A DNA stretch of 64,000 nt from a virus (lineage: Duplodnaviria; Caudoviricetes). The stretch lies in IMG/VR virus record IMGVR_UViG_2522572160_000003; one strand, 5' to 3'. The notes under the pieces are model-generated. The model searched no databases, was not told the origin of the DNA, and saw only the letters and a program-made list of their open reading frames with translations. The position numbers and the translations under genes are program-made. Numbering within the stretch: position 1 is the first letter of the stretch; every line of letters begins with the position of its first letter. Of the stretch, positions 1 through 64,000 are shown in pieces.

Positions 1-148
1 AAGTTTTTTGGAAAAATATGGATTTTACTGCGCTTTGAGTTACGTTCTCTAAAGAATTAAAATAGTTAAAACTGGAATAAACAACTAACAAGATGCCAAT
101 AGATAACAGTACAAACCTAATAACCTTTATATCGCCTAAACCAATCAT
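1..148 (-). CDS. Partial membrane protein, possibly a second ABC permease (runs off the window)
   Basis: ATG at 148 after GGAGGT; reads MIGLGDIKVIRFVLLSIGILLVVYSSFNYF... open to base 1; not in the ORF track. Confidence 0.55.
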   Translation of the reverse strand, partial: MIGLGDIKVIRFVLLSIGILLVVYSSFNYFNSLENVTQSAVKSIFFQKT

Positions 149-182
149 TGAGATACGACCTCCAGGTGGAGCAGCTCATGGA

Positions 183-1031
183 TCAAACGAGCATACTCCT
201 CTTTGACTCCCATGCATAAAGGCATGTGTCCAGAAAAATTTTTAATGGCATAATAACGAGGGCCATACTTAAAAGATATGTAAAAAACTGTGCATAAGAC
301 GCATCTTCCATAGCAAATCGCAAAAGGTCGCCAACGACCCCTCCCGCGGCATCGGTCTCCCCTTGCAATAAGTAATCAGTGAACACAGTAAAAGAGAACA
401 AGTATAAGAGCAAGGGGGACGTATTGCCCAGAAAAATCCAAAGCACTCTCTCTTTCAAGTAGTGAATTTTAGCCCCTCTCGGGCCAAGATATGAAGGCAG
501 TTTATAAGGAGCCGATACAACATACAATTTTTTATACTCAGTAACTATTTCAAAAACAAATGTATAGAGAAAAAAATATAAAAGTGCATTGGATAGTAAA
601 AGTGAAAGTGTTTTTGACCAAAAGATGCTTTCTCCAAACCAGGAATACAACGGGTCAACGTAACATACAATTGGTTTTGAACTGAAATATAAAAGACAAA
701 AAAAGCTCGCAATTCCGAACATCAATGAAATCCGGACATGTACTTTTTTTATTCCAATTGAGGCAAATATACCAATAAGAAATGCGACTATCCAAAATAT
801 TACAAAAGCCCAAAAAACATCCTGTAACGTCCGAAAAGCAGCTTTAAAAGCATCCCAAACCATATAAATATCTGCAGTTTTACTAATCACCGTTACAGTT
901 ACTAAAGATATCGCCATTATGCCTGTTGCCGCCACCTTCCACTTGCAATATTTCAAAGCTGCAAGTATATGCGGCAAGATGCTCAGAACATGTTGATCTG
1001 GCGCGTTATTTTTCAATTCTTCAACCTCCAT
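183..1031 (-). CDS. Multi-pass membrane protein, probable divergent ABC permease
   Basis: About six hydrophobic segments; overlaps the end of the substrate-binding protein gene. Confidence 0.55.
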   Translation of the reverse strand: MEVEELKNNAPDQHVLSILPHILAALKYCKWKVAATGIMAISLVTVTVISKTADIYMVWDAFKAAFRTLQDVFWAFVIFWIVAFLIGIFASIGIKKVHVRISLMFGIASFFCLLYFSSKPIVCYVDPLYSWFGESIFWSKTLSLLLSNALLYFFLYTFVFEIVTEYKKLYVVSAPYKLPSYLGPRGAKIHYLKERVLWIFLGNTSPLLLYLFSFTVFTDYLLQGETDAAGGVVGDLLRFAMEDASYAQFFTYLLSMALVIMPLKIFLDTCLYAWESKRSMLV

Positions 1032-2653
1032 GACCTAATATTGTAAAATGGCATTACTTTTCTTTCATCATTACATTCGCATTCCCTTTTTAAATTTACG
1101 TCGAACAGGTCTCTGCGTTTAAACCTGCCAACAACTGCTACGGGAAAGGTTTCTCCAACAATAATCCCAAATTTAGAAACCCCGTCAGTGCCACCGGCTA
1201 TGCATGCATCAATTTCATCTGACTCGACAACATCATTGGGAACTCCCAAAATATTAAGGGAGCTTCCGTCTTTTACAAACAACATGTATTTATGCCTAGA
1301 ACGTCCGTAAAAAAATATATCGAAATTCATATCAAATTCTTTTTCTTCAATGATGGAGTTGTAGCCCCTTCTTCCTGTCACTGGTGGTTCAAAGGAGAAA
1401 TTGACAATCCCTTCCCATATTTGATTTAGTTCCTCGGTCATTTTTTCAAAATCGTTTTTTTCGAAAGCATAGTCAATCTCTGGGGAATAATATATTTTTA
1501 TTTTGAGGTTTTTAACATCCCCATGTTTCTTTGCAAATTTTTGGGCTTCCTTTCTCGTTTCATGAAAAGAAGGTGCGTTCATTCCGTTCTTCTGATCAAA
1601 ACTTTCGTAAAGGAACACCCCTGGGGTAAGGTTTTCAACTTCATCACTTGATTCTTCTTGCCCTAGATTATCGTCAATCTTGATACCGCGCATTTTCCGT
1701 TTAATCGGTGAAAGATTCCAGACAGAATGTGTGAATATCGCTCTAAACTCTAAAGACAAAAAAAGATCCTCAAACTTTTCGCTATCATAATTGAAGCCGA
1801 TATAGGTAAAACTATCAAGGTCTGGAGAAGCTTTGAACTCGTAAATATCGGGTGACACGGGTAGGGTGCTGGGAACTGAGAGTATTACATTTGGTCGTCT
1901 CTTGACATCACTAAGGGTTGTGGTCATCTCTTTTCGGAGATCATAATAGTTGAATTTGACGTTAGAAATATTTGTTTTCTGAGGATCTCTGGATGAAAGA
2001 GAAAGTTTTCTTGAATCGATGTCGCTAATTTTGTAATACCCTCCTGTAGCTTTATTATATATATCAATTCCCCCTTTCCCTACGATCGTCTGCGAATAAA
2101 AATCATTTGAAGCACAACGAAGTATGGGAAAATCTAAAATATTCATTAACACCCACGATTGGGCGCTTTTTGTATAATCTGCATACAATCTATTCCCATC
2201 AACTCTGAAGCGAAGTGCATGGTAAGGATTTTTGGGAACTTGTTTGATTTGTTCAACTGTATACGCAACGTCATTTATGGATAGTGCTGTGCTCGCGCAA
2301 TTTGGACATTCATCATTGTTCAGGTCTAAAGTGAGAAAATTTGACCCATTTCGTGGTTCGTTTGCCTTCCCTTTGGCTTGGCAAATAGCACTACGTAAAA
2401 ATGCGTTTTCGGACTCCGGGTCATCCAAACAACTTCTTGCATACAAAGTTTCCGTAGTGAATTGATTTAACACAAAAGATGGGTAACTTGCGTATTGAAG
2501 TGGATTCCAATCTGATGTGTATTGTATGGTTGATATACTTAACTCTACAGAGTCATTTGGTTCTATACCCAGAGCGAAATCTCCCCCTATCAGCAATATA
2601 GTCAAAGTAACCATTACATTTATCGCCGTTGACCTCCAACAAGATCTTATCAT
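1013..2653 (-). CDS. ABC substrate-binding protein, family 5 (OppA/DppA-like), divergent
   Basis: Signal peptide; WNPL, 'LSINDVAYTV', 'TGGYYKI', 'YIGFNY', 'EFRAIF', 'KEFDM' echo SBP_bac_5 motifs; 546 aa. Confidence 0.65.
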   Translation of the reverse strand: MIRSCWRSTAINVMVTLTILLIGGDFALGIEPNDSVELSISTIQYTSDWNPLQYASYPSFVLNQFTTETLYARSCLDDPESENAFLRSAICQAKGKANEPRNGSNFLTLDLNNDECPNCASTALSINDVAYTVEQIKQVPKNPYHALRFRVDGNRLYADYTKSAQSWVLMNILDFPILRCASNDFYSQTIVGKGGIDIYNKATGGYYKISDIDSRKLSLSSRDPQKTNISNVKFNYYDLRKEMTTTLSDVKRRPNVILSVPSTLPVSPDIYEFKASPDLDSFTYIGFNYDSEKFEDLFLSLEFRAIFTHSVWNLSPIKRKMRGIKIDDNLGQEESSDEVENLTPGVFLYESFDQKNGMNAPSFHETRKEAQKFAKKHGDVKNLKIKIYYSPEIDYAFEKNDFEKMTEELNQIWEGIVNFSFEPPVTGRRGYNSIIEEKEFDMNFDIFFYGRSRHKYMLFVKDGSSLNILGVPNDVVESDEIDACIAGGTDGVSKFGIIVGETFPVAVVGRFKRRDLFDVNLKRECECNDERKVMPFYNIRSWRLKN

Positions 2654-2690
2654 AAGTTGTCTCCCAAGCTCCTTATATTGTATAAATCCC

Positions 2691-3650
2691 TCAATTATGC
2701 AATACCAGTTTACTTCTCCATAAAATATCTTCTAATTGCTGCAACTCAGGATATCTTTTTTTTAAGTCATCCCGCGGGTAAAAAAACTCCTGTAGCACCA
2801 ACCCAGGATTTCTAAAAGCAGCAAGCCGGGCATATTCCATATAGTAACAGGTGAAAAATTCAGATTTTTTTATCTCGAATGGTCGATTCCGCGGGTTCGC
2901 CAAGTATAAGTTAATTCCCCCAAAAGAATCCTCCGAGGAAAATTGATTATAGAATTCCCTTAAGTAAGGATTCGTAACTTCTGTTAGGGGCCATTCAACA
3001 CTCTTATCACAAACATTCAGGACGTTTGTAATGAAGTAAACCAGAAAATTGTGAATTTCGGCTTCCCTTCCTGTTGCATTAGCATCCAATATTGCAAGTT
3101 CAGAGCAGTATTTTTCATCAACAAGATTTTGAAGTTCGGCAATCGCTGGTTCTAATCGGCGTGGATCCTCCAAATGGAAATTAATTTCGGGGTTGTCATA
3201 TGGCTCTAAATAGTCGCCTTCAGAAGTGCTATCGATTATTGCCCGAGCATTGGCCACGTACAATTCAATCTTCTCTTTATCTTTGATACTTATTGCCTTC
3301 AAGTTGTGAGAACTATGCTCCACGATCTCAGTCTTTTCATTGAGATAGGCTTCAAGAACTTCGGCATGACACCGGACTAACAATTCATAAATAGTTTTTT
3401 TAACAAACAAATCAGTTATTTCCTGTGGAACATCTAATAGTTTAACATCGTCTACAGGATATGCTTTTTTAGAAATGTAAGATTCAGCATTATTCGCTCC
3501 GTGTTTTCCATCAGAGACAGTATTTGTAACTGAAGGACTTTCCTTTAAATTAAGACCTTTCTCAACATTCTGAAAGTGAATGACTATTGCGACAAGCAGT
3601 AGAGTAAACGTCGTAGTTGCAACTGCTATAAACCACGCTCCCCGCTTCAT
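2691..3650 (-). CDS. Membrane-anchored periplasmic protein, unknown function
   Basis: 319 aa; single N-terminal TM; 4-nt overlap with the upstream gene. Confidence 0.75.
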   Translation of the reverse strand: MKRGAWFIAVATTTFTLLLVAIVIHFQNVEKGLNLKESPSVTNTVSDGKHGANNAESYISKKAYPVDDVKLLDVPQEITDLFVKKTIYELLVRCHAEVLEAYLNEKTEIVEHSSHNLKAISIKDKEKIELYVANARAIIDSTSEGDYLEPYDNPEINFHLEDPRRLEPAIAELQNLVDEKYCSELAILDANATGREAEIHNFLVYFITNVLNVCDKSVEWPLTEVTNPYLREFYNQFSSEDSFGGINLYLANPRNRPFEIKKSEFFTCYYMEYARLAAFRNPGLVLQEFFYPRDDLKKRYPELQQLEDILWRSKLVLHN

Positions 3651-4963
3651 AATGTTTCCTCCAAAATTTTAAAAATCAGTATATTAGTAGAGGAACTGCT
3701 TGGCCTACCTTGCAACTTCTGCTTGACCGACGCTTGAACTGCCAGAAAATTCTCCCCCTTATAAGAAAATGGATACACCCAAGAAACATGATTAAGCGTT
3801 ATTAATGTCTCCCCATCGCTTTTCGCCCAAACTTGCTGGTATAAAAAATGATCGCTAATCCATTCCGCCCGTTTCTCTAATATTTCCTGGTCATTTCTTC
3901 CCTCAATATCGTCCAAACGGTTTCGAATTTTTTTGTAAGCATTGCAAACACTAAAGCTATTGGGAAATCCAAGCTCGTCTTCACTGCATTTAGGGCCACA
4001 TTTTATCCGAAACACCTTCAAACTGTCGCCCATCTTAGTAAAATATAATTCATCTCCAAGCCAAGCAAATGAATTGGGGTATAGAAAGTAATTATCAGCC
4101 CTGCAGTCATAGACATTTACGCGTGCAACAGTTTGCACGGGTTCTTTAAGATTCACGATATCATAAATGTATAATCCCCAGATATTGTTTTTGTCCACAT
4201 AGGCAACCGCCAAATACTCCCCAGATTGTGAAAATCTCGGGTAAAATATCGGATTTTCACTTTTCAGAACCCTCTGGCTTCCTTTTTCGTGAATACAAAC
4301 GCGGGGAAAGTTGTTTAAATCATGGTATGAAACAGCATACTTTTTCCCATCAGGATGCATGTCAAAATCAAAAAGACCTTCTGAGTTGTCAATTGTTTGT
4401 TTTTTCCCTTTTTGATCATACAAGTAATCATGACTAATAAAAGTAACCTTGTTTTTCGATTTCATCAATGTAACTGGTCTTTCATCTGAATTCATTATAG
4501 GCAAAGAAATCGGACGATTATCTGGAATACTTTTAAATATAAAATTATTGTCAACATCCTCCCAAAATATGGGTCCCCGAGAAAAAGAAACAAGCCTACC
4601 CGGAGAAGGGACTTGATCCAAAAAACTTACCTTCTCTTGATTGATTTTAATCTCAGGGTGAACCATAGCAGGCTCGAGGGCGCAAAAACCTGATTTGTCA
4701 GGCCCCATGACATGGTCTAAGTCATACGCAAAAAGCCTTCCTCCATCTGACGCCAAATCGATAAACATCAAGTAGTCGTCAGCAACAAAAGGGAATTTTA
4801 AACGGCCGCCTTCTGACAGCCAAGAAGGTGGAACGTTCTTTTTTGATACGTAACACCCAGTCTTGTACTCAACCTCAACTCCTATGGCATTGCCAGCGAA
4901 GACTGCTGCCATGAAGAAGACGAATAGCCCCCATTTAGACATTGCGTTGGAACATATCCTCAT
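3647..4963 (-). CDS. Exported TolB-like beta-propeller protein
   Basis: Signal peptide; PD40-type blades 'FDMHPDGKKYAVS', 'PRFSQSGEYLAV', 'FAWLGDELYF'. Confidence 0.65.
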   Translation of the reverse strand: MRICSNAMSKWGLFVFFMAAVFAGNAIGVEVEYKTGCYVSKKNVPPSWLSEGGRLKFPFVADDYLMFIDLASDGGRLFAYDLDHVMGPDKSGFCALEPAMVHPEIKINQEKVSFLDQVPSPGRLVSFSRGPIFWEDVDNNFIFKSIPDNRPISLPIMNSDERPVTLMKSKNKVTFISHDYLYDQKGKKQTIDNSEGLFDFDMHPDGKKYAVSYHDLNNFPRVCIHEKGSQRVLKSENPIFYPRFSQSGEYLAVAYVDKNNIWGLYIYDIVNLKEPVQTVARVNVYDCRADNYFLYPNSFAWLGDELYFTKMGDSLKVFRIKCGPKCSEDELGFPNSFSVCNAYKKIRNRLDDIEGRNDQEILEKRAEWISDHFLYQQVWAKSDGETLITLNHVSWVYPFSYKGENFLAVQASVKQKLQGRPSSSSTNILIFKILEETL

Positions 4964-4964
4964 G

Positions 4965-7900
4965 CTAAAAACCTCTCACAAATTCCACAGAGTTTGAATT
5001 GTTCGATTTTTCCCAATACAAAACCTTTTCTTTTTCACTATTATAAGTAAGAAGTCGAACATCTTTGATGGGAATTCGTTTATCAAAAATCTCGTCTTTG
5101 TATCCGTCGGTCTTAGTAACAATCCAAGATTTCGTTCTGTTGTTATAAAGGAACTTTAGATTTTGTACCTGAACCCTGCCCTTTTGTTCTGTGACTTCAT
5201 GGTTTACAATCAAGATAGATGATAAATTACGGAAATCTTTGTCCAAGGCTTTAATATAAATCTTGACATTTTCTGGAGCCACTGCCACAGCCTCATCAAA
5301 ATAGTTGGTCAAGTCAATTTCTCCTGGAATCGAAGAAATACGCCCCTCTACGTCAAAACGCGTTACAGTTGCTATATATCGGTAGGTCTTAGCTCCATTA
5401 CTAACACGTTGCAATCGCAGGAATCCCATGGCTAACCCTTTTGAATTGAAAAACGTGTCTGAAGACAGAACGGCATCACTGGAACCTTTCGAATGATATA
5501 AAATTTCTTCCTTGCAGCCACTGTTATTGGGCAAATAGGCGATACCCGCCCCTTTAGATAGACAGCACAATGAGTTCCCAAATTTTATGAGATTTACCCC
5601 ACCATCACTTGCGCTCTCATCCTTACTCGTTTGCCAATGCTCGGGTTTCAATAAATGAAGTTTATGGATTTCTTTTGGAGGCGCATCGGTATTCAAAACC
5701 TTTTCCAAAAGGCGAGCGGAACCCTTTGCTGAGAACAAACAGGCTAAATAGGAAGTGTCTGTAAACTCTATGGTTAACGCAACCAAATCTCCTTGCCTGC
5801 CGTCAAAACTAATTAGCTTCCACTCCATCTCCCTATGGGAAAAAGTTAGAACCTCGATAGGACTTATCTGGACTGCAAAATAATCAAGGGTCTCATCTCG
5901 CCCTCCAATGGTCGGCGCAGAATTCAATTTGATTGGAGTACCAACAAATTGCCCGTTGGTTTTGCAGCATGTTTGAAAGTAAAACGGTCCCGACTTCATT
6001 TCATCTTCAGGGCCCATCAGAATGTACATATATGGCGACTGCAATAACGGGCTAAAACAACTTATAATAACATTGCCTTGCATAGGACTGATACTTACTG
6101 TATTGGTAGTGTAACCTGAAAATACTTCATCATTTCCCTCCAATCTTTCAAACTCGCCAGAAAATAAATCGGTTAAATAGTAAATATATGGATTTCCAGC
6201 TTCTACGCACCGCAAGGATCCACCATTATTTTCATTAACTGTCAGCGTGACTGATAAGTCCTGTGTTCGTTCGAGTGCCAGCACCACTCCCTCTTTCTTA
6301 GATAAATCCGTTTTATGTTCAAAAGGTTCTGCGTGAAAACCCATCATTTCCAAAACCTTTTTTGCCAGGTCGGATTCAACGCCAATCAAATGAGGAAGTG
6401 GATGGTTTTGAACCACCAAATCGTTATCGCTCAATACAATTTCAAGGTAGTTCTCAAAATTGGAAATATTTCTCATCTTGTTCCTGTATTTGCTTGTTAC
6501 ATCAGTTTCTGTCAGAAACTTGGCAATCGAAGGCTCCCATCTAACTGGAATCACTTCAATTTCATTCATACCGGCAATGCAATCTATTTGATCTCCTAAA
6601 GAAAAAAGAGTATTGTTATATTTAATTCCAATTTCAACATCGGGAAATATTCCTTCTTTATTCGTCACAGTAAAACTTCGAGGTCTTTTTACCTCTTGAT
6701 TAACAATCAGGGTTAAACACTTGTCTTTATTGAATTTGCTGTCCAGCACTATTCCTTTCTCTTTTTTAGTTTCGTTGCTGTATGCAACTGAACAAATTTT
6801 GAACCCTAAAAGACCAGCCGCTTTTTGCGCATAATTTATGGTTTCTCCCTCAAAATTCGGTCGTATTGAATTTGATTCAATTTTAAGATCATTCGGCTCA
6901 AGATTGATTCGTTCTCCATTTTTGATGACTCCTATGTTTTTCTTAACCGCAGAGTACTTTTGTGTAACTGTATATTCTCGCATTGCACGGGCGACATCGT
7001 CAGTCCAAGCGACGGGTTTGACCTCAATAGATTTTACCTCTTCCACATATGGAATTTCTGCGTCTAAGTCATATGTCCCGCCATTGTATACCACCTTAAT
7101 CTCGACATCTTGCAAAATATATTTTGGCTTGGTGACTGAAAAGTGCTTTGGTTTAGCAACCTCAGGAAGGTCTACCACAAGAGTTGTTTTTCCTTGAGCA
7201 GCGCAAACGAGGGGCTTTATTTTTGCTTCAATATCGCCTTCTATCCCATTCCCGTATTTAATGCCCACATGAAGGTTTCTGCCATTTCTAACGTAATCAT
7301 TAATAAGCTCTACTTTTCCAGATTTTACTGTTTCTCCATTGACTACATTTCCCATATGCACATGGCCGATGCATTGATTTCCGTTCTTATCTGAATACAG
7401 AGAGACCGTGGCCTCCAAGCCGGAATCAATTAACGCGTCCGTCGACCTAATAAAAACAAAAGGAGATTTGTCTATGAATGGAAAATCACTTGGTAGATTG
7501 TTTACGCCTTCAAACATATTCGGGGAAGGGAATCGCTCCTTAACCCTCGCGACAAAATAATGCAAATTCAAAAGGTTGGGCTTGTAAGGTACGATAATAC
7601 CTCTTGCTGCATCCCAAAAACGCTCTTCCTTAGCCTGGCCGTTGGCTGTTGTATAAAGCCCTAAATGACTGCCTTTATTATATTTAATGTAGCCCTCTTC
7701 ATTTCCGGCCCCCATCTCCCCTACGCCATAACACCCATGTGCAATCAATAAAGACTGTGCTCCTCTATCGCGGATAGTCTTATCAATATGGAGGTTCAAC
7801 TCATCAATATTTAAAAGATCAACAAACTCACCGTTTGGAAGCACCTTAACATTACTTGTAAGCATTGCATTTTTTATCGCGTGGGAATGGGTATAAATAA

Positions 7901-8264
7901 AAAGAAAATCCCCTTCCCCCAAAATAGTAATTTTCTCGTCAATCAATCTCTGGATAGTATCATCCTCTAAAAATTTGGATCCATAGAACTTTTCATCTGG
8001 GCAATTAATGCTAAACTCCTGACGTGGAGCGGAGTCTCCATAATAAATAATGGTTTGATCAAAATACTTGTTTATCACATCGTACATGCCCTGGAGGACG
8101 CTATGGGCATGGTCCAGATTATCAATTCCAGCAGCGTTTTTCGCTTCTTTATCAAAAACTTTAGGCGCGCCGAAAAGCATGGCATATCTATTTCCGGCGT
8201 GAACCGTTGAAGTCAAAGCCATTGCCATAAAGATTATAGCAAATATGGCAGCTATTTTTCTCAT
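4965..8264 (-). CDS. Exported caspase-like (peptidase C14 fold) protein with two beta-domain+PASTA repeats and a C-terminal beta-rich region
   Basis: Signal peptide; RYAMLFG...GDFLFIYTHSHA (H128)...LLIAHGCYG (C178); ~156-aa repeat x2 (aa ~368-678) ending in PASTA-like 'PNFEGETINYAQKAAGLLGF' and 'LPHLIGVESDLAKKVLEMMGF'. Confidence 0.65.
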   Translation of the reverse strand: MRKIAAIFAIIFMAMALTSTVHAGNRYAMLFGAPKVFDKEAKNAAGIDNLDHAHSVLQGMYDVINKYFDQTIIYYGDSAPRQEFSINCPDEKFYGSKFLEDDTIQRLIDEKITILGEGDFLFIYTHSHAIKNAMLTSNVKVLPNGEFVDLLNIDELNLHIDKTIRDRGAQSLLIAHGCYGVGEMGAGNEEGYIKYNKGSHLGLYTTANGQAKEERFWDAARGIIVPYKPNLLNLHYFVARVKERFPSPNMFEGVNNLPSDFPFIDKSPFVFIRSTDALIDSGLEATVSLYSDKNGNQCIGHVHMGNVVNGETVKSGKVELINDYVRNGRNLHVGIKYGNGIEGDIEAKIKPLVCAAQGKTTLVVDLPEVAKPKHFSVTKPKYILQDVEIKVVYNGGTYDLDAEIPYVEEVKSIEVKPVAWTDDVARAMREYTVTQKYSAVKKNIGVIKNGERINLEPNDLKIESNSIRPNFEGETINYAQKAAGLLGFKICSVAYSNETKKEKGIVLDSKFNKDKCLTLIVNQEVKRPRSFTVTNKEGIFPDVEIGIKYNNTLFSLGDQIDCIAGMNEIEVIPVRWEPSIAKFLTETDVTSKYRNKMRNISNFENYLEIVLSDNDLVVQNHPLPHLIGVESDLAKKVLEMMGFHAEPFEHKTDLSKKEGVVLALERTQDLSVTLTVNENNGGSLRCVEAGNPYIYYLTDLFSGEFERLEGNDEVFSGYTTNTVSISPMQGNVIISCFSPLLQSPYMYILMGPEDEMKSGPFYFQTCCKTNGQFVGTPIKLNSAPTIGGRDETLDYFAVQISPIEVLTFSHREMEWKLISFDGRQGDLVALTIEFTDTSYLACLFSAKGSARLLEKVLNTDAPPKEIHKLHLLKPEHWQTSKDESASDGGVNLIKFGNSLCCLSKGAGIAYLPNNSGCKEEILYHSKGSSDAVLSSDTFFNSKGLAMGFLRLQRVSNGAKTYRYIATVTRFDVEGRISSIPGEIDLTNYFDEAVAVAPENVKIYIKALDKDFRNLSSILIVNHEVTEQKGRVQVQNLKFLYNNRTKSWIVTKTDGYKDEIFDKRIPIKDVRLLTYNSEKEKVLYWEKSNNSNSVEFVRGF

Positions 8265-8277
8265 TTTAAACCCCCAA

Positions 8278-9759
8278 CTACCTAAAATTTATAGGTTTTG
8301 AAACGGCCAAAACACTTAGACCACCGTTACTAATTTCCCTGGTGATAAAATTAACACACTCGTTGTCACCATTGAGGCATGAAACCTGAAACCTATGCTC
8401 CAAAAGATAGACTTTGAAGAACATATCAGATGGCGGCTTTACGCCCGCTTTTCCCCAATCAATGGTCAGGGTTTTTTTCTGGAACTTATCAATATAGGAA
8501 TCGTTGTGGCGTATTAGCGGATAGGGGTAATCAGGTTCATTTCCATAATCAACTTCTAGTAAAACGTACCCCTCATGGCTGGACTCCACTTCCAAAGAAA
8601 TTTTGTCATCTAAAAATCTTTTTGAAACAATGTTAATTGCTGGCTTTGACTGTTTATTATCTACCCAATAAATTTGGGACAAACAGTCAAACTCATCTCT
8701 TTTACCCAAGATAACTTTACCGTTTACTCGTTCCACCGAATGAAAGTTTACTATTAATCCCAAGGCCTCTAACTCACTATTACTTCTTATAATATCGCCT
8801 CTTTTCACCAACATTGCGTGAGTGGCTGTTGCCGGCGCAAAAACGGCTTCACCATTATACAATTCGTTAAAAATTTTCCATGTTTCCACTCTGGGAATAA
8901 CTGAAACTTTGGTTCCCATACCAAAGAGATTGATCGCGTTCTCAATGTGATCAGGTAACTTAGATTTAATGTTTTCAGGCAATGATTCATCTATAATCAT
9001 ATCCAAAACCAACGGCCGCTCTGGATTTACAGCGTTATACCTACACAATAATGCAACGCCCATTATTCTTCCCAAAGATGCAGCATCGGCTGCTGGAGAG
9101 TCAGGGTAGCCTGAAATAAATTGGTAATCGCCTAACTTCCTTCCGCCATCTTTTGCGTAAAACTTATCGACGTTTCGATATTTTTCAGCCTTGAGAATTT
9201 TCTCGATTACACATGCTGCAGTATCAAAAGCTCCCTCTGCATTCCTTATCACCACTGTCAGTTTAACATCCTCATCGCTTTCACCGACATGGATATATCC
9301 AATGGATCTGGGCGCAGTTCTGCAAGGAAGTTGAGGTTTAATTCCTGGAGGGGGTTGAACATAATAGACAATATCGGTGTTCCCAAAAACATATGGAAGC
9401 ACACCTTCGGCACCATCAGTTGTCTTTTGCGCCTCAATCATTCCGCTTTCCAATTGCTTTCTGAGGCCATTCATTAACGTTGTCGTCTTTCCATAAGGAA
9501 TGCTAGGATAATCAGGGTTAGCAATAAGCAATAAAACCGGCAGGATATTCTCTGCCTTACAAACATCATATATTTCCTGGGCGCATTCCTGAATTTGTTC
9601 TTGATCGTCCTTCCTGCATTGCCTTTCTTTTGAAGAGATGCTGGAATCCCCGGAAAGGGAGGCACAGCCTGAAACAAATAGGCATAAAGCCATCATAAAT
9701 ACTGCGCACATCATGGTAGCCAAGCATTCTTTTACCTTATGACTTTTTTTGAATTGCAT
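8278..9759 (-). CDS. Lipoprotein, possible C-terminal DUF4384-like domain
   Basis: Lipobox FVSGC; C-terminal 'DKISLEVESSHEGYVLLEVDYG..YPL'. Confidence 0.6.
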   Translation of the reverse strand: MQFKKSHKVKECLATMMCAVFMMALCLFVSGCASLSGDSSISSKERQCRKDDQEQIQECAQEIYDVCKAENILPVLLLIANPDYPSIPYGKTTTLMNGLRKQLESGMIEAQKTTDGAEGVLPYVFGNTDIVYYVQPPPGIKPQLPCRTAPRSIGYIHVGESDEDVKLTVVIRNAEGAFDTAACVIEKILKAEKYRNVDKFYAKDGGRKLGDYQFISGYPDSPAADAASLGRIMGVALLCRYNAVNPERPLVLDMIIDESLPENIKSKLPDHIENAINLFGMGTKVSVIPRVETWKIFNELYNGEAVFAPATATHAMLVKRGDIIRSNSELEALGLIVNFHSVERVNGKVILGKRDEFDCLSQIYWVDNKQSKPAINIVSKRFLDDKISLEVESSHEGYVLLEVDYGNEPDYPYPLIRHNDSYIDKFQKKTLTIDWGKAGVKPPSDMFFKVYLLEHRFQVSCLNGDNECVNFITREISNGGLSVLAVSKPINFR

Positions 9760-9899
9760 GTCCTCCCTCCCTGCATGCCAACTATACTATTAACGCGAAA
9801 GATCAGCTGTAACAGTTGAGTACTTGTTACACTCAGCAGAAGTCGCTTCTTCCAAATATAAACAAAACAGACACTACCCAAAATTACTGTTCATAGGTA

Positions 9900-10559
9900 T
9901 TATAATTGATAATTCTGGTAAAACTCCAAACGCTCCTCGTCATTCTCAAAAATCTTAAAACTGGAAATGCTGTTAAGAGCTTTAATCATGTCCCTTAATT
10001 GGGGGGTAATGTCTAAATTGGGCGTGCCATTTTTCTTGATGACCTCAAGCATGTCTTTTCCTATAATAATTTTAACGTTGCTTTTAACTCTTGAACGCAA
10101 TGCATCAGAGATATTATTAGGATAGGTGTTGGCTTCAGGCCCCACGATTCCGGTATGGATCGGAATGTTCAAAACGACTCCTTTGTCGAAGACAATTTGC
10201 CCGGAAAAATCGTATTCCACTTTTCCTTCCCAATGTTTGGCGGTTTCGCCGTGGTAGGTGGTTGTCTTTTCAACTAATTCCTTTTCATCGAATTTTCCAG
10301 TCAGCTTTACCTCGAGAAGATCTAAATCCGAATTTTGCTTGTCTAATTCCCCCCTTAATTCCTCCGCGATTTCTTTTCCTATCTGGGAAATTACACTGTC
10401 TGGGTCCATGTCAAACCCGCCATGATTCAGGATGGGTTCCGTTTCGGCGCCTTTCATAGAGGAGGCCTTTTGCAGCGGGTCATTGGCATTAGTCGATTGA
10501 ACCGCAATGATCATAAATGCTGAAATTAACAGTGATGTGATAAGTCTCATTTTGGTCAT
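9900..10559 (-). CDS. Exported hypothetical protein
   Basis: Start trimmed to MTKMRLITSLL (signal peptide), just after the SLT stop. Confidence 0.7.
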   Translation of the reverse strand: MTKMRLITSLLISAFMIIAVQSTNANDPLQKASSMKGAETEPILNHGGFDMDPDSVISQIGKEIAEELRGELDKQNSDLDLLEVKLTGKFDEKELVEKTTTYHGETAKHWEGKVEYDFSGQIVFDKGVVLNIPIHTGIVGPEANTYPNNISDALRSRVKSNVKIIIGKDMLEVIKKNGTPNLDITPQLRDMIKALNSISSFKIFENDEERLEFYQNYQL

Positions 10560-10561
10560 TC

Positions 10562-11320
10562 CTATGCAGAAAAGCCGTAGTCCTTTTTTAAAATGGTTGC
10601 ATGCCGTAGGATGCGTTGGCAATAAACGTCCGGATCAATGGTTGTAGACCCATCTGTATAGTATATTTTACGCACGACCTTCTGGCCCTTAACGCCCTCC
10701 CTCCCTCTGTAGTAATATTGCAGGGCCATGCACCAGTCTTCATTTACTGATTTATCAAAATGTTGTTTTGGGTAGTCCTTAACTGACAAATCAAATTGCT
10801 TGCTTAGATAGTAGGCTCCTGCCATTATAGCCGTTTCCGGGTTGTTTCGGTTATCCCCAATATCTATGCCCCTTTCTTCTAACTCACATTGGATCTCCGT
10901 AAAAGTGGAATCTATAATTTGAGTCAGACCCTTGGCGGAAGACAATGGTTTTCCATTTTTGCCAATGGGAACGGCCTCAGGCCTACCTGAGGATTCCTGA
11001 TATATCAACCCGGCGATGATAGAAGGGGGGACTTTAAAGGTACGGGCAGCTTGCCAAACTTCTTTTTTGTATGGCACTACTGCTTTGGATATTATTTCCT
11101 TGTATTCTTTGGTGACGTTTTCAATGGGGCCGGTTTCGTTCTTGATGGAGTAATCTCTTTTATAAATCATCTCCCAGACCTCAAGATGTTTGCTGGCCTC
11201 CTTTAAAAGTTTCAATCCCTCTGACGCCGCAGCCATTCCGGAAAATATTATTGCCAGAATAATGAGCCAGCCCACACTATTTCCGAAATGTAAGATAAGT
11301 CGAGTTTTAATTTTACTCAT
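10562..11320 (-). CDS. Lytic transglycosylase (SLT domain)
   Basis: IAGLIYQESSG (catalytic Glu), SSAKGLTQI, NPETAIMAGAYYL, ALQYY; N-terminal signal/TM. Confidence 0.92.
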   Translation of the reverse strand: MSKIKTRLILHFGNSVGWLIILAIIFSGMAAASEGLKLLKEASKHLEVWEMIYKRDYSIKNETGPIENVTKEYKEIISKAVVPYKKEVWQAARTFKVPPSIIAGLIYQESSGRPEAVPIGKNGKPLSSAKGLTQIIDSTFTEIQCELEERGIDIGDNRNNPETAIMAGAYYLSKQFDLSVKDYPKQHFDKSVNEDWCMALQYYYRGREGVKGQKVVRKIYYTDGSTTIDPDVYCQRILRHATILKKDYGFSA

Positions 11321-11335
11321 TTCATATCCTGTTTC

Positions 11336-11788
11336 TCACTTACTTTCCACAAATTGAACAGATACTCCGCATCTGTTTAATCTCCCAGTCAAATCCACGG
11401 CGTCCACTCCTGATATGGATTCGTCAGTAATGAGCACAAAAGCGGTAACATCCTCCTCTTTTACGCTGTCCGCATCATTAAGGGCTTTTCGCAGCCCGGA
11501 GAGATCTGAATCATTCAGCCAAAAATGATCACCGTGAAATAATAATTCCACCTTTCCGCTACGTTTTACCGTTTTTACCACTAAAGATTTATCAACAACC
11601 TTATTCGGATCAAGTATAGCGTTGGCTTCAACAGGGATGGCCGGCACCCCGCCGCCCCCGGGATGGATAGTCATTAAGGCAAATGAAAAAAGCAGCATAA
11701 CCATGAATAAATAGGCGAACAGGTCCTTGCCGGGATCCTGCAGCGCCAAAAAAGGATCTTCCCGCCTGCAGCCGAATCGCCTACCCAT
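11336..11788 (-). CDS. ExbD/TolR-like proton-channel partner subunit
   Basis: Single TM 'DLFAYLFMVMLLFSF' with conserved Asp; small C-terminal domain 'VLITDESISGVDAVDLTGRLNRCGV'; start 11788 after GAGGAG, overlapping the ExbB-like stop. Confidence 0.7.
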   Translation of the reverse strand: MGRRFGCRREDPFLALQDPGKDLFAYLFMVMLLFSFALMTIHPGGGGVPAIPVEANAILDPNKVVDKSLVVKTVKRSGKVELLFHGDHFWLNDSDLSGLRKALNDADSVKEEDVTAFVLITDESISGVDAVDLTGRLNRCGVSVQFVESK

Positions 11789-12377
11789 TATTTTTCTCCT
11801 CAAAAGCGGGATCTGGGTTTGCATCCGCTTCCATAAGGCATTTTAATAGGGAAGAGATTCTATGATTAATTTTTTTTTCAAATGCTTTGAGCCTTGGTTG
11901 TGTCCTTACAGCAAGAAAAAAGATAATAACGGCGCCTATAGCTGAGCTTAATAGTGACGTCAATAGAGCCGTGTTCAACCCCCCCTCAAAAGCCTGCGAA
12001 ATAGCTTGCGTCGCTACCACATTCTGAGTGCTCAACGCCTTAGTCATCTCCTGAAACGCAAAAATGGTTCCATAGATCGTCCCAAAAAAACCCAAAAGAA
12101 TGGCTGAATTGACTACGCCGCCAATGCTGGCGACCTGGCTTGATATTTCAGTCTCATATTCCAACCACACCTGGTCAACGCAAGAATCCACCCATGATTG
12201 ATGATAGTTTACGCCTGGCTCAATGGGCAATAAGTCATCGATCCATGTCATGTCTTCTCTGGCTCTCAATTCGCCCCACACCTTGATTATTTTATATAAG
12301 ATTGCTATTGCCAAGCATACAAAAAGCAATACGAAAACCAGATCAAGGCTTTTGTATAGTTCAGACGGCGTCATCAC
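11781..12377 (-). CDS. MotA/TolQ/ExbB proton channel family protein
   Basis: Three TMs; LLGFFGTIYGTIFAF and GLNTALLTSLLS family motifs. Confidence 0.9.
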   Translation of the reverse strand: MMTPSELYKSLDLVFVLLFVCLAIAILYKIIKVWGELRAREDMTWIDDLLPIEPGVNYHQSWVDSCVDQVWLEYETEISSQVASIGGVVNSAILLGFFGTIYGTIFAFQEMTKALSTQNVVATQAISQAFEGGLNTALLTSLLSSAIGAVIIFFLAVRTQPRLKAFEKKINHRISSLLKCLMEADANPDPAFEEKNNG

Positions 12378-12551
12378 TTTCTACTTTCATTGTCTGTTGG
12401 ACTAAGAGCGCTCTCAAAAAATCAATATGCACTTTAAGGACAATGCGTTGAGTTTGAATCCCAACCCCAAAGGGATATTCACTCTCGTATTAAAGGCACC
12501 GATTTAAGGCGAGCTTTCTGAAAATAAAACTCTTGGTTCTGTTTTTGAAAC

Positions 12552-13283
12552 TTAAAGTCTGTTTACTATTTCGGGGTCAATGATTGTTTTATCCACTTGA
12601 GTGGGCGCATAACTGAGCCAAGCAAAAACCTGATCAATTCTGGAAACCATTTCATCAGGTACTAAGCCCATTTTTTCATTCTTTCTGTAGAGTTTCACTG
12701 CATCACTGCTTAAAAAGTCTAACTTTTCCTTGACAAACGAAGTACTGCCTGTAAAAGAGTCCACTTTAAACGATGGCGGATACTTGATGTTTTCTCTGAT
12801 TCTGTCGATTAACAAATCCACGCGCCCTATCCTGTCCTCCCATTTGCCGGCAGTTGAGTTGCTCAGTTCTTCAAATTCATCCTCTACGATTTGCTGGTCA
12901 GACGTCAACAACAGTTGAGCTTCCTCAGCAGTCATTTCATTGGCGACCAGTTCTTTTTCATATTTGCGCTTTACCAGCATTTTCTCAACCGCAAGTTGCT
13001 TTCTAAGCGTTGCTTCATAATCCTTGTAAACAATGGACTTATTGGCATGATAAACGGCTTCTTTGCAATCATTAAAGATGGAATCCTGCACAAGAAGGCT
13101 AATAATTTCTTTGTTGCTGATTTTGCTTGATTCTTCGTCAATCTCACGTTTAAGTTCCTTATTGCTTTCCTCATAGGATCCTGCAGAAGATTCCCCCACT
13201 TGAAAAGCCACTGCTAAAACCAATAACACACAAAAAACTATTCTATAATGGCGCATAATTATCTCCCTTACAAGATTACTCAT
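12552..13283 (-). CDS. Exported coiled-coil protein
   Basis: Signal peptide; E/K-rich helical sequence. Confidence 0.75.
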   Translation of the reverse strand: MSNLVREIIMRHYRIVFCVLLVLAVAFQVGESSAGSYEESNKELKREIDEESSKISNKEIISLLVQDSIFNDCKEAVYHANKSIVYKDYEATLRKQLAVEKMLVKRKYEKELVANEMTAEEAQLLLTSDQQIVEDEFEELSNSTAGKWEDRIGRVDLLIDRIRENIKYPPSFKVDSFTGSTSFVKEKLDFLSSDAVKLYRKNEKMGLVPDEMVSRIDQVFAWLSYAPTQVDKTIIDPEIVNRL

Positions 13284-13315
13284 CTAAGATGCCATTGTTA
13301 TTGCCAAAAAGCCCT

Positions 13316-14326
13316 CTAATCCAAAGTTAACCCTTTGTAGCGGGCCAATCTTTCATCGTTGCTTTCTCCAACATTGATGTTGGGCATTCCGCTTGGATTG
13401 TTTTTGTACTTTTCATCTAGTATACGTAAAGATTCCAAGCCTTCGTCTCTCATTAGCTTGTTCACATTATCCATTGCGGCTCCTGTTTTATCCATAGCTA
13501 AACTGAGATTCCTAAAAGCTATTATGCCTTCACGGAAAGACTTTGAGGCTATAATCATATCATCGCTGAAAGCCCCTGTATTCACCTGAGAAAACTTACG
13601 AAATAAGCGAATAAAATGACTATGGAACTTATCAGCGGCAGGGAGAAAACTATTTTTCATCAACAAGGCATTATCCTTCATTACCTTGTTGAATTGTTCA
13701 AGAAACTCGTTCTCCACTTTCATACTTTCATAGCTGACAATAATATTTTCAATTCTATCAAACTTTCTATCTATCGTATTTTGTAGCCTCGCCTTGCAGG
13801 AATCATTCCTACATCCTTTTTGTTCGTTAATAAGCCGTTTAATTTCTTTTTCTAAGGCTTCCTTGCCGCGAACCAGTTCACGACGCCTCTGTGGGATTTC
13901 GGCGTTCATTCCCCGCTCGGAAATGGCTTCAATCTCATCCACCCCTCTAATTACCATTTCTTTCAAGCTATTGACATTTTCAGTGGTGGATGAGGCATTC
14001 TTTGCCAAAGGGGAGTTCAACTTCACCACCGCAAGTCTAATTTTTAATGTGAGATTTTTACTCAAATCTTCAGGAACCTGGCCGTTGTAGCGGGATTCTG
14101 CCTCTTCCCATTCATTAATTATCTTGTCAATTTCAGTTTTGAATTCAACCATAGCCTTGGCAACTCCGTCTAACCCACTAACTGCATCCCCAGTAGCGTC
14201 TGTTATCCCCTTGATAGTTGTCACGGCTTGGTGAATGGATTCTTCCGTGGTGACTGCATGGCAAACAGGCGAAAACACCACTCCCATGAGCAGGATTGCC
14301 AAAAGAACTTTCCGTATTACTAACAT
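13316..14326 (-). CDS. Exported long coiled-coil protein
   Basis: Signal peptide (VCHA|V); heptad-like helices; CRNDSC at a probable hairpin tip; GGAGG RBS. Confidence 0.78.
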   Translation of the reverse strand: MLVIRKVLLAILLMGVVFSPVCHAVTTEESIHQAVTTIKGITDATGDAVSGLDGVAKAMVEFKTEIDKIINEWEEAESRYNGQVPEDLSKNLTLKIRLAVVKLNSPLAKNASSTTENVNSLKEMVIRGVDEIEAISERGMNAEIPQRRRELVRGKEALEKEIKRLINEQKGCRNDSCKARLQNTIDRKFDRIENIIVSYESMKVENEFLEQFNKVMKDNALLMKNSFLPAADKFHSHFIRLFRKFSQVNTGAFSDDMIIASKSFREGIIAFRNLSLAMDKTGAAMDNVNKLMRDEGLESLRILDEKYKNNPSGMPNINVGESNDERLARYKGLTLD

Positions 14327-14367
14327 GCCTTCCTCCTTGATTAGTGGAAATATGGGCCTTTTACTAT

Positions 14368-14874
14368 TTATTGCTGCACATAACCAGGATCAACCTTTTT
14401 CAACAGGCGTTTAGAGCAAAGCTCAACTTTTTTAGCCCGTCCGTCCATAGTTGAAAGGCTCCAGTCATAGATCGCGCGAAGAAACTCTTGGTCAGCCGCC
14501 CTCAGTTTCAATCTACCACCGGCTTGAGAATCTTCAATATTTGAAAAATATTGACATGAGGCCGCTACAAAATTCTCCATTTGGCTTTCCTTGTTAAAAG
14601 CCTTGATCGCTTCCACAAGCACGTCGTTGTCAACCCTCCGGTTGGCGTCAAGAATCTTGACAATCATAGCCATTCTGGCATCCGCATACCTGGAGTTGTC
14701 TTTAGTTTCGCGGAAAAACCTGTCAATTTCGGAATTTGACAACTCTGATACCGGCATAGTTTGCATTTGATCTACCGTCAAAGGGGCCGCCGATGGTTGG
14801 GGAGATTTTTCAACACACCCCGCCAATGATAAAGCCATAAGAACTGCTGCAATAATTGTCATCTTTCTCCTCAT
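14368..14874 (-). CDS. Lipoprotein, helical
   Basis: Lipobox LAGC. Confidence 0.8.
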   Translation of the reverse strand: MRRKMTIIAAVLMALSLAGCVEKSPQPSAAPLTVDQMQTMPVSELSNSEIDRFFRETKDNSRYADARMAMIVKILDANRRVDNDVLVEAIKAFNKESQMENFVAASCQYFSNIEDSQAGGRLKLRAADQEFLRAIYDWSLSTMDGRAKKVELCSKRLLKKVDPGYVQQ

Positions 14875-14930
14875 AGTATCTCCCCTTTCTGACCTTCTAC
14901 ATTGGGTGCTATAGTAAAAACGCCTATTAA

Positions 14931-16073
14931 CTATTTAACCTGTACTATGCCCTTTTCTATGAAAAACGCTGCATCAGGATCCTGATTTATTAAGTCGCCG
15001 GGCAACAATTTCCAACCCTGTCCATCATCATAATACAACGGTATGATAAACGCTTGGCCCCTGGAGTCCACACCTGCATTTGAAGTCAAACGCCCGGCCG
15101 CCATTCTTACGGATAACATGCAATTAGGGGAATTCCTTTGGGACGTATGCCACTTTCGTACTGCATTTAATTTATTAAAAAAATAGCCGCAGTATTGTTT
15201 AGGAACAACGTAGTAGACGCGCTCAATTTTGCTTGAGCCAACTTCCTTGGAATACTTTTTTCGCCAAGCACGTAGTTCCTCTTCATGGTCATCCACGCAA
15301 GCCTCAATTTTAATCGGATACACAGCATCCAACTCGTCATCTTGAACCCAATCAAAATCACGAAAAGAACTCTTTATAAAAATACCGCCGTTGCTTGAAA
15401 TCAGCGCCAACTTCATATTCAAATAGGGATAAAGAGTTTTTAACATGTATCCTCTCGAATTTTTTATCTCCCAGGAAACATTCCCATCCCCGTCCCAGGA
15501 GGCGCTGTTAAGATCGTTGTGCAAAGAAAAAAAATCGTTTTCTATGCTCTCCGAGGTTTCAACTCCCTGTACGGATGTGAGCGTTTCAAAAGCAGACGTC
15601 TTTTCCTCCTCCTTTTGATTTTCTTGCTCCTGCACTTCTTCTTTCTGGGGATCTGGCTTCATTTCGGGCTTAGCGTCATCACTGTCAGCATGTTCGTCAG
15701 CTGATTCCCCTGCAGTCTGAGTTTCCTCTTCCTGCGGGCTTTCATCCTTCTCAATTCGTTTATCCGATTCCACCCCCAACGTGGTGGTTTCATCCATTGC
15801 ACCATCCGGCTTTTCACTCAGTTGTTCTGCACCGACATCTTTCGTATCTTTGGCCGCATTGGAATTATGATCTGTAGGTGTATTTGGAGAAGAGGGGGTT
15901 GGAGGCGTCGAACCGGGAAAAGGCTTTCCTGTCTCAACATATCCTGAAGAATCATCTGATTTTCCCCCGCCAACCAGGGGTGCGGCCATCTGCCATAAAA
16001 AGAGAATTATAGCCAAAATGACAACCGCAATCAGCAGGTAATTCAATTCCTTTCTCAACTTGTCCCTTTGCAT
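14931..16073 (-). CDS. Single-pass membrane protein with a Pro/acidic disordered linker and globular C-terminus (TonB/TolA-like architecture)
   Basis: N-terminal TM; ~130-aa low-complexity P/S/E/D/K linker; folded C-terminal ~200 aa. Confidence 0.75.
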   Translation of the reverse strand: MQRDKLRKELNYLLIAVVILAIILFLWQMAAPLVGGGKSDDSSGYVETGKPFPGSTPPTPSSPNTPTDHNSNAAKDTKDVGAEQLSEKPDGAMDETTTLGVESDKRIEKDESPQEEETQTAGESADEHADSDDAKPEMKPDPQKEEVQEQENQKEEEKTSAFETLTSVQGVETSESIENDFFSLHNDLNSASWDGDGNVSWEIKNSRGYMLKTLYPYLNMKLALISSNGGIFIKSSFRDFDWVQDDELDAVYPIKIEACVDDHEEELRAWRKKYSKEVGSSKIERVYYVVPKQYCGYFFNKLNAVRKWHTSQRNSPNCMLSVRMAAGRLTSNAGVDSRGQAFIIPLYYDDGQGWKLLPGDLINQDPDAAFFIEKGIVQVK

Positions 16074-16265
16074 TGACGCACCCTTCCGAAAAAAGTCACA
16101 AGATTCAGTTTCTCACAAAATGACATGATAAGTTTAAGGTGTGCACCTTGCATTAAAAGGATAAAGACCGCATTGCACATATACTTCACTGCTCCCAAAC
16201 TGATTTGCAGAAATGAATCAAAAGGCCGGGGCCTATATGAAGATATTATCTTGTATTAGAGCGTC

Positions 16266-16295
16266 ATACTAATTACCCTAACAAACAAAAGTCAA
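16266..16295 (-). promoter_or_regulatory. Candidate sigma70 promoter of the envelope operon
   Basis: TTGACT-18 nt-TAGTAT on the minus strand ~190 nt upstream of the first gene. Confidence 0.3.
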
Positions 16296-16494
16296 GTCAA
16301 TTTTTAGATGTTTTTTTTATTGCTTTAGGGCAAAGAATTCGTCTTTGCCATTTTCGTTATCCCAAGCCTTCGGGAAAATGTGCGGATTAGGATTCTACGT
16401 GATTTTTGATTGTTTAATGGATTATTTGGCCACTCACAACAATTTTTTAATTTGCATAAAATACAGATATTAGTTTGAAAGTTATTAGAATGAT

Positions 16495-16815
16495 TTAAAG
16501 GACAATGCCAGAGGAGTACCTTTTGGGCAGGGCCAAGGGAGTAGCTGTCTCTGCTTGCGCAGAGGTCCCTTTTTCACCAAAATTGAAATCAGCGCTGACA
16601 ATATGAAGAAGCGGTCCGTTCTGGTAGTCCTTCGACATCAAAACTAATTCATTTCCAACAGAATGAATCTCCTTAATATTTAGCCGTTCTCTATTGGGAT
16701 CGATTATTCTTTTTAGCAGCGCATCATATGAACCCAAGAGATTATCCCCTTGTTCCAGTTGGCAAATCTCCCCCCCAGTTCGAGCCTTGTAAAAATAACT
16801 TCCACACGCCGCCAC
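16495..16815 (-). CDS. Hypothetical protein or gene fragment
   Basis: 106-aa ORF, GTG start, no motif. Confidence 0.3.
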   Translation of the reverse strand: MAACGSYFYKARTGGEICQLEQGDNLLGSYDALLKRIIDPNRERLNIKEIHSVGNELVLMSKDYQNGPLLHIVSADFNFGEKGTSAQAETATPLALPKRYSSGIVL

Positions 16816-17123
16816 AGCAAAGTCTCAACAAATGTGTCCCTAAAACACGGACTTTTCAATTATCAATTCTATGAACGAATACATACACCTATAGATATTA
16901 AATGTCAATGAATAGAACTATGTTGGGTGCGCCGACGCTTAGCTCTATATGCTATAATTCCAAGAAGGTAAGACTCAAGCAAGCTCAAATTCCGGCACAC
17001 TAACCCCAGAGAAGAAGTGAAAAAGTTTGCGTATTTTGCATGTAGAGGCACGTACCTCAAAAAACTGGACAGGAAATTAAGGCTGACACTATATTAATCG
17101 AAAGGGAATATATTGTACAGGAT

Positions 17124-17732
17124 TTGGATATCTTAACAACCATGTGGATAAAACTGACAAAATCCAATAAGACCAAACTGTTCTTTACCTCTGATCATCA
17201 TTTTGGTCATGAAGCTATCATTCGATTCTGCAATCGGCCTTTTGAGAGCCATGCAGAAATGGATGCAGAATTAATCCGTCGATGGAACGAGGTAGTTGAT
17301 TTTGATGATGTAGTTTTTCATTTAGGGGATTTTACACTACGCAATAAAAAAGACGCTCGCCATTATTTTTCAAGGTTGAGAGGCAATATCAAAGTACTTG
17401 GGAATCTCTGGCATCATGACAAAGGATGGCTCCCCAGAAAACCAGGCCCATCCGATCTGCAAAGCAGGAGCGGGACTCCCATAGAGATTCTACCACCCAT
17501 AATAGTTGTTGATATAAAAGGGTTAGTTGAAGACAATAAAAAACAACGTATTGTTTTATGTCATTATCCCCTTGCTGAATGGGATGCCATGCACTACGGG
17601 GCCTATCACCTGTATGGCCACACACATGGTAATCATGTTAACCTTGGCCTATCTTTTGATATCGGGGTCGATTGCACCAATTTTTATCCCATGGAATTTT
17701 CTGATGTAGTAGAAAAATTCAATTGTTTTTAA
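17124..17732 (+). CDS. Calcineurin-like metallophosphoesterase (phage-type)
   Basis: SDHHFGH, HLGDF, GNxxHD, LCHYP, LYGHTH, FDIGVD. Confidence 0.9.
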   Translation: MDILTTMWIKLTKSNKTKLFFTSDHHFGHEAIIRFCNRPFESHAEMDAELIRRWNEVVDFDDVVFHLGDFTLRNKKDARHYFSRLRGNIKVLGNLWHHDKGWLPRKPGPSDLQSRSGTPIEILPPIIVVDIKGLVEDNKKQRIVLCHYPLAEWDAMHYGAYHLYGHTHGNHVNLGLSFDIGVDCTNFYPMEFSDVVEKFNCF

Positions 17733-17809
17733 CCTATTGCTAACCATTATATCAAAGGTTTTTTGGGAAAAATAAACGTCGGGGGCAACGGATAAATTCG
17801 GGAGATCCT

Positions 17810-18682
17810 ATGTTCAAAATTTTTAAAAGGTTAACTGCAATTTCGATCGTTTTCTTCCTTGTCCTGTTCATTTATGCTTCCATAGGTATTTCGGGCCAGG
17901 ATGAGCTTCCCACCGGTCAGACGTTGAGCGAAGTTAAAACCCGGGTGTTGTCTACGCTGGAAAATGAGATGGAGAATGCAGGGTTTCGCTGGGGCGCACC
18001 CGTATTTTTACGCATATTTAAGGATGTTAAGTTTCCAGGAGGATACAGGGCATATGGTCGAAGAAATAAGTCATACGGAGAAAACGGAGTATTGGAAGTT
18101 TGGGTGCAACGCAATGACCAATTCTGCCTTTTCAGGTCATATGCGGTTTGCTATTTCTCCGGAAGCCCGGGGCCCAAGACAGAGCAGGGGGACTACCAAA
18201 GCCCGAAGGGGTTTTATTTTGTCACTCCGCAGCGGATGAACCCATACAGCTCTTATCATTTAGCCTTTAACTTGGGCTATCCAAATGTTTATGATCGCGC
18301 GCACGAGAGAACCGGAAGTGCTTTAATGGTCCACGGGAATTGCTGCTCAGTCGGTTGCTATGCCATGACAGACCCTAAAATTGAAGAAATATATTTGTTG
18401 GTTGAGGCTGCTCTTAGCGCAGGGCAGCCTTTCGTTCGCGTTCATATTTTTCCTTTTCCAATGACAGACGAAAACATGGAGGCGGCCGAAGGCTCACAAT
18501 GGATTGATTTCTGGAAGAACCTGAAAGAAGGATATGACTTTTTCGAGAATAATAAAGTTCCCCCAAACGTGGAAGTGAGCAACAGGCGATATATTTTTAA
18601 AGTGGAAGAAGTCGCCCCAGCTGCTTTTCCGGTGGCAGGGTCGCCTTCACCTCAAGCTCATCCTGGTGATGCTTTGGACTGA
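17810..18682 (+). CDS. Murein L,D-transpeptidase family protein, YafK/DpaA-like
   Basis: PVFLRIFK, SGSPGPKTEQGD, NPYSSYHLAFNLGYPN, MVHGNCCSVGCYAM, FWKNLKEGYDFFE. Confidence 0.9.
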   Translation: MFKIFKRLTAISIVFFLVLFIYASIGISGQDELPTGQTLSEVKTRVLSTLENEMENAGFRWGAPVFLRIFKDVKFPGGYRAYGRRNKSYGENGVLEVWVQRNDQFCLFRSYAVCYFSGSPGPKTEQGDYQSPKGFYFVTPQRMNPYSSYHLAFNLGYPNVYDRAHERTGSALMVHGNCCSVGCYAMTDPKIEEIYLLVEAALSAGQPFVRVHIFPFPMTDENMEAAEGSQWIDFWKNLKEGYDFFENNKVPPNVEVSNRRYIFKVEEVAPAAFPVAGSPSPQAHPGDALD

Positions 18683-18694
18683 CATTAAATATAC

Positions 18695-19036
18695 ATGATA
18701 GAATACAATGGCAGATTGATTCTTCGTAGAGGATGGAAATACATGGATGAAAAAAATGCTGCTTGGGTCCACTCCATTTCCAAAAAGGTTGACCCTATAT
18801 ATGAAATAGTCAACCGGCTGACAGGCTGGAAGGTTGTATTTGTTTTCTGGAAAATTACTTGTACGCAATGTCCATTTTTTAAAACGGAACCCGACTGGAG
18901 TGATCTTGTCCGCCTTTTTGATATGGAAATTTTACCGGTCATGGATTGGCTTTTTAGAAACCTATCCCCTGCCGGTGAGGATTTTAAGTGGGCGGTTGAA
19001 ACCTATCCGTGTCTTTATAAGGGGGAAAACGAATAA
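18695..19036 (+). CDS. Hypothetical protein
   Basis: 113-aa ORF directly after the L,D-transpeptidase gene. Confidence 0.45.
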   Translation: MIEYNGRLILRRGWKYMDEKNAAWVHSISKKVDPIYEIVNRLTGWKVVFVFWKITCTQCPFFKTEPDWSDLVRLFDMEILPVMDWLFRNLSPAGEDFKWAVETYPCLYKGENE

Positions 19037-19479
19037 ACATAGAACAGGTAGCATATTATCACTGCCAAGTGAAATTGCCCCCCCCAAGACAGGCGACCTA
19101 ACAGCCGTAAATCTTCAGGCGCGATTTTATAATGGAGGTTTTTCAGACCTGTCATGCAACTCTAACGAGACAACAATAGACAGAAAATATTTATTGGAGA
19201 TGGCCGAACAAGTTCGGGTGAGCATGAAAAAGGAATTGCGGTTGGATGAGTGGCAAAAAACAGTTTTATTAAAAGGACGAGAATATTTTTACCTTTTCGT
19301 CCAGTTGTTAAGCGGAGCCTTGGATGACGATGGAAAATAGATACAGGGCGCCAAAGCCAGGGACAAACTTCGATGCAGAGACTGGAAAATTTTACATTTT
19401 CCGGCCTAACAGCATCACCGTCATGAAGGCATGGCCTCCATTAGCCTGGAAGAAGACTTGAAGTCAACTTGCATAGTCT

Positions 19480-19730
19480 CATTGTCGGCTTAGGAATTGG
19501 ACTATGTTTCCCAAGTCAGTTATTTTATGGGTTATTCCAGGTAGCAGTTTTATGAAATCCGCCGCAATTACCAGACCTATGGCGCCGAGAGGCTTGTTGA
19601 CAAACTGCCAGGCGTCAAAGGGTCTCACCCCCAACCGGGTAGCTCCCGAAGTGGGAAAGGCCATCCTGGAATACAGCGTCTGAAGCAGCCAGGCCAGGGA
19701 TGTCTCGCAGCAGCCAAAAGCCTTTTATAA
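19480..19730 (+). pseudogene. IS481-family transposase remnant (N-terminal HTH part)
   Basis: From 19527: MGYSR*QFYEIRRNYQTYGAERLVDKLPGVKGSHP, frameshift, then NRVAPEVGKAILEYS; in-frame stop, truncated. Confidence 0.8.
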
Positions 19731-19811
19731 GCTGCCGCGTGCCTCATATTTGTGGAGAAGCGATCATGTTGCTTTGACAAGCTAAAAAAATACTGACCAG
19801 GATCAAAAAAT

Positions 19812-20588
19812 ATGGACCTTGATGAAAAAAATCAAAAGCATTTGGAACGTCAGCTAATTGCCTCGGAACGTAAACTGGGGCAGTACGACCCGCAAACAAT
19901 AAGTGTCGGATTGAATCTTGCACGCATCTATGTAGAACAAGGCCGTTTTGACAAAGCGGAGCCTCTCTATCTGAGAGACTTGCATTTCTTTGAAAGAATG
20001 GAAGGCGAGGACGGCATTTGCGTTGCTTTTTCATGTTCAAGAATCGGAGCATTTTACGAAGCATACGGAAAATTTGATCAGGCAGAGGCTATGTACTTGC
20101 GAGAACTGAAGATCATTGCATGCATTGATGACAACTTCCTTCCAGTACGTATTGCAAAGCTGTTAAAGGTTTCCTTAAGCCAGGAGAATTTTTCCAAGGC
20201 TCAGAAATACTGTGATAGTCTCATGAATTTAATCATAACGATTTTGAGAGAGGATTATAATAACGATGATGATTACGTCTCGGACTTATCGGATTTACTA
20301 AACGAAATGGCTTGGGCTTATCATGAGAAAGGCTGGAAAGAGCAGGCGCTGGGCTTGTATTTGAGGGGGATGGAGCTTTATGAGTTTTTTGGAGGAACGG
20401 ATCAACCCATGATGGCATTCTTGTCTCATGGCATGGGGCTGTTTTGTAGAGAAGCAGGCCACTCGATTTTAGCCGGGAAGTATCTTAATCAAGCGGTTGA
20501 ACTCGCCCAAATGCTTTGGGGGCCCGATGATCCGGACACGATTCGTTTTAAGAAAAATCTGACTGCTTTATCAATATTGCATCAATAA
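19812..20588 (+). CDS. Tetratricopeptide repeat protein (kinesin-light-chain type)
   Basis: NLARIYVEQGRFDKAEPLYLR, YGKFDQAEAMYLR, GPDDPDT. Confidence 0.85.
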   Translation: MDLDEKNQKHLERQLIASERKLGQYDPQTISVGLNLARIYVEQGRFDKAEPLYLRDLHFFERMEGEDGICVAFSCSRIGAFYEAYGKFDQAEAMYLRELKIIACIDDNFLPVRIAKLLKVSLSQENFSKAQKYCDSLMNLIITILREDYNNDDDYVSDLSDLLNEMAWAYHEKGWKEQALGLYLRGMELYEFFGGTDQPMMAFLSHGMGLFCREAGHSILAGKYLNQAVELAQMLWGPDDPDTIRFKKNLTALSILHQ

Positions 20589-20640
20589 ACTCCAAGAGAC
20601 AAGCCGCCGGGGCATTATTGGGGGAAAATGGAGTGTTGTT

Positions 20641-21348
20641 ATGAAACTTCTGGGGGTGACATTCACTGGTGTGGATTCAACTATTGATTTAAGTGAACTA
20701 AAGAAAATTCAAGATAATTTTCCATGGGTTGAGTGGGGGATTCTTCTTTCAGACTTTTACATGGGGACTCAGCTTAGATTCCCTGGTGAGGGCTGGTTAG
20801 CAGGACTTCGTTCGTTTGCCACTCAAAATGAACTAAACCTGTCTGGCCACTACTGTGGACGATGGGCAAGGGATGTGATCAAGGGCCTAAAATCGCCATT
20901 CACCAAGGAGGGTTTTAACCCTGATATTTTCAAAAGAATTCAGCTTAACACGAAAATTGATAAGCTACCGGTTCTCGATATTGTCGGATTGGCTAATACG
21001 ATCAAAAGCATGGATCAAGAATTCATTTTTCAGTGCAACGGGGGGCTTAATGATGCGGTGGTACTTCTATTGAACAGGTCTGGGATTAATGTTTCTGGCC
21101 TGTTTGATCGATCTGGAGGACATGGGTTGGTACCAGATAATTGGCCAGAACCATATAAAAATATCAAAATGGGGTATGCTGGTGGACTGAACCCGATAAA
21201 CCTTTCTTTAGAATTGGAAAAAATATCGGAAATCGTAGGGGAAGGAACTATTTGGATCGATATGGAAACAGGAATTCGGACGGATGATAAATTTGATTTG
21301 AAAAAAGTCTCCCTTTGCCTTGAAACCGCAGCCCCCTGGATCCAGTGA
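20641..21348 (+). CDS. Phosphoribosylanthranilate-isomerase-like TIM-barrel protein (orphan family)
   Basis: VTFTGVD, VEWGIL, LFDRSGGHG, GYAGGLNP, IWIDMETGIR. Confidence 0.7.
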   Translation: MKLLGVTFTGVDSTIDLSELKKIQDNFPWVEWGILLSDFYMGTQLRFPGEGWLAGLRSFATQNELNLSGHYCGRWARDVIKGLKSPFTKEGFNPDIFKRIQLNTKIDKLPVLDIVGLANTIKSMDQEFIFQCNGGLNDAVVLLLNRSGINVSGLFDRSGGHGLVPDNWPEPYKNIKMGYAGGLNPINLSLELEKISEIVGEGTIWIDMETGIRTDDKFDLKKVSLCLETAAPWIQ

Positions 21349-21478
21349 TTTGATGTCCTGGCACGTTTGCTGTTAAGGTGGGCGGAAATTACACAGAACC
21401 TTTACTATGCTTAATACTATCTTTAATTTTGAATATTTCAGCCCAAAAACTTGTTCCGAGATTTTACAATTGTTAGGA

Positions 21479-21859
21479 TTAAAAGGGTATTTTTTCATCG
21501 TGATAGTCAGCAGAGGAATAATCAGCGCTTTTTTTTCTCACTTCAGTAAACACTATCCTGAGCTCGCCTGCATTCTTCCCTCTCATTTTTGGACAAAGCA
21601 CAGGTTCCATGAAAAGGTCATCGGGCCATGTATCCAGGCGAAAGATGATTCTTTCCTGAGTTCTGAGGATATAATCCAGCGCCCAGGCATGAAATTTCTT
21701 CTTTGTCCTGATTGTATTGATTAATTTTCCGGGTTCCCCGGATTCAGTAATTTGGTAGATGTGGTGTATGTATGGTTTCATTGCCGGTTTCTTATCCCCT
21801 TTCACGATGGTATCTAAAAATGAACCACCAATTCGGGTAGTGTCCAGAATTTTTAGCAC
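21479..21859 (-). CDS. Hypothetical protein
   Basis: 126-aa ORF coupled to the upstream gene; ends ...DEKIPF. Confidence 0.55.
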   Translation of the reverse strand: MLKILDTTRIGGSFLDTIVKGDKKPAMKPYIHHIYQITESGEPGKLINTIRTKKKFHAWALDYILRTQERIIFRLDTWPDDLFMEPVLCPKMRGKNAGELRIVFTEVRKKSADYSSADYHDEKIPF

Positions 21860-21867
21860 TTTTGATT

Positions 21868-22989
21868 TTAAGTAGCCCCAACACCTGTTAAGACGATCAT
21901 GCTTTTGTATTTATTCTCCAATTCTATGGAGGCTGGCGTTTCATCGTGCCGGCCAGTTTCAAATTTCGCACTAATAAGATATGGCCGTATTCGATTCTTG
22001 CGGCGATACTGATCCAATCCACGCTCCATATCCTCAATAAGGACAACTATCATGTCTGCAATGGGGAATATTTTTTTTACGCGCTGGTCCTGGCTTAGCC
22101 CTTTCAAATTCTTGCAACATCCTGGTTTAATGCTTAAAAAGTTGTCTTCCAACATCCGCCTACCAATACCGTCATAGTCAGCTTCATAAAAATATTTTCC
22201 GCATGGAGACACCGCCATGTCTTCTGGAGCACTGAATATTTTAAAGCCATCACCTTTGCCAGTTCCTGTCCGTTCCTGTTCAGTGATCTCATATCGGCCC
22301 CCTGTTGTTATTTTCTCCAGCACACCAAATCGTCTATAGCCATAATGTGCTGTATCTCTACCGCTGGTGCTTCTCGGGTAGTAGGGACGGGTTTTAAAGA
22401 TCACTGTCAGAACATCTCCAAAAGGCACCATTTTGAGCACCTCGCCACAGTCTTCTATCCAACCAACAGGCTCCCTGGCCCACTCCTCATCTTGTTTCAC
22501 AACATAAAGACGGTTTCCATTGGCATACAACAAGTCTTCATTCCAAATAACAAAACAGTTTACCGGCGAATAGCGATAATATTTTTGGCCCAATTCTATA
22601 CGTTTGCGGCCATCGGAATAAAGAGGTATGGTATCAATTTGATTGCCTTCTATATCCCATTTAACAAAGGTTTCGTCTTCAAGGACCTGGGCTCCTATCC
22701 AAGACGGGCCTACAATCAGGTGTTGTATATCCCCAATATGAATGCAGGTTGGTTGGTGCTCAATGTGGTGGGCAATTATGGCATCATCCCCATTTTTAAA
22801 GCGAGACCATGTAAATATGGTTCGACTGTCACCGTCATCTAAGACCTGTAAATCAATATGAGTTGCAACTTTTGGTAAGGTTTGAATCACATGCGAATCT
22901 TGGAGTTTTGATCCACGAAACATACTATAGTGAATGTCAGTGGACCTGTCCGGAATTCCAATAAGCCCAAAAGTGCAATCGAAATTCAT
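21868..22989 (-). CDS. Hypothetical beta-rich protein
   Basis: 373 aa; AAGGAG RBS; possible propeller blade 'PEDMAVSPCGKYFY'. Confidence 0.7.
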   Translation of the reverse strand: MNFDCTFGLIGIPDRSTDIHYSMFRGSKLQDSHVIQTLPKVATHIDLQVLDDGDSRTIFTWSRFKNGDDAIIAHHIEHQPTCIHIGDIQHLIVGPSWIGAQVLEDETFVKWDIEGNQIDTIPLYSDGRKRIELGQKYYRYSPVNCFVIWNEDLLYANGNRLYVVKQDEEWAREPVGWIEDCGEVLKMVPFGDVLTVIFKTRPYYPRSTSGRDTAHYGYRRFGVLEKITTGGRYEITEQERTGTGKGDGFKIFSAPEDMAVSPCGKYFYEADYDGIGRRMLEDNFLSIKPGCCKNLKGLSQDQRVKKIFPIADMIVVLIEDMERGLDQYRRKNRIRPYLISAKFETGRHDETPASIELENKYKSMIVLTGVGAT

Positions 22990-23440
22990 TTAATCTCCTT
23001 CCATTGGGTTACGCCACATCCGTCCAAAACCGATTGTGTATCCAGCAGAACAGATTGAGCGTTGCAATCGCTCAATTTCCTTGTCAAGTTTGTACGCCAA
23101 TTGTTTGGATTATTGATCAATAAATACCACGCACAAAATATTCTGGCAAGCTCTGACATGAACTATGCGCCATGTCTTTTCATGGGCCCATTATTCGCCA
23201 ATGCAATTTTTAACAAAACTTATAGAGAAATAAATGTATTATGGAGGAGATGATTCTCAACAATAGGACGCTATTGTATTAAATTAGCTCCAATCCATTA
23301 CAAGAGACCGCATTCTCCAATGCGGTTTCTTGCTTTAAGGGGCCGAACAATCCCTATTCCAATCACTCCGTCTTTCCCCTATTCCACTCATCCCGAGTGA
23401 ATCCGTGATCCCAAACAATTCAAACCAAAGGAGTTTGCCT

Positions 23441-24874
23441 ATGATCAAGGAGTATTTGAAGGCCGGATATCCGGCCATATGCCTGTTGACGCAGGAGCCG
23501 CACCGCGCAGAAGCGGTGTTGCCTTGCGAGGGCTGGAGATTCGTCTCCTGGGACTGCCTACAGGGCATCATTGACCTGGAAGCCAAAAAGGTCCTGGAAG
23601 AGATCATCGACCCTGTCGAAGCCATTCGCTGGCTCGACAACTTCGGCGACACCGTGCTCATCGCCCACAACCTGCACCTGTTTCTCGAAGCCCCGGAGGT
23701 CGCCCAGGCCATCCAGAACGGCATTATCCGATGGAAAAGCATCGGCAGTGCGCTGGTCATGGTTTCCCCGGTGATCCAAATGCGGCCGGAGATCGAAAAG
23801 TATTTCCATATCATCGATCTGGCCCTGCCTTCCGACGAAGACCTGTTCACAATCCAGATGGATTTCGCCAAGAAGCTCAACGTCAAACCCAACCGGAAGG
23901 CGGCCCGCGCCGCAAAAGGACTCACCGAATTCGAAACCGAAACAGCCTACGCCCTGTCCCTTGTGAAAAAGGGCTACTTTTCCACCCGGGTCGTCACTGA
24001 GAACAAGGCTCAGATGATCCGCAAATCCGGCCTCATGGAGTTCTGGCAACCCGCAGACATTCAGGACGTGGGAGGATTGGACGCACTCAAATCGTTCATC
24101 GCCAACCGCATTCGAGCCTACGAATCGGACGGCGAATCCCTCCCCCGCCCCAAAGGAATATTGCTCTGCGGAGTTCCAGGGACTGGAAAATCTTTAACCT
24201 CCAAGGCAGTGGCATCATTGCTCAACTGGCCTCTCATCAAACTGGACATCGGCGCGTTGAAAAACTCTCTCGTAGGAGAATCCGAGCGCCGCATGCGCCA
24301 GGCAACCCAGGTGATCGACGCTTTCGGCGAAGCCATTATCTGGCTCGACGAGTGCGAAAAAATGTTCGCCGGGACCAAATCAAGCGGAGAAACCGACGCA
24401 GGCACAACCGCCGGAATGTTCAGCCATTTCTTAAACTGGATGGCCGAAACCAATAATTCCGTATTGGTCATGTGCACTGCAAACAACATCTCCCAACTGC
24501 CGCCCGAGTTTCTGCGAGCCGGTCGATTCGACGCAACCTTCTTCGTGGATCTTCCCACCAAGGCGGAGCGCATCGAAATCATCAAAATCATGAACCGCAA
24601 GTATAAAACCGACATCCCCCTATCATGGGCGGACCGGTTGACCGGGTTCACCGGCGCGGAAATCGAGCAACTGGCTAAAGACAGCCTGTTCGACGGCATA
24701 GACGAAGCATTTCAAAACCTGGTTCCCATATCCCGGTCCATGCGCGAAGAAATCAACGCGCTCAGGGATTGGGCCAAGAACCGGGCTCGACTGGCGAACA
24801 CGCCTGACAACCTCGAAACCGGTCAACGCAAACTGCGCACCGTTAAGAAGAAAGGAGGTGACACCAAGCATTGA
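23441..24874 (+). CDS. AAA+ ATPase, Ycf46-like
   Basis: VGGLDALK, Walker A GVPGTGKS, Walker B WLDECEK, LPPEFLRAGRFD; start trimmed to ATG after AAGGAG. Confidence 0.92.
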   Translation: MIKEYLKAGYPAICLLTQEPHRAEAVLPCEGWRFVSWDCLQGIIDLEAKKVLEEIIDPVEAIRWLDNFGDTVLIAHNLHLFLEAPEVAQAIQNGIIRWKSIGSALVMVSPVIQMRPEIEKYFHIIDLALPSDEDLFTIQMDFAKKLNVKPNRKAARAAKGLTEFETETAYALSLVKKGYFSTRVVTENKAQMIRKSGLMEFWQPADIQDVGGLDALKSFIANRIRAYESDGESLPRPKGILLCGVPGTGKSLTSKAVASLLNWPLIKLDIGALKNSLVGESERRMRQATQVIDAFGEAIIWLDECEKMFAGTKSSGETDAGTTAGMFSHFLNWMAETNNSVLVMCTANNISQLPPEFLRAGRFDATFFVDLPTKAERIEIIKIMNRKYKTDIPLSWADRLTGFTGAEIEQLAKDSLFDGIDEAFQNLVPISRSMREEINALRDWAKNRARLANTPDNLETGQRKLRTVKKKGGDTKH

Positions 24875-25290
24875 GCCACATTTCCAAAATCGAGGTGAGG
24901 ATCGACTCCCTCGACGCTCTGAAGCTCGCCTGCCATAGGCTGGGGTTCCAGTTCAACCAAAACCAGACCACGTACAAATGGTTCGGTCGATGGGTTGGAG
25001 ACGAGCCCTTGCCCGAAGGCGTAAGCGAAGAAGAGCTTGGCAAATGCCATCACGCCATCATCGTGCCCGAATGCGAGTACGAAATCGGCGTGGTCAAACG
25101 CGAATCCCATTACATCCTGTTGTGGGATTCATGGTATCGAGGCGGCTTGAAAAAGAAGATCGGCAAAAACGCCGGCATTCTCAAACAAGCCTACTCCATC
25201 GAAAAGATCAGGGCTGAAGCCCGCAAACGATCCTACCGCATCACCGAAAAACGGACGCCCCAAGGCATCCGCCTGACTCTCACCTGCTGA
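24871..25290 (+). CDS. DUF1257 (Ycf35-like) protein
   Basis: MSHISKIEVRI...LKLACHRLG...YEIGVV...LKQAY; follows a Ycf46-like ATPase. Confidence 0.8.
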   Translation: MSHISKIEVRIDSLDALKLACHRLGFQFNQNQTTYKWFGRWVGDEPLPEGVSEEELGKCHHAIIVPECEYEIGVVKRESHYILLWDSWYRGGLKKKIGKNAGILKQAYSIEKIRAEARKRSYRITEKRTPQGIRLTLTC

Positions 25291-25298
25291 GGACAATC

Positions 25299-25496
25299 AT
25301 GAAACAAATCATTTTGGACGTCTCCGACGACGGAGAGGTTCGCATTGAAACCCGAGGCTTTGCCGGAAAGGCTTGTCTGGAAGAGGCGCAGTTCATCAAG
25401 GATCTGCTGGGTAAGGAGCTTACCCGCAACCTGACTCCCGCCTATTACCAGGACGCCAAAAAGAAGGCGAAGCGCTACCTTAACCTTTGCGGATAG
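25299..25496 (+). CDS. DUF2997 protein
   Basis: DGEVRIETRGFAGKACLEE...LG...TPAYY. Confidence 0.85.
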   Translation: MKQIILDVSDDGEVRIETRGFAGKACLEEAQFIKDLLGKELTRNLTPAYYQDAKKKAKRYLNLCG

Positions 25497-25509
25497 AAAG
25501 GAAAACATT

Positions 25510-26373
25510 ATGGACGCCATTTTCAAGAAAGCATGTCTCGTACAATTCTCAGCCTCCGTGTGGCAGGGAACCCGCATGATCGATCCCGCCCTCATGGAAA
25601 GCCTGGGCCAGAACAGCGACTGGGTCAAAGCCCGCAAGAGGCTCATCAACCCCGAACTGTTAGGCCCCATCAAAACCGCCGTGCATCAGGCCCGAAACAA
25701 CATCCAGAAGCATGCATTGCCGTTTCCCATCACTGCGCTTTACCTGATTCCCAAGGAAAGCCTGACCATGATCGACGAAACCCTGCAGCAATTCAAGGAG
25801 CGTTTCTGGGCCAAGGTCAACGAGTTCGAGGCTCATTACGAAGAAGCCCGCGAGGAGGCGAAAGCCGTCCTGGGCGAATTGTGGAACGAAACCGACTACC
25901 CGAGCGACGTAACCGCCAAATTCAACTTTGAGTGGCGATTCCTCATCCTGGACGTCCCGAGCAAATCGAGCGTCCTGCCTCCCGAGGTATACGCCCGGGA
26001 AAAGGAGAAGTTCCAAAGCCTCATGGAAGAAACCCGTACTCTGGCCGCCGAAGCATTGGCCAAGGAGATGGGCGACATCGTCCATAATCTGTCGGAACGC
26101 TTATCCGGCGGCAACAAGACCTTGTCATCCAACATGCTGAACAAGCTCAAGGAGTTCCTGGACGCCTTTGAAACCAAGAACATCTTTGAAAACGAACGCC
26201 TGACGGAGCTGGTTACCCAAACCCGCGAGATCGTGGGCGGAGTCACTCCCTACGGACTTCGCTACAACGAATCCATCCGCCAGCGCATTTCAACTGACAT
26301 GGCCAACCTGAAATCCGCCATTGACGAAGCCATCGAAGACCTGCCCAGGCGCAAGCTCCGCCTGGCTGCGTAA
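25510..26373 (+). CDS. DUF3150-like protein
   Basis: Size, position and 'LPF...YLIP', 'YP...KFNFEW' motifs. Confidence 0.65.
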   Translation: MDAIFKKACLVQFSASVWQGTRMIDPALMESLGQNSDWVKARKRLINPELLGPIKTAVHQARNNIQKHALPFPITALYLIPKESLTMIDETLQQFKERFWAKVNEFEAHYEEAREEAKAVLGELWNETDYPSDVTAKFNFEWRFLILDVPSKSSVLPPEVYAREKEKFQSLMEETRTLAAEALAKEMGDIVHNLSERLSGGNKTLSSNMLNKLKEFLDAFETKNIFENERLTELVTQTREIVGGVTPYGLRYNESIRQRISTDMANLKSAIDEAIEDLPRRKLRLAA

Positions 26374-26430
26374 TTCCAAAGCGCATCCGATGCGTTTTCC
26401 ATACCTTATTAATAAGCAAAGGAGAAAACT

Positions 26431-26769
26431 ATGAACACCTGCATCATCAGCGGCAACCTGGGCGCGGACCCCGAATCCGTGTTCACCGCAGAAGGAACCC
26501 AAATCGCATCCTTCAACATCGCTTTTAGATCCTCCAAGGACAAGACCTCCTGGGTCAAAGTGTCCTGCTTCAACCGATTGGCTGAAGTCGTGGACAAGTA
26601 TCTCCACAAGGGCGCCAAAGTGGCCGTGGTCGGCATGCTGGATCAGGACAAGTGGGAGAAGGACGGGGCCACCCGCATCGCCCACAAGGTCATTGCCAAC
26701 AGCATCGAGTTCATCCGGACCGACGGACGCGGCTTTGACAACGGCGACGATGACGACATCCCCATCTAA
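26431..26769 (+). CDS. ssb: Single-stranded DNA-binding protein
   Basis: MNTCIISGNLGADPE, YLHKGAKVAVVG, acidic tail DDDDIPI. Confidence 0.93.
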   Translation: MNTCIISGNLGADPESVFTAEGTQIASFNIAFRSSKDKTSWVKVSCFNRLAEVVDKYLHKGAKVAVVGMLDQDKWEKDGATRIAHKVIANSIEFIRTDGRGFDNGDDDDIPI

Positions 26770-26783
26770 CAAGGAGGTGAACC

Positions 26784-27449
26784 ATGGCTGAAAAACCCAA
26801 ACTGGACGAACGCTTTATCATGCGCATCGAAGGCAAGGAGTTCGTGAAGTATCCCGGACTGCTGGACCTGGCGCATCAGAAAGGCATCGCCCAGATCGAA
26901 GTGGAGCCTTTGCAGTTCCCAACCGACGCCAACGGCATGTTCGCCATTTGCAAAGCGGTCGTCATAGCCAAAAACGGCGACAGCTTCAGCGATATCGGCG
27001 ACGCCAATCCCAACAATGTCAACTCCCGGATAGCCAGGCACCTTTTGCGCATGGCATCCACAAGGGCTATTGCAAGGGCTCTTCGGAGCTTCACCAATAT
27101 CGGCATGACCTGCCTGGAAGAGCTTGCAGACTTTGACGACGTCAAGGAGGAAAAACCTCCCAAGCAGACAACGGCAAAGAAGCAGACCAAGCCCAGGGCG
27201 GTCAAGAAGGAAGACAAACCGGTTGAAAAACCGGCTGAAAAGCCTGCCGATAAACCCAATGATAAGGCTGAAGATCGGCCCAGAATGAGCGAAGCTCAAA
27301 AGAAAGCCATCCACAACCTGGCTCAACGCCGGGGCATTGCTCCGGAAGAGTTGGATAAGATGGTTGAGGAAGCCTACGGCTCCGAGCTGTCTCACCTGAC
27401 ATCCACCGACGCATCCCAATTCATCCGCAGCCTGCAACAGGCCGCCTAA
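26784..27449 (+). CDS. Probable single-strand annealing protein (Rad52/RecT superfamily-like)
   Basis: 'FVKYPGLLDLAH'...'RMASTRAIARALR' core; K/P-rich linker; C-terminal 'SEAQKKAI...ASQFI' domain; between ssb and the exonuclease. Confidence 0.6.
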   Translation: MAEKPKLDERFIMRIEGKEFVKYPGLLDLAHQKGIAQIEVEPLQFPTDANGMFAICKAVVIAKNGDSFSDIGDANPNNVNSRIARHLLRMASTRAIARALRSFTNIGMTCLEELADFDDVKEEKPPKQTTAKKQTKPRAVKKEDKPVEKPAEKPADKPNDKAEDRPRMSEAQKKAIHNLAQRRGIAPEELDKMVEEAYGSELSHLTSTDASQFIRSLQQAA

Positions 27450-27537
27450 CCCAACCCACAACCTTTTGCACCATCGGGGCGCTAAAAAAATGGGCGCACC
27501 GGATAGGTGCGTCCATGCCCCGAAAAGGGGATTATCA

Positions 27538-28335
27538 ATGGATATAAAAGAGTTGAGGAAACAGCCGCATTTATCCGCATCCGGCGTCAACGCCTATGTG
27601 GAATGCGGGCTCCAATACAAGTTCTCCCGTGTGGATCATCTCATCCCGGAATTTCGAACCGACGTGCTCGAGTTCGGATCATGCATTCACAAAGCCCTGG
27701 CTGACTTCAACCAGGAGCGGATGCAAGGCAAAACGCCTGGCATCAAGGATTTGGAAGAATCCTTTGAGGAGCATTGGAATTGCATCGGCGAAAACGTGCA
27801 ATACGCCAAAGGCCGCAGTTTTGAAGATATGCTTGAGGAAGGCAAAGACCTGCTTCAGGCATCCTACGGCCACCTTATAGAAGATCCGTTCCAAATCATC
27901 GCCATCGAAGAGCCTTTCGTGTTCCAGATGGACGGACTGCCGGTCCCATTGATCGGAGTCATGGACCTGGTTTGCGAAGACGCGGACGGGACCATCATCA
28001 TCATCGACTACAAAACCACCAGCCGCGCCTATAGCGGGCGCGAAGCCAACGGCAACTTCCAACTCACCGTCTATCACATGGCCGCCAAGGCCAACGGATA
28101 CGCCGGCAGGGAAATCCTGCTCAGGCTGGACTGTCTGGTAAAGACCCGGACGCCGAAATTTGAACAACACTACACCACCCGCACTCGTAAAGACGAGAGC
28201 CGGGTGCTCCGGAAGATCCAGACGGTCTGGCAAGGAATCCAGGCCGGAATATTCGTACCCAACGACGCAAGCTGGAAATGCAACAACTGCGCTTACAAGC
28301 AGGCGTGCAATCAATGGCTTGAAGGAGGTGAATGA
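27538..28335 (+). CDS. PD-(D/E)XK nuclease, RecB/Cas4-like with four Cys
   Basis: HLSASGVNAYVECG, FGSCIH, GVMDLV, IIDYKT, QLTVY, KCNNCAYKQAC. Confidence 0.9.
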   Translation: MDIKELRKQPHLSASGVNAYVECGLQYKFSRVDHLIPEFRTDVLEFGSCIHKALADFNQERMQGKTPGIKDLEESFEEHWNCIGENVQYAKGRSFEDMLEEGKDLLQASYGHLIEDPFQIIAIEEPFVFQMDGLPVPLIGVMDLVCEDADGTIIIIDYKTTSRAYSGREANGNFQLTVYHMAAKANGYAGREILLRLDCLVKTRTPKFEQHYTTRTRKDESRVLRKIQTVWQGIQAGIFVPNDASWKCNNCAYKQACNQWLEGGE

Positions 28336-28610
28336 TGACCAACCAAACCGCAAACGCAGCCCAGGAATTCCTGACCGTAAACCATGGCGATCGCCAGCAT
28401 CAGATCGTCAACATCGAACTCATGATGCGCAGGCATCAGCCTGAAGAGGTGGTGGACTTCCTGGTCCGCCTCTCCCTCCAATACAAGAAGACATTGGCCC
28501 GCAGTATCCGAAGGGATCGCTCCGACCCGTTCATCAACGAACTGGTGGCAAGGCGCTTTAGAATCCGCATGGCTATCAATACCATCCGAAAGGAGGTGCG
28601 AGCCGCATGA
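28332..28610 (+). CDS. Hypothetical protein
   Basis: GGAGGT RBS; ATGA overlaps at both ends. Confidence 0.7.
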   Translation: MMTNQTANAAQEFLTVNHGDRQHQIVNIELMMRRHQPEEVVDFLVRLSLQYKKTLARSIRRDRSDPFINELVARRFRIRMAINTIRKEVRAA

Positions 28611-30436
28611 TTCAATTAAATCCCAAACAAAAGCAGGCCGCCGAATTTGTCTCCGGCATAGCCGCCGTAGTGGCTGTCCCGGGCTCCGGCAAGACGCTCA
28701 CCATGACAACCCGGATCGGCAATCTGGTCCTGCGTCATGGAGTGGCTCCGGAAAGCATCCTGGGGCTGACCTTCACCCGCAACGCCGCCCAGGCCATGCG
28801 GGAAAAATTAAAGCCCATTCTGGAAGATCGCGCATCCCGCGTGACCTTATCAACCATCCATGCATTCTGCCACAACCTGCTCAGGCAGGAAGGCAGAATC
28901 TTCGAGGTGCTTCACGGCAAGGAACAGATGATCCTCTTGAGAAAAATCATGTCCAAGGCCAAGGTGAAAAACCTGCCCACCGGCATGATCCTTCGGGAGA
29001 TCAGCCTGGCTAAAAGCAACCTCGTGAGCGTGGAAGAGTTCGGAGCGCTGTACGAAGGCGACGAGACCATGCAGTCCATCGCCAAGGTATACGCCGCCTA
29101 CGATCTTGAAAAGCAAAAGAAAGGCATACTGGACTTTGACGACCTGTTGACCGAAACCTACCGATTGCTGGAGTCGGACATCGACGTTCTGGAAAAGCAT
29201 CGATCCTCCTACAAGCATGTCTTGGTGGACGAGTTCCAGGACACCAATCCGGCCCAGATGGCGATCCTCAGGCAACTCGTCGGCAAAAAGAACGGAGGCA
29301 GCTTCTGGGTATGCGGAGACGACTGGCAGAGCATCTATGCGTTCACCGGAGCGTCTGTGGGGAACATCCTGAACTTTGACAAGGCCTTCCCCAAGGCCTC
29401 CAGGTACGTGCTTAACACCAACTACCGCTCCACGCCCCAGATCCTGCAAGCCTGCCAAACCCTCATCAACCACAACATCCGAAAAATCGACAAAGCCCTG
29501 GCCACCAACAACAAAGCCGGGGACGGGGTGATTGTGCTGACCTCAGTCAACGAGGAAAACGAAGCAACCCAGGTCGTGAACGAAATCCGCGATCTGGTGG
29601 ATCAGCGCAATTACGCGCTCAAGGACATAGCCGTCCTCTACCGGGCTAACTTTCAATCCCGGGCCATTGAGGAGGCGTTTTCCCAGAACAAGATCCCGTA
29701 CCACATCGAAAAAGGGCACAACTTCTTCCAGAGGTTTGAGGTCAAGGTCTTGCTGGATTATCTCCGGCTGATCAAAGATCCCGATTCGGAAGAAGGAGAC
29801 GAGGCCTTGCGCCAGGTTCTGAACGTGCCCAACCGGTACATCGGCAGAAAATTCATGGCCGACCTGGAGGAGCATTCAGGCAAGAAAGGCGTGCGCATGT
29901 ACGAAGGATTGACCACCATGCGCGTCAGCCCGCCCTATCTGCGAAAAAACGTAGCCGAGTTCCTGGACATCGTGGACCCGCTGGTCGGCTCCAAGCTGGA
30001 GCCTCACGAGATCCTCATGATGTTGCGGGAATCTCTCGATTACGACCAGTTTATAGCAGAGGACGACGTTCCCAGCCCGGACGATTCCAAGCTGGCCAAC
30101 GTGAATCAGTTGCAACTGGTGGCAAGCCGGTATCAGGATATCGGCTCGTTGCTGAACTATGCAGACACCTTCAAGGACGAATTGACCAACGACAAGGACG
30201 GCGTGGCTCTCATGACCATCCATAAATCCAAAGGGCTTGAGTTCCCTGCGGTATTCGTCATCGGCATGGTGGAGGGCATCCTCCCCAACCGAAACGGCGA
30301 TATCGAGGAGGAAAGAAGAATCGCCTTTGTCAGCATGTCCCGAGCCATGCGCCAGCTCTACCTGAGTTGGTCCCAGCATAGCTCCGGCCGGCCTGTCAAA
30401 CGATCATCCTTTATAGAAGAAGCTCTTGGCGAGTAA
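28607..30436 (+). CDS. UvrD/PcrA-family ATP-dependent helicase
   Basis: PGSGKT, LTFTRNAA, LVDEFQDTN, GDDWQSIY, NYRST, TIHKSKGLEF, EERR. Confidence 0.95.
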   Translation: MIQLNPKQKQAAEFVSGIAAVVAVPGSGKTLTMTTRIGNLVLRHGVAPESILGLTFTRNAAQAMREKLKPILEDRASRVTLSTIHAFCHNLLRQEGRIFEVLHGKEQMILLRKIMSKAKVKNLPTGMILREISLAKSNLVSVEEFGALYEGDETMQSIAKVYAAYDLEKQKKGILDFDDLLTETYRLLESDIDVLEKHRSSYKHVLVDEFQDTNPAQMAILRQLVGKKNGGSFWVCGDDWQSIYAFTGASVGNILNFDKAFPKASRYVLNTNYRSTPQILQACQTLINHNIRKIDKALATNNKAGDGVIVLTSVNEENEATQVVNEIRDLVDQRNYALKDIAVLYRANFQSRAIEEAFSQNKIPYHIEKGHNFFQRFEVKVLLDYLRLIKDPDSEEGDEALRQVLNVPNRYIGRKFMADLEEHSGKKGVRMYEGLTTMRVSPPYLRKNVAEFLDIVDPLVGSKLEPHEILMMLRESLDYDQFIAEDDVPSPDDSKLANVNQLQLVASRYQDIGSLLNYADTFKDELTNDKDGVALMTIHKSKGLEFPAVFVIGMVEGILPNRNGDIEEERRIAFVSMSRAMRQLYLSWSQHSSGRPVKRSSFIEEALGE

Positions 30437-30447
30437 TCCATCTAACC

Positions 30448-30475
30448 AGTGCCCGTTCCAAACGGAGCGGGCACT
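30448..30475. terminator. Stem-loop terminator after the helicase gene
   Basis: AGTGCCCGTTCC-aaac-GGAGCGGGCACT. Confidence 0.6.
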
Positions 30476-30600
30476 CCAATAACCCTCTATTTTTTTGTAG
30501 ATTTCATCACCCAAGGAGATAATTTTACCTATACAGTATACCCTTCCTGCAAGAGATTTTAATCTCCCAAAAACTCACATTAACCTTCATATGAAGGTGC

Positions 30601-30813
30601 TCAATGAGCAGAACACACCACCCAAGGAGAATTCGGTCTGCAATTCTCGCCAGCAGGTTCCGATGTATCTGAGAATCTACTATGATAATCCACATAAGGC
30701 CTGCCGGACTCTTTAATACAGGCGTCATAGATCACATAGCCGATTCCAACTACAACAAGAATTCCCAAAGAAGTCGACGCTAAACTTGCCAATAACGCAA
30801 GTCCTTTAAACAT
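30601..30813 (-). CDS. Small protein with an N-terminal hydrophobic segment
   Basis: GAGGTG RBS; 70 aa; directly downstream of the HTH-TPR gene. Confidence 0.6.
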   Translation of the reverse strand: MFKGLALLASLASTSLGILVVVGIGYVIYDACIKESGRPYVDYHSRFSDTSEPAGENCRPNSPWVVCSAH

Positions 30814-30858
30814 TAGAACACCTCATCTATTTGTTATGACTCAAGGTTAAGAAAAAAC

Positions 30859-31947
30859 CTAACTACTCTCATCCGAATTATTAGTCATTAAATCCAGGGT
30901 TTTATCAGGATTCCAGTAATCCTCGAAATCTTCATCCCATAGATAAAAATCTGGATACAGTTCTACCTCATAATTCGTTTTTATTGCAACCTCTTGATCT
31001 ATCACATAAAAGCATCCAATGTCGCCAACTAATTCCTTCACTTTCTCTTCATCAGCTTTTGCCTTTTCCGTTTCAGCCATAATTAGGTAAGTATTTTTTC
31101 TACCAATATACGCAAGTTCAAACGTCATGTCAGCATCTATGGCTATGGAGTAATATTTTATCGCATCGGAATATTTCCGTATTCTTCCAAACAGTGCCGC
31201 AATAAAATATGGAGGAACCGGGTCGTCAGGAGATATTTCCATAGCCCTTTCAAAATGTCTTAAAGCATGTTTCCAAGCATCTTGCTTTTTTTCGAGAAAC
31301 TTAAATCCTAACAACATATGGGATATCTTATCAAAATGAGTTTTTGGAACCTGAAACTTTTTTAAGTATTTTAGCATTCTTCCGTTTGCATTCCCTCGCG
31401 TCATGTACTCATAGAAAACTCTTCCGCGTAGTGAATTGAGGGCTTGCTCTATTTGTTCTTCACCCGACTTAGATTGAGTAGATTTTTCTAACAACATCAA
31501 TAGTTTTTGTATCTCCTCAAGGATGTTTTCAGAGACATCTTTTGTATCTAACACTTGTTTGGCTATTTTGTTGACAATTCCATAACGCCTGATCTCACCT
31601 TCTTTGTCCGCGGGCATGATGCCCTTGTTCAAGTGCTCAAACAGCCCTTTATTTTGCTCAATTTCAATTTTAAAATCTTTTTCCGATACTGCTTTTTTTA
31701 GCCATTCTTCGGGGATCCCAAAATCATTGATTAAAATCTGAATTTTCTCATCTGTAAATTTTCGACGTCCGTTTTCCAGACCTTCCAGATACTTGGGGCT
31801 AGTTGTTAGCTTTTGCCATAGCGGTTCCTGTACAGCCTCGCGGCGGGAGGTGTAATTGCACTCTTCTCTGATAATTCGTAACTTGGCTCCTAAAAGAGCC
31901 CACTCTTTTGGGTCCGATGGACCTGGCATCGGTGTTCTAGGCATCAT
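30859..31947 (-). CDS. XRE-type HTH + TPR transcriptional regulator
   Basis: LGAKLRIIREE...YLEGLENGRR N-terminus; TPR-like 'ALRHFERAMEISPDD', 'AIKYYSIAIDAD'; divergent from xis/int. Confidence 0.7.
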   Translation of the reverse strand: MMPRTPMPGPSDPKEWALLGAKLRIIREECNYTSRREAVQEPLWQKLTTSPKYLEGLENGRRKFTDEKIQILINDFGIPEEWLKKAVSEKDFKIEIEQNKGLFEHLNKGIMPADKEGEIRRYGIVNKIAKQVLDTKDVSENILEEIQKLLMLLEKSTQSKSGEEQIEQALNSLRGRVFYEYMTRGNANGRMLKYLKKFQVPKTHFDKISHMLLGFKFLEKKQDAWKHALRHFERAMEISPDDPVPPYFIAALFGRIRKYSDAIKYYSIAIDADMTFELAYIGRKNTYLIMAETEKAKADEEKVKELVGDIGCFYVIDQEVAIKTNYEVELYPDFYLWDEDFEDYWNPDKTLDLMTNNSDESS

Positions 31948-32797
31948 CCATCCAAAAAATGATTAGGGTAGCATTAAGGTTCTAAAGTAGCATTTAAGTT
32001 CCTTGCTCTAATATCGGGTACGACTGTATACAAATCAACAATAGGTGTCTTGATTAAGACCCATTCCATCTGCCCCCTTATGCAACGGAGAGGCAACGAT
32101 TTAGGATAACAGGAGGACTATATCATGTCAAAGTCGAAAAATGCACACTGCCATAAAGGTTCTATTAAAAGGAACCCTATGCCCAGTAAAGGTGAACAAG
32201 TTGTTGAGCAAATAGCTCAGAGTTCTTTCCCTATTGTCGAAATCTTAGGATTTGGAAAAAGTTACCCGACGATATGGAAAAAGCGTAAGCGATCAGCGGA
32301 AACCGCCATCATTAACGCCATTGATAAGAGCAGGAAAAATGGCGAACACACTCCGCTCTTCCTTGAACACAGACACAAACGAAAAAGACGCCGTGGACCT
32401 AAATGCACAGTTTGGCGAAAGACTGACGCCTAACGATGGAGAGGCCCCACTTGTACGACCATTCATAGTAACTGCGTTACCCGCATAAAGACCCGTTCAA
32501 CTACAGACACGAAGAAAACTTATCAAGGTTTCATTTTTATGGAGGTGTGTATGAAGAATTTAGTGAATTACTGTTTAGCTGCCCCAAACTACATCGATGT
32601 GATGGAACTTCCGTCTATGGAAAAAATTCCAAGGCGTAATTACTCCTTGATGTCTGGAAATCAACAAAAGCAGAAAAGGCGGGACATGGCTAAAGACAGA
32701 AAACGGAAGCCCAAATATAAGAGGCACCCTTAGCGCAATTAGAAGCGGAATTGGTGCGAAACTACCAATCCCTAAAAACAGGATATGCAACATCTAC

Positions 32798-32836
32798 AAC
32801 CCGTGCGGCGAACAAAGCGTTCGTCCCACGGGTTTT
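32798..32836 (+). terminator. Stem-loop with T tail upstream of the excisionase
   Basis: AACCCGTG..GCGAAC-loop-GTTCGT..CACGGGTTTT. Confidence 0.45.
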
Positions 32837-32860
32837 CAATTTATAAGAGCCCATATCGTC

Positions 32861-33184
32861 GTGTCAGGCGTTCCGAAAGGCAGCAAGGAGGTGCAATTGG
32901 AAGAGTTACTGACAGTTAGACAACTGGCAAAGCTAACAGGATACGCAGAGCAAACCGTATACAACAAGGTGTCTAAAGGCGAGTTTATTCTCGGCCGCCA
33001 TTATTACAAACCCACGCGGAAGAAAGTCCTTTTTATAAGAGCAGCCATTCAGGAATGGCTTATCAATGGCAGTACCCATAAAGCACCTGGCCCCAAAAAG
33101 GAATCTGAACAAAGCAAACAAACTGTCGAGGGAACAAAATCGTCCCCCAGAGTTATCCCGCATCAAAGGCGCATCAAGATTTAA
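32861..33184 (+). CDS. Excisionase / AlpA-like HTH (start probably TTG at ~32897)
   Basis: LLTVRQLAKLTGYAEQTVYNKVSKG...KVLFIRAAIQEWL; immediately upstream of the integrase. Confidence 0.8.
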   Translation: MSGVPKGSKEVQLEELLTVRQLAKLTGYAEQTVYNKVSKGEFILGRHYYKPTRKKVLFIRAAIQEWLINGSTHKAPGPKKESEQSKQTVEGTKSSPRVIPHQRRIKI

Positions 33185-33279
33185 CCCAAAGAACTTCCGA
33201 CGGTGATTTCAGCGGCAAGTTCTGGTATAATAGCATGGTGAAATCAGCGAAAGGAGGTGGCATGTGAAAGGATGACTTA

Positions 33280-34602
33280 ATGAGAGAACTACACACGAAT
33301 TCAGCGCAGGTTCTCAGGTTTCCGATAGCGGAAACGCCGAAGCCTAAGAGGTCGGCTCGCAAAGCCGGATTGAACAAGAACAAACAGGGTTCCGTACGAA
33401 ATGTCCACGGCAAGGTTTACGCGGATTTCCCATATTTTGGTGAACGTGTTAGGGAAAACTCTGGCTTATCTTGGTCTGAACAAAATGCAAAAATAGTGCG
33501 AAAGCAACTTGACCGCATTATGCTTGCCATCGATGACGGCACATTCCGTTTTGCAGAAGTATTTCCCGAAAGTAAAAAAGCGGAGTATTTCACTAATCTC
33601 GAAATCAAGCATCTTACCGGTCAGATGACAGCCCACGATTTGTTGATTCGAGACTACGCATGGGAATGGCATCGCCTTAAAGCCTCGACCGGGCGCGTCA
33701 GCGGGAGGACGCTTTTCGAGTATAAGAACTACCTGGAATTGTACATAATCCCTTATTTTGGGGAAATGTCATTCGGGCAACTGAATGCGGTTGTGCTTGA
33801 GGAATTCGTGGCCTGGGCTAAAGAACGGAAGTTAAAAGGGAAAAATATCTCCAATGCTTCGGTAAACAAGTATTTGATTCCACTTAGGATGATATGCAAA
33901 CAGGCTGCCATTAAGTACAACTGGGGAGTACTGTACAATCCGTTCCATGGCTTTAAAAAACTGGAAGAAGGCAGACGCAGAGACCAAGTTGTTCCGCTTT
34001 CGCTCAAGGACATCAGGCAGCTGCTTAAGGTTTTATCCCCTCATTGGCAGCCCTACTTTGAATTCGCTATATGGTCAGGATTGCGCCCAGGCGAGCAGAT
34101 CGCCTTGAAGCCCAGTGATATCGACTGGGAAGGCCAGCGGATTTCCATCCGTAGGGCCATCACCAAGGATGCCGATGGAAAGCGTGTCGAGGGTCCTACA
34201 AAAAACAAGTACAGCCGCAGAACCTTCGACCTGACAGAGCCGATGCTTAAGGCGCTTAGAAGGCAAAAAAAGATATGGGAAGTCTTGAATTGCGAGTACT
34301 TTTTTTGTTCGCCAACCGGTTGCCCGATTAGATTGAATAATCTTCGCAACCAAGTATGGCGCCCAGCTTTAAAAAAGGCCAAGTTGGAACCTCGCGCACT
34401 CAAACAGACCCGGCATACCTTCGCTACAATGGCTATTAGCTGTGGAGAGGATCCAGGATGGATAGCCGACACCATGGGGCATCGCGATTTGGAGATGGTC
34501 ATCAAGGTATACACTCGCTTTGTTAAAGACAACCAAGGAACCGACAATGGCTCCCTCATGGTGCAGATGTATCGGCAGTCACTGGAGAGCGAAAATTGGT
34601 AA
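33280..34602 (+). CDS. int: Tyrosine recombinase / integrase with N-terminal arm-binding domain
   Basis: SGLRPGE, KQTRHTFA, MGH...VY catalytic motifs; DUF3596-like N-terminus. Confidence 0.93.
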   Translation: MRELHTNSAQVLRFPIAETPKPKRSARKAGLNKNKQGSVRNVHGKVYADFPYFGERVRENSGLSWSEQNAKIVRKQLDRIMLAIDDGTFRFAEVFPESKKAEYFTNLEIKHLTGQMTAHDLLIRDYAWEWHRLKASTGRVSGRTLFEYKNYLELYIIPYFGEMSFGQLNAVVLEEFVAWAKERKLKGKNISNASVNKYLIPLRMICKQAAIKYNWGVLYNPFHGFKKLEEGRRRDQVVPLSLKDIRQLLKVLSPHWQPYFEFAIWSGLRPGEQIALKPSDIDWEGQRISIRRAITKDADGKRVEGPTKNKYSRRTFDLTEPMLKALRRQKKIWEVLNCEYFFCSPTGCPIRLNNLRNQVWRPALKKAKLEPRALKQTRHTFATMAISCGEDPGWIADTMGHRDLEMVIKVYTRFVKDNQGTDNGSLMVQMYRQSLESENW

Positions 34603-34605
34603 CGC

Positions 34606-34649
34606 GCGCGAGATTTGGGACTGAATTGCGCTACTTTTGGGACTAAGTG
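34606..34649 (+). repeat. Two tandem 22-bp imperfect repeats, probable transposase-binding sites at the prophage end
   Basis: GCGCGAGATTTGGGACTGAATT / GCGCTACTTTTGGGACTAAGTG, 16/22 identical. Confidence 0.65.
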
Positions 34650-34681
34650 AAACAGTTTTTAACCCGCTTTTACCATTCATT

Positions 34682-34716
34682 AAACCCCCTTTGAATTGGT
34701 TTTCAAAGGGGGTTTT
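34682..34716. terminator. Terminator after the methyltransferase gene
   Basis: AAACCCCCTTTGAA...TTCAAAGGGGGTTT perfect 14-bp stem. Confidence 0.7.
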
Positions 34717-34746
34717 CAACTTGGTTGAAGGACGCTTCCAAACCTA

Positions 34747-35505
34747 CTAAAAATTCCTGATCAGCAGCTCTTTGCCGATGGTGGACTGCTTTTGAGACAC
34801 CGAATACTGGAGCGACACAGTCCCGATCTTGAAGGCCTTGAATATATCCCGCATCTCGGGCGCATCATTGATGCTTAGCAGGAACTTGCCCTTGACGCCC
34901 GCCAGGATATCGGCCATTTCGACATAGTCGGGCTTGGTCAGGTTGTGGTTATAGTAGGGCGCCAGGTAGTAGGGCGGGTCCAGATAAAAGAACGTCTGGG
35001 GCCGGTCGTATCGTTTGACGAAGTCCTGCCACGGCAAATGCTCGATCTGAACCCTGGCCAGCCTCAAGTGGACCTCTGACAGTTCTTCTTCAAACCGGAT
35101 CAGGTTGATCCTTGGGCGCTGTAATGGTCCGCCTCCGAACGTCCTGGCCCTGACCCTGCCTCCAAAGCAAAGCCGTTGCAGATAATAATACCGGGCGGCC
35201 CTCTGGATCTCCGTGAGCCCGCCCGCATCCTGTTGCCTTTTGTAATCCTCGAACCATTCCCTTGAAGACAACAGCCACTTGAACTGCCTTATAAACTCTT
35301 CCAGGTGGTGTTGCAGTATCCTGTAAAAGGCGATCAGGTCGCTGTCCAGGTCGTTGATGGTTTCATACTTGCTTGGTTCCTTGCGGAATAAAACCCAGGC
35401 TGCCCCGGCGAAGACTTCACAATAGGCGTGATGTTGCGGCATCATGCTGATGATGGTTTGGGATAGTTTGCTTTTGCCTCCAATGTAAGCCAACGGGCTG
35501 TTCAT
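34747..35505 (-). CDS. D12-class N6-adenine DNA methyltransferase (Dam-like)
   Basis: YIGGKSKL, EVFAGAAWV, INDLD, YLDPPY; sits where Mu has mom. Confidence 0.95.
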   Translation of the reverse strand: MNSPLAYIGGKSKLSQTIISMMPQHHAYCEVFAGAAWVLFRKEPSKYETINDLDSDLIAFYRILQHHLEEFIRQFKWLLSSREWFEDYKRQQDAGGLTEIQRAARYYYLQRLCFGGRVRARTFGGGPLQRPRINLIRFEEELSEVHLRLARVQIEHLPWQDFVKRYDRPQTFFYLDPPYYLAPYYNHNLTKPDYVEMADILAGVKGKFLLSINDAPEMRDIFKAFKIGTVSLQYSVSQKQSTIGKELLIRNF

Positions 35506-35636
35506 GTGCCCCTCCTTGTGCTATACCCGTATGGCCCGCGCGGGCAAACGGGAGTAGCAGCTTTGCTGTGATCCGATGTTCCAGCATCGGGTCGGTGGAG
35601 GGGTTGCCGCCCCTTCGCCTACTCCTAATCAAGCGA

Positions 35637-35675
35637 GCCCCGCCTACCTTATATATAAGGGGAGGCGGGGTTTTT
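35637..35675. terminator. Stem-loop closing the late operon
   Basis: GCCCCGCCT-accttatatataagg-gg-AGGCGGGGT followed by a T run. Confidence 0.55.
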
Positions 35676-36064
35676 TACTTTGGGTCCGGCAACTTCACCT
35701 TTTTCACGGCCAGATTCCGTTTGCTCCACCCGTCTTTGAGCTTTTCAAAGGCTTCGGGTGTGTAAAGCCGGTAATTATAGACTTCCCACGAGCCTTCATA
35801 GACGTATCCGGCGCGGAATTGCAGCGGGATATATTTGCCGCCACGCACAACAACGGCTTGGCAATGGCGGCGGCCGTCCTTGTCGTAGCCGTCCGCGATC
35901 ATCACGGTTTCGCCCGTCGCATAGTTGACAACATCGGCGTTGCGCGGGGCCTCATTCCGGCACCATGTTTTATAAATCCTGGTGGAGCCGCATCCGCCCC
36001 ACATCATGCAGCCGATTGCCACGGCCAGGATGATCGCCATGGCTTCGAGGGTCCGGTTCTTCAT
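35675..36064 (-). CDS. Putative phage lipoprotein
   Basis: Hydrophobic leader ending WGGC; ATGA overlap with the upstream gene. Confidence 0.55.
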   Translation of the reverse strand: MKNRTLEAMAIILAVAIGCMMWGGCGSTRIYKTWCRNEAPRNADVVNYATGETVMIADGYDKDGRRHCQAVVVRGGKYIPLQFRAGYVYEGSWEVYNYRLYTPEAFEKLKDGWSKRNLAVKKVKLPDPK

Positions 36065-36282
36065 TCGCAATCCTCCCATGGGACGTTCCCCTTATTTTCG
36101 ATCAATTCAAAACGCGGATCTGCGGCAAGGGCCGCGATGGCTTCCGGGGCGGCCTCGATCCACACAAGATCCGGGCCTGCCTTGGATGCGGAATGGCCGC
36201 ACTCGACTTGCGATCCGTCCGCAAGGGTGAAATCGGTCCTACTGCCATCCAGAACCCGAAATAGTGCTTTGCTCGTCTCCAT
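36061..36282 (-). CDS. Small tail-associated hypothetical protein
   Basis: AAGGAG RBS; follows the fibre gene. Confidence 0.6.
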   Translation of the reverse strand: METSKALFRVLDGSRTDFTLADGSQVECGHSASKAGPDLVWIEAAPEAIAALAADPRFELIENKGNVPWEDCE

Positions 36283-36291
36283 GATCGCTCC

Positions 36292-39200
36292 TTACCTGAT
36301 ATAAAGCCCGCTGGCGTATGAGTTGGGCCCGGTGCCCATGTATCCATGCCAATCCCCCAGGTTTGCGTTTATGATCTCCTGATCCGTGCCAACCTGGGCG
36401 AGGCTGTCCAGATCCGCGCCGTAGGAGAAGGTATAGACGTTCCCCACGCGTTCGATCTGAATGATCCCTCCGTCCACGTAGGAAATGGAGGATTCTATAA
36501 TCGGCTGCCGCCAGCCTAACGCGGTGGTCACGGAATAGACTTTAAGACTATTGGCGTCGGCAGCATCGATAACGGCTGCAATGAAGTTTTGAGGATCGTC
36601 CGGATCATCCAGGGCCATAATCAGGCCTGACAACTCATCATCCAGCGCGGTTATGGGCGCCTTGAGAATTCGCGTGTTCGGCGCTCGGGTGACGCAATAC
36701 AGCGAGGATTGTTCAGGCTTCCTGACCGATACGTAGTCCAAGTATCCATCGGTCAGGTCTTGATACCCGTATAGAATGTATCCAGCCCCATAGCCCTTTG
36801 TGGGCATGAAATGCTTTGACACGGACTGCGATGGCGTGATTAACGTGCCGCCCTCAAATGCGGATAACGTGGACTGCCCGATCTTTAAATTGGACACGGC
36901 CCCGGCCTGAGCCAGAAGATAAAGTCCGTCGAACGATGGAGGCGACACGACTTCCAAATACTGATCCCCGCCGCCAGCCGTCACCGTGGCCCGGCCGTCT
37001 GATACATCCCAGGAAGCCCCGATGGTCCATGCAGTAGGATCGTCAAAGTGGGGATCTGGAATATACTCCGCCCCTTCCAGGATCTCCCGCGCCCATGCGT
37101 CATCGTACCATGTGTCGCCGACGCCTGGCCCCCAGAACAAAAGCCGAACGGACGTGCAGCCTTCTGAGGCGGTGAAACAAAAATTAACGGGTTTATATGA
37201 TGTGTCGGTTATGCCTGTTTCAATGGATGTTTGGATATATTCAGAATTTGCGCGGTCATAAAGCCCCCACCATCCAACCCCGGTCCCATCGCTGCGATTG
37301 TGAAACCCAACGGCGTAATGTTTTCCAGGTTCGACATCAAAGTTTTGGTATCTGTACGGGCTGGCTGCTCCGCCCCTGGTCAACTGGAGTGCATAGTCGC
37401 CATAATGGGATGTGCCGCTGATGGTGTAACTGCCATCGCCATCGTCGCCTGGCCATCCTGTAATGTCCCCCGTTTCAAAACCTGGGTTGGTTTCAATCAG
37501 GTTGACAGCCCCAAGGCTTTGCTGCTTGCAGGAAATGGATCTGTACGTGATGTCGGTGGTCACCCCGTAGCGCCATAATTTTATTTGGGTTGATGTATCA
37601 ACAGCAACAAAGTAATAGTAGTTTACCCCCGTTGTCCAATCCATGACAACTGCGCTCAAAATACCGTCGCTAATCTCAAGCCGGACACTTCCGGCATCTA
37701 TAGAGCAATCTATTTCTAACTTGTATACTCCGCCCGCAACGGTTGTTAGTGTTTTATATATATTGACGTTTGCACTTGACCCAACCATCCTTATGCCGCC
37801 TGAATCACCAGGCAAAACATAATTTGACGCATCCCGCTGATACATCAACCACCCATCCCACGAAACTTCCTTCAATTCGTAGCCGGGAATGACCGTTGCA
37901 GTGCTCGACGTGCAAACAAACCGGGTTCCGATCTCGTTGGAAGCGGCGCCCATCTCGGTGTAGTCGGGGCGGGGGAGGATTTGCTGGATGGCGGCTTCGT
38001 CGAAATAGGCTTTACCGCCTTCTGTCGAGGGGCATTTGAAATAGGGTGTAATGCGGGTACATCCATCGGGAATAGTGAATACAAAAGAAATTTTAGTCCA
38101 GGTAGTATCACTGACACCTGTACTTGTAGCCCCTACAATGTAAGTCCCACCAATATTGTTGTAAATGTAATACCTCCCGCCATAAGAACCATCCCCACAA
38201 GTCCAGAAAGACATCATATAGGATGCGCCAGGAATTACTGTGCGATTCGCTGACCCAACCCTGGTGTCCACACTTACTCCAGCTGTCAACTTGCAAGAAT
38301 GACTCCCGCTATAAACAATGATTGCCTCATTGTTTATAGCACCATCGCTTTTATACTCATCAAAATTTGCAAAAACATCATCCCCGCCAATCCCAGCATC
38401 CTCAAAATCTCCATTGGGAACGATGTTCTCACCAAGCGATTGCTGTTGAACGCTCACGCCGGTATAAGTAATATCGGTTGCGCCTGTGTTGTCACGGTAG
38501 AAATAAACTCTTATGGACGTACATCCATCAGGCGCAACAAAGCAAAGCTCATTATCACCGCTTGACCATCCCATATTTGCGCTGGCGGAGATATCTTGTG
38601 AATTGGTGACGTCATATAGCCCAAGCCTTACGTCCCCGGCGGCTATTGTGCAATTTACCAACAACCTTTGTACCGTTCCGGCAACAACGCTGATTTCTTT
38701 TCTGAAATACACCGCGCTTGTGTTGTCGGAGATTAAGCGTAGGCCTCCCGTCTCGCCGGGCTGGACGTAGTTGGAACCGTCTCGACCGTAAAGCGTTGTA
38801 TCATCCCAATAGGCCTCCTGAATGGAATCCGTGGCGGATAACGTGAGCGACGTCCCGTCCGCAATGAACCGGGTTCCCACGGCATTATCCGGCGCCCCGG
38901 CCAAGGTGAAATCCACGGAATCCTGGGCAGCGATCTCCACGTAATGCCCTGCATAGTCGGCCAGATCCCCGGACGTTATCTCCGATCCCAGGCTGGTAAG
39001 GGCGAAATTGCCGTTACTCACAAGCTCAATGGGCGCGTTCCCCTGGATCTCCATGTAGTGCCCGAGATAGGACGTCAAATCGCCGGAATTGATCTCCGGC
39101 CCCGTGGACGTTTCCGCAAACGTCCCGTTCGTCACCTGCTCGGGCGAGTAGAACGACGGCTGCACATGCAGGCCGTTGACGTCCACAAAGGCGCCGGCGC

Positions 39201-39306
39201 CGGACAGCCAGTAGGGGATCTTGCCCGTGGAAAAGTCGGTCATGCGGGCGGCGTATTGCTGCTTCCAGCCCCCGAAACCGTTGTACTTGCTGAATCCTGA
39301 TAGCAT
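36292..39306 (-). CDS. Tail fibre / receptor-binding protein with several CBM4_9-like domains
   Basis: Repeated N-G-x-F domain starts (VTNGTF, VSNGNF, VPNGDF, TNPGF) and 'F.aP.GCT.i' motifs; position after the tail genes. Confidence 0.75.
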   Translation of the reverse strand: MLSGFSKYNGFGGWKQQYAARMTDFSTGKIPYWLSGAGAFVDVNGLHVQPSFYSPEQVTNGTFAETSTGPEINSGDLTSYLGHYMEIQGNAPIELVSNGNFALTSLGSEITSGDLADYAGHYVEIAAQDSVDFTLAGAPDNAVGTRFIADGTSLTLSATDSIQEAYWDDTTLYGRDGSNYVQPGETGGLRLISDNTSAVYFRKEISVVAGTVQRLLVNCTIAAGDVRLGLYDVTNSQDISASANMGWSSGDNELCFVAPDGCTSIRVYFYRDNTGATDITYTGVSVQQQSLGENIVPNGDFEDAGIGGDDVFANFDEYKSDGAINNEAIIVYSGSHSCKLTAGVSVDTRVGSANRTVIPGASYMMSFWTCGDGSYGGRYYIYNNIGGTYIVGATSTGVSDTTWTKISFVFTIPDGCTRITPYFKCPSTEGGKAYFDEAAIQQILPRPDYTEMGAASNEIGTRFVCTSSTATVIPGYELKEVSWDGWLMYQRDASNYVLPGDSGGIRMVGSSANVNIYKTLTTVAGGVYKLEIDCSIDAGSVRLEISDGILSAVVMDWTTGVNYYYFVAVDTSTQIKLWRYGVTTDITYRSISCKQQSLGAVNLIETNPGFETGDITGWPGDDGDGSYTISGTSHYGDYALQLTRGGAASPYRYQNFDVEPGKHYAVGFHNRSDGTGVGWWGLYDRANSEYIQTSIETGITDTSYKPVNFCFTASEGCTSVRLLFWGPGVGDTWYDDAWAREILEGAEYIPDPHFDDPTAWTIGASWDVSDGRATVTAGGGDQYLEVVSPPSFDGLYLLAQAGAVSNLKIGQSTLSAFEGGTLITPSQSVSKHFMPTKGYGAGYILYGYQDLTDGYLDYVSVRKPEQSSLYCVTRAPNTRILKAPITALDDELSGLIMALDDPDDPQNFIAAVIDAADANSLKVYSVTTALGWRQPIIESSISYVDGGIIQIERVGNVYTFSYGADLDSLAQVGTDQEIINANLGDWHGYMGTGPNSYASGLYIR

Positions 39307-39316
39307 GGGCGCCTCC

Positions 39317-39682
39317 TTACCGTGCGCCTACATAAAGGATAATGGTCACGGCGTCGCCGCCCGTTTCGCGCAGGCGCAGCTTGATTTCGGGCGCCACGGG
39401 CATGCACTCCTGGTTGCTTTCGATAAGCACCACGCCGTCCTCATCCTCCCCGGACTCATCGGTCAGGCCCGTGGCCATGGAGATCTTTCCTTCGCCCATG
39501 CGGAAATTGGTCTTGCCGATGCTGCCCAGGATGTCCACGGCCACTTCGCCGTCGCCTGTGATGTGCAGCTCCGCGCCGATGATGCCGTCGCCGCGCCCCA
39601 TGCCCATGGGGCTGGGCATGGTCCAACTGCCACCGGCTTCCAGGTTGATTGTGATGGGATCGTAATCGCGAAAATTAAGCAT
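39317..39682 (-). CDS. Phage tail-associated hypothetical protein
   Basis: GGAGG RBS; in the late operon. Confidence 0.7.
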   Translation of the reverse strand: MLNFRDYDPITINLEAGGSWTMPSPMGMGRGDGIIGAELHITGDGEVAVDILGSIGKTNFRMGEGKISMATGLTDESGEDEDGVVLIESNQECMPVAPEIKLRLRETGGDAVTIILYVGAR

Positions 39683-39691
39683 GCGAGCCTC

Positions 39692-42649
39692 CTATGTTGC
39701 GTTGTCTATGGCGATGATTTCCAGCCGGTCCATTTCCCTGGCCTTGGCCGATCCCAGGAAGTGGGTTGTCTTGAGCACTTCGGCCGTGAACCCGCTCATG
39801 GAGTCCAGGGGGTGGGTGATGGCGATGTAATCCCCCGGCTCCGCCTCCATGTTGTCCAAATACACGGAAAGGTCGGGCATTTTCCGGGGCCGTTTGTGCT
39901 GGGCCAGGTAAAAGGCGCCCACGTGGGCGGCCATGGTTTCGTCGCGGACCGCATCAAAGTAGAAGTCCGCTTCCCGGGTGGGGTTGCGTTCTCCGTAGGT
40001 GGAAATGGAAGCCGCGTCCGTGCAGGCCGCGGCGTCCAGGTAGTCTCCAGCCTGGCTTCCCCCGGCCGTCTGATCCTTGTCAAAATGCACGGTGAAGGCG
40101 TTGATGAGGATGTCCACTGGCGTCCGGGAAATGGAAAGGGAATCCAGGACAATGGCCGAAGTTCCCACGGCCAAATCGGCGGATTGGGCGAGCTGGCGCG
40201 GCAAAAGCCGGGCTGTTCCGTAGGGCGTAAACCGGAAGAACGACCGGCATTGAAAGGCCAGCCGGGCCAGGAGGCTGGCGGCCTGTTCGGTCCGGGTAAT
40301 GGCCAGGGCGAAAGCGTAGCTGTTTGTGCTGAAAAACGTCCCGGCTTCCGTGAATGCGGCCGCATCCAGCAAATCGGCGCCCATGCCCAGGCCGGTCATT
40401 AAAAGATGTTTGAACACGTGGTCCGGGCGTTCGATGATGGCGTTTGCCGTTCCCGTATAAGTCCCGGAGGCGTCGTCTTGATAGCCTTCCAGGTTTGCCG
40501 TGACCTGGCCGCCTATGACGGTGTCGGCGCTGGAATTGCCGGTCAAGGTTACAAGCACCCCTTCGGCGGCGGATGCGATCACGCCAATGCCGTAGGTTGC
40601 CTCCACGGACACCTCGTAAATGCGGGTCGCTTTTCCGAGGAACAGGTCGTCGCAGTCGATGTACACGGTGAACGCCCAATCGTTCCGGGAAAAGTTCCGG
40701 TAAACCGTGGCAACGTTGTCTACGCCGCCCGTGCCGGGAAGGTATTGCCGGGAGCTGCCGTCAATCCCCACCTTCAGATAATTGCTGCCCTCGCTGATAT
40801 CCGTGGAATACACGATTTTAACGCGCAGGTTGGACACGGTCCCCAGGGAAGTGCGGGAAAAGGTGATTCCCAGGGGCTCGTTTTCGTCCATGGCGTTGTT
40901 GTAGGCGTAGGTGCTTTCATTCCCGTCCTTGGCGTTGGATTCGCTGTTCCAACTGCCCGATGAATCGCTCCAGCCGGTGGCCGGGATGGAAACCGTGGTG
41001 GAGCTGGAGGATTCGTGGGAGTGGTTTCCTTCGTCCACGTCCGCCGAAAGATTGACCTGCTTCACCACCGTGGGCAGGGCGGAAAAGGCGATCACGGCCT
41101 TGCCGGTGTAGCCGGTCAGCACGTCGCCTGTCTGGCCTGTGTAAGCCGTGTACCCGGATGTCTGGCGGACGCCGTCCACGAATACGTCGCCAATGCTTTT
41201 AACCGGATGCCCGGCCAATAGATAAACGTATTGGGAAAGCACCTGGGCGGCGCTGGCGCCGGCGTCATGCAAGGACGCGTCCGTGCTATTCGCTCCCCGG
41301 GTGCAGCCGGTCAGGGCATCGCCGGATTTGCCGGTGTAGGTTATTTGCTCCGAGTCGATTTGCACGGTTCCGGATGTTGGAAACACGCTGGCGTCTGACA
41401 GGGTGATGGACGTCGCCGAAGCGGTCACGTCGCCAGGCAGGTTGGACATGGCCCCGGCCTTGACGGCCAGGCAGGGCAGGTTATCCACGGCGCCGTAAAC
41501 AATGGGCTGCATCTTGCCGATGGCGTCGGGGTCGGCGTTGGGGAAGTCGTCGTAGGTGACGGCCAGATCCCGGCCGATCAAACGGTCGTACTTGGCCCAT
41601 AGGCCCTGGATAAGCAGGGTGCATGTCATGGAGTTGTATCCCGTGACCTCCCGGACGTAGCCCTGGAAGATGATTTCCTTTTCATCCCAGGCCAAGCCCT
41701 TGAACCACTGATAAATCGTGACCGGCACGGACTCCACGGGCTCGGAATCAAACAGGCTGGAAAAAGGCGTATCCCCCGTGTTGGCCAGGGTCAGTTCCAG
41801 GTCGGGCGCCGTGACCGGCGAAATCAGATCCCGGGCCGCGTCCGTGGCCGAATCCACGTAGGACCAATCCGTGACCAGGCCGGATATGGAAATCGTGCTG
41901 GTTTCAATGGTCAAAGGCCCCACATATCCTGAAAACGGGTGCATGAGGCTATACCCTGTGCCGACCCTGCCGACCGCGTATAAATAGCGCATGGACAACG
42001 CGGCCGAGAGCGTGACGCTCAGGGTATCCACAAGCACGGTCCGGGCGGAATCGGAATAGATGGCGAATGTCAAAACCTTGGAGGCCGAATTGTAGGCGAT
42101 GGTTGTATAGTAGGTTGCATCGGCGAGCAAGGCCGTGGTTTGGTCACTAACGCTCCATCCATCGCCCTTGGCTTTTAAATTCACCACTACCCCGGTCAAT
42201 GAGTACAAGGCGGTTTCGGCGTATATTGAAGCATTAAGGGATGACATACCACTCGTTCCATCCATCGCCTCATCGGCCACGCCCCATATCCCCATCCAGG
42301 AAAGTGGAAATGAATCGGCGCTGTTCACCCGAAAGGATGACTGTTGCACGAAATCAGCAAGGCCAAAAGCTCCGTCCCCCATGTCGCAATAGCAATAGAC
42401 ATTTTCGGATGTGGTGCTTGCGGGCACAGCAATCTGGATGGAATCGGACGCAACCGTGAGCACGCCCGGATCGTCCCCCTCAACAAATTCCGTGAAGTCT
42501 TGCTCCGTAGGCGATTCCAGAGCGACGGACACGGCCAGATCCCGGTCCGAAACAAGCAAGGGCGTTGCAAAATCAAAGTCCACCAGGTTGACGGGCGCCG
42601 TCCCCCGTTTGGCCCTTTCCGCGTCGAATGCCGTGTTAAAATCGCGCAT
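39692..42649 (-). CDS. Tail tip / hub protein with inserted beta-sandwich domains
   Basis: 985 aa; 'PIVYG', 'P.HVFKHLL', 'EPGD.IAI' tail-tip motifs; 'LTGCTRGANST' virion motif. Confidence 0.75.
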   Translation of the reverse strand: MRDFNTAFDAERAKRGTAPVNLVDFDFATPLLVSDRDLAVSVALESPTEQDFTEFVEGDDPGVLTVASDSIQIAVPASTTSENVYCYCDMGDGAFGLADFVQQSSFRVNSADSFPLSWMGIWGVADEAMDGTSGMSSLNASIYAETALYSLTGVVVNLKAKGDGWSVSDQTTALLADATYYTTIAYNSASKVLTFAIYSDSARTVLVDTLSVTLSAALSMRYLYAVGRVGTGYSLMHPFSGYVGPLTIETSTISISGLVTDWSYVDSATDAARDLISPVTAPDLELTLANTGDTPFSSLFDSEPVESVPVTIYQWFKGLAWDEKEIIFQGYVREVTGYNSMTCTLLIQGLWAKYDRLIGRDLAVTYDDFPNADPDAIGKMQPIVYGAVDNLPCLAVKAGAMSNLPGDVTASATSITLSDASVFPTSGTVQIDSEQITYTGKSGDALTGCTRGANSTDASLHDAGASAAQVLSQYVYLLAGHPVKSIGDVFVDGVRQTSGYTAYTGQTGDVLTGYTGKAVIAFSALPTVVKQVNLSADVDEGNHSHESSSSTTVSIPATGWSDSSGSWNSESNAKDGNESTYAYNNAMDENEPLGITFSRTSLGTVSNLRVKIVYSTDISEGSNYLKVGIDGSSRQYLPGTGGVDNVATVYRNFSRNDWAFTVYIDCDDLFLGKATRIYEVSVEATYGIGVIASAAEGVLVTLTGNSSADTVIGGQVTANLEGYQDDASGTYTGTANAIIERPDHVFKHLLMTGLGMGADLLDAAAFTEAGTFFSTNSYAFALAITRTEQAASLLARLAFQCRSFFRFTPYGTARLLPRQLAQSADLAVGTSAIVLDSLSISRTPVDILINAFTVHFDKDQTAGGSQAGDYLDAAACTDAASISTYGERNPTREADFYFDAVRDETMAAHVGAFYLAQHKRPRKMPDLSVYLDNMEAEPGDYIAITHPLDSMSGFTAEVLKTTHFLGSAKAREMDRLEIIAIDNAT

Positions 42650-43020
42650 CAGGCAACCTCCTCGCGAAGGGTGATCGTGCCCTTGTAGTAGGTGTTGGCC
42701 ACAAGGCTTAACGGGTTCTCCACGTCCATAAGCCGGACCGTGTGATCGTCCCCGTCCTCATCCGTGAAAGTAAAGGTGTTCTTGGGGCCTACGGCGATGT
42801 TTTGGAGCCAGTCGGTGAAGTTCTCAAAGTCCGTCTGGGTCAACCGGGTGAAGACAAGCTGGAATTCCTGTTCCACCACGCCCTTGTCGTAAGCGTAAAG
42901 CTGCATGCCTTCGGTGTAGCCCGTGACCACGTTTACGGATACCGGATCATGGGCCGGAAGCGCACGGGCCTGGCTAAATGTGAATGTGTCCGAATCCTTG
43001 GTGAAGATGATGTTTGCCAC
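42649..43020 (-). CDS. Distal tail protein-like
   Basis: GTG start at 43020 after AGGAGG; the longer ORF-track start is translated repeat DNA. Confidence 0.65.
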   Translation of the reverse strand: MANIIFTKDSDTFTFSQARALPAHDPVSVNVVTGYTEGMQLYAYDKGVVEQEFQLVFTRLTQTDFENFTDWLQNIAVGPKNTFTFTDEDGDDHTVRLMDVENPLSLVANTYYKGTITLREEVA

Positions 43021-43072
43021 GGCCTGCCTCCTGTTTAAAAGCCGGTTTAACAACCTTTTAAAGATATTTTGC

Positions 43073-43138
43073 GGGGGACAACCTTTTGTGAACAAAAGGA
43101 TTTTCCCCCACACCCCCTTTCCAAAAAACTTTTTAAAT
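43073..43138. repeat. GGGGG..CCCCC palindromic repeat (family A)
   Basis: 64/66 identical to the reverse complement of 63823-63888. Confidence 0.85.
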
Positions 43139-43163
43139 CGTGTGAGCATGGGAGGCGTCCTTA

Positions 43164-45563
43164 TTAAGCCCTCTTAAACAGATTAAGCCGCACCAACTCA
43201 GGCCCCAGGACATTGCGGGCAAGAGACCGCATATCCTCGGGGGAATCCAATTTCGAGCCTTGCGGCATGTTGATGACAATGTCCCCGATGGAAACGCTGC
43301 CTCCCTGCGCCTGGGCCTGGTTTTTGGTCCTGACTTCCTCGCCCTTATGCAGCACATACAGGCCCGTCTGAGGCACAAACCGCGTCCCGCTGGCGTAAGA
43401 GCCCATGATGGAATTCGGGTCCGGCGTGGAGGCCTCGCCCGTGTAAACGTCCTTGTGAATCGTGGTGATGGTCACGGTTTTGTCGTGGAGGGCGTCCAGC
43501 TCCTTTTGGATCATGTCAATGACCGGGGTGGCCGCGTCCTTGCCCCGGATTTCGATCTCCGTTTCCATGGCCTCGATTTGTTCGGCCAGGCTGGCAGCCA
43601 GATTGGAGAGATATTCAATCTCCATGGCCGCCTCCTGGGCCGTGGAGGCCAGGGAATCGGCCCAGGCCTGATCCGCCTGAATTTGCCGGGCCTTGGCCGA
43701 CTCCATATCCCGGAAGGTGCGGTCGATAATCGCCCCGGCCCGTTCGATGTCGGAAACGGCCGCCGAAATCACGTCCTTGGAGGATACGACGGTTTGCTCA
43801 GTTGCCCGGCCCCAGGAAACCGTGGTTTGGGTCACGCCCTGGGAAAACTCCATGGCCAGGGAGGAAACCGCCTGTTGATAGGCTTGCAGGGCTTCCACTT
43901 GCTCTTGCCCTGACAGGCGCATGGCCTCCGCGAATTGCTGATTTAACGCGGACCTCCTGGACTCGTACTTTTCCATGGGGTCCATGGCGGTTTCGGCAAG
44001 GCCTTGAACCAAAGCGCCGGTTTGCTTGCTGGCGCTTGCCCGGGCCTTTTCCAGGGCCATCAACTCCTGGATGTGTTGGGCCTGTTGCTCCTTAGCCCGT
44101 TCGCTCATGGCCGTGACTTGAGAGTAAAAAGACTGATAAGCCGAAAGGCGTTTATTGACTGCCGCCAGATCGGCTTCGGCGGTTTTTAATATGGCTTTCA
44201 CCATATCTTCGGAAGCGCCCTGGACGGATTGGGCGATAATGACGTTGTTATGGCCGATATTGCTTGCGGCTTTATCTCCGGATTGGGCTATTTGGTCGGC
44301 GGCGGCATTGATTTTTCGTTGCAGATCATCGGTGAAGCCTTCCACCATAATGCCAAAGTCCATCCACTTTTCAGAGGCCTTGCCCGCTTCATCGGCGCTT
44401 GAAAACATGGCCGAACCGAAATACTCCAGGCCGTCGATGGCCGTATCGAGCCATTTTTTGGGGTTGATATCCATCCCCAGAAAATTGCCTATCTTGTCGA
44501 TGATTGCGTTTACCACCTTGAAAAACGGGGATTTGTCGGTCATAAACTTCCCGGCCTGTAAAACAGCTTGGCCGAAGGCCGTGACGCCCGCCAGCGCCGT
44601 GAAGATGGACTCCTTGACTGCATACCAGGCGGCCGGGATGTAACCGATGGCAGTGATGATCTTGGTGATGGTCGTGGCGATGACGGCCCCGGTTTTGGCG
44701 GCCCATTCGGCCAGGCGGCCGTCGTTGTACATCTCGCCGATGTAATCGCGGATCTTGCCCAGGGTTTCCTTCAGCACGGTAAAGGCGCCGGAGCCCATGA
44801 CAAGCCTTTCAAACTCTTTCCAGTAGGCCTTCAGGCTTTCCATGATGCCCACCCAGGCGTATTGCAGCTTTTCGGACATGCCGCCAAAGCGTTCGTTCAT
44901 GCCTTCCAGCAAAGCCGATATGGCCTGATTGGCCGTGACGCCCTGATTGCCCAAATCGCCCAATTGCTCCCCGGTCAGGCCCAGCTTTTCCCCAAGGATC
45001 TGATACGCAGGCACGCCCCTTTCGGCCAGCTGCATGATTTCTTCGGCCGATGCCTTGCCCTTGGTCTGGATCTGGCCAAGGGCGCGGGCTATGCCTTCCA
45101 GGGCTTCCTCGCCGCCTCCTATGGCGGACATGGTGTCCACCAGCGTGGTCATCTGGTCGATGGTCGGTTCCAAGCCCATGGCCCGCATCATCTTGAAAGA
45201 CTCAATGGCCTTTTGGGTGTTGACCGGCATGGTCATGGCCCAGGAATTGAGGGCGTCAAACCACTCCTGGCCGTGCCCCTGGGTGATTGTGTCCAGGGAC
45301 ATTTGCAACTGCTCCATGCTGTCGGCCACGCTGATAAGCTGCCCGGACAAGGCCGCCAGGCCCCACCCGACAAATGCCACTATGGCGATGTTGCGAAGGT
45401 TGATCAGCTTTTTGATAAGCCCGCCGACATCCTTGTTCAACAGGCCCAGGGTGCGCCGGGACTTTTTGGAGGACTTCTCCACGGCATCCCCAAACTTGGT
45501 GATAACCGGGGAGCCCTTATCATCCACGCCGATCTCAATTTTTAGGGTGGCTTCGTTTGCCAT
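43164..45563 (-). CDS. Tape measure protein
   Basis: ARALGQIQTKGKASAEEIMQLAERGVP tape-measure domain; C-terminal YASGTRFVPQTG..LHKGE. Confidence 0.93.
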   Translation of the reverse strand: MANEATLKIEIGVDDKGSPVITKFGDAVEKSSKKSRRTLGLLNKDVGGLIKKLINLRNIAIVAFVGWGLAALSGQLISVADSMEQLQMSLDTITQGHGQEWFDALNSWAMTMPVNTQKAIESFKMMRAMGLEPTIDQMTTLVDTMSAIGGGEEALEGIARALGQIQTKGKASAEEIMQLAERGVPAYQILGEKLGLTGEQLGDLGNQGVTANQAISALLEGMNERFGGMSEKLQYAWVGIMESLKAYWKEFERLVMGSGAFTVLKETLGKIRDYIGEMYNDGRLAEWAAKTGAVIATTITKIITAIGYIPAAWYAVKESIFTALAGVTAFGQAVLQAGKFMTDKSPFFKVVNAIIDKIGNFLGMDINPKKWLDTAIDGLEYFGSAMFSSADEAGKASEKWMDFGIMVEGFTDDLQRKINAAADQIAQSGDKAASNIGHNNVIIAQSVQGASEDMVKAILKTAEADLAAVNKRLSAYQSFYSQVTAMSERAKEQQAQHIQELMALEKARASASKQTGALVQGLAETAMDPMEKYESRRSALNQQFAEAMRLSGQEQVEALQAYQQAVSSLAMEFSQGVTQTTVSWGRATEQTVVSSKDVISAAVSDIERAGAIIDRTFRDMESAKARQIQADQAWADSLASTAQEAAMEIEYLSNLAASLAEQIEAMETEIEIRGKDAATPVIDMIQKELDALHDKTVTITTIHKDVYTGEASTPDPNSIMGSYASGTRFVPQTGLYVLHKGEEVRTKNQAQAQGGSVSIGDIVINMPQGSKLDSPEDMRSLARNVLGPELVRLNLFKRA

Positions 45564-45735
45564 ATCAAAACCCTTAAAGGCTTTTGCGAGAGGGACACTT
45601 TTCTGAAAAAAAGGCCGCTGAGCGGCATCTTATCGGTTCAGCTTGTGCGGCCTCTCAATGTCATTCGCCAAAAATGATTTCCCCATTTAATGACAATTTA
45701 TTGTCCCTCGCGCTCCCCCTTCAAAAGACTTTAAA

Positions 45736-46430
45736 TCATGTCGTCTTAGGGGGAGACGAGTTGATCCATACTTCAATCACCGCCAGGTCAAGCCATTCTT
45801 CCAAGGTCAAGTCGTTGGCCCTGAACGGATATCCGGCCTTTTGCAGGGCGCGGATTCTAAAGAGTTTTTGCGTGTACGGGTGAAGGTCTTCTTCCCGGGC
45901 CTTGTGGCATTTGCCGCAGGCCCAGGAAAGATGATCGCCGAATTCGGCCCGGCACTTGGCTTCCTCCGCCTGGCCGCATATCCCGGCGCGGATCGCGGCC
46001 AGGTCGTCGCTCAGTTTTTTTCCGCGTCCTCACCGATTTCGGGTTCGTCGTCTTCCTCCACTTCGGCGGAAGAGTCGAACACATGCCCGGCCAACAGCAT
46101 GACCAGATCGGCGGCGTTTTTCATGACCTGGTCTTTCCAGTCCTCAACGTAATTGGGAGACGAGGGATAGCTGGCCATGGGAACCGCTTTTCCATTTTCT
46201 TCCCGGGCGAAGTCGCCGTCCCGGAAGCCCACCAGGATCTTTTCGCCGTATTTCAGCCGGGCCTGGGAGATCCGCACCTCCACTTTTTTGCCCTTGCGGC
46301 GGACCGTCTCGTTTTGGTACGCGGCCCGCTCCGCGGTGGTGGGGTTGCGATAGAACAGGACGATTTTCGAGTTGGAAACGTTGTCCTGAAGGGTCAGTTT
46401 ATTGGGTTCGTCGCTGAATACTCTTGCCAT
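45736..46430 (-). CDS. Tail assembly chaperone, long form by -1 frameshift (G-T type)
   Basis: Slippery A AAA AAC at 46020-46014; the -1 frame is open ~91 codons to TGA at 45736. Confidence 0.75.
46011..46430 (-). CDS. Tail assembly chaperone, short form
   Basis: Start MARVFSDE after GGAG; between the tail tube and tape measure genes. Confidence 0.8.
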   Translation of the reverse strand: MARVFSDEPNKLTLQDNVSNSKIVLFYRNPTTAERAAYQNETVRRKGKKVEVRISQARLKYGEKILVGFRDGDFAREENGKAVPMASYPSSPNYVEDWKDQVMKNAADLVMLLAGHVFDSSAEVEEDDEPEIGEDAEKN

Positions 46431-46458
46431 TTTCTCCATCCTTTCGTTTTTGTTCATT

Positions 46459-46592
46459 GGGCATGAAAACCATGCCCCTACGTTAAATTGTGTCGTCGTT
46501 TCGGCCCCTCCTCCCATTCGGGGTTTTCTTTGGGAGGGGGTTTGGGGGAACCCTTTCTTTTTTCCCTTCAAAAGAAAGGGTTCCCCCAAGAA
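46459..46592. repeat. GTAG-type REP (46459-46481) plus a family-A palindrome (46522-46592)
   Basis: Reverse complement GTAGGGGCATGGTTTTCATGCCC; TTGGGGGAACCCTTTCTTTT...AAAAGAAAGGGTTCCCCCAA. Confidence 0.75.
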
Positions 46593-46605
46593 TCTTTTCC
46601 CGCTC

Positions 46606-47880
46606 CTACGCGGCGTAGCCGGATTGCAGGTTTTTGACTTTGACGATCACGGAGCCATACGTGTCGTCTTCAAGCACGGTCAGGTCGCCAGCTTCGGCCA
46701 TGCGTTTGCCGTTGACGTTCAGGGGCGCCGAAAGCACTCCCAGCCTGGGAAAGATCAGCTCCACCTGAAACTTGTGGGGATCGTCGTAAACATCGCCCTG
46801 GCAAAGCAGATGCAGGCCGATGGTTTCGTTTGCGTCCATGTATTGCTGGACTATGTATTCCCGGAATTCCCTATCCAGCTTGACGGCCTGGGTGCGGCCT
46901 TCCCGGAAAGCCCGGGAGGCGTAGGCGTCCGCCGCGCCCGGCACGAATTCCACGGCCAGGTTGTTTTGCAGGGACCATTCAATGGAGTTGATTTCGGCGT
47001 CCAGGGTGCGGCCTCCCTGGAATGCGGAGCCGTCCCATGCGCCGCCTATGACCACGGCAAGCTGAGACACCCGAAGCGGGGATTCAGACACCCGGGATGG
47101 GAAGGTGCACCAACCGGCCTCGGTGGGCACGTACAGCACCTTGTAATTGACCGTGGCGCCTGCGCCGCCCGGATCGGTGATGGTAATCACGGCCGGGGTG
47201 GCATCGGACACGGCGGAGAATTCCACCTCGGTCCATTCGCCCGTATCCAGCTCCACCTTGATCTGGTGGACGTTGTCCAGGCGATCCTGGGCCGAAGAGC
47301 CGTGCACGCCGTTGGCGGCCAGGGTCAGGCTTTCGGCGTTGTCCAGGGCTTCTATTGTTTCCTGGATCACGTTGTCCGTGGCCTTGCCCGTCCCCACCAG
47401 GTCCGCGTTGATGCTGACCCAGGAATCCGCCGAAAAATTGGCGGTGATGGACTCCACAAACAGGGAGGCGAACCGGCGCTTTAAAACGCCTGCGAACTTC
47501 TCGGCCCCTGTGAAAGAGGGGTTGCTACGGGCGCCGTCCAGGTCGTTATCAATGGGCGTGATGGTGTGCTGATAGCCGGTCCCGGCCGCAGCCGAAGCGC
47601 ACACGCCCAGGCCGTAGGCGCACAAAAAGGCGAAATGCTGGGGCTGGGCCTTGGGAAATGTGAACGTCGCTTCGGCGGTCCGGCCCAGGTCGTAAATGGT
47701 GTCCGGCTCCTCCTTGCCCGTGAGCTCCTCCGCGTTGCTCTCCCTGCGCGGAGTCAGGTTGATCACATTATCCAGGCCGCACAACAGAGCCAGGTCCAAG
47801 GTTTGCTCGGTGTTGATGGCGGTTTCCGCGTTGGCCGCACTCACGGCGATTGCATTATGTCTGGCCCTCGATGATCTCAT
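46606..47880 (-). CDS. Major tail tube protein (non-contractile type)
   Basis: 424 aa; position before the chaperone and TMP; no sheath gene. Confidence 0.7.
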   Translation of the reverse strand: MRSSRARHNAIAVSAANAETAINTEQTLDLALLCGLDNVINLTPRRESNAEELTGKEEPDTIYDLGRTAEATFTFPKAQPQHFAFLCAYGLGVCASAAAGTGYQHTITPIDNDLDGARSNPSFTGAEKFAGVLKRRFASLFVESITANFSADSWVSINADLVGTGKATDNVIQETIEALDNAESLTLAANGVHGSSAQDRLDNVHQIKVELDTGEWTEVEFSAVSDATPAVITITDPGGAGATVNYKVLYVPTEAGWCTFPSRVSESPLRVSQLAVVIGGAWDGSAFQGGRTLDAEINSIEWSLQNNLAVEFVPGAADAYASRAFREGRTQAVKLDREFREYIVQQYMDANETIGLHLLCQGDVYDDPHKFQVELIFPRLGVLSAPLNVNGKRMAEAGDLTVLEDDTYGSVIVKVKNLQSGYAA

Positions 47881-48311
47881 GGCCTTTCCTCCTCAAAAGT
47901 ATAGGTAAATATAAGTTCCTGCCTTTGCCATTGGGCGGTTTTGGTAAACGCCATTTCGCTGGGCGAGTCGTTGGGGCAAAAGCCGTCGATGCAATTAGCC
48001 AGGCTCAGGCGGTTTTCATCCAGCAATGCCTGAATCAATCCGGACAAAGCCAAAACGCCCCCGGAGCCCATGACGGCTTTTTCCGGGTCGATCACACGCA
48101 CCCACGGGATAACCATCACGGCCCGGGCCACCTCCACCATGTTTCCCGAAAGCTCCCTGCGGCGCGATCCATGGTCCTTAATCCCGATGGCCGGGCTTTT
48201 GGCCGCTTCGGGCAGGTACAATTCAAACGGCGCTATAAAAATATCCCGGTCCCGGACGTCCGTTAATCCGGCCTTTAAGGCTGTTTGAACCGCTGTTAAA
48301 AGAGATTTCAT
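47877..48311 (-). CDS. Tail completion/terminator protein (Mu gp37-like position)
   Basis: Synteny, size, 'PAIGI' motif. Confidence 0.6.
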   Translation of the reverse strand: MKSLLTAVQTALKAGLTDVRDRDIFIAPFELYLPEAAKSPAIGIKDHGSRRRELSGNMVEVARAVMVIPWVRVIDPEKAVMGSGGVLALSGLIQALLDENRLSLANCIDGFCPNDSPSEMAFTKTAQWQRQELIFTYTFEEERP

Positions 48312-48323
48312 AAGCGATTATTC

Positions 48324-48485
48324 CCGGGGGGAACTTTTTGAAAAAAGTTTCCCCCGGACCCCCTTCAAAAACTTTTTAAACTGGGCCGTCTCCCAGGTTG
48401 CTTTAGCCGATACCCCCCTATTTAAAGTTTTTTGGGGGGAGGGTTTGGGAGGGGGGCTTTTTTTCAAAAAAGGCCCTCTCCCAAG
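48324..48485. repeat. Inverted pair of family-A palindromes
   Basis: CCGGGGGGAACTTTTTGAAAAAAGTTTCCCCCGG...CCCCCTTCAAAAACTTTT and an opposed copy at 48421-48485. Confidence 0.75.
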
Positions 48486-48492
48486 AAATCAG

Positions 48493-48921
48493 TTAAAAAT
48501 TCGCCAAGGTGGTCGCGGTAAAAACGCGATCGTCTTTATCGGTTGTGGACTGAGGCCCGCTTGACGATTGCGGCTCCGGCGCGCTGGCGCCCAGCGTGAC
48601 CTTGCCGGACGAAACATCCCGCAAAAACCGCACGGCGTTGTTGTAGCGTTTTTCCACGTTTTCGGGCGGCCCCATGGAGCGGCGGCCGTACAGGTTGTAT
48701 ATGGCGATGTCCACGCTGATTTTGCGGATCATCCCCGGCGCCGGCGACAGCGGGATGTCGTAGCGTGTGCCGCAGTACGAATCGATTTCCGAATCCGCGT
48801 CCGCGATCGCCCCTGCCAGAACCACGGCGTCCACGGCCCCGGAATCGTCGTCGTCGGTCAGTTGGATCAGGATGTCCTGATCCAACTGTTTTTCAATGTC
48901 CGTTTGGGTGGAGTAGGCCAT
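48493..48921 (-). CDS. Mu gp36/J-like head-tail adaptor (DUF1320)
   Basis: MAYST...AIADADSEIDSY...RY..PL...DIAIYNLY..RY.NAVRFL. Confidence 0.88.
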   Translation of the reverse strand: MAYSTQTDIEKQLDQDILIQLTDDDDSGAVDAVVLAGAIADADSEIDSYCGTRYDIPLSPAPGMIRKISVDIAIYNLYGRRSMGPPENVEKRYNNAVRFLRDVSSGKVTLGASAPEPQSSSGPQSTTDKDDRVFTATTLANF

Positions 48922-49871
48922 TATCCGAACGCCTCGCTGATCAGGTAAGCCATGTCGGAGCACACGGCCTTTTCCACGATGCTGGTTTCGACCTCGATCA
49001 CTTCGCCGCCGCCGCCGCGATCCTCATCCCGCCAGGTGCGGACTTTGTATCCCTGGGGCGCCGCCATCTGCTTCCAGACGAAAGACTTGCTCCAGGAGAC
49101 GCCTTCCAGCTCCGCATTGGGATCAATGTAAGCCAGCACAATGGACTTGGGCCAGACGTAGCTGAAGCTGGCCGCCTGTTTTTTATTGGCCGTGTTGTAT
49201 TTGGCCGCGCCGATGTGGATGTGTTCCACCCCGAAGATTTCCTTCATGACGTCGATGGTAACCTGGGCCGGTGCGCTGCTGGTGGCGCCGCCCTTGACGA
49301 AGTCCAAAAGCTGGGGATGGCGTTTAAGCACGTCGTATCCGGGCTTGCTCAGGATCATGGTGTTGGGTTCGTAAAAACAAGCGGACTTACCCGTATCGAT
49401 CACGCCGATGGGGTCGGAGTTATCGTAGTCGCTGAGCTGGCTCGTGCCGGAAAGGGTGATCTTGTATGCGGCGCCGAAATTGGCCGCCGTGGTGGCGAAG
49501 TTCTTCACCCGGATCTCGCGATCCAACAGGATGAGGTCCGTCACGGTTTCCGTGGTTTTGGTCCTGGGCCTTAAGGGCATGTCGGAGTTGGCCACCACGG
49601 AGTCCGGGAGAAAGCTCTTAAGGGCCTTATCGTTGCAGGAGTATTCCGCCTGAGACACGTTCCAATCCACTTCATTGGCGGAATCCTTGGGGCCGCGATC
49701 GGTCTTGGCCGGGGTGAAGCGATCCTTTTTGTCATAGACAAAATACTTGTCGCTTTTCTTGGGCACCAACACCATGGGACAAACCCCGTCCGCGATGAAC
49801 TTTCTGTTTCTGTATTCCACGGCGACGTTGGATAATACCGAATCGACATGGACGTTTTGCACTGCTGGCAT
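48921..49871 (-). CDS. Major capsid protein
   Basis: VDSVLSNVAVEYRN..FIAD.VCP; PNTMIL; 316 aa. Confidence 0.88.
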   Translation of the reverse strand: MPAVQNVHVDSVLSNVAVEYRNRKFIADGVCPMVLVPKKSDKYFVYDKKDRFTPAKTDRGPKDSANEVDWNVSQAEYSCNDKALKSFLPDSVVANSDMPLRPRTKTTETVTDLILLDREIRVKNFATTAANFGAAYKITLSGTSQLSDYDNSDPIGVIDTGKSACFYEPNTMILSKPGYDVLKRHPQLLDFVKGGATSSAPAQVTIDVMKEIFGVEHIHIGAAKYNTANKKQAASFSYVWPKSIVLAYIDPNAELEGVSWSKSFVWKQMAAPQGYKVRTWRDEDRGGGGEVIEVETSIVEKAVCSDMAYLISEAFG

Positions 49872-49903
49872 AGTTCGCCTCCTTTTATTGGGTCAGTAGG
49901 TGG

Positions 49904-50311
49904 TTATTCTGCGTCAACGCCCAGGTAACGAGGCCCAAGCAGCTTGACTTCGATCAGGTCGCCGTCCGCCGTGGAGGGCTCCAGGGCGATGCAGAAATAC
50001 TGCGCGTTGTCCGTGGTCACCTTGACGCCATGGTAGTTGCTGTTGGAGCCCAGGGGATCGCCTGCGGCGATGTTCACGCTGTTTCCGTCCACCACAAGCA
50101 GGCTGGTGCCTTCGGTCGCGATTTCGGCGACTTCGCCCTGGGCTTCGGGAGCGTTTTGCAAGACGCCCAGGACCGTGGTCCCGGCCGAAGAATCGCCGTA
50201 GTCGAACTCTTCGTCGCTTGCGATGGCGGCCGCGTGATACTGATTGTCGGAAAGATCCCGGGCCGCTGGCCTGCTTATGGTTCCTGCCGGTTTGGATTGT
50301 ACGCCTGCCAT
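49904..50311 (-). CDS. Capsid cement/decoration protein (DUF2190-like)
   Basis: LGVLQNAP...G.A, IALEPSTADGDLIEV. Confidence 0.75.
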   Translation of the reverse strand: MAGVQSKPAGTISRPAARDLSDNQYHAAAIASDEEFDYGDSSAGTTVLGVLQNAPEAQGEVAEIATEGTSLLVVDGNSVNIAAGDPLGSNSNYHGVKVTTDNAQYFCIALEPSTADGDLIEVKLLGPRYLGVDAE

Positions 50312-50346
50312 AATTCACCTCCGTGTTTGCAAGTTTTAGGGCGGAC

Positions 50347-51525
50347 TTATTTGACCAGCCCGGGGTTTTCCTTGGCGACTTCCAGCAGGGCCTCGCTAAA
50401 GGAGATTCCATCTTCCTTGGCCCGCTTCCTGGCCATGGCCGCGATCTTTTCGTCATCGCCGCCCGGATGCACATCCTTGTCCGGCCCGGCGATTTCGGAG
50501 AAGTCGATGAGCTTGGGCAGATCCGCGAGAAACCCCTGGAACCAATCAGCCGGGGTTTGCTTGGCCTGGCCTTCGGCGAACTCGATCTCGGTTCCGGCGT
50601 CCAGCCCTTCCATGAATTCCTGGATGCCAGCGTCTTTCCATGCCGGGGCGATGGTTCCGTCCTTGATCCCGGCTTCCACAAATGCGGCGATTGCCTTTTT
50701 GCGGGTTTCCTTGGCCTCCTTGGCCTGTTGTTCCGCGAATTCCGCCTCCGCCTGTTCGCGGGCTTCCTTGGCCGCCTTGTCGGCCGCTTCCTTTCGGGCC
50801 TGGTTAATGTCCGCTTCCGAAAAGCTGACTGCGGTTCCTGCGGGTTCGCCTTCGGGCATGTCGTCAACCGCTTTGCCGAAAGCCTCTTTTACTTTGTCTT
50901 TCCAACTCATGGCCTTGCCTCCTGTGTTAGTGGGGTCTGAAAACATCGGTTCATCAAGAGGGGATGCAAGCACTTCCTCGATTTCCCATTCGGGAACGAT
51001 GCCGTCTGCGGCGTCCTTGCCTTCCTTTTCGATGATCCATTCGCGCAATCTTCTAAAAATCCTTGCCAGGGACTTCATTTTGTACGAGTCGATCTCCTGG
51101 CCGAATTCAATGGTTATGGATTCCTGATCCCCGGAAAACTCGATATTTTTGAGCCCCTTGATTGCCGGGGGAACGGCGCCCAAAAAGCCCACGTGCTTTA
51201 AGGAGCCGTCCGGGTAAAAGGAAGCCGAGCGTTTTTTGTACAGGCCCTTTTCCACCAGGTCGGCGAACTCGGGCTGCACCTGGTTGAATGTCGCCTCCAG
51301 GATCTTGGCTCCGTTTTTGTCCACAGCCCGCAGGGCGGACACCCAGCCGAAAGCCGGGGCGTTGGTCTTGGGATGCCCGCACACGATGGGCGGCTCGTGT
51401 TCGGCCAGGTCAAAAGAGGCCACGGCCTTTTCGATGAGCTTGTTCACGTCCTGCTCCCGGCCTTTGCTGTCCCGGTGAGTTCCCCCCCTGGCTATTTCCA
51501 CCCAACCGCTTAATCCCTTTTTCAT
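50347..51525 (-). CDS. Mu I-like prohead protease / scaffold
   Basis: WVEI.R.GTH.D, PIVCGHP, PAFGWV, YKKRSASFY, LKHVGFLGAVPPAIKGL. Confidence 0.9.
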   Translation of the reverse strand: MKKGLSGWVEIARGGTHRDSKGREQDVNKLIEKAVASFDLAEHEPPIVCGHPKTNAPAFGWVSALRAVDKNGAKILEATFNQVQPEFADLVEKGLYKKRSASFYPDGSLKHVGFLGAVPPAIKGLKNIEFSGDQESITIEFGQEIDSYKMKSLARIFRRLREWIIEKEGKDAADGIVPEWEIEEVLASPLDEPMFSDPTNTGGKAMSWKDKVKEAFGKAVDDMPEGEPAGTAVSFSEADINQARKEAADKAAKEAREQAEAEFAEQQAKEAKETRKKAIAAFVEAGIKDGTIAPAWKDAGIQEFMEGLDAGTEIEFAEGQAKQTPADWFQGFLADLPKLIDFSEIAGPDKDVHPGGDDEKIAAMARKRAKEDGISFSEALLEVAKENPGLVK

Positions 51526-51541
51526 GCCGCCTCTCCTTGCC

Positions 51542-51602
51542 CTCGTTCCCATGCTGTGCGTGGGAATGTTTTCATCTCGTTCCCATGCTGTGCGTGGGAA
51601 TG
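51542..51602. repeat. Two identical 27-bp palindromic repeats (family B)
   Basis: CTCGTTCCCATGCTGTGCGTGGGAATG at 51542 and 51576. Confidence 0.9.
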
Positions 51603-51717
51603 CTTCCCGGCCCGCCTTATTTCGATTCTAAGCCCCCGCATCCTGAACCCGCCCTGTCATGCGGCCGGGCCTTGTTTAAAAAGACACGGGCGTTTTTAAA
51701 CGTGTTCTGAAAGCCCT

Positions 51718-52248
51718 TTAAGCCTGCTCCAGGATGTCCACGAGCGACTCCCTGATTTCGCCCCAATCCTCGGGCTGCACCATCATGAACGGCCGGGCCG
51801 GGATGTCGCCCCATGGCAGGGTTGTTTTCCTGTTGTGCGAACTCACCTTGACGCCGTCCCTGCGGGTGAACGATTTCACCCGGACAACCTTTTGCCCGAA
51901 CTGTCCTTTCCTGGCGCCGAAATGGAGCGTGGCCGCCTTGATGCTGTTGGCCGAAAGCACCACCTTGTCCGGGAAGGCCTGGTAGGAAATGCTCCGCATG
52001 AGTTCCCCGGACCTGACCAGGATCTGGCCGGGCCATTTTTTTTCTGCAATGCGCCGGGAGATGGTGACGTCCGAAAGCCCCTGCCACGCTGGGCGGCCGC
52101 CGACCTCGAAGTTCCGCAGAATGCTTGCGTGGACGATTTCGCCGATGACTTCCATGACCGGCGTCAGATCGCCCAGGCGCTGAAGCAGCTTGCCAAGCAG
52201 GCCAGCGACCTCCGCGTCATCCACGGATATGACCTGATTCACGCCCAT
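51718..52248 (-). CDS. Mu G-like virion morphogenesis protein
   Basis: DLTPVMEVIGE, NFEVGGRPAW..LS, ATLHFG, IPARPFM. Confidence 0.9.
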   Translation of the reverse strand: MGVNQVISVDDAEVAGLLGKLLQRLGDLTPVMEVIGEIVHASILRNFEVGGRPAWQGLSDVTISRRIAEKKWPGQILVRSGELMRSISYQAFPDKVVLSANSIKAATLHFGARKGQFGQKVVRVKSFTRRDGVKVSSHNRKTTLPWGDIPARPFMMVQPEDWGEIRESLVDILEQA

Positions 52249-54486
52249 TTACGCGGCCTCCTTGAAAGGCATGTTCGCCCATCCCGGATCGGGGATGAGA
52301 TACCGGGCGGGCATGGTGTGGCCGGTGGCCGGGTCCACGGGTTCGATCAGGGTGTTGGTGGGGTCCACCGTTTCGACCTTCCACTTGTTGCGGGCGATCT
52401 CCCGGGCGGACACAGCCACGACCGTGCAGCGGCAGTTAAAGCCGTTGGGCGGATACCACTTTTCCCAGACAGGGTGATCCCACCGGAATATCTTGCCGTG
52501 CATGGCCGCGTGCTCCGGCCGGGAGCTTGCGTCCAGGACGGCCATATACCGCCAATAAGGCCGGGCCGCCTTCATGGCCGGGGTGGTCAACTGCCTAAAC
52601 CGCCCGCCCTGATAGCTGACCTGCATGTTCGTGCGCCAGATGGTGTTCACCCGCCAGGGCCTCAATGCCTTGTAGCCCTTGCTTTCAAAAAGGGCCGGCA
52701 TGGCCTTCATGAAATTTTCCAGGGTGGAGCCTTCCTCCATGGCCTTGAGGATTTCGGCCTTGACCATGGCCAGCAAATCGGCGCTGGCCACGCCCGCGAT
52801 GCGGAAAGCCTTGTCCCGGAAGTAGTCCATGGCTTCCTTGAAAGGAGTCCCCGGCCCCCATTCCGCCTCGGAAAAATCGGCCTCGGATTCCACGGATTCA
52901 ACGCCCAGGGCGTCGGCTTCCATCAGGGACGCGGCCAGGGCTTCGGCAATGGATGCGGAGTCCATGGACAGGGAGTCTATTTTGGCGGCCGCCTTCTTGA
53001 GGGAACCGGCCCCACGGACAAACCCGGAAATCTGCCCGAGCCAGGCTTCCATCAGGGACGCGGCTTCCTTCACGCGGGAATCCGCCCTGGCGTCCAGATC
53101 CCGCTGGAAACTTTCCTCCGACAACTCGATCACGGCCTCGGCGAATTCCGCGGCGCCGTTCTGTTTTTCGGCCTCCGCCATAATGCCTTGCATGGCTTCG
53201 GGCGTGATCAGCTCATCGCCGCCCGGCCTTGGCTCCAGGCCCAGGCGATCGCGGGCTTCGTTTTTGCTGATCGTGCCGTACTTGAAGTGGTACTCATACA
53301 AGGGGCTCTGGGCGTCCTTGGCGTTTTCGGGCCTGGGCAGGTTGTAGGTTTCGTACCAGTAATCGTCATCAACCCGGACGCCGATTTCCTTGGTCAGCGT
53401 CTTGTCCCGTTCGGCCAGGGCTTTCAAATCCTGCTCGGGCTCCACCCGGAACCACATCCGGGGATATTCGGTGACGCCGGAATAGTTGTAGTCCACCATC
53501 CAGGGGATGAGGCTTTCGTTCAGGCATTCGGCCAAAAGATCCGCGTCCGCCTTCAGGATGTCCTGGCGGACCGCTTCCTGGGAATCCTCATTGCCCAGCT
53601 TGCCGGGGGTGCCTTCGGTGGATGCGGTCTGGCCCAGGACCGCCTTGGAAATCTGCTTGTCCATGTATTCGCACACGGTTTCATACGTGACCTTGCCGCC
53701 CCGCTTGGCCTCCAGGAATTCCGCCGCCATGCCCTCCGGGATGGTGATGCAGGTTTCGTTTTGGATGGCGTCCAGGGTGGCAAGCAGCTTGTCCTTGGCG
53801 TCCTGGTCGGCGTTGGGCGGGTATTTGCCAACGGCCGTGGGCATGCCGAATTTTTCCAGGAAAACCATCCAGTATTTGATGCCGTGCTTTTTAAACCAGA
53901 CGCTCCACCAGAGCTTTTGGCCCAGGCCCTTGCCGTAAGGCGAGTCGGAATCGCCGTAACAGAAAACCAGGAATTTGCGGTCGGGAACCGGCTCGCCGTC
54001 CATCATGTTTTCCGGGGTGAGAAGCCGCAGCTCCCGTTCGTCGGTAAAGGCGAAGCGGCGCGGGTGCTTGCCGATGATCTTTTTCGGGAGCCATTTGCCG
54101 CCACGGTTGGTCCACATGATTTCTCCCACGCGGAACCCGAAAAGCACGGCCTGCATCAACTCCTGGATGGCCTGGGTGAAGTTAAACCCGCCCAGGGCTT
54201 CCTGGACAAAGTCCGCTATTTCCTGGCCGCGTTCATCATCCGAGCCTGGCCTGACCTCAAGCTCGCACCCGGCAACGGCCAGGGCGCGGGTTTGCAAAAC
54301 GCTGGAGGCGTGGGAGTCGCGGTCCACCTCATCGTACAGCCGGATGCCTTTGCCCCCCGCCTGGGTGCGCAAGACAGGGTCCGGGTTTTCCAAATGCCCG
54401 AACCATCCCGCAAAAAGGTCGATGTCCTTTTTGATGGAGGCTACTTCATTTTTCTCGGGCTTTTTAGTGACTTGTTCCTCTGTCAT
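52249..54486 (-). CDS. Portal protein (DUF935, Mu gp29) fused to a MuF minor head domain
   Basis: FLEKFGMP, ISKAVLGQT portal motifs, then RVNTIWRTN, WRYMAVLD..RPEH, YPPNGFNCRC MuF motifs in one frame. Confidence 0.92.
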   Translation of the reverse strand: MTEEQVTKKPEKNEVASIKKDIDLFAGWFGHLENPDPVLRTQAGGKGIRLYDEVDRDSHASSVLQTRALAVAGCELEVRPGSDDERGQEIADFVQEALGGFNFTQAIQELMQAVLFGFRVGEIMWTNRGGKWLPKKIIGKHPRRFAFTDERELRLLTPENMMDGEPVPDRKFLVFCYGDSDSPYGKGLGQKLWWSVWFKKHGIKYWMVFLEKFGMPTAVGKYPPNADQDAKDKLLATLDAIQNETCITIPEGMAAEFLEAKRGGKVTYETVCEYMDKQISKAVLGQTASTEGTPGKLGNEDSQEAVRQDILKADADLLAECLNESLIPWMVDYNYSGVTEYPRMWFRVEPEQDLKALAERDKTLTKEIGVRVDDDYWYETYNLPRPENAKDAQSPLYEYHFKYGTISKNEARDRLGLEPRPGGDELITPEAMQGIMAEAEKQNGAAEFAEAVIELSEESFQRDLDARADSRVKEAASLMEAWLGQISGFVRGAGSLKKAAAKIDSLSMDSASIAEALAASLMEADALGVESVESEADFSEAEWGPGTPFKEAMDYFRDKAFRIAGVASADLLAMVKAEILKAMEEGSTLENFMKAMPALFESKGYKALRPWRVNTIWRTNMQVSYQGGRFRQLTTPAMKAARPYWRYMAVLDASSRPEHAAMHGKIFRWDHPVWEKWYPPNGFNCRCTVVAVSAREIARNKWKVETVDPTNTLIEPVDPATGHTMPARYLIPDPGWANMPFKEAA

Positions 54487-54489
54487 GGT

Positions 54490-56001
54490 TTACCCCATAA
54501 ACCCGTCCATGCGGGTGGATGCGCGTTTTTTGCCGGTGGAGTTGAAGTCGATTTCCACGCCGTCGATATTCTGGACGGCGTACCAGGCCATGCACCCGGC
54601 TATGGCCGAATCCCCGTGGCGCTGCCCTCCGTCCGAGCCTTTCGTCCGGTAATCGTCCGGCACCTTGGCCACGCCTTTTCTCATCTTTACGGACCGATGA
54701 TCCTCCAGGATGTCCGAGTCCCTGGGGATAAGGATTTCCTTGTCTTCAAAGGCCTTTTTGTATTTGGGCATGGTTTCCTGATACCAGCCCTGGGACGGAC
54801 TAACCATGTGGATGCGTGCGGAGCCGTAGCGCTGCATGGCCACTTCGGCCAGGTATTGGCCGTTGCCCCGTGAGTCCAGGGCGCCGCCCGTAAAACGCGG
54901 CAGCCTGTCCACGATGTAAAAAAGCACATGCCTTTGCTGCTCAAACGGGACGTTTCTCAAGTCCGCAACAAAGGGCGCGTGGTATTTCAGGCCGGGCTGT
55001 TCCTGTAATGGGAAGATGTCGGTCAAGTCGCCTGTCCGGCCGAAGTCCTCTCCAAAGTAGGTTTTCAAGTATGGGTCCAGCCGATCCAAATGCGGCTTAA
55101 GGTTTTCCTCGCACCATTCCCTTGCCGCCTTTTCCCGGACGAATTCATGCTCGTGGACGAAAGAGTCCTTGCACTTCCAGCGATAAACCGGGATGTCCGG
55201 GCTCATGCACGAAAGGACCAAAGTCCGGGCCAGGTAGATATCCGCGCCATGGGCCGGGATCACGAACAATTCCTCGTCTGCGTCGTCGCCGTAATTGTCC
55301 ACAACGTCCTTGCGCCAGGCGTCCTGGCCTTCCTGGGTCCATTCGATGCCGCGCCGCAGGCAAACGCGGCCGTAAAGTCCGTCCGCCAAGGCGTCGTCAA
55401 ATGTGGTGGTGTGGAGGGAATAAGGCTTTTTCCCCGCCTTGATAGCCTCGATCAACTCGTTGAATGGGTTGTCCACGCCGTTATGGGTGGAAATGATAAC
55501 CACGCGGCCGCCCCAAATCAGCATGGCCATGGCGGCCTTGATAAGCCCGGCCAGGTCGTCGTGAAAGGCCGCCTCGTCTATAACGATCTTCCCCTGCTTG
55601 CCGCGCAGGTTGGCGGGCCTGGAGGATAAGGCGACAATCTTGTGCCCGGAATGAAACCGGATGCGAAAGGCCAGGATGCTTTTCTTTTCGTCGGCTTCGT
55701 CGTCAAACAGGAATTCCTCAATCTCCCCGGCCGCCTCGTTGTAAAACCGCGCCCAATCCGCGCAATCCTCTATGAACTCCTGGGCCATGTCCTTGTTGTA
55801 GCCGATGTAAAACACGTCCATGCCATTCTCGGAAGCGGCAAGGAGGGTGTCTTCTCCGGCTTCGCCCCAGGAGGCGCCGATCCGCCTGGATTTCTCCCAC
55901 AGTTTGACCTGGGCCTGATCCTTGGCCCATTCTTGCTGGTAGCCAAGAAACACAGCCGGAGTGCGGTGGGAGCGGTCTTCTTTTCCAGGGTGGCCTTTCA
56001 T
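54490..56001 (-). CDS. Terminase large subunit (Mu gp28-like)
   Basis: EKSRRIGASW, LRGKQG, IDEAAFH, ISTHNG, GEDFGRTGDLT, RHGDSAIA. Confidence 0.95.
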   Translation of the reverse strand: MKGHPGKEDRSHRTPAVFLGYQQEWAKDQAQVKLWEKSRRIGASWGEAGEDTLLAASENGMDVFYIGYNKDMAQEFIEDCADWARFYNEAAGEIEEFLFDDEADEKKSILAFRIRFHSGHKIVALSSRPANLRGKQGKIVIDEAAFHDDLAGLIKAAMAMLIWGGRVVIISTHNGVDNPFNELIEAIKAGKKPYSLHTTTFDDALADGLYGRVCLRRGIEWTQEGQDAWRKDVVDNYGDDADEELFVIPAHGADIYLARTLVLSCMSPDIPVYRWKCKDSFVHEHEFVREKAAREWCEENLKPHLDRLDPYLKTYFGEDFGRTGDLTDIFPLQEQPGLKYHAPFVADLRNVPFEQQRHVLFYIVDRLPRFTGGALDSRGNGQYLAEVAMQRYGSARIHMVSPSQGWYQETMPKYKKAFEDKEILIPRDSDILEDHRSVKMRKGVAKVPDDYRTKGSDGGQRHGDSAIAGCMAWYAVQNIDGVEIDFNSTGKKRASTRMDGFMG

Positions 56002-56525
56002 CAGTTGGCAATCCCCAATATCTTGCGTTTGATTTTGTCGGCAGCGTCATCGGACAGGCCGCTCTTTTTCACGGCGTCCGCCACTTCGCCAGCCACCTTT
56101 TTGACCCGGGCGGCCAGGTCGGCTTTCAACTTTTCCCGGGCCACGGAAGAGGCTTGCAGCTTGGCCACGTCCGAAATCAGCCGGGGAATCTCCAAAATGT
56201 CCGCCTCCCCGGAAACCAGCCCGGCCATGACCTTTTGCAGCATCATCTTGGAGGTGGCTTCCTCCAAGGTCAGGCCTTCGCCCACCTCGGACTTCAAGGC
56301 CTGGGCCTGGTCTTCAAACTGTTTGACGGCCTGATAAGCCTCGAAAAACGTCTTGCCGTACCGGCCCATGGACGAACGGCTGATGTCATGGCCGCGATCC
56401 TTGCAATACTGGCAGGCTTCCTCGTAGGTGGCCCCTTCCAGGAGGATGCGGTGCAGTTCTTCCCGGAGATCCCGGGGAAGCTCCGTCTCGATCCGGGAGC
56501 GTTTCCTGATTTTGGCGTGGCCCAT
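56001..56525 (-). CDS. Mu gp27-like small terminase (DUF3486)
   Basis: RSRIE.ELP, ISRSSMGRYG, GLSDDAADKIKRKILGI. Confidence 0.88.
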   Translation of the reverse strand: MGHAKIRKRSRIETELPRDLREELHRILLEGATYEEACQYCKDRGHDISRSSMGRYGKTFFEAYQAVKQFEDQAQALKSEVGEGLTLEEATSKMMLQKVMAGLVSGEADILEIPRLISDVAKLQASSVAREKLKADLAARVKKVAGEVADAVKKSGLSDDAADKIKRKILGIAN

Positions 56526-56774
56526 TTATTCCAACTCACTTTCCAGGGCGGCGATCTTCCCGCAGGTTTCCAGGTATTCGGCTTTCAGGGAGGCGGCTTC
56601 CGACAAATGAACGGCCGCGCCTTCAATGTCCAATTGCTCGATGGACGTCACCGTGCTGGCGGCCAGGGTGTTTTTGACGGCCCGCAAATTGGCCGCGATC
56701 CGGCCTGCAAGCTCAATCTTTTTGGGTTTCAGGTCGGCGATGTGTCCTTTGATGATGGCCCTTTGCGTATTCAT
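56526..56774 (-). CDS. Hypothetical phage protein
   Basis: Translationally coupled ORF. Confidence 0.7.
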   Translation of the reverse strand: MNTQRAIIKGHIADLKPKKIELAGRIAANLRAVKNTLAASTVTSIEQLDIEGAAVHLSEAASLKAEYLETCGKIAALESELE

Positions 56775-57085
56775 TGACCGGTCTCCTTTCTGACCATGGG
56801 GCAGAAGGTGTTGTTTTTGATGGCGTTCACCAGGTTGGTTTGGGCCTGGGTGTTCAGGTGGATGATTTCGGCCAGCTCGTTGGCCAGCTTCTGGTAATTG
56901 GTCACAAGCTCCACGTTGTTTTCGTAGAACTTGGCCAGGGTGGCCATGTCGTTTTTGTACTCCGCCAAAATCCGTTCGGTGCGGCGCTGATCCACATACC
57001 AGACGATAAAAATCAGGCCTGGCAGACCCAAAACGCTGGCGATCACCCCAATTGTCGAAGCCGGTATGGTTTCAAGGATTCCCAT
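56771..57085 (-). CDS. Membrane-anchored coiled-coil phage protein
   Basis: N-terminal TM; GGAGG RBS; position like Mu gp25. Confidence 0.7.
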   Translation of the reverse strand: MGILETIPASTIGVIASVLGLPGLIFIVWYVDQRRTERILAEYKNDMATLAKFYENNVELVTNYQKLANELAEIIHLNTQAQTNLVNAIKNNTFCPMVRKETGQ

Positions 57086-57304
57086 TTATCCTCCCGTGGT
57101 TTTATGGAGCCGTTCGTATTCTTCCTGACAGTCAATGCATCTTTCACAGCCGGGTACGGCTTGCCGCCTGGCCAGGGGGATGGGGTCTCCGCAATCCCGG
57201 CATGTTTCGTATGTGCGTATGCCCGGCCTTGTCCTTGCCGCCGCTATGGCCTGGCGGGTGAAATCTGCCTCTTTCTCTTGGGCCATGTCCGTGGCGTCTG
57301 GCAT
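57086..57304 (-). CDS. TraR/DksA C4 zinc-finger protein
   Basis: CRDCGDPIPLARRQAVPGCERCIDCQ. Confidence 0.9.
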   Translation of the reverse strand: MPDATDMAQEKEADFTRQAIAAARTRPGIRTYETCRDCGDPIPLARRQAVPGCERCIDCQEEYERLHKTTGG

Positions 57305-57308
57305 GCGC

Positions 57309-57881
57309 TTATCCTTGGCCGCGTATGGCTGACACGACGCTGGACACAATGCCTGGCTTTGCCACTTCGCCAGCCTTGGCGCGTTTCTCCTTGCCGCGAT
57401 CCCAGGTTGTGACGCCCAGGATCGCCCCGAAGGATAGCCATATCCAGTCCGGAACGTTCGGCACCTCGCAATGCGCCAGGGGTAAAATTACGTAAACAGC
57501 CAAGGCTGTGACTGGAAAACAGAAGCCGATAAAGGGCCGCCATGAGTATTGAATCCAATGCTCGGACTTCCCTTCTGTCCGCATAGTCGAGTTGACTTCC
57601 TGGATAGTCGTCACACGTTCGGCCGATTCAATGCGGGCGTTTTCCACCACCAGCTTTTGGAGTTCCAGGGTGTTTTGTAGTTCCAGTTCCCGGAGCTTGA
57701 GAGCGGCTTCCGGGTCGGCGTTTATGGCGGCTTCCAGGGCCTCGGGATCGTCGGGATCTGTCCCGAACAGGGAGGCAACCAGGGTTCCAAGTGCTGCGCC
57801 TCCGGCCGGGCCTGCCACGGCTGTTCCGAGTAAGGGCGCTCCCACCTTGGCGATCGTCTTGCCAACTGATTTCCAATCCAT
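57309..57881 (-). CDS. Holin (GTA-type 3TM family)
   Basis: MDWKSVGKTIAKVGAPLLGTAV...WRPFIGF...WDRGKEK; start trimmed to 57881. Confidence 0.75.
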   Translation of the reverse strand: MDWKSVGKTIAKVGAPLLGTAVAGPAGGAALGTLVASLFGTDPDDPEALEAAINADPEAALKLRELELQNTLELQKLVVENARIESAERVTTIQEVNSTMRTEGKSEHWIQYSWRPFIGFCFPVTALAVYVILPLAHCEVPNVPDWIWLSFGAILGVTTWDRGKEKRAKAGEVAKPGIVSSVVSAIRGQG

Positions 57882-57885
57882 GCGT

Positions 57886-58284
57886 TTATTCCCCCATGAA
57901 CAACGCCGGGTCGGCGTGCTCGATCTGCAAATGCACGTGGGGCTGCATGTCCGGGTGGTTGTACCGTTGGGTGATGTCCTGGGCCGTGCCGATGACTTCG
58001 CCCTGTTCAACGCGATCGCCAGGGCGTTCGGTGACGTCCACATAAAACATCTTGACCGCGACCTTATCGCCCTGGATAAGTACGCCGCTGTATGGCCCTT
58101 GGGCGTATGGCCTGGCCAGCCGGATAACGCGGCCTGTAATGGGGGAGACAACGTCCTGGCCGGGTTCACAAAGGAAGTCCATGCCTTCGTGGATGCGTCC
58201 GCCTCGGGAGGCTCCGTAAAAACCGGCGCCGGCCGCATCGCTTCTCATGCACTTTCCGGTGGGGCTGATGATGATTTTTTCCAT
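57886..58284 (-). CDS. M23-family peptidase, probable endolysin
   Basis: HEGMD (HxxxD), V.SPITG.V, PHVH (HxH); adjacent to the holin. Confidence 0.85.
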   Translation of the reverse strand: MEKIIISPTGKCMRSDAAGAGFYGASRGGRIHEGMDFLCEPGQDVVSPITGRVIRLARPYAQGPYSGVLIQGDKVAVKMFYVDVTERPGDRVEQGEVIGTAQDITQRYNHPDMQPHVHLQIEHADPALFMGE

Positions 58285-58296
58285 ATCGTTTTCCCT

Positions 58297-58421
58297 CTCG
58301 TTCCCATGCTCCGCGTGGGAATGCATACGATTGTCCGTCATTCCCGAATGTCCCTATCGGGAACCCAGCGTCGTTGTATTTCTCCCTCCCCCTTGACGGG
58401 GGAGGGCCGGGGTGGGGGTGA
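58297..58421. repeat. Stack of three different palindromic repeats
   Basis: CTCGTTCCCATGCTCCGCGTGGGAATGCATAC; GTCATTCCCGA..TCGGGAACCCAG; CTCCCTCCCCCTTGACGGGGGAGGGCCGGGGTGGGGGTGA. Confidence 0.8.
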
Positions 58422-58654
58422 TTCCCCGCGCCATTTAGCCGCCGGGCTTCCCGGCCTCCGTCGCTCCCTCCCCCACTGCCACGTTGAAGGGAGGGAGCTT
58501 TCGGATGGAGTGATACTGATGGCCTACTGCTATGGCCCGGCAAGTGGGGGCTTGCAGGGCAAATCATGGGGCCTACTTTATGGGAAATATAGAGGGGAAG
58601 TCGCGCCGGTTTGTCCGGGTTTGTCCGCTTAATTTGATAAGTTGTGAAAAACTT

Positions 58655-58972
58655 TTAGATATCGAACAGGGAGAGTTGCTGGGGTTGCTCCGCATTGATG
58701 CGGGCGTAGGTTTGGTTGCGGATGAGGTAGGCCACAAGCTCGTCGTGTCTGACGCGCTTATGACCTCCTGTCGAGTAGGTATCGATGCATTCCGGGTCCA
58801 TGGGGGTGGTTTCGCTGGGTCCGGGTTCGTAGGTGTTTGCGCGGCGGCGGAAAGTCCGGTCGGATATGCCCAGGATGCGGCACACGTCGCCCGGAGTATA
58901 GGACGGCTTGGCCGGGATCTTCGCGACATCAAGCATGCCCTTCAACTGCATTTCCGCCGTTTTAACGTCCAT
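58655..58972 (-). CDS. HTH DNA-binding protein, probable late-gene activator
   Basis: YTPGDVCRILGISDRTFRR...TGGHKRV (MerR/xis-type HTH); position of Mu C. Confidence 0.7.
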   Translation of the reverse strand: MDVKTAEMQLKGMLDVAKIPAKPSYTPGDVCRILGISDRTFRRRANTYEPGPSETTPMDPECIDTYSTGGHKRVRHDELVAYLIRNQTYARINAEQPQQLSLFDI

Positions 58973-58983
58973 TTAAAACCTCT

Positions 58984-59451
58984 TTAAAACACGTATTCAA
59001 CCAGCGCCAAGATCCCAAAGATTATTAAGACCGCAATAACCAGAATGCCCGGAACCGCCCACGTGTTGTCCGTAGGGGCAGGGTTTCCCTGCCCGTCTTT
59101 TGTAGCGGCGGGCCCCTGTGCCTGCCCCTCGTTCCCATGGTCCCCGTGGGAATGCATACCGGCGTCCATTCCATGGATTTCCCTCCATTTTTTTGACGCT
59201 TCCGGGCCGAAGCCTCTTTCCAGGCCGCGCTCCAAAATCTCTTGTTTCATGTAAACTGCCAGGTCCAGTACTTCCTGGTACGCATCCAAAAGGGCGTCCC
59301 GCCCGTTATGGGTGGTCAAAGGTTCGCCGTATTTTTTAATGCCAACCTGGATGCGCGCTTCCAGATCTTTAATCACTTCCGGCAATACCTCCACGCCCGG
59401 CCTTTCGCGGGTGGGCTTGGGTTGTCTGATTGCTGCTTTGCGTTCGCTCAT
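58984..59451 (-). CDS. Phage protein with a repeat-derived linker and C-terminal TM
   Basis: DLEAR..VG.KKYG..L...NGRD.L.DAYQE.LD..VY domain, then translated REPs, then a hydrophobic tail. Confidence 0.7.
   Translation of the reverse strand: MSERKAAIRQPKPTRERPGVEVLPEVIKDLEARIQVGIKKYGEPLTTHNGRDALLDAYQEVLDLAVYMKQEILERGLERGFGPEASKKWREIHGMDAGMHSHGDHGNEGQAQGPAATKDGQGNPAPTDNTWAVPGILVIAVLIIFGILALVEYVF
59072..59159. repeat. Two GTAG REPs and one family-B repeat inside a CDS
   Basis: GTAGGGGCAGGGTTTCCCTGCCC; GTAGCGGCGGGCCCCTGTGCCTGCCC; CTCGTTCCCATGGTCCCCGTGGGAATGCATAC. Confidence 0.8.
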
Positions 59452-60176
59452 TAGATGTTCCTCAATGATTTCTTTTCGGTGTAGTCCACGTCCAGCTCCA
59501 GGCACAGCATGCCCAGCTCACGGCGGAAATCATGCCAATGGATGCGGCTTTCCCGTTCTTTGTCGTGGTTGATTTTGCCGACTTTGTAGTGATCCACATA
59601 CTTGTGGGTGGCGCGGATCACGGCCAGAGCCTGGGCGGGGTCTATGACCGGCTCCAAGGATATCCAGGTTTTTATGCCCATGGCCTTGGCGGTTTTTATG
59701 GCCGCTATTCTGCTTTTCACCGTGGCTGCAAACGGCTCCCAACGGTTGACCGAGCCTTGCTTGATCCATACAAGGGAGGTTCCGAAAGAGCATTTGTCGT
59801 ACCCTTTCAACAAATGGAAATCCTTGATCGCTCTTAGCCCGCCCTTGGTCAAAACCGTAAATCTTAATTTATGATGAATTAAGATTTTGATTGCTTCGCG
59901 GGTGGCTTCCCCGCCCATCCACGGGTAAGGATCGCCGATGAATGACAAAAGGATTTCTCGGTCGTCGCCTTTGGCTTCCACCCTGGCCGCGTCATGTTCC
60001 AGCCTTTCCAGGGCGTTCTTTTTCAGTTGGGCCGGTTGGTTGAATGCTTCGCGCGCCTTCCTGGTGGCGCCGGGGGCGTAGCAGTACAGACACCCGTGCG
60101 GGCATGTCGTGTACAGGTTGCAGGCAAGAGGCGCGTATTCCCTGGCCGCCCCTTTTGGTTCGTAAATTATTTTCAT
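59451..60176 (-). CDS. Radical SAM protein (SplB/COG1533-like)
   Basis: CPHGCLYCYA (CxxxCxxC), SFIGDPY, VLTKG, WEP.A...R, TWISLEP. Confidence 0.88.
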   Translation of the reverse strand: MKIIYEPKGAAREYAPLACNLYTTCPHGCLYCYAPGATRKAREAFNQPAQLKKNALERLEHDAARVEAKGDDREILLSFIGDPYPWMGGEATREAIKILIHHKLRFTVLTKGGLRAIKDFHLLKGYDKCSFGTSLVWIKQGSVNRWEPFAATVKSRIAAIKTAKAMGIKTWISLEPVIDPAQALAVIRATHKYVDHYKVGKINHDKERESRIHWHDFRRELGMLCLELDVDYTEKKSLRNI

Positions 60177-60703
60177 TTTTTCAGACCCTTTTTAAAGTCC
60201 TCATAGATGCTTTTGCCGATGTCTTTGCTCAGGCTTTCGCCGTATCCTGCGGCGCGTGCTGCCTGGGCTGTGCCGTCGTTTTCGGCCTGGTTGCGTTCTT
60301 TTTCGATGATGACGGATTCCTCTTTGGCGATGGAGTAGGCGATGGCCCGCAGGTAGTTGTGTGAGTCGAGAGGAAGATCCGAGGGCGGCCTGGCAATCAT
60401 GCGTTCGATGGCCCTGGCCCAGATTTCCGGGCGGTTTTGGAGCACCCGGTTGTTTTTCCATCCGATTTCAGCGGCCATGGCCAGGGAGTTTAATTCCTGG
60501 ATCAGGCGGAGGGCCTTTTTCCATTGGAGTCCCCGGCCTGATGCAGGCCGGAAAAATCCCAGGTACGAAAGCGCCACGGGCGCCACGGCCTTGTTCATTT
60601 TGGCGACGATGCCCAGGCATTGCCGGGCGTCGGCGTCATTCTCCCACGCCTCCGCGCTATGGATTGCCCCGCATGACGGACAGACCATTTTCATGCTCAC
60701 CAC
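60173..60703 (-). CDS. Mu-like phage hypothetical protein (N-terminal CxxC)
   Basis: CPSCGA, YLGFFRP, PL.SHNYL. Confidence 0.7.
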   Translation of the reverse strand: MVSMKMVCPSCGAIHSAEAWENDADARQCLGIVAKMNKAVAPVALSYLGFFRPASGRGLQWKKALRLIQELNSLAMAAEIGWKNNRVLQNRPEIWARAIERMIARPPSDLPLDSHNYLRAIAYSIAKEESVIIEKERNQAENDGTAQAARAAGYGESLSKDIGKSIYEDFKKGLKK

Positions 60704-61074
60704 CTTATCAACACGCCCTCAAAGGGCAGGCCGTAGTTTTGACGGAAAAAATCGACAAACTTTTCGGTCAAGGGGAATCCATCATCCTGGGCCAGCTTGA
60801 AAGCGGCTTCTCCATTCAATTCCTTGCCGTCCAGGACCACGCTTTCATCCGTATTAATTCGGATCGGCTGCACAGACTGGCACACGGCCTCCCGAAGAAA
60901 GATGCGTTTGCCAGGCTTATAAGGCCCGGTATACATGCGCAGGATGTCGCCCGGCTTGATGGGCCGTTTCCGTTCCTTGCGGATGGTTTGATTCTTTAGT
61001 TCCGCCTTGACCATTGGCGCGAACTGTTTTTTGAACCCGACCACATGCTTGATTTGTTTTTTCTGTCCCGTCAT
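60697..61074 (-). CDS. ASCH/PUA-like domain protein
   Basis: FKKQFAP.V...KNQTIR...KPGD.L..YTG; AQDDGF. Confidence 0.75.
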   Translation of the reverse strand: MTGQKKQIKHVVGFKKQFAPMVKAELKNQTIRKERKRPIKPGDILRMYTGPYKPGKRIFLREAVCQSVQPIRINTDESVVLDGKELNGEAAFKLAQDDGFPLTEKFVDFFRQNYGLPFEGVLIRW

Positions 61075-61077
61075 GAA

Positions 61078-61773
61078 TTACCCTCCAATCAGGTCTTGTT
61101 CGCCCTTGGAATTGACGCCGTGCCTCACGTACACCTGTGACCCGGCTTCGCTTCCGTCCATCATGGCCTGGACGTCGTGGATGCTGACATTATGCTTTTT
61201 GCGCGGCTTGGAATCGACCAGGGCGGGATATTTTTGATCCATATAAGCTGTGATCAGCCTGTCCTCTTCCTCGGTAAGCGGAGGCTTGGGCAGGTTTTTA
61301 AAAGCGGCAAGCACCCACATTTCAGACCAAAGATCCGCCCGCTTTGTTTTGGTGGCCCTTTTCAGGCGTTTGGGCAGGCTGGCCATGTAGGCTTTGCGCC
61401 CGGCGACCAGGCGGCGGCGGAGCACGTCAAAGGTGTAGGCGGCAATCTCGGGATTGGGCGTGCGGCCTATAAAGTCCACGGCGAATGTGTAGTTTCGCCC
61501 GTCCCATCCGGGCAGGGAAACCGTGGAGCAGCGGAACAGCGCCCTCACTTTGTCGATCAAAAAGCCAATGTGCCGTGGGGGATTGTTCGCCCCCTGGGCC
61601 TCCTGGGTTTTTTGCCCGCTGATGTCGGACATGGCCACTTCATCCATGGAGATGTTGTACTTTTCCATCATGGCCTGGGCGTGGCGCAATGCGGACGCCG
61701 CCTCGTTGACGTTGGAGCTCCGCCCCAAAGCCAGGCACTTTTTGATTTTTTCGATGATTTGAGAATGATCCAT
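61078..61773 (-). CDS. DUF2786 domain protein
   Basis: IIEKIKKCLAL..S.N.NEAASAL..AQAMMEKYNI. Confidence 0.88.
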   Translation of the reverse strand: MDHSQIIEKIKKCLALGRSSNVNEAASALRHAQAMMEKYNISMDEVAMSDISGQKTQEAQGANNPPRHIGFLIDKVRALFRCSTVSLPGWDGRNYTFAVDFIGRTPNPEIAAYTFDVLRRRLVAGRKAYMASLPKRLKRATKTKRADLWSEMWVLAAFKNLPKPPLTEEEDRLITAYMDQKYPALVDSKPRKKHNVSIHDVQAMMDGSEAGSQVYVRHGVNSKGEQDLIGG

Positions 61774-62228
61774 TACGCCTCCTTATCCCTTCCATGCCTT
61801 TGGGCGTCTTTCCGCAGGGCGGTTATAATCTTGTACAGGTCCTTGGTATCCACCCATGCGATGCGGTCCACCTTGCATATGCGTTTTGCCATGGAGTCCG
61901 CATAGGCCCACGGCCTCCCGGCTTCGGCCAGATAGGCCTCGATCTTTTTAAGCTGCGCGGATCTGCTGGACTTCGAGTCCATGTTTTTGGGGCGGCCCGG
62001 GTAAGAGTTGCGTTTTTTGCGAGTCGCCTTGAATCCGCAGTTTGCCAGGTGCTCTAAAACGGCGCGAAAGCCGTTAGCGTCCAAGTCCTTGGAGCTTTTG
62101 ACCTTCGCGACGTTATGCAGCATCTCGCGGTACGTTGTTTCATCCATGCCAAGCTGATCCTTGGCTATATGGATTTTCGCCAGTTGCTTTTTGCGCCATA
62201 CGGCGTAGTTATTGGGCTGATTGGTCAT
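61773..62228 (-). CDS. gemA: GemA-like regulatory protein (DUF1018)
   Basis: LAKIHIAKDQLGMDETTYREML...SSKDL...GF; start trimmed to MTNQ. Confidence 0.88.
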   Translation of the reverse strand: MTNQPNNYAVWRKKQLAKIHIAKDQLGMDETTYREMLHNVAKVKSSKDLDANGFRAVLEHLANCGFKATRKKRNSYPGRPKNMDSKSSRSAQLKKIEAYLAEAGRPWAYADSMAKRICKVDRIAWVDTKDLYKIITALRKDAQRHGRDKEA

Positions 62229-62509
62229 GCCGCTTTTGCCTCCTTGCGGATATTCCTGATTTTCGTGAGGTGCGGGCATTCCCCCAGGCGGACGCTCATG
62301 GGTACGTCCAAGTGGCTTCGCAGGGCTTGCATCATGCGTTTGGCCGATGCTTTGCTTTCGTGGGTGCAATGGGGTTCGGTGCCGAATTGTTTTTTGAGTT
62401 CCTGCCTGATTTCGTAGCCGCCTTTTGTTTGCCAGTACCACCAGTCGCACAGCGGCACGGGTTCTTCGTCCATATCCTCGATGATTACGACGTGGCATTT
62501 TAAAGCCAT
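62225..62509 (-). CDS. Hypothetical phage protein
   Basis: GGAGG RBS; coupled to gemA. Confidence 0.65.
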   Translation of the reverse strand: MALKCHVVIIEDMDEEPVPLCDWWYWQTKGGYEIRQELKKQFGTEPHCTHESKASAKRMMQALRSHLDVPMSVRLGECPHLTKIRNIRKEAKAA

Positions 62510-62512
62510 GAT

Positions 62513-62719
62513 TTAAACCTCCATCCGATAAAGCCATTTTCCGCCGTCACGACGGCAATGGATAACGCGGCCATTTTCCCGCAGCTCGGCCACAATGGAA
62601 TTGACCGCGCACACATTGGCCTGGGCTATGATTGCCATGGTGGAGAATTCCAGGCCCGAGGAAAGCAGGGCGTCCACCTTTTGAAGCCGTTCGCTTTTTT
62701 GTATGTCTGCCGCGTTCAT
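62513..62719 (-). CDS. Small winged-HTH protein
   Basis: NSIVAELRENG..I.C motif; GGAGG RBS. Confidence 0.65.
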   Translation of the reverse strand: MNAADIQKSERLQKVDALLSSGLEFSTMAIIAQANVCAVNSIVAELRENGRVIHCRRDGGKWLYRMEV

Positions 62720-62768
62720 TGCCGCCTCCGTTGGTTGGTAATGGCGGGCCTGGCAGCCCGCCTTCGGT

Positions 62769-63290
62769 TTACGCCGCCCTGTCCGTCAATTTGGTTTCGT
62801 CTGGCTCTATCCAGAACGTGTCTTTCTCCACGATCCGGGCGTCCACCATGGCCAGGCGTTCCTCGGGCCAATCCCGGAGAACGTCCTTGTTCACGGTTTC
62901 CTTGACGCGGATGCCTTCCGAAAAGCCCAGGGATTTCAATTTTTCAAGAATCGACGCCAGGGTCTTTTTGGGCTGGGCCTTGACTTCCTTGGAACGGCGA
63001 AACCCGATGCTTCCAAAATCCAGATCCACCGAGCGCTTTTTAGCGAACAGGGAGTCCTTGTTCATTTCAGCATAGGCCAGGAGCCCGTTTTCAATGGCCT
63101 CCATTTTTGTTTGCCACGGGGCGGCTGCGACCTCCGCGTCCGCTTTGGCCTGGTCGATGCGATCATTCATGTTCGCGTTGACGGCCTCGATCTCGCGTTT
63201 GATGGCGGCGATTTCCCGCAGGGCTTCGTTTGCTTCTTTCAGATCGCGTACAGGGTACAAGCTGTTTTTGTTGGGTTTTTTCCTTGCCAT
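62769..63290 (-). CDS. gam: Mu Gam-like host-nuclease inhibitor
   Basis: N-terminal coiled coil; KKRSVDLDFGSIGFRRS, IRVKETVNKD, F.IEP. Confidence 0.92.
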   Translation of the reverse strand: MARKKPNKNSLYPVRDLKEANEALREIAAIKREIEAVNANMNDRIDQAKADAEVAAAPWQTKMEAIENGLLAYAEMNKDSLFAKKRSVDLDFGSIGFRRSKEVKAQPKKTLASILEKLKSLGFSEGIRVKETVNKDVLRDWPEERLAMVDARIVEKDTFWIEPDETKLTDRAA

Positions 63291-63377
63291 TTAAACCTCC
63301 ATTTCGTTTGCGCGTAGCGCCATTTTGAAGTTCTTTGCGGAGCTTTCTTTCAAGAAAGCGACTCGCCGAAGGCTCTT

Positions 63378-63809
63378 TTAAGCCGCCGCATTCCCGCGTT
63401 TCAGAGGCACTATCCTGGCGACGTTGGCGAACACATTAATGCCGTCGCCGTTTTTAAGAGCCTCTTCCATGGCCTGGGCTTTGGCGTCGTAAAAGTCAGA
63501 GCAGGCCGCATACTGTTCAAATGTGATACCCAGGCGCCTTCCATATTTACGGTCGACAAAGCGGTCCGCCTTTTTATCCAGGCATTCATACAGGCTGATT
63601 ATCGCCCTGCGTTTGCGTCCGGCTGGCATGGGTTCCGGGAAGGTCCACACGCCCCCGCCTTGACTCGCAGGCCCTGTTATGCGCCATGTCATGGCGTCGG
63701 ATATAATGCTGTTGTTTTCCTCCTGGGCGCTCATAACCATGGATGCCGCAGCCACGCTCAGCGCCGCTACGATCCCGACCGCCGCTAATGTCAAAACTAT
63801 TTCAATCAT
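63378..63809 (-). CDS. Hypothetical phage protein with N-terminal TM
   Basis: GGGAG RBS; 143 aa. Confidence 0.6.
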   Translation of the reverse strand: MIEIVLTLAAVGIVAALSVAAASMVMSAQEENNSIISDAMTWRITGPASQGGGVWTFPEPMPAGRKRRAIISLYECLDKKADRFVDRKYGRRLGITFEQYAACSDFYDAKAQAMEEALKNGDGINVFANVARIVPLKRGNAAA

Positions 63810-63822
63810 CGTTTATCTCCCC

Positions 63823-63888
63823 ATTTAAAAAGTTTTTTGGAAAGGGGGTCCGGGGGAAAATCCTTTTGTTCACAAAAGGTTGTCCCCC
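63823..63888. repeat. Family-A palindromic repeat
   Basis: Near-identical inverted copy of 43073-43138. Confidence 0.85.
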
Positions 63889-64000
63889 GGCGCTTTTTAT
63901 GCTTGCCCGCATTCCCGGCAGGCGCGCCAAAGACGCGCCCTGACAGGGCTTGACGGGGCGAATGGTTTTTTCCGTTCGGCAGCGCACCGGGACAAAGGGA

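Follow-up and report, generated by a model that had tools for sequence, protein, structure and literature searches.

A minus-strand gene array on a genomic island with a conserved seven-gene core resembling Ton/Tol-type envelope motors

The window, the whole 64,000-nt stretch of DNA that was analyzed, carries 14 co-oriented genes on the minus strand between positions 183 and 16073 (Table 1), with the ORFs located where an earlier sequence-only reading had put them. At least 15 co-oriented genes had been counted in that reading, and a fifteenth is represented by its first 49 codons at the window edge, but the genes do not constitute one 15-gene machine. The array extends ~11 kb beyond the window start to a total of 19 genes, all of which have open and full-length frames. 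Intergenic gaps ranged from -61 to +174 nt, were tight (-19 to +37 nt) from g09 to a gene for an 810-aa protein, and ribosome-binding sites of good quality were found upstream of many genes. In agreement with the signal peptide, lipobox, or TM segment claimed for every gene, an N-terminal hydrophobic segment was found in every array product of the window by a crude hydropathy scan, by which alone signal peptides were judged, and lipoboxes were found in g02 and g09. The proposed island setting was also borne out by the GC content (0.38-0.45 across the array in the window and ~40% for the island, compared with 0.544 for the genome) and by an integrase gene in the window. Neighboring genes included an L,D-transpeptidase near the array, as well as a helicase-restriction fusion and NucS-like genes on the island.

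Table 1. Genes of the array and the integrase in the window (L006, L014, and L015 are related loci; f95 is a family in the same phylum).
Gene	Product	Position	Strand	Observation
g01	arm, 380 aa (core)	14931..16073	-	12-aa cytoplasmic tip, TM 13-31, 154-aa linker, ~195-aa C-terminal domain
g02	lipoprotein, 168 aa, lipobox LAGC (core)	14368..14874	-	homologues in L006 (37.5%), L014, L015, f95 loci
g03	exported helical protein, 336 aa, conserved CxxxxC (core)	13316..14326	-	39% identity, full length, to L006 (E 4e-82)
g04	exported protein, 243 aa (core)	12552..13283	-	35% identity to L006
g05	ExbB/TolQ-like motor A subunit, 198 aa, 3 TM (core)	11781..12377	-	Pfam MotA_ExbB E 1.6e-5
g06	ExbD/TolR-like B subunit, 162 aa (core)	11336..11824	-	one TM, then ~100-aa periplasmic domain; DPGKD alignment
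g07	lytic transglycosylase (SLT), 252 aa (core)	10562..11320	-	Pfam SLT E 4.5e-13
g08	exported protein, 240 aa as listed	9900..10622	-	C-terminal 140 residues 24% identical to L006 331-aa protein (E 4e-8)
g09	lipoprotein, 493 aa, lipobox VSGC	8278..9759	-	24% identity to L006 585-aa lipoprotein (E 4e-18)
g10	exported protein, 1099 aa	4965..8264	-	candidate clan-CD N-terminal domain, duplicated module, strand-rich C-terminal half
g11	exported protein, 438 aa	3647..4963	-	two PD40-like motifs, residues 203 and 245
g12	N-terminally anchored protein, 319 aa	2691..3650	-	hydropathy scan; family searches without match
g13	very divergent family-5 substrate-binding protein, 546 aa	1013..2653	-	ESM Atlas features and structure
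g14	polytopic membrane protein, 282 aa	183..1031	-	five hydrophobic segments; no Pfam match
g15	start (49 codons) of 407-aa permease, rest off window	1..148	-	start at 148 behind GGAGG
	integrase	33280-34602		

The first seven genes form a core block composed of a TM-linker-globular arm, a lipoprotein, two exported helical proteins, an ExbB-like protein, an ExbD-like protein, and an SLT. The ExbB-like label of g05 was confirmed by a Pfam score above the cutoff (25.1 versus 22.9 bits), together with NCBIfam matches to ExbB (7.9e-5) and TolQ (5.6e-4). Its GFxGT and TALxTS motifs and the Gly/Thr motifs of TM2 and TM3 were conserved in the alignment, while its relatives were rare, with 27 matches at E<1e-3 among 1.84 billion representatives. 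The ExbD-like label of g06 held for size, position, topology, and an invariant DPGKD that opens the TM segment and includes a TM aspartate. However, no Pfam or NCBIfam match to ExbD was obtained, and homology to the three canonical ExbD/TolR proteins of the genome was not detectable (hhalign probability 1%). At E 1e-5, the profile of the g06 family matched five of 401 genomes of the phylum and zero canonical ExbD proteins. The true start of g06 is probably M13, giving 150 aa. The SLT assignment of g07 was upheld, with the ES (catalytic Glu) and GLxQ motifs kept in nine of nine aligned loci, and its top NCBIfam matches were machine-associated transglycosylases (flagellar BB0259 and T3SS IagB).

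The linker of the arm g01 is rich in E/S/D/T/P/K, and its C-terminal domain was conserved in L006 (32%, E 1e-40), L007, L014, L015, L016, and the f95 loci. This domain was modeled by AF2 with a pLDDT of 78 and a pTM of 0.75, for which no PDB match and no solved fold resembling the model were found. A TM segment, a K/E/P/A-rich linker of 100-298 aa, and a conserved end domain make up the arm in all loci, and in subtype B of the core and on short contigs its gene immediately precedes that of the ExbB-like protein. The TM segment of g01 has no conserved His, and the His/SHLS motor-contact motif of TonB/TolA is absent, which leaves analogy and gene adjacency as the only basis for a putative coupling of the arm to the motor. 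Among the other core proteins, g02 was related between the two subtypes (hhalign probability 98%), and the C-terminal 75 residues of g04 were common to subtype B (hhalign probability 83%, E 9e-6). The g03 family included only two proteins, g03 and its L006 counterpart, in a search of 5.8 billion clusters, and no homology was detectable between g03 and the same-sized exported protein at the same position in subtype B. Similarly, homologues of g08 and g09 were not detectable in subtype B.

The nearest relative, L006, contains nine genes (the core and the next two) in the same order with identities of 24-49%. Further copies of the core were found in L014 (a Deltaproteobacteria MAG), L015, L016, a 25.6-kb JGI contig, and four f95 genomes, and the seven-gene block was present in every related locus, including the metagenome contigs. 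Homologues of the upstream half of the array are thus co-located in other genomes, contrary to the scattering that would have refuted the sequence-only reading. Among the 20 f95 genomes profiled, the ExbD-like profile was found in 11, compared with zero of seven in the sister family. The f95 core is chromosomal, and in the four loci inspected it stands alone among housekeeping genes without effector or cargo genes. Exported proteases of other kinds (C14, S8) were carried by two relatives, namely a C14-PEGA protein in L014 and a subtilisin on the JGI contig, and SH3b lipoproteins in relatives add to a cell-wall theme. Homologues of g10, g11, g12, and the importer genes were found in none of the related loci for which DNA was compared.

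A regulatory module accompanies the core in several relatives. Divergent from the f95 core lie genes for a protein with Sigma70 regions 2, 3, and 4 (E 2e-6 to 4e-8), for one with an HxxxCxxC motif, and for a TM protein that resembles Lon_C. In L006, zf-HC2 and Lon_C are fused to the arm, and L012 has an adjacent FlgM. This sigma, anti-sigma, and Lon-like module was not found in the present genome.

Downstream of the core, the start of g08 is more likely the ATG at 10559, which gives 219 aa and a plain signal peptide; its L006 counterpart has a faint PASTA match (E 0.024). No family or PDB match was found for g09. For g10, which had been read as a caspase/PASTA protein, Pfam, NCBIfam, and PDB matches were absent. 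Its ESM features pointed to C14/C13 clusters (0.93) and HSH and AHGC motifs occur 50 residues apart, such that a caspase/legumain-like (clan CD) N-terminal domain is possible and serves as a lead only. The PASTA label was not supported: no family match was obtained even at E 10, and only an internal duplication of a ~150-aa module was present (residues 371-523 and 526-678, 31% identity, E 4e-24). The AF2 model of g10 was unusable (pLDDT 32), and a homologue was absent from 40 relatives and from the related loci. The TolB-like label of g11 was likewise not supported: beyond the two PD40-like motifs, there was no PDB match and no family match even at E 10. In contrast to the silence of Pfam, and with no PDB sequence match, the family-5 label of g13 was supported by structure (TM 0.70/0.74 across 458 residues, the matched cluster consisting 100% of SBP_bac_5) and by an ESM Atlas feature score of 0.98. 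From its neighbors, g14 is presumed to be an ABC permease, and g15 has a weak BPD_transp_1 match (E 0.005). On the contig, g15 is followed by a 601-aa fused double ABC ATPase (ABC_tran 9e-26; top NCBIfam matches of the NikE/OppD/DppD types) and exported proteins of 810, 1124, and 774 aa, the last two being helical-repeat paralogues. A DxSGS motif, the one motif behind a vWA-like reading, was found in a protein downstream of the core.

Taken together, window positions 8278-16073 are more likely than not a horizontally acquired copy of a rare and undescribed Ton/Tol-like envelope system. The g05 and g06 proteins, the latter with its invariant Asp at the TM start, would form a proton-driven inner-membrane motor of the 5:2 type. 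Anchored beside this motor by one helix, g01 would span the periplasm on its long, charged, Pro-rich linker, and its end domain may exert a pull on, or act as a sensor for, a component of the wall or outer membrane. Local cutting of glycan strands by g07 would allow the assembly to span or remodel the sacculus, while the lipoprotein g02 and the exported g03 and g04 would make up the periplasmic and outer part. Control of the block in relatives would fall to its own sigma factor, together with a zinc-finger anti-sigma protein and a Lon-like protein of the membrane. The genes from g10 to that of the 774-aa protein would be genome-specific add-ons, putatively co-transcribed with the core, that encode a candidate exported cysteine protease, an Opp-type importer, and vWA-like and helical-repeat proteins.

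Similarly to Ton (ExbB-ExbD-TonB), the core places an ExbB-family protein and a small single-pass partner with an Asp at the TM start in adjacent genes with a third protein that has an N-terminal anchor, a long charged and Pro-rich linker, and a globular end. Unlike in Ton, the partner is not recognizable as ExbD, the arm lacks both the SHLS/His motif and a TonB_C match, an SLT is an obligatory neighbor, as are a lipoprotein and two exported helical proteins, and relatives of the core have a dedicated sigma/anti-sigma pair. In line with the sequence-only reading, Pfam, NCBIfam, and PADLOC searches of the array and contig genes gave no signature of a TonB-dependent receptor, Pal, or ZorC/D/E. 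A motor with a spanning arm, a lipoprotein, exported helical proteins, and peptidoglycan ties are shared with Tol-Pal (TolQ-TolR-TolA-TolB-Pal-CpoB). However, there were no family matches to TolA, TolB_N/PD40, OmpA-type Pal, or CpoB, the core operon encodes a lytic transglycosylase, and the core is patchy and partly mobile where Tol-Pal is universal. The vWA-type transducers, defined via gene neighborhood, likewise have a TolA-like topology and are partners of TolQ-like motors without being TonB or TolA (Williams-Jones et al. 2025, PMC12204202). Each of their arms retains the SHLS/His motif or a transpore helix and terminates in a vWA fold (PMC12204202), whereas the core arm has neither feature and an end domain that fits no solved fold. 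The motor-centered set, conserved elsewhere, fits no named system, as had been proposed.

Other explanations were weighed against these data. A role in surface transport or secretion, in which the motor would carry exported proteases, vWA-like adhesins, and giant helical-repeat proteins across or along the envelope, or set them free, as in Agl-Glt/Nfs or TonB-dependent protease export, is unlikely. The Agl-Glt/Nfs systems of Myxococcus comprise 11-17 genes, with a TolQR-type motor, TonB-shaped proteins (one with an N-terminal zinc-binding domain), lipoproteins, and large helical periplasmic proteins, and Glt includes a vWA adhesin. In overall architecture, the core would resemble them in its motor, TonB-shaped protein, lipoprotein, and helical periplasmic proteins, and the recurrence of exported proteases beside the core, the DxSGS protein and helical-repeat paralogues here, the lipoprotein of L014 with FlgO/CsgG/LpoB-like and DUF4384 parts, and the resemblance of the SLT to secretion and flagellar enzymes all agree with such a role. 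However, the core has seven genes, no outer-membrane barrel, channel, or receptor was recognized here, Pfam and NCBIfam returned zero matches to components of Glt/Nfs, T2SS-T9SS, or curli, and the minimal f95 version lacks cargo. A Zorya-like envelope immunity, with the motor sensing wall breach or distortion by a phage or predator and triggering lineage-specific exported effectors (the caspase-like protein here, the C14-PEGA protein in L014, and the subtilisin on the JGI contig), is decidedly unlikely. It draws on a divergent MotA/ExbB-type motor on mobile DNA beside the helicase-restriction and NucS-like genes, weak PADLOC matches of g05 to ZorA (7.7e-5) and of g03 to the ZorA tail (1.5e-4), a rare and patchy distribution, and a conserved core with swapped proteases. 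In contrast to ZorA (~700 aa), g05 has no long cytoplasmic tail, and g03 carries a signal peptide and is hence periplasmic. The ZorB wall-binding domain and ZorC/D/E/F/G were not found (PADLOC), all partners are exported, as are the candidate effectors, which sets the latter apart from known abortive-infection proteases, the four f95 cores are surrounded by housekeeping genes, and no match to the cluster was found among 50,697 records of phages and 72,556 of plasmids.

The single machine proposed earlier, which would open peptidoglycan, cleave peptides with the caspase-like enzyme, and import the products through an Opp-type transporter to scavenge or recycle wall material, is very unlikely, despite the tight spacing from g09 onward, the co-occurrence of SLT, candidate protease, family-5 binding protein, and NikE/Opp-type ATPase in one strand run, and the nearby L,D-transpeptidase gene. 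The protease, g11, g12, and importer are missing from every related locus, and the shift in GC from 0.40-0.45 in the core to 0.32-0.40 downstream points to a mosaic origin of the array. A motor-protease-importer link, drawn only from tight gene spacing in this one genome, was not supported. That the cluster is a silent or decaying passenger on the island, severed from its sigma factor, is the least probable explanation: the regulatory module is missing here and the cluster was not found in two same-genus genomes (g10 as query; one of them also with the ExbD-like profile), but every frame is intact, as are the catalytic and motor residues, and good ribosome-binding sites are in place.

For the favored reading of a Ton/Tol-like envelope system, a published survey offers a precedent in TolQR-like motors that pair with non-TonB transducers, and it shows that more systems of this kind are still to be discovered (PMC12204202). 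The anti-sigma and Lon-like parts fused to the arm of L006 suggest that the core machine also reports the state of the envelope to transcription.

The cluster lies on a large foreign island, as indicated by its low GC content and an integrase gene. The window corresponds to contig C9 32001-96000. GC was 38-47% across window positions 1-24000, compared with 54.4% for the genome, and the low GC runs on to the start of contig C9. As described in the sequence-only reading, the genes form a co-oriented array, all on the minus strand, with a spacing of -61 to +174 nt and plausible ribosome-binding sites at many of them. The array extends past the window edge and comprises 19 genes (g01-g19 in transcription order, from the 380-aa g01 to the 774-aa g19) over approximately 27 kb in total. 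The proposal that every product is exported or membrane-bound was borne out to the extent that a crude hydropathy scan found an N-terminal hydrophobic segment in each; two of them, of 168 aa and 493 aa, also carry a lipobox. Promoter and terminator scans gave no signal above shuffled expectation, and no tRNA or Rfam element was found in the window. Among the sequencing runs listed as containing this DNA, none was of RNA, and the sole other run was from a sludge metagenome, in which the share was 5%.

Features of the array, its island, and related loci. L002 and L003 are stretches of contig C9 before the window start, with local coordinates; L014 is a related locus, and f95 is the family in which the core was also found.
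Feature	Location	Strand or setting
Integrase	window 33280-34602	
407-aa permease	start at window position 148	
601-aa fused double ABC ATPase, then exported proteins of 810, 1124, and 774 aa	contig C9, beyond the window edge	follow the permease
1124-aa and 774-aa paralogues	L002 8778-14567 (C9 20778-26567)	
Metallophosphoesterase-like ORF; YkuD L,D-transpeptidase (E 4.8e-5)	window 17124-18682	plus strand, divergent from g01
AAA ATPase and UvrD-type helicase in a GC-rich (54-56%) block	window 23405-30436	within the island
Ros/MucR-type regulator (E 2e-33) adjoining a gene for a 381-aa protein that weakly matches NucS-like nucleases	L002 5570-7208	flanked by the envelope array and the radical SAM genes
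Five radical SAM genes (two SPASM, one B12-binding), metallo-beta-lactamase-fold gene, family-2 glycosyltransferase	L002 1-5170 and L003 8856-11338 (C9 8856-17170)	upstream of the window, same island
Fusion protein (1159 aa) of an AAA_11/AAA_12 helicase and an MTES_1575/DUF559 restriction-type nuclease domain; 553-aa coiled-coil protein; DUF6933 protein	L003 417-6803	contig end
Genes for a Peptidase_C14-PEGA protein and a 715-aa lipoprotein, interspersed among those of the core	L014 11534-17159	
249-aa sigma factor, regions 2, 3, and 4		divergent from core in f95 genomes
192-aa protein, HxxxCxxC anti-sigma motif		divergent from core in f95 genomes
451-aa membrane protein, Lon-like Ser motif		divergent from core in f95 genomes

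Several neighbors on the island were also noted. The radical SAM gene group has the appearance of a cluster of the RiPP or sugar-modification type, and the helicase-nuclease locus at the contig end has a defense-island-like content. The metallophosphoesterase-like ORF was recognized by eye (GHEA...GDF...GHTHG) and had no Pfam match, while the YkuD protein is another wall enzyme adjoining the cluster.

Related loci were reached by following matches of the ExbB-like protein g05. Subtype A is represented by L006, an 18-kb metagenome contig on which homologues of g01-g09 keep their order at 24-49% identity. Subtype B includes L014 (a Deltaproteobacteria MAG), the JGI contigs L015 and L016, a 25.6-kb JGI contig represented by its gene list, and several short contigs. 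It keeps the g02 lipoprotein, an exported protein of about 350 aa, g04, a g01-type arm, the ExbB-like and ExbD-like proteins, and the SLT. Homology between the two subtypes was detectable for the g01 end domain, g02, the g04 C-terminus, g05, g06, and g07; hhalign did not connect g03, g08, or g09 with the subtype B proteins that occupy the same positions. For g03, a profile search of genome contigs with its alignment found no relative, a word-indexed search added none, and plasmid records gave no match. Several of the alignments were thin.

A profile of the ExbD-like family, specific in that canonical ExbD was not matched at an E-value of 1e-5, detected the system in four of 400 further genomes from the phylum, each belonging to one family (f95). 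Within the same order, it detected the system in 11 of the 20 genomes of this family and in none of the seven from its sister family, and the system was not found by this profile in a genome of the same genus. In the four f95 loci inspected, the seven-gene core (lipoprotein g02, exported proteins in the g03 and g04 positions, arm g01, the ExbB-like/ExbD-like pair g05/g06, and SLT g07) has a housekeeping neighborhood, and two of the loci also carry an SH3b lipoprotein. In contrast to this core, no homologue of g10-g19, which encode the caspase-like protein, g11, g12, the importer, and three large exported proteins, was found in the related loci with DNA compared, and the GC content of the array falls from the core towards the downstream genes. 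Hence, the array earlier read as one 15-gene unit is by sequence comparison a mosaic: a conserved core stands, joined by g08 and g09 in common with L006, and the remainder is genome-specific cargo packed tightly behind it.

The motor label of g05 was upheld at the level of the MotA/ExbB family (PF01618, E-value 1.6e-5, 25.1 bits versus a cutoff of 22.9). Its NCBIfam match to the ExbB model TIGR02797 (E-value 7.9e-5) falls far under the equivalog cutoff, and in that collection it lies no nearer to ExbB than, roughly, to TolQ; the match establishes membership of the superfamily but not ExbB orthology. The protein is very isolated: a word-indexed search of 5.8 billion clusters found one close relative, on a 664-bp contig, 27 matches at an E-value below 1e-3 were obtained among 1.84 billion representatives, and plasmid and phage records gave no match. 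For g06, the size, position, and topology are as expected of the ExbD-like protein proposed, but a family match is absent. It did not match PF02472 (ExbD/TolR) even at an E-value of 10, and it had no profile similarity to the three canonical ExbD/TolR proteins of the genome (hhalign probability 1%). An invariant DPGKD motif, with its Asp, was found where the TM helix of g06 begins. The SLT identity of g07 was confirmed by PF01464 (E-value 4.5e-13), and its ES motif, carrying the catalytic Glu, and GLxQ motif are conserved in all nine homologues or loci aligned.

The common plan of g01 and eight relatives is a single TM helix, a K/E/P/A-rich linker of 100-298 aa, and an end domain of about 195 aa. 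A recent survey used the SHLS/His motif as the hallmark of TonB/TolA-type coupling and also described vWA-ended arms beside TolQR-like motors (PMC12204202). A conserved His in or beside the TM helix, and with it the SHLS motif, was absent across the nine arm proteins, and g01 is therefore TonB/TolA-shaped but lacks a defining feature of membership. No Pfam or NCBIfam match to a TonB C-terminal domain was found in g01. A fair AF2 model of its end domain was obtained from a six-sequence alignment (pLDDT 78, pTM 0.75). It had no PDB match (best Foldseek E-value 0.07, best VIA Z 3.4), and none of the hits was TonB or TolA. PDB sequence searches with profiles of g01 and g09 returned nothing usable.

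Downstream of the core, g13 was verified as a family-5 SBP, a very divergent one, by ESM Atlas features (0.98) and by structure (TM 0.70/0.74 over 458 residues to SBP_bac_5). The fused ABC ATPase had its best matches to NikE, OppD, and DppD, i.e., the Nik/Opp/Dpp type; one permease had a weak BPD_transp_1 match (E-value 0.005), and the other was assigned by topology only. Together, g13, the two permeases, and the ATPase have the components of an Opp/Dpp-type ABC importer. The caspase suggested for g10 is favored by ESM features (0.93 to C14/C13 clusters) and by HSH and AHGC motifs 50 residues apart, but no Pfam match was found, and this reading of the sequence may be taken only as a lead. A BLAST comparison of g10 with the true C14 protein of L014 was not significant, g10 was not found among 40 relatives, and an AF2 model of its whole 1,099 aa from a single sequence had a pLDDT of 32. 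Two further labels had no support from family models. PASTA domains in g10 gave no PF03793 match at an E-value of 10, although most matches weaker than about 0.1 are discarded by the filters of HMMER, and the TolB-like g11 had no family match, only two PD40-like motifs. The internal duplication of g10 is real (E-value 4e-24), and a 331-aa protein of L006 had a faint PASTA match (E-value 0.024). PDB sequence searches with g10, g11, and g13 returned nothing usable. Additionally, the 1124-aa and 774-aa paralogues share 24% identity over about 560 residues and have a helical-repeat look; in the 810-aa protein upstream of them, a DxSGS motif directly behind the signal segment is a hint of a vWA domain.

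Regulatory genes accompany the core in its relatives. Besides the three divergent genes of the f95 genomes, both L006 and L014 start with a sigma-like protein (a weak region-4 match) and a Lon_C-like protein; L006 has zf-HC2 and Lon_C parts fused to the arm, and FlgM adjoins the cluster on one short contig. No counterpart of the sigma, anti-sigma, and Lon-like genes was found in the genome carrying the array.

Proton-driven 5:2 motors power flagella, Ton uptake, Tol-Pal division, gliding, type 9 secretion, and Zorya, and to our knowledge each new set of motor partners has revealed a new way in which bacteria supply power to an envelope with no energy source of its own. In contrast to all of these systems, the family described here has an arm without the TonB/TolA contact motif whose end domain has an unmatched predicted fold, its own wall-cutting enzyme, a private sigma/anti-sigma/Lon-like control module in relatives, and different exported proteases recruited in different lineages. 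None of the known systems tested feature by feature fits; the comparison with Glt/Nfs was one of general architecture. TonB_dep_Rec and Plug domains had no match in the 19 cluster proteins or the scanned proteins of the relatives, and no TolB_N/PD40, OmpA-like Pal lipoprotein, or CpoB was matched in Pfam and NCBIfam, which cover sequence families only. A flagellar relic, for which the FlgM beside one relative, the sigma region 3, and the flagellar best match of the SLT would speak, was considered and dropped in view of the ExbB-type motor and the lack of any flagellar gene. A module for conjugative type IV secretion was likewise dropped: no VirB4/VirD4 ATPase or relaxase was found among the scanned island ORFs, so the ICE mating-pair cluster that the sequence-only reading had named as a contrary identity was not recovered. 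In f95 genomes, mobile genes do not accompany the core, and plasmid records gave no match. No account of the gene set turned up in the literature on ExbB/ExbD in combination with transglycosylase, caspase, anti-sigma, and Lon.

The best-supported reading of the core is a Ton/Tol-like system that has not been described before. In it, the ExbB-type motor and its Asp-bearing partner would drive, or be gated by, the periplasm-spanning arm, and the dedicated transglycosylase would reshape the wall or let the assembly through. The lipoprotein and the exported helical proteins would complete the complex, and in relatives the machine may be wired to its own sigma factor. Zorya-like envelope immunity is a possible but weaker reading: the ZorA matches returned by PADLOC were weak (7.7e-5 and 1.5e-4), and there was none to ZorB, ZorC/D, E, or F/G; ZorA has a long C-terminal tail, whereas g05 is just 198 aa. 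Protein transport similar to Glt/Nfs, a likeness that may hold by architecture, is possible at the same lower standing, as is the original model in which the wall is cut, a substrate cleaved, and the products imported. A weaker form of that model survives, since the relatives also have exported proteases adjoining the core: the C14-PEGA protein of L014 (E-value 3e-45), interleaved with the core as is the lipoprotein with a FlgO/CsgG/LpoB-like domain and DUF4384, and a 1037-aa subtilisin beside the core on the 25.6-kb contig.

The undescribed Ton/Tol-like core, with its seven genes and clear point-mutation targets (the Asp of g06 and the Glu of the SLT), makes function directly testable, and the island copy shows a module that moves between genomes and picks up cargo. 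In a more speculative and rather improbable extension, the core would be a portable periplasmic surveillance device, whose motor continuously tests the wall through the new arm and whose response to a breach is a private sigma signal together with lineage-specific exported proteases. If true, it would represent an envelope-level immune or anti-predation system with its effectors outside the cytoplasm.
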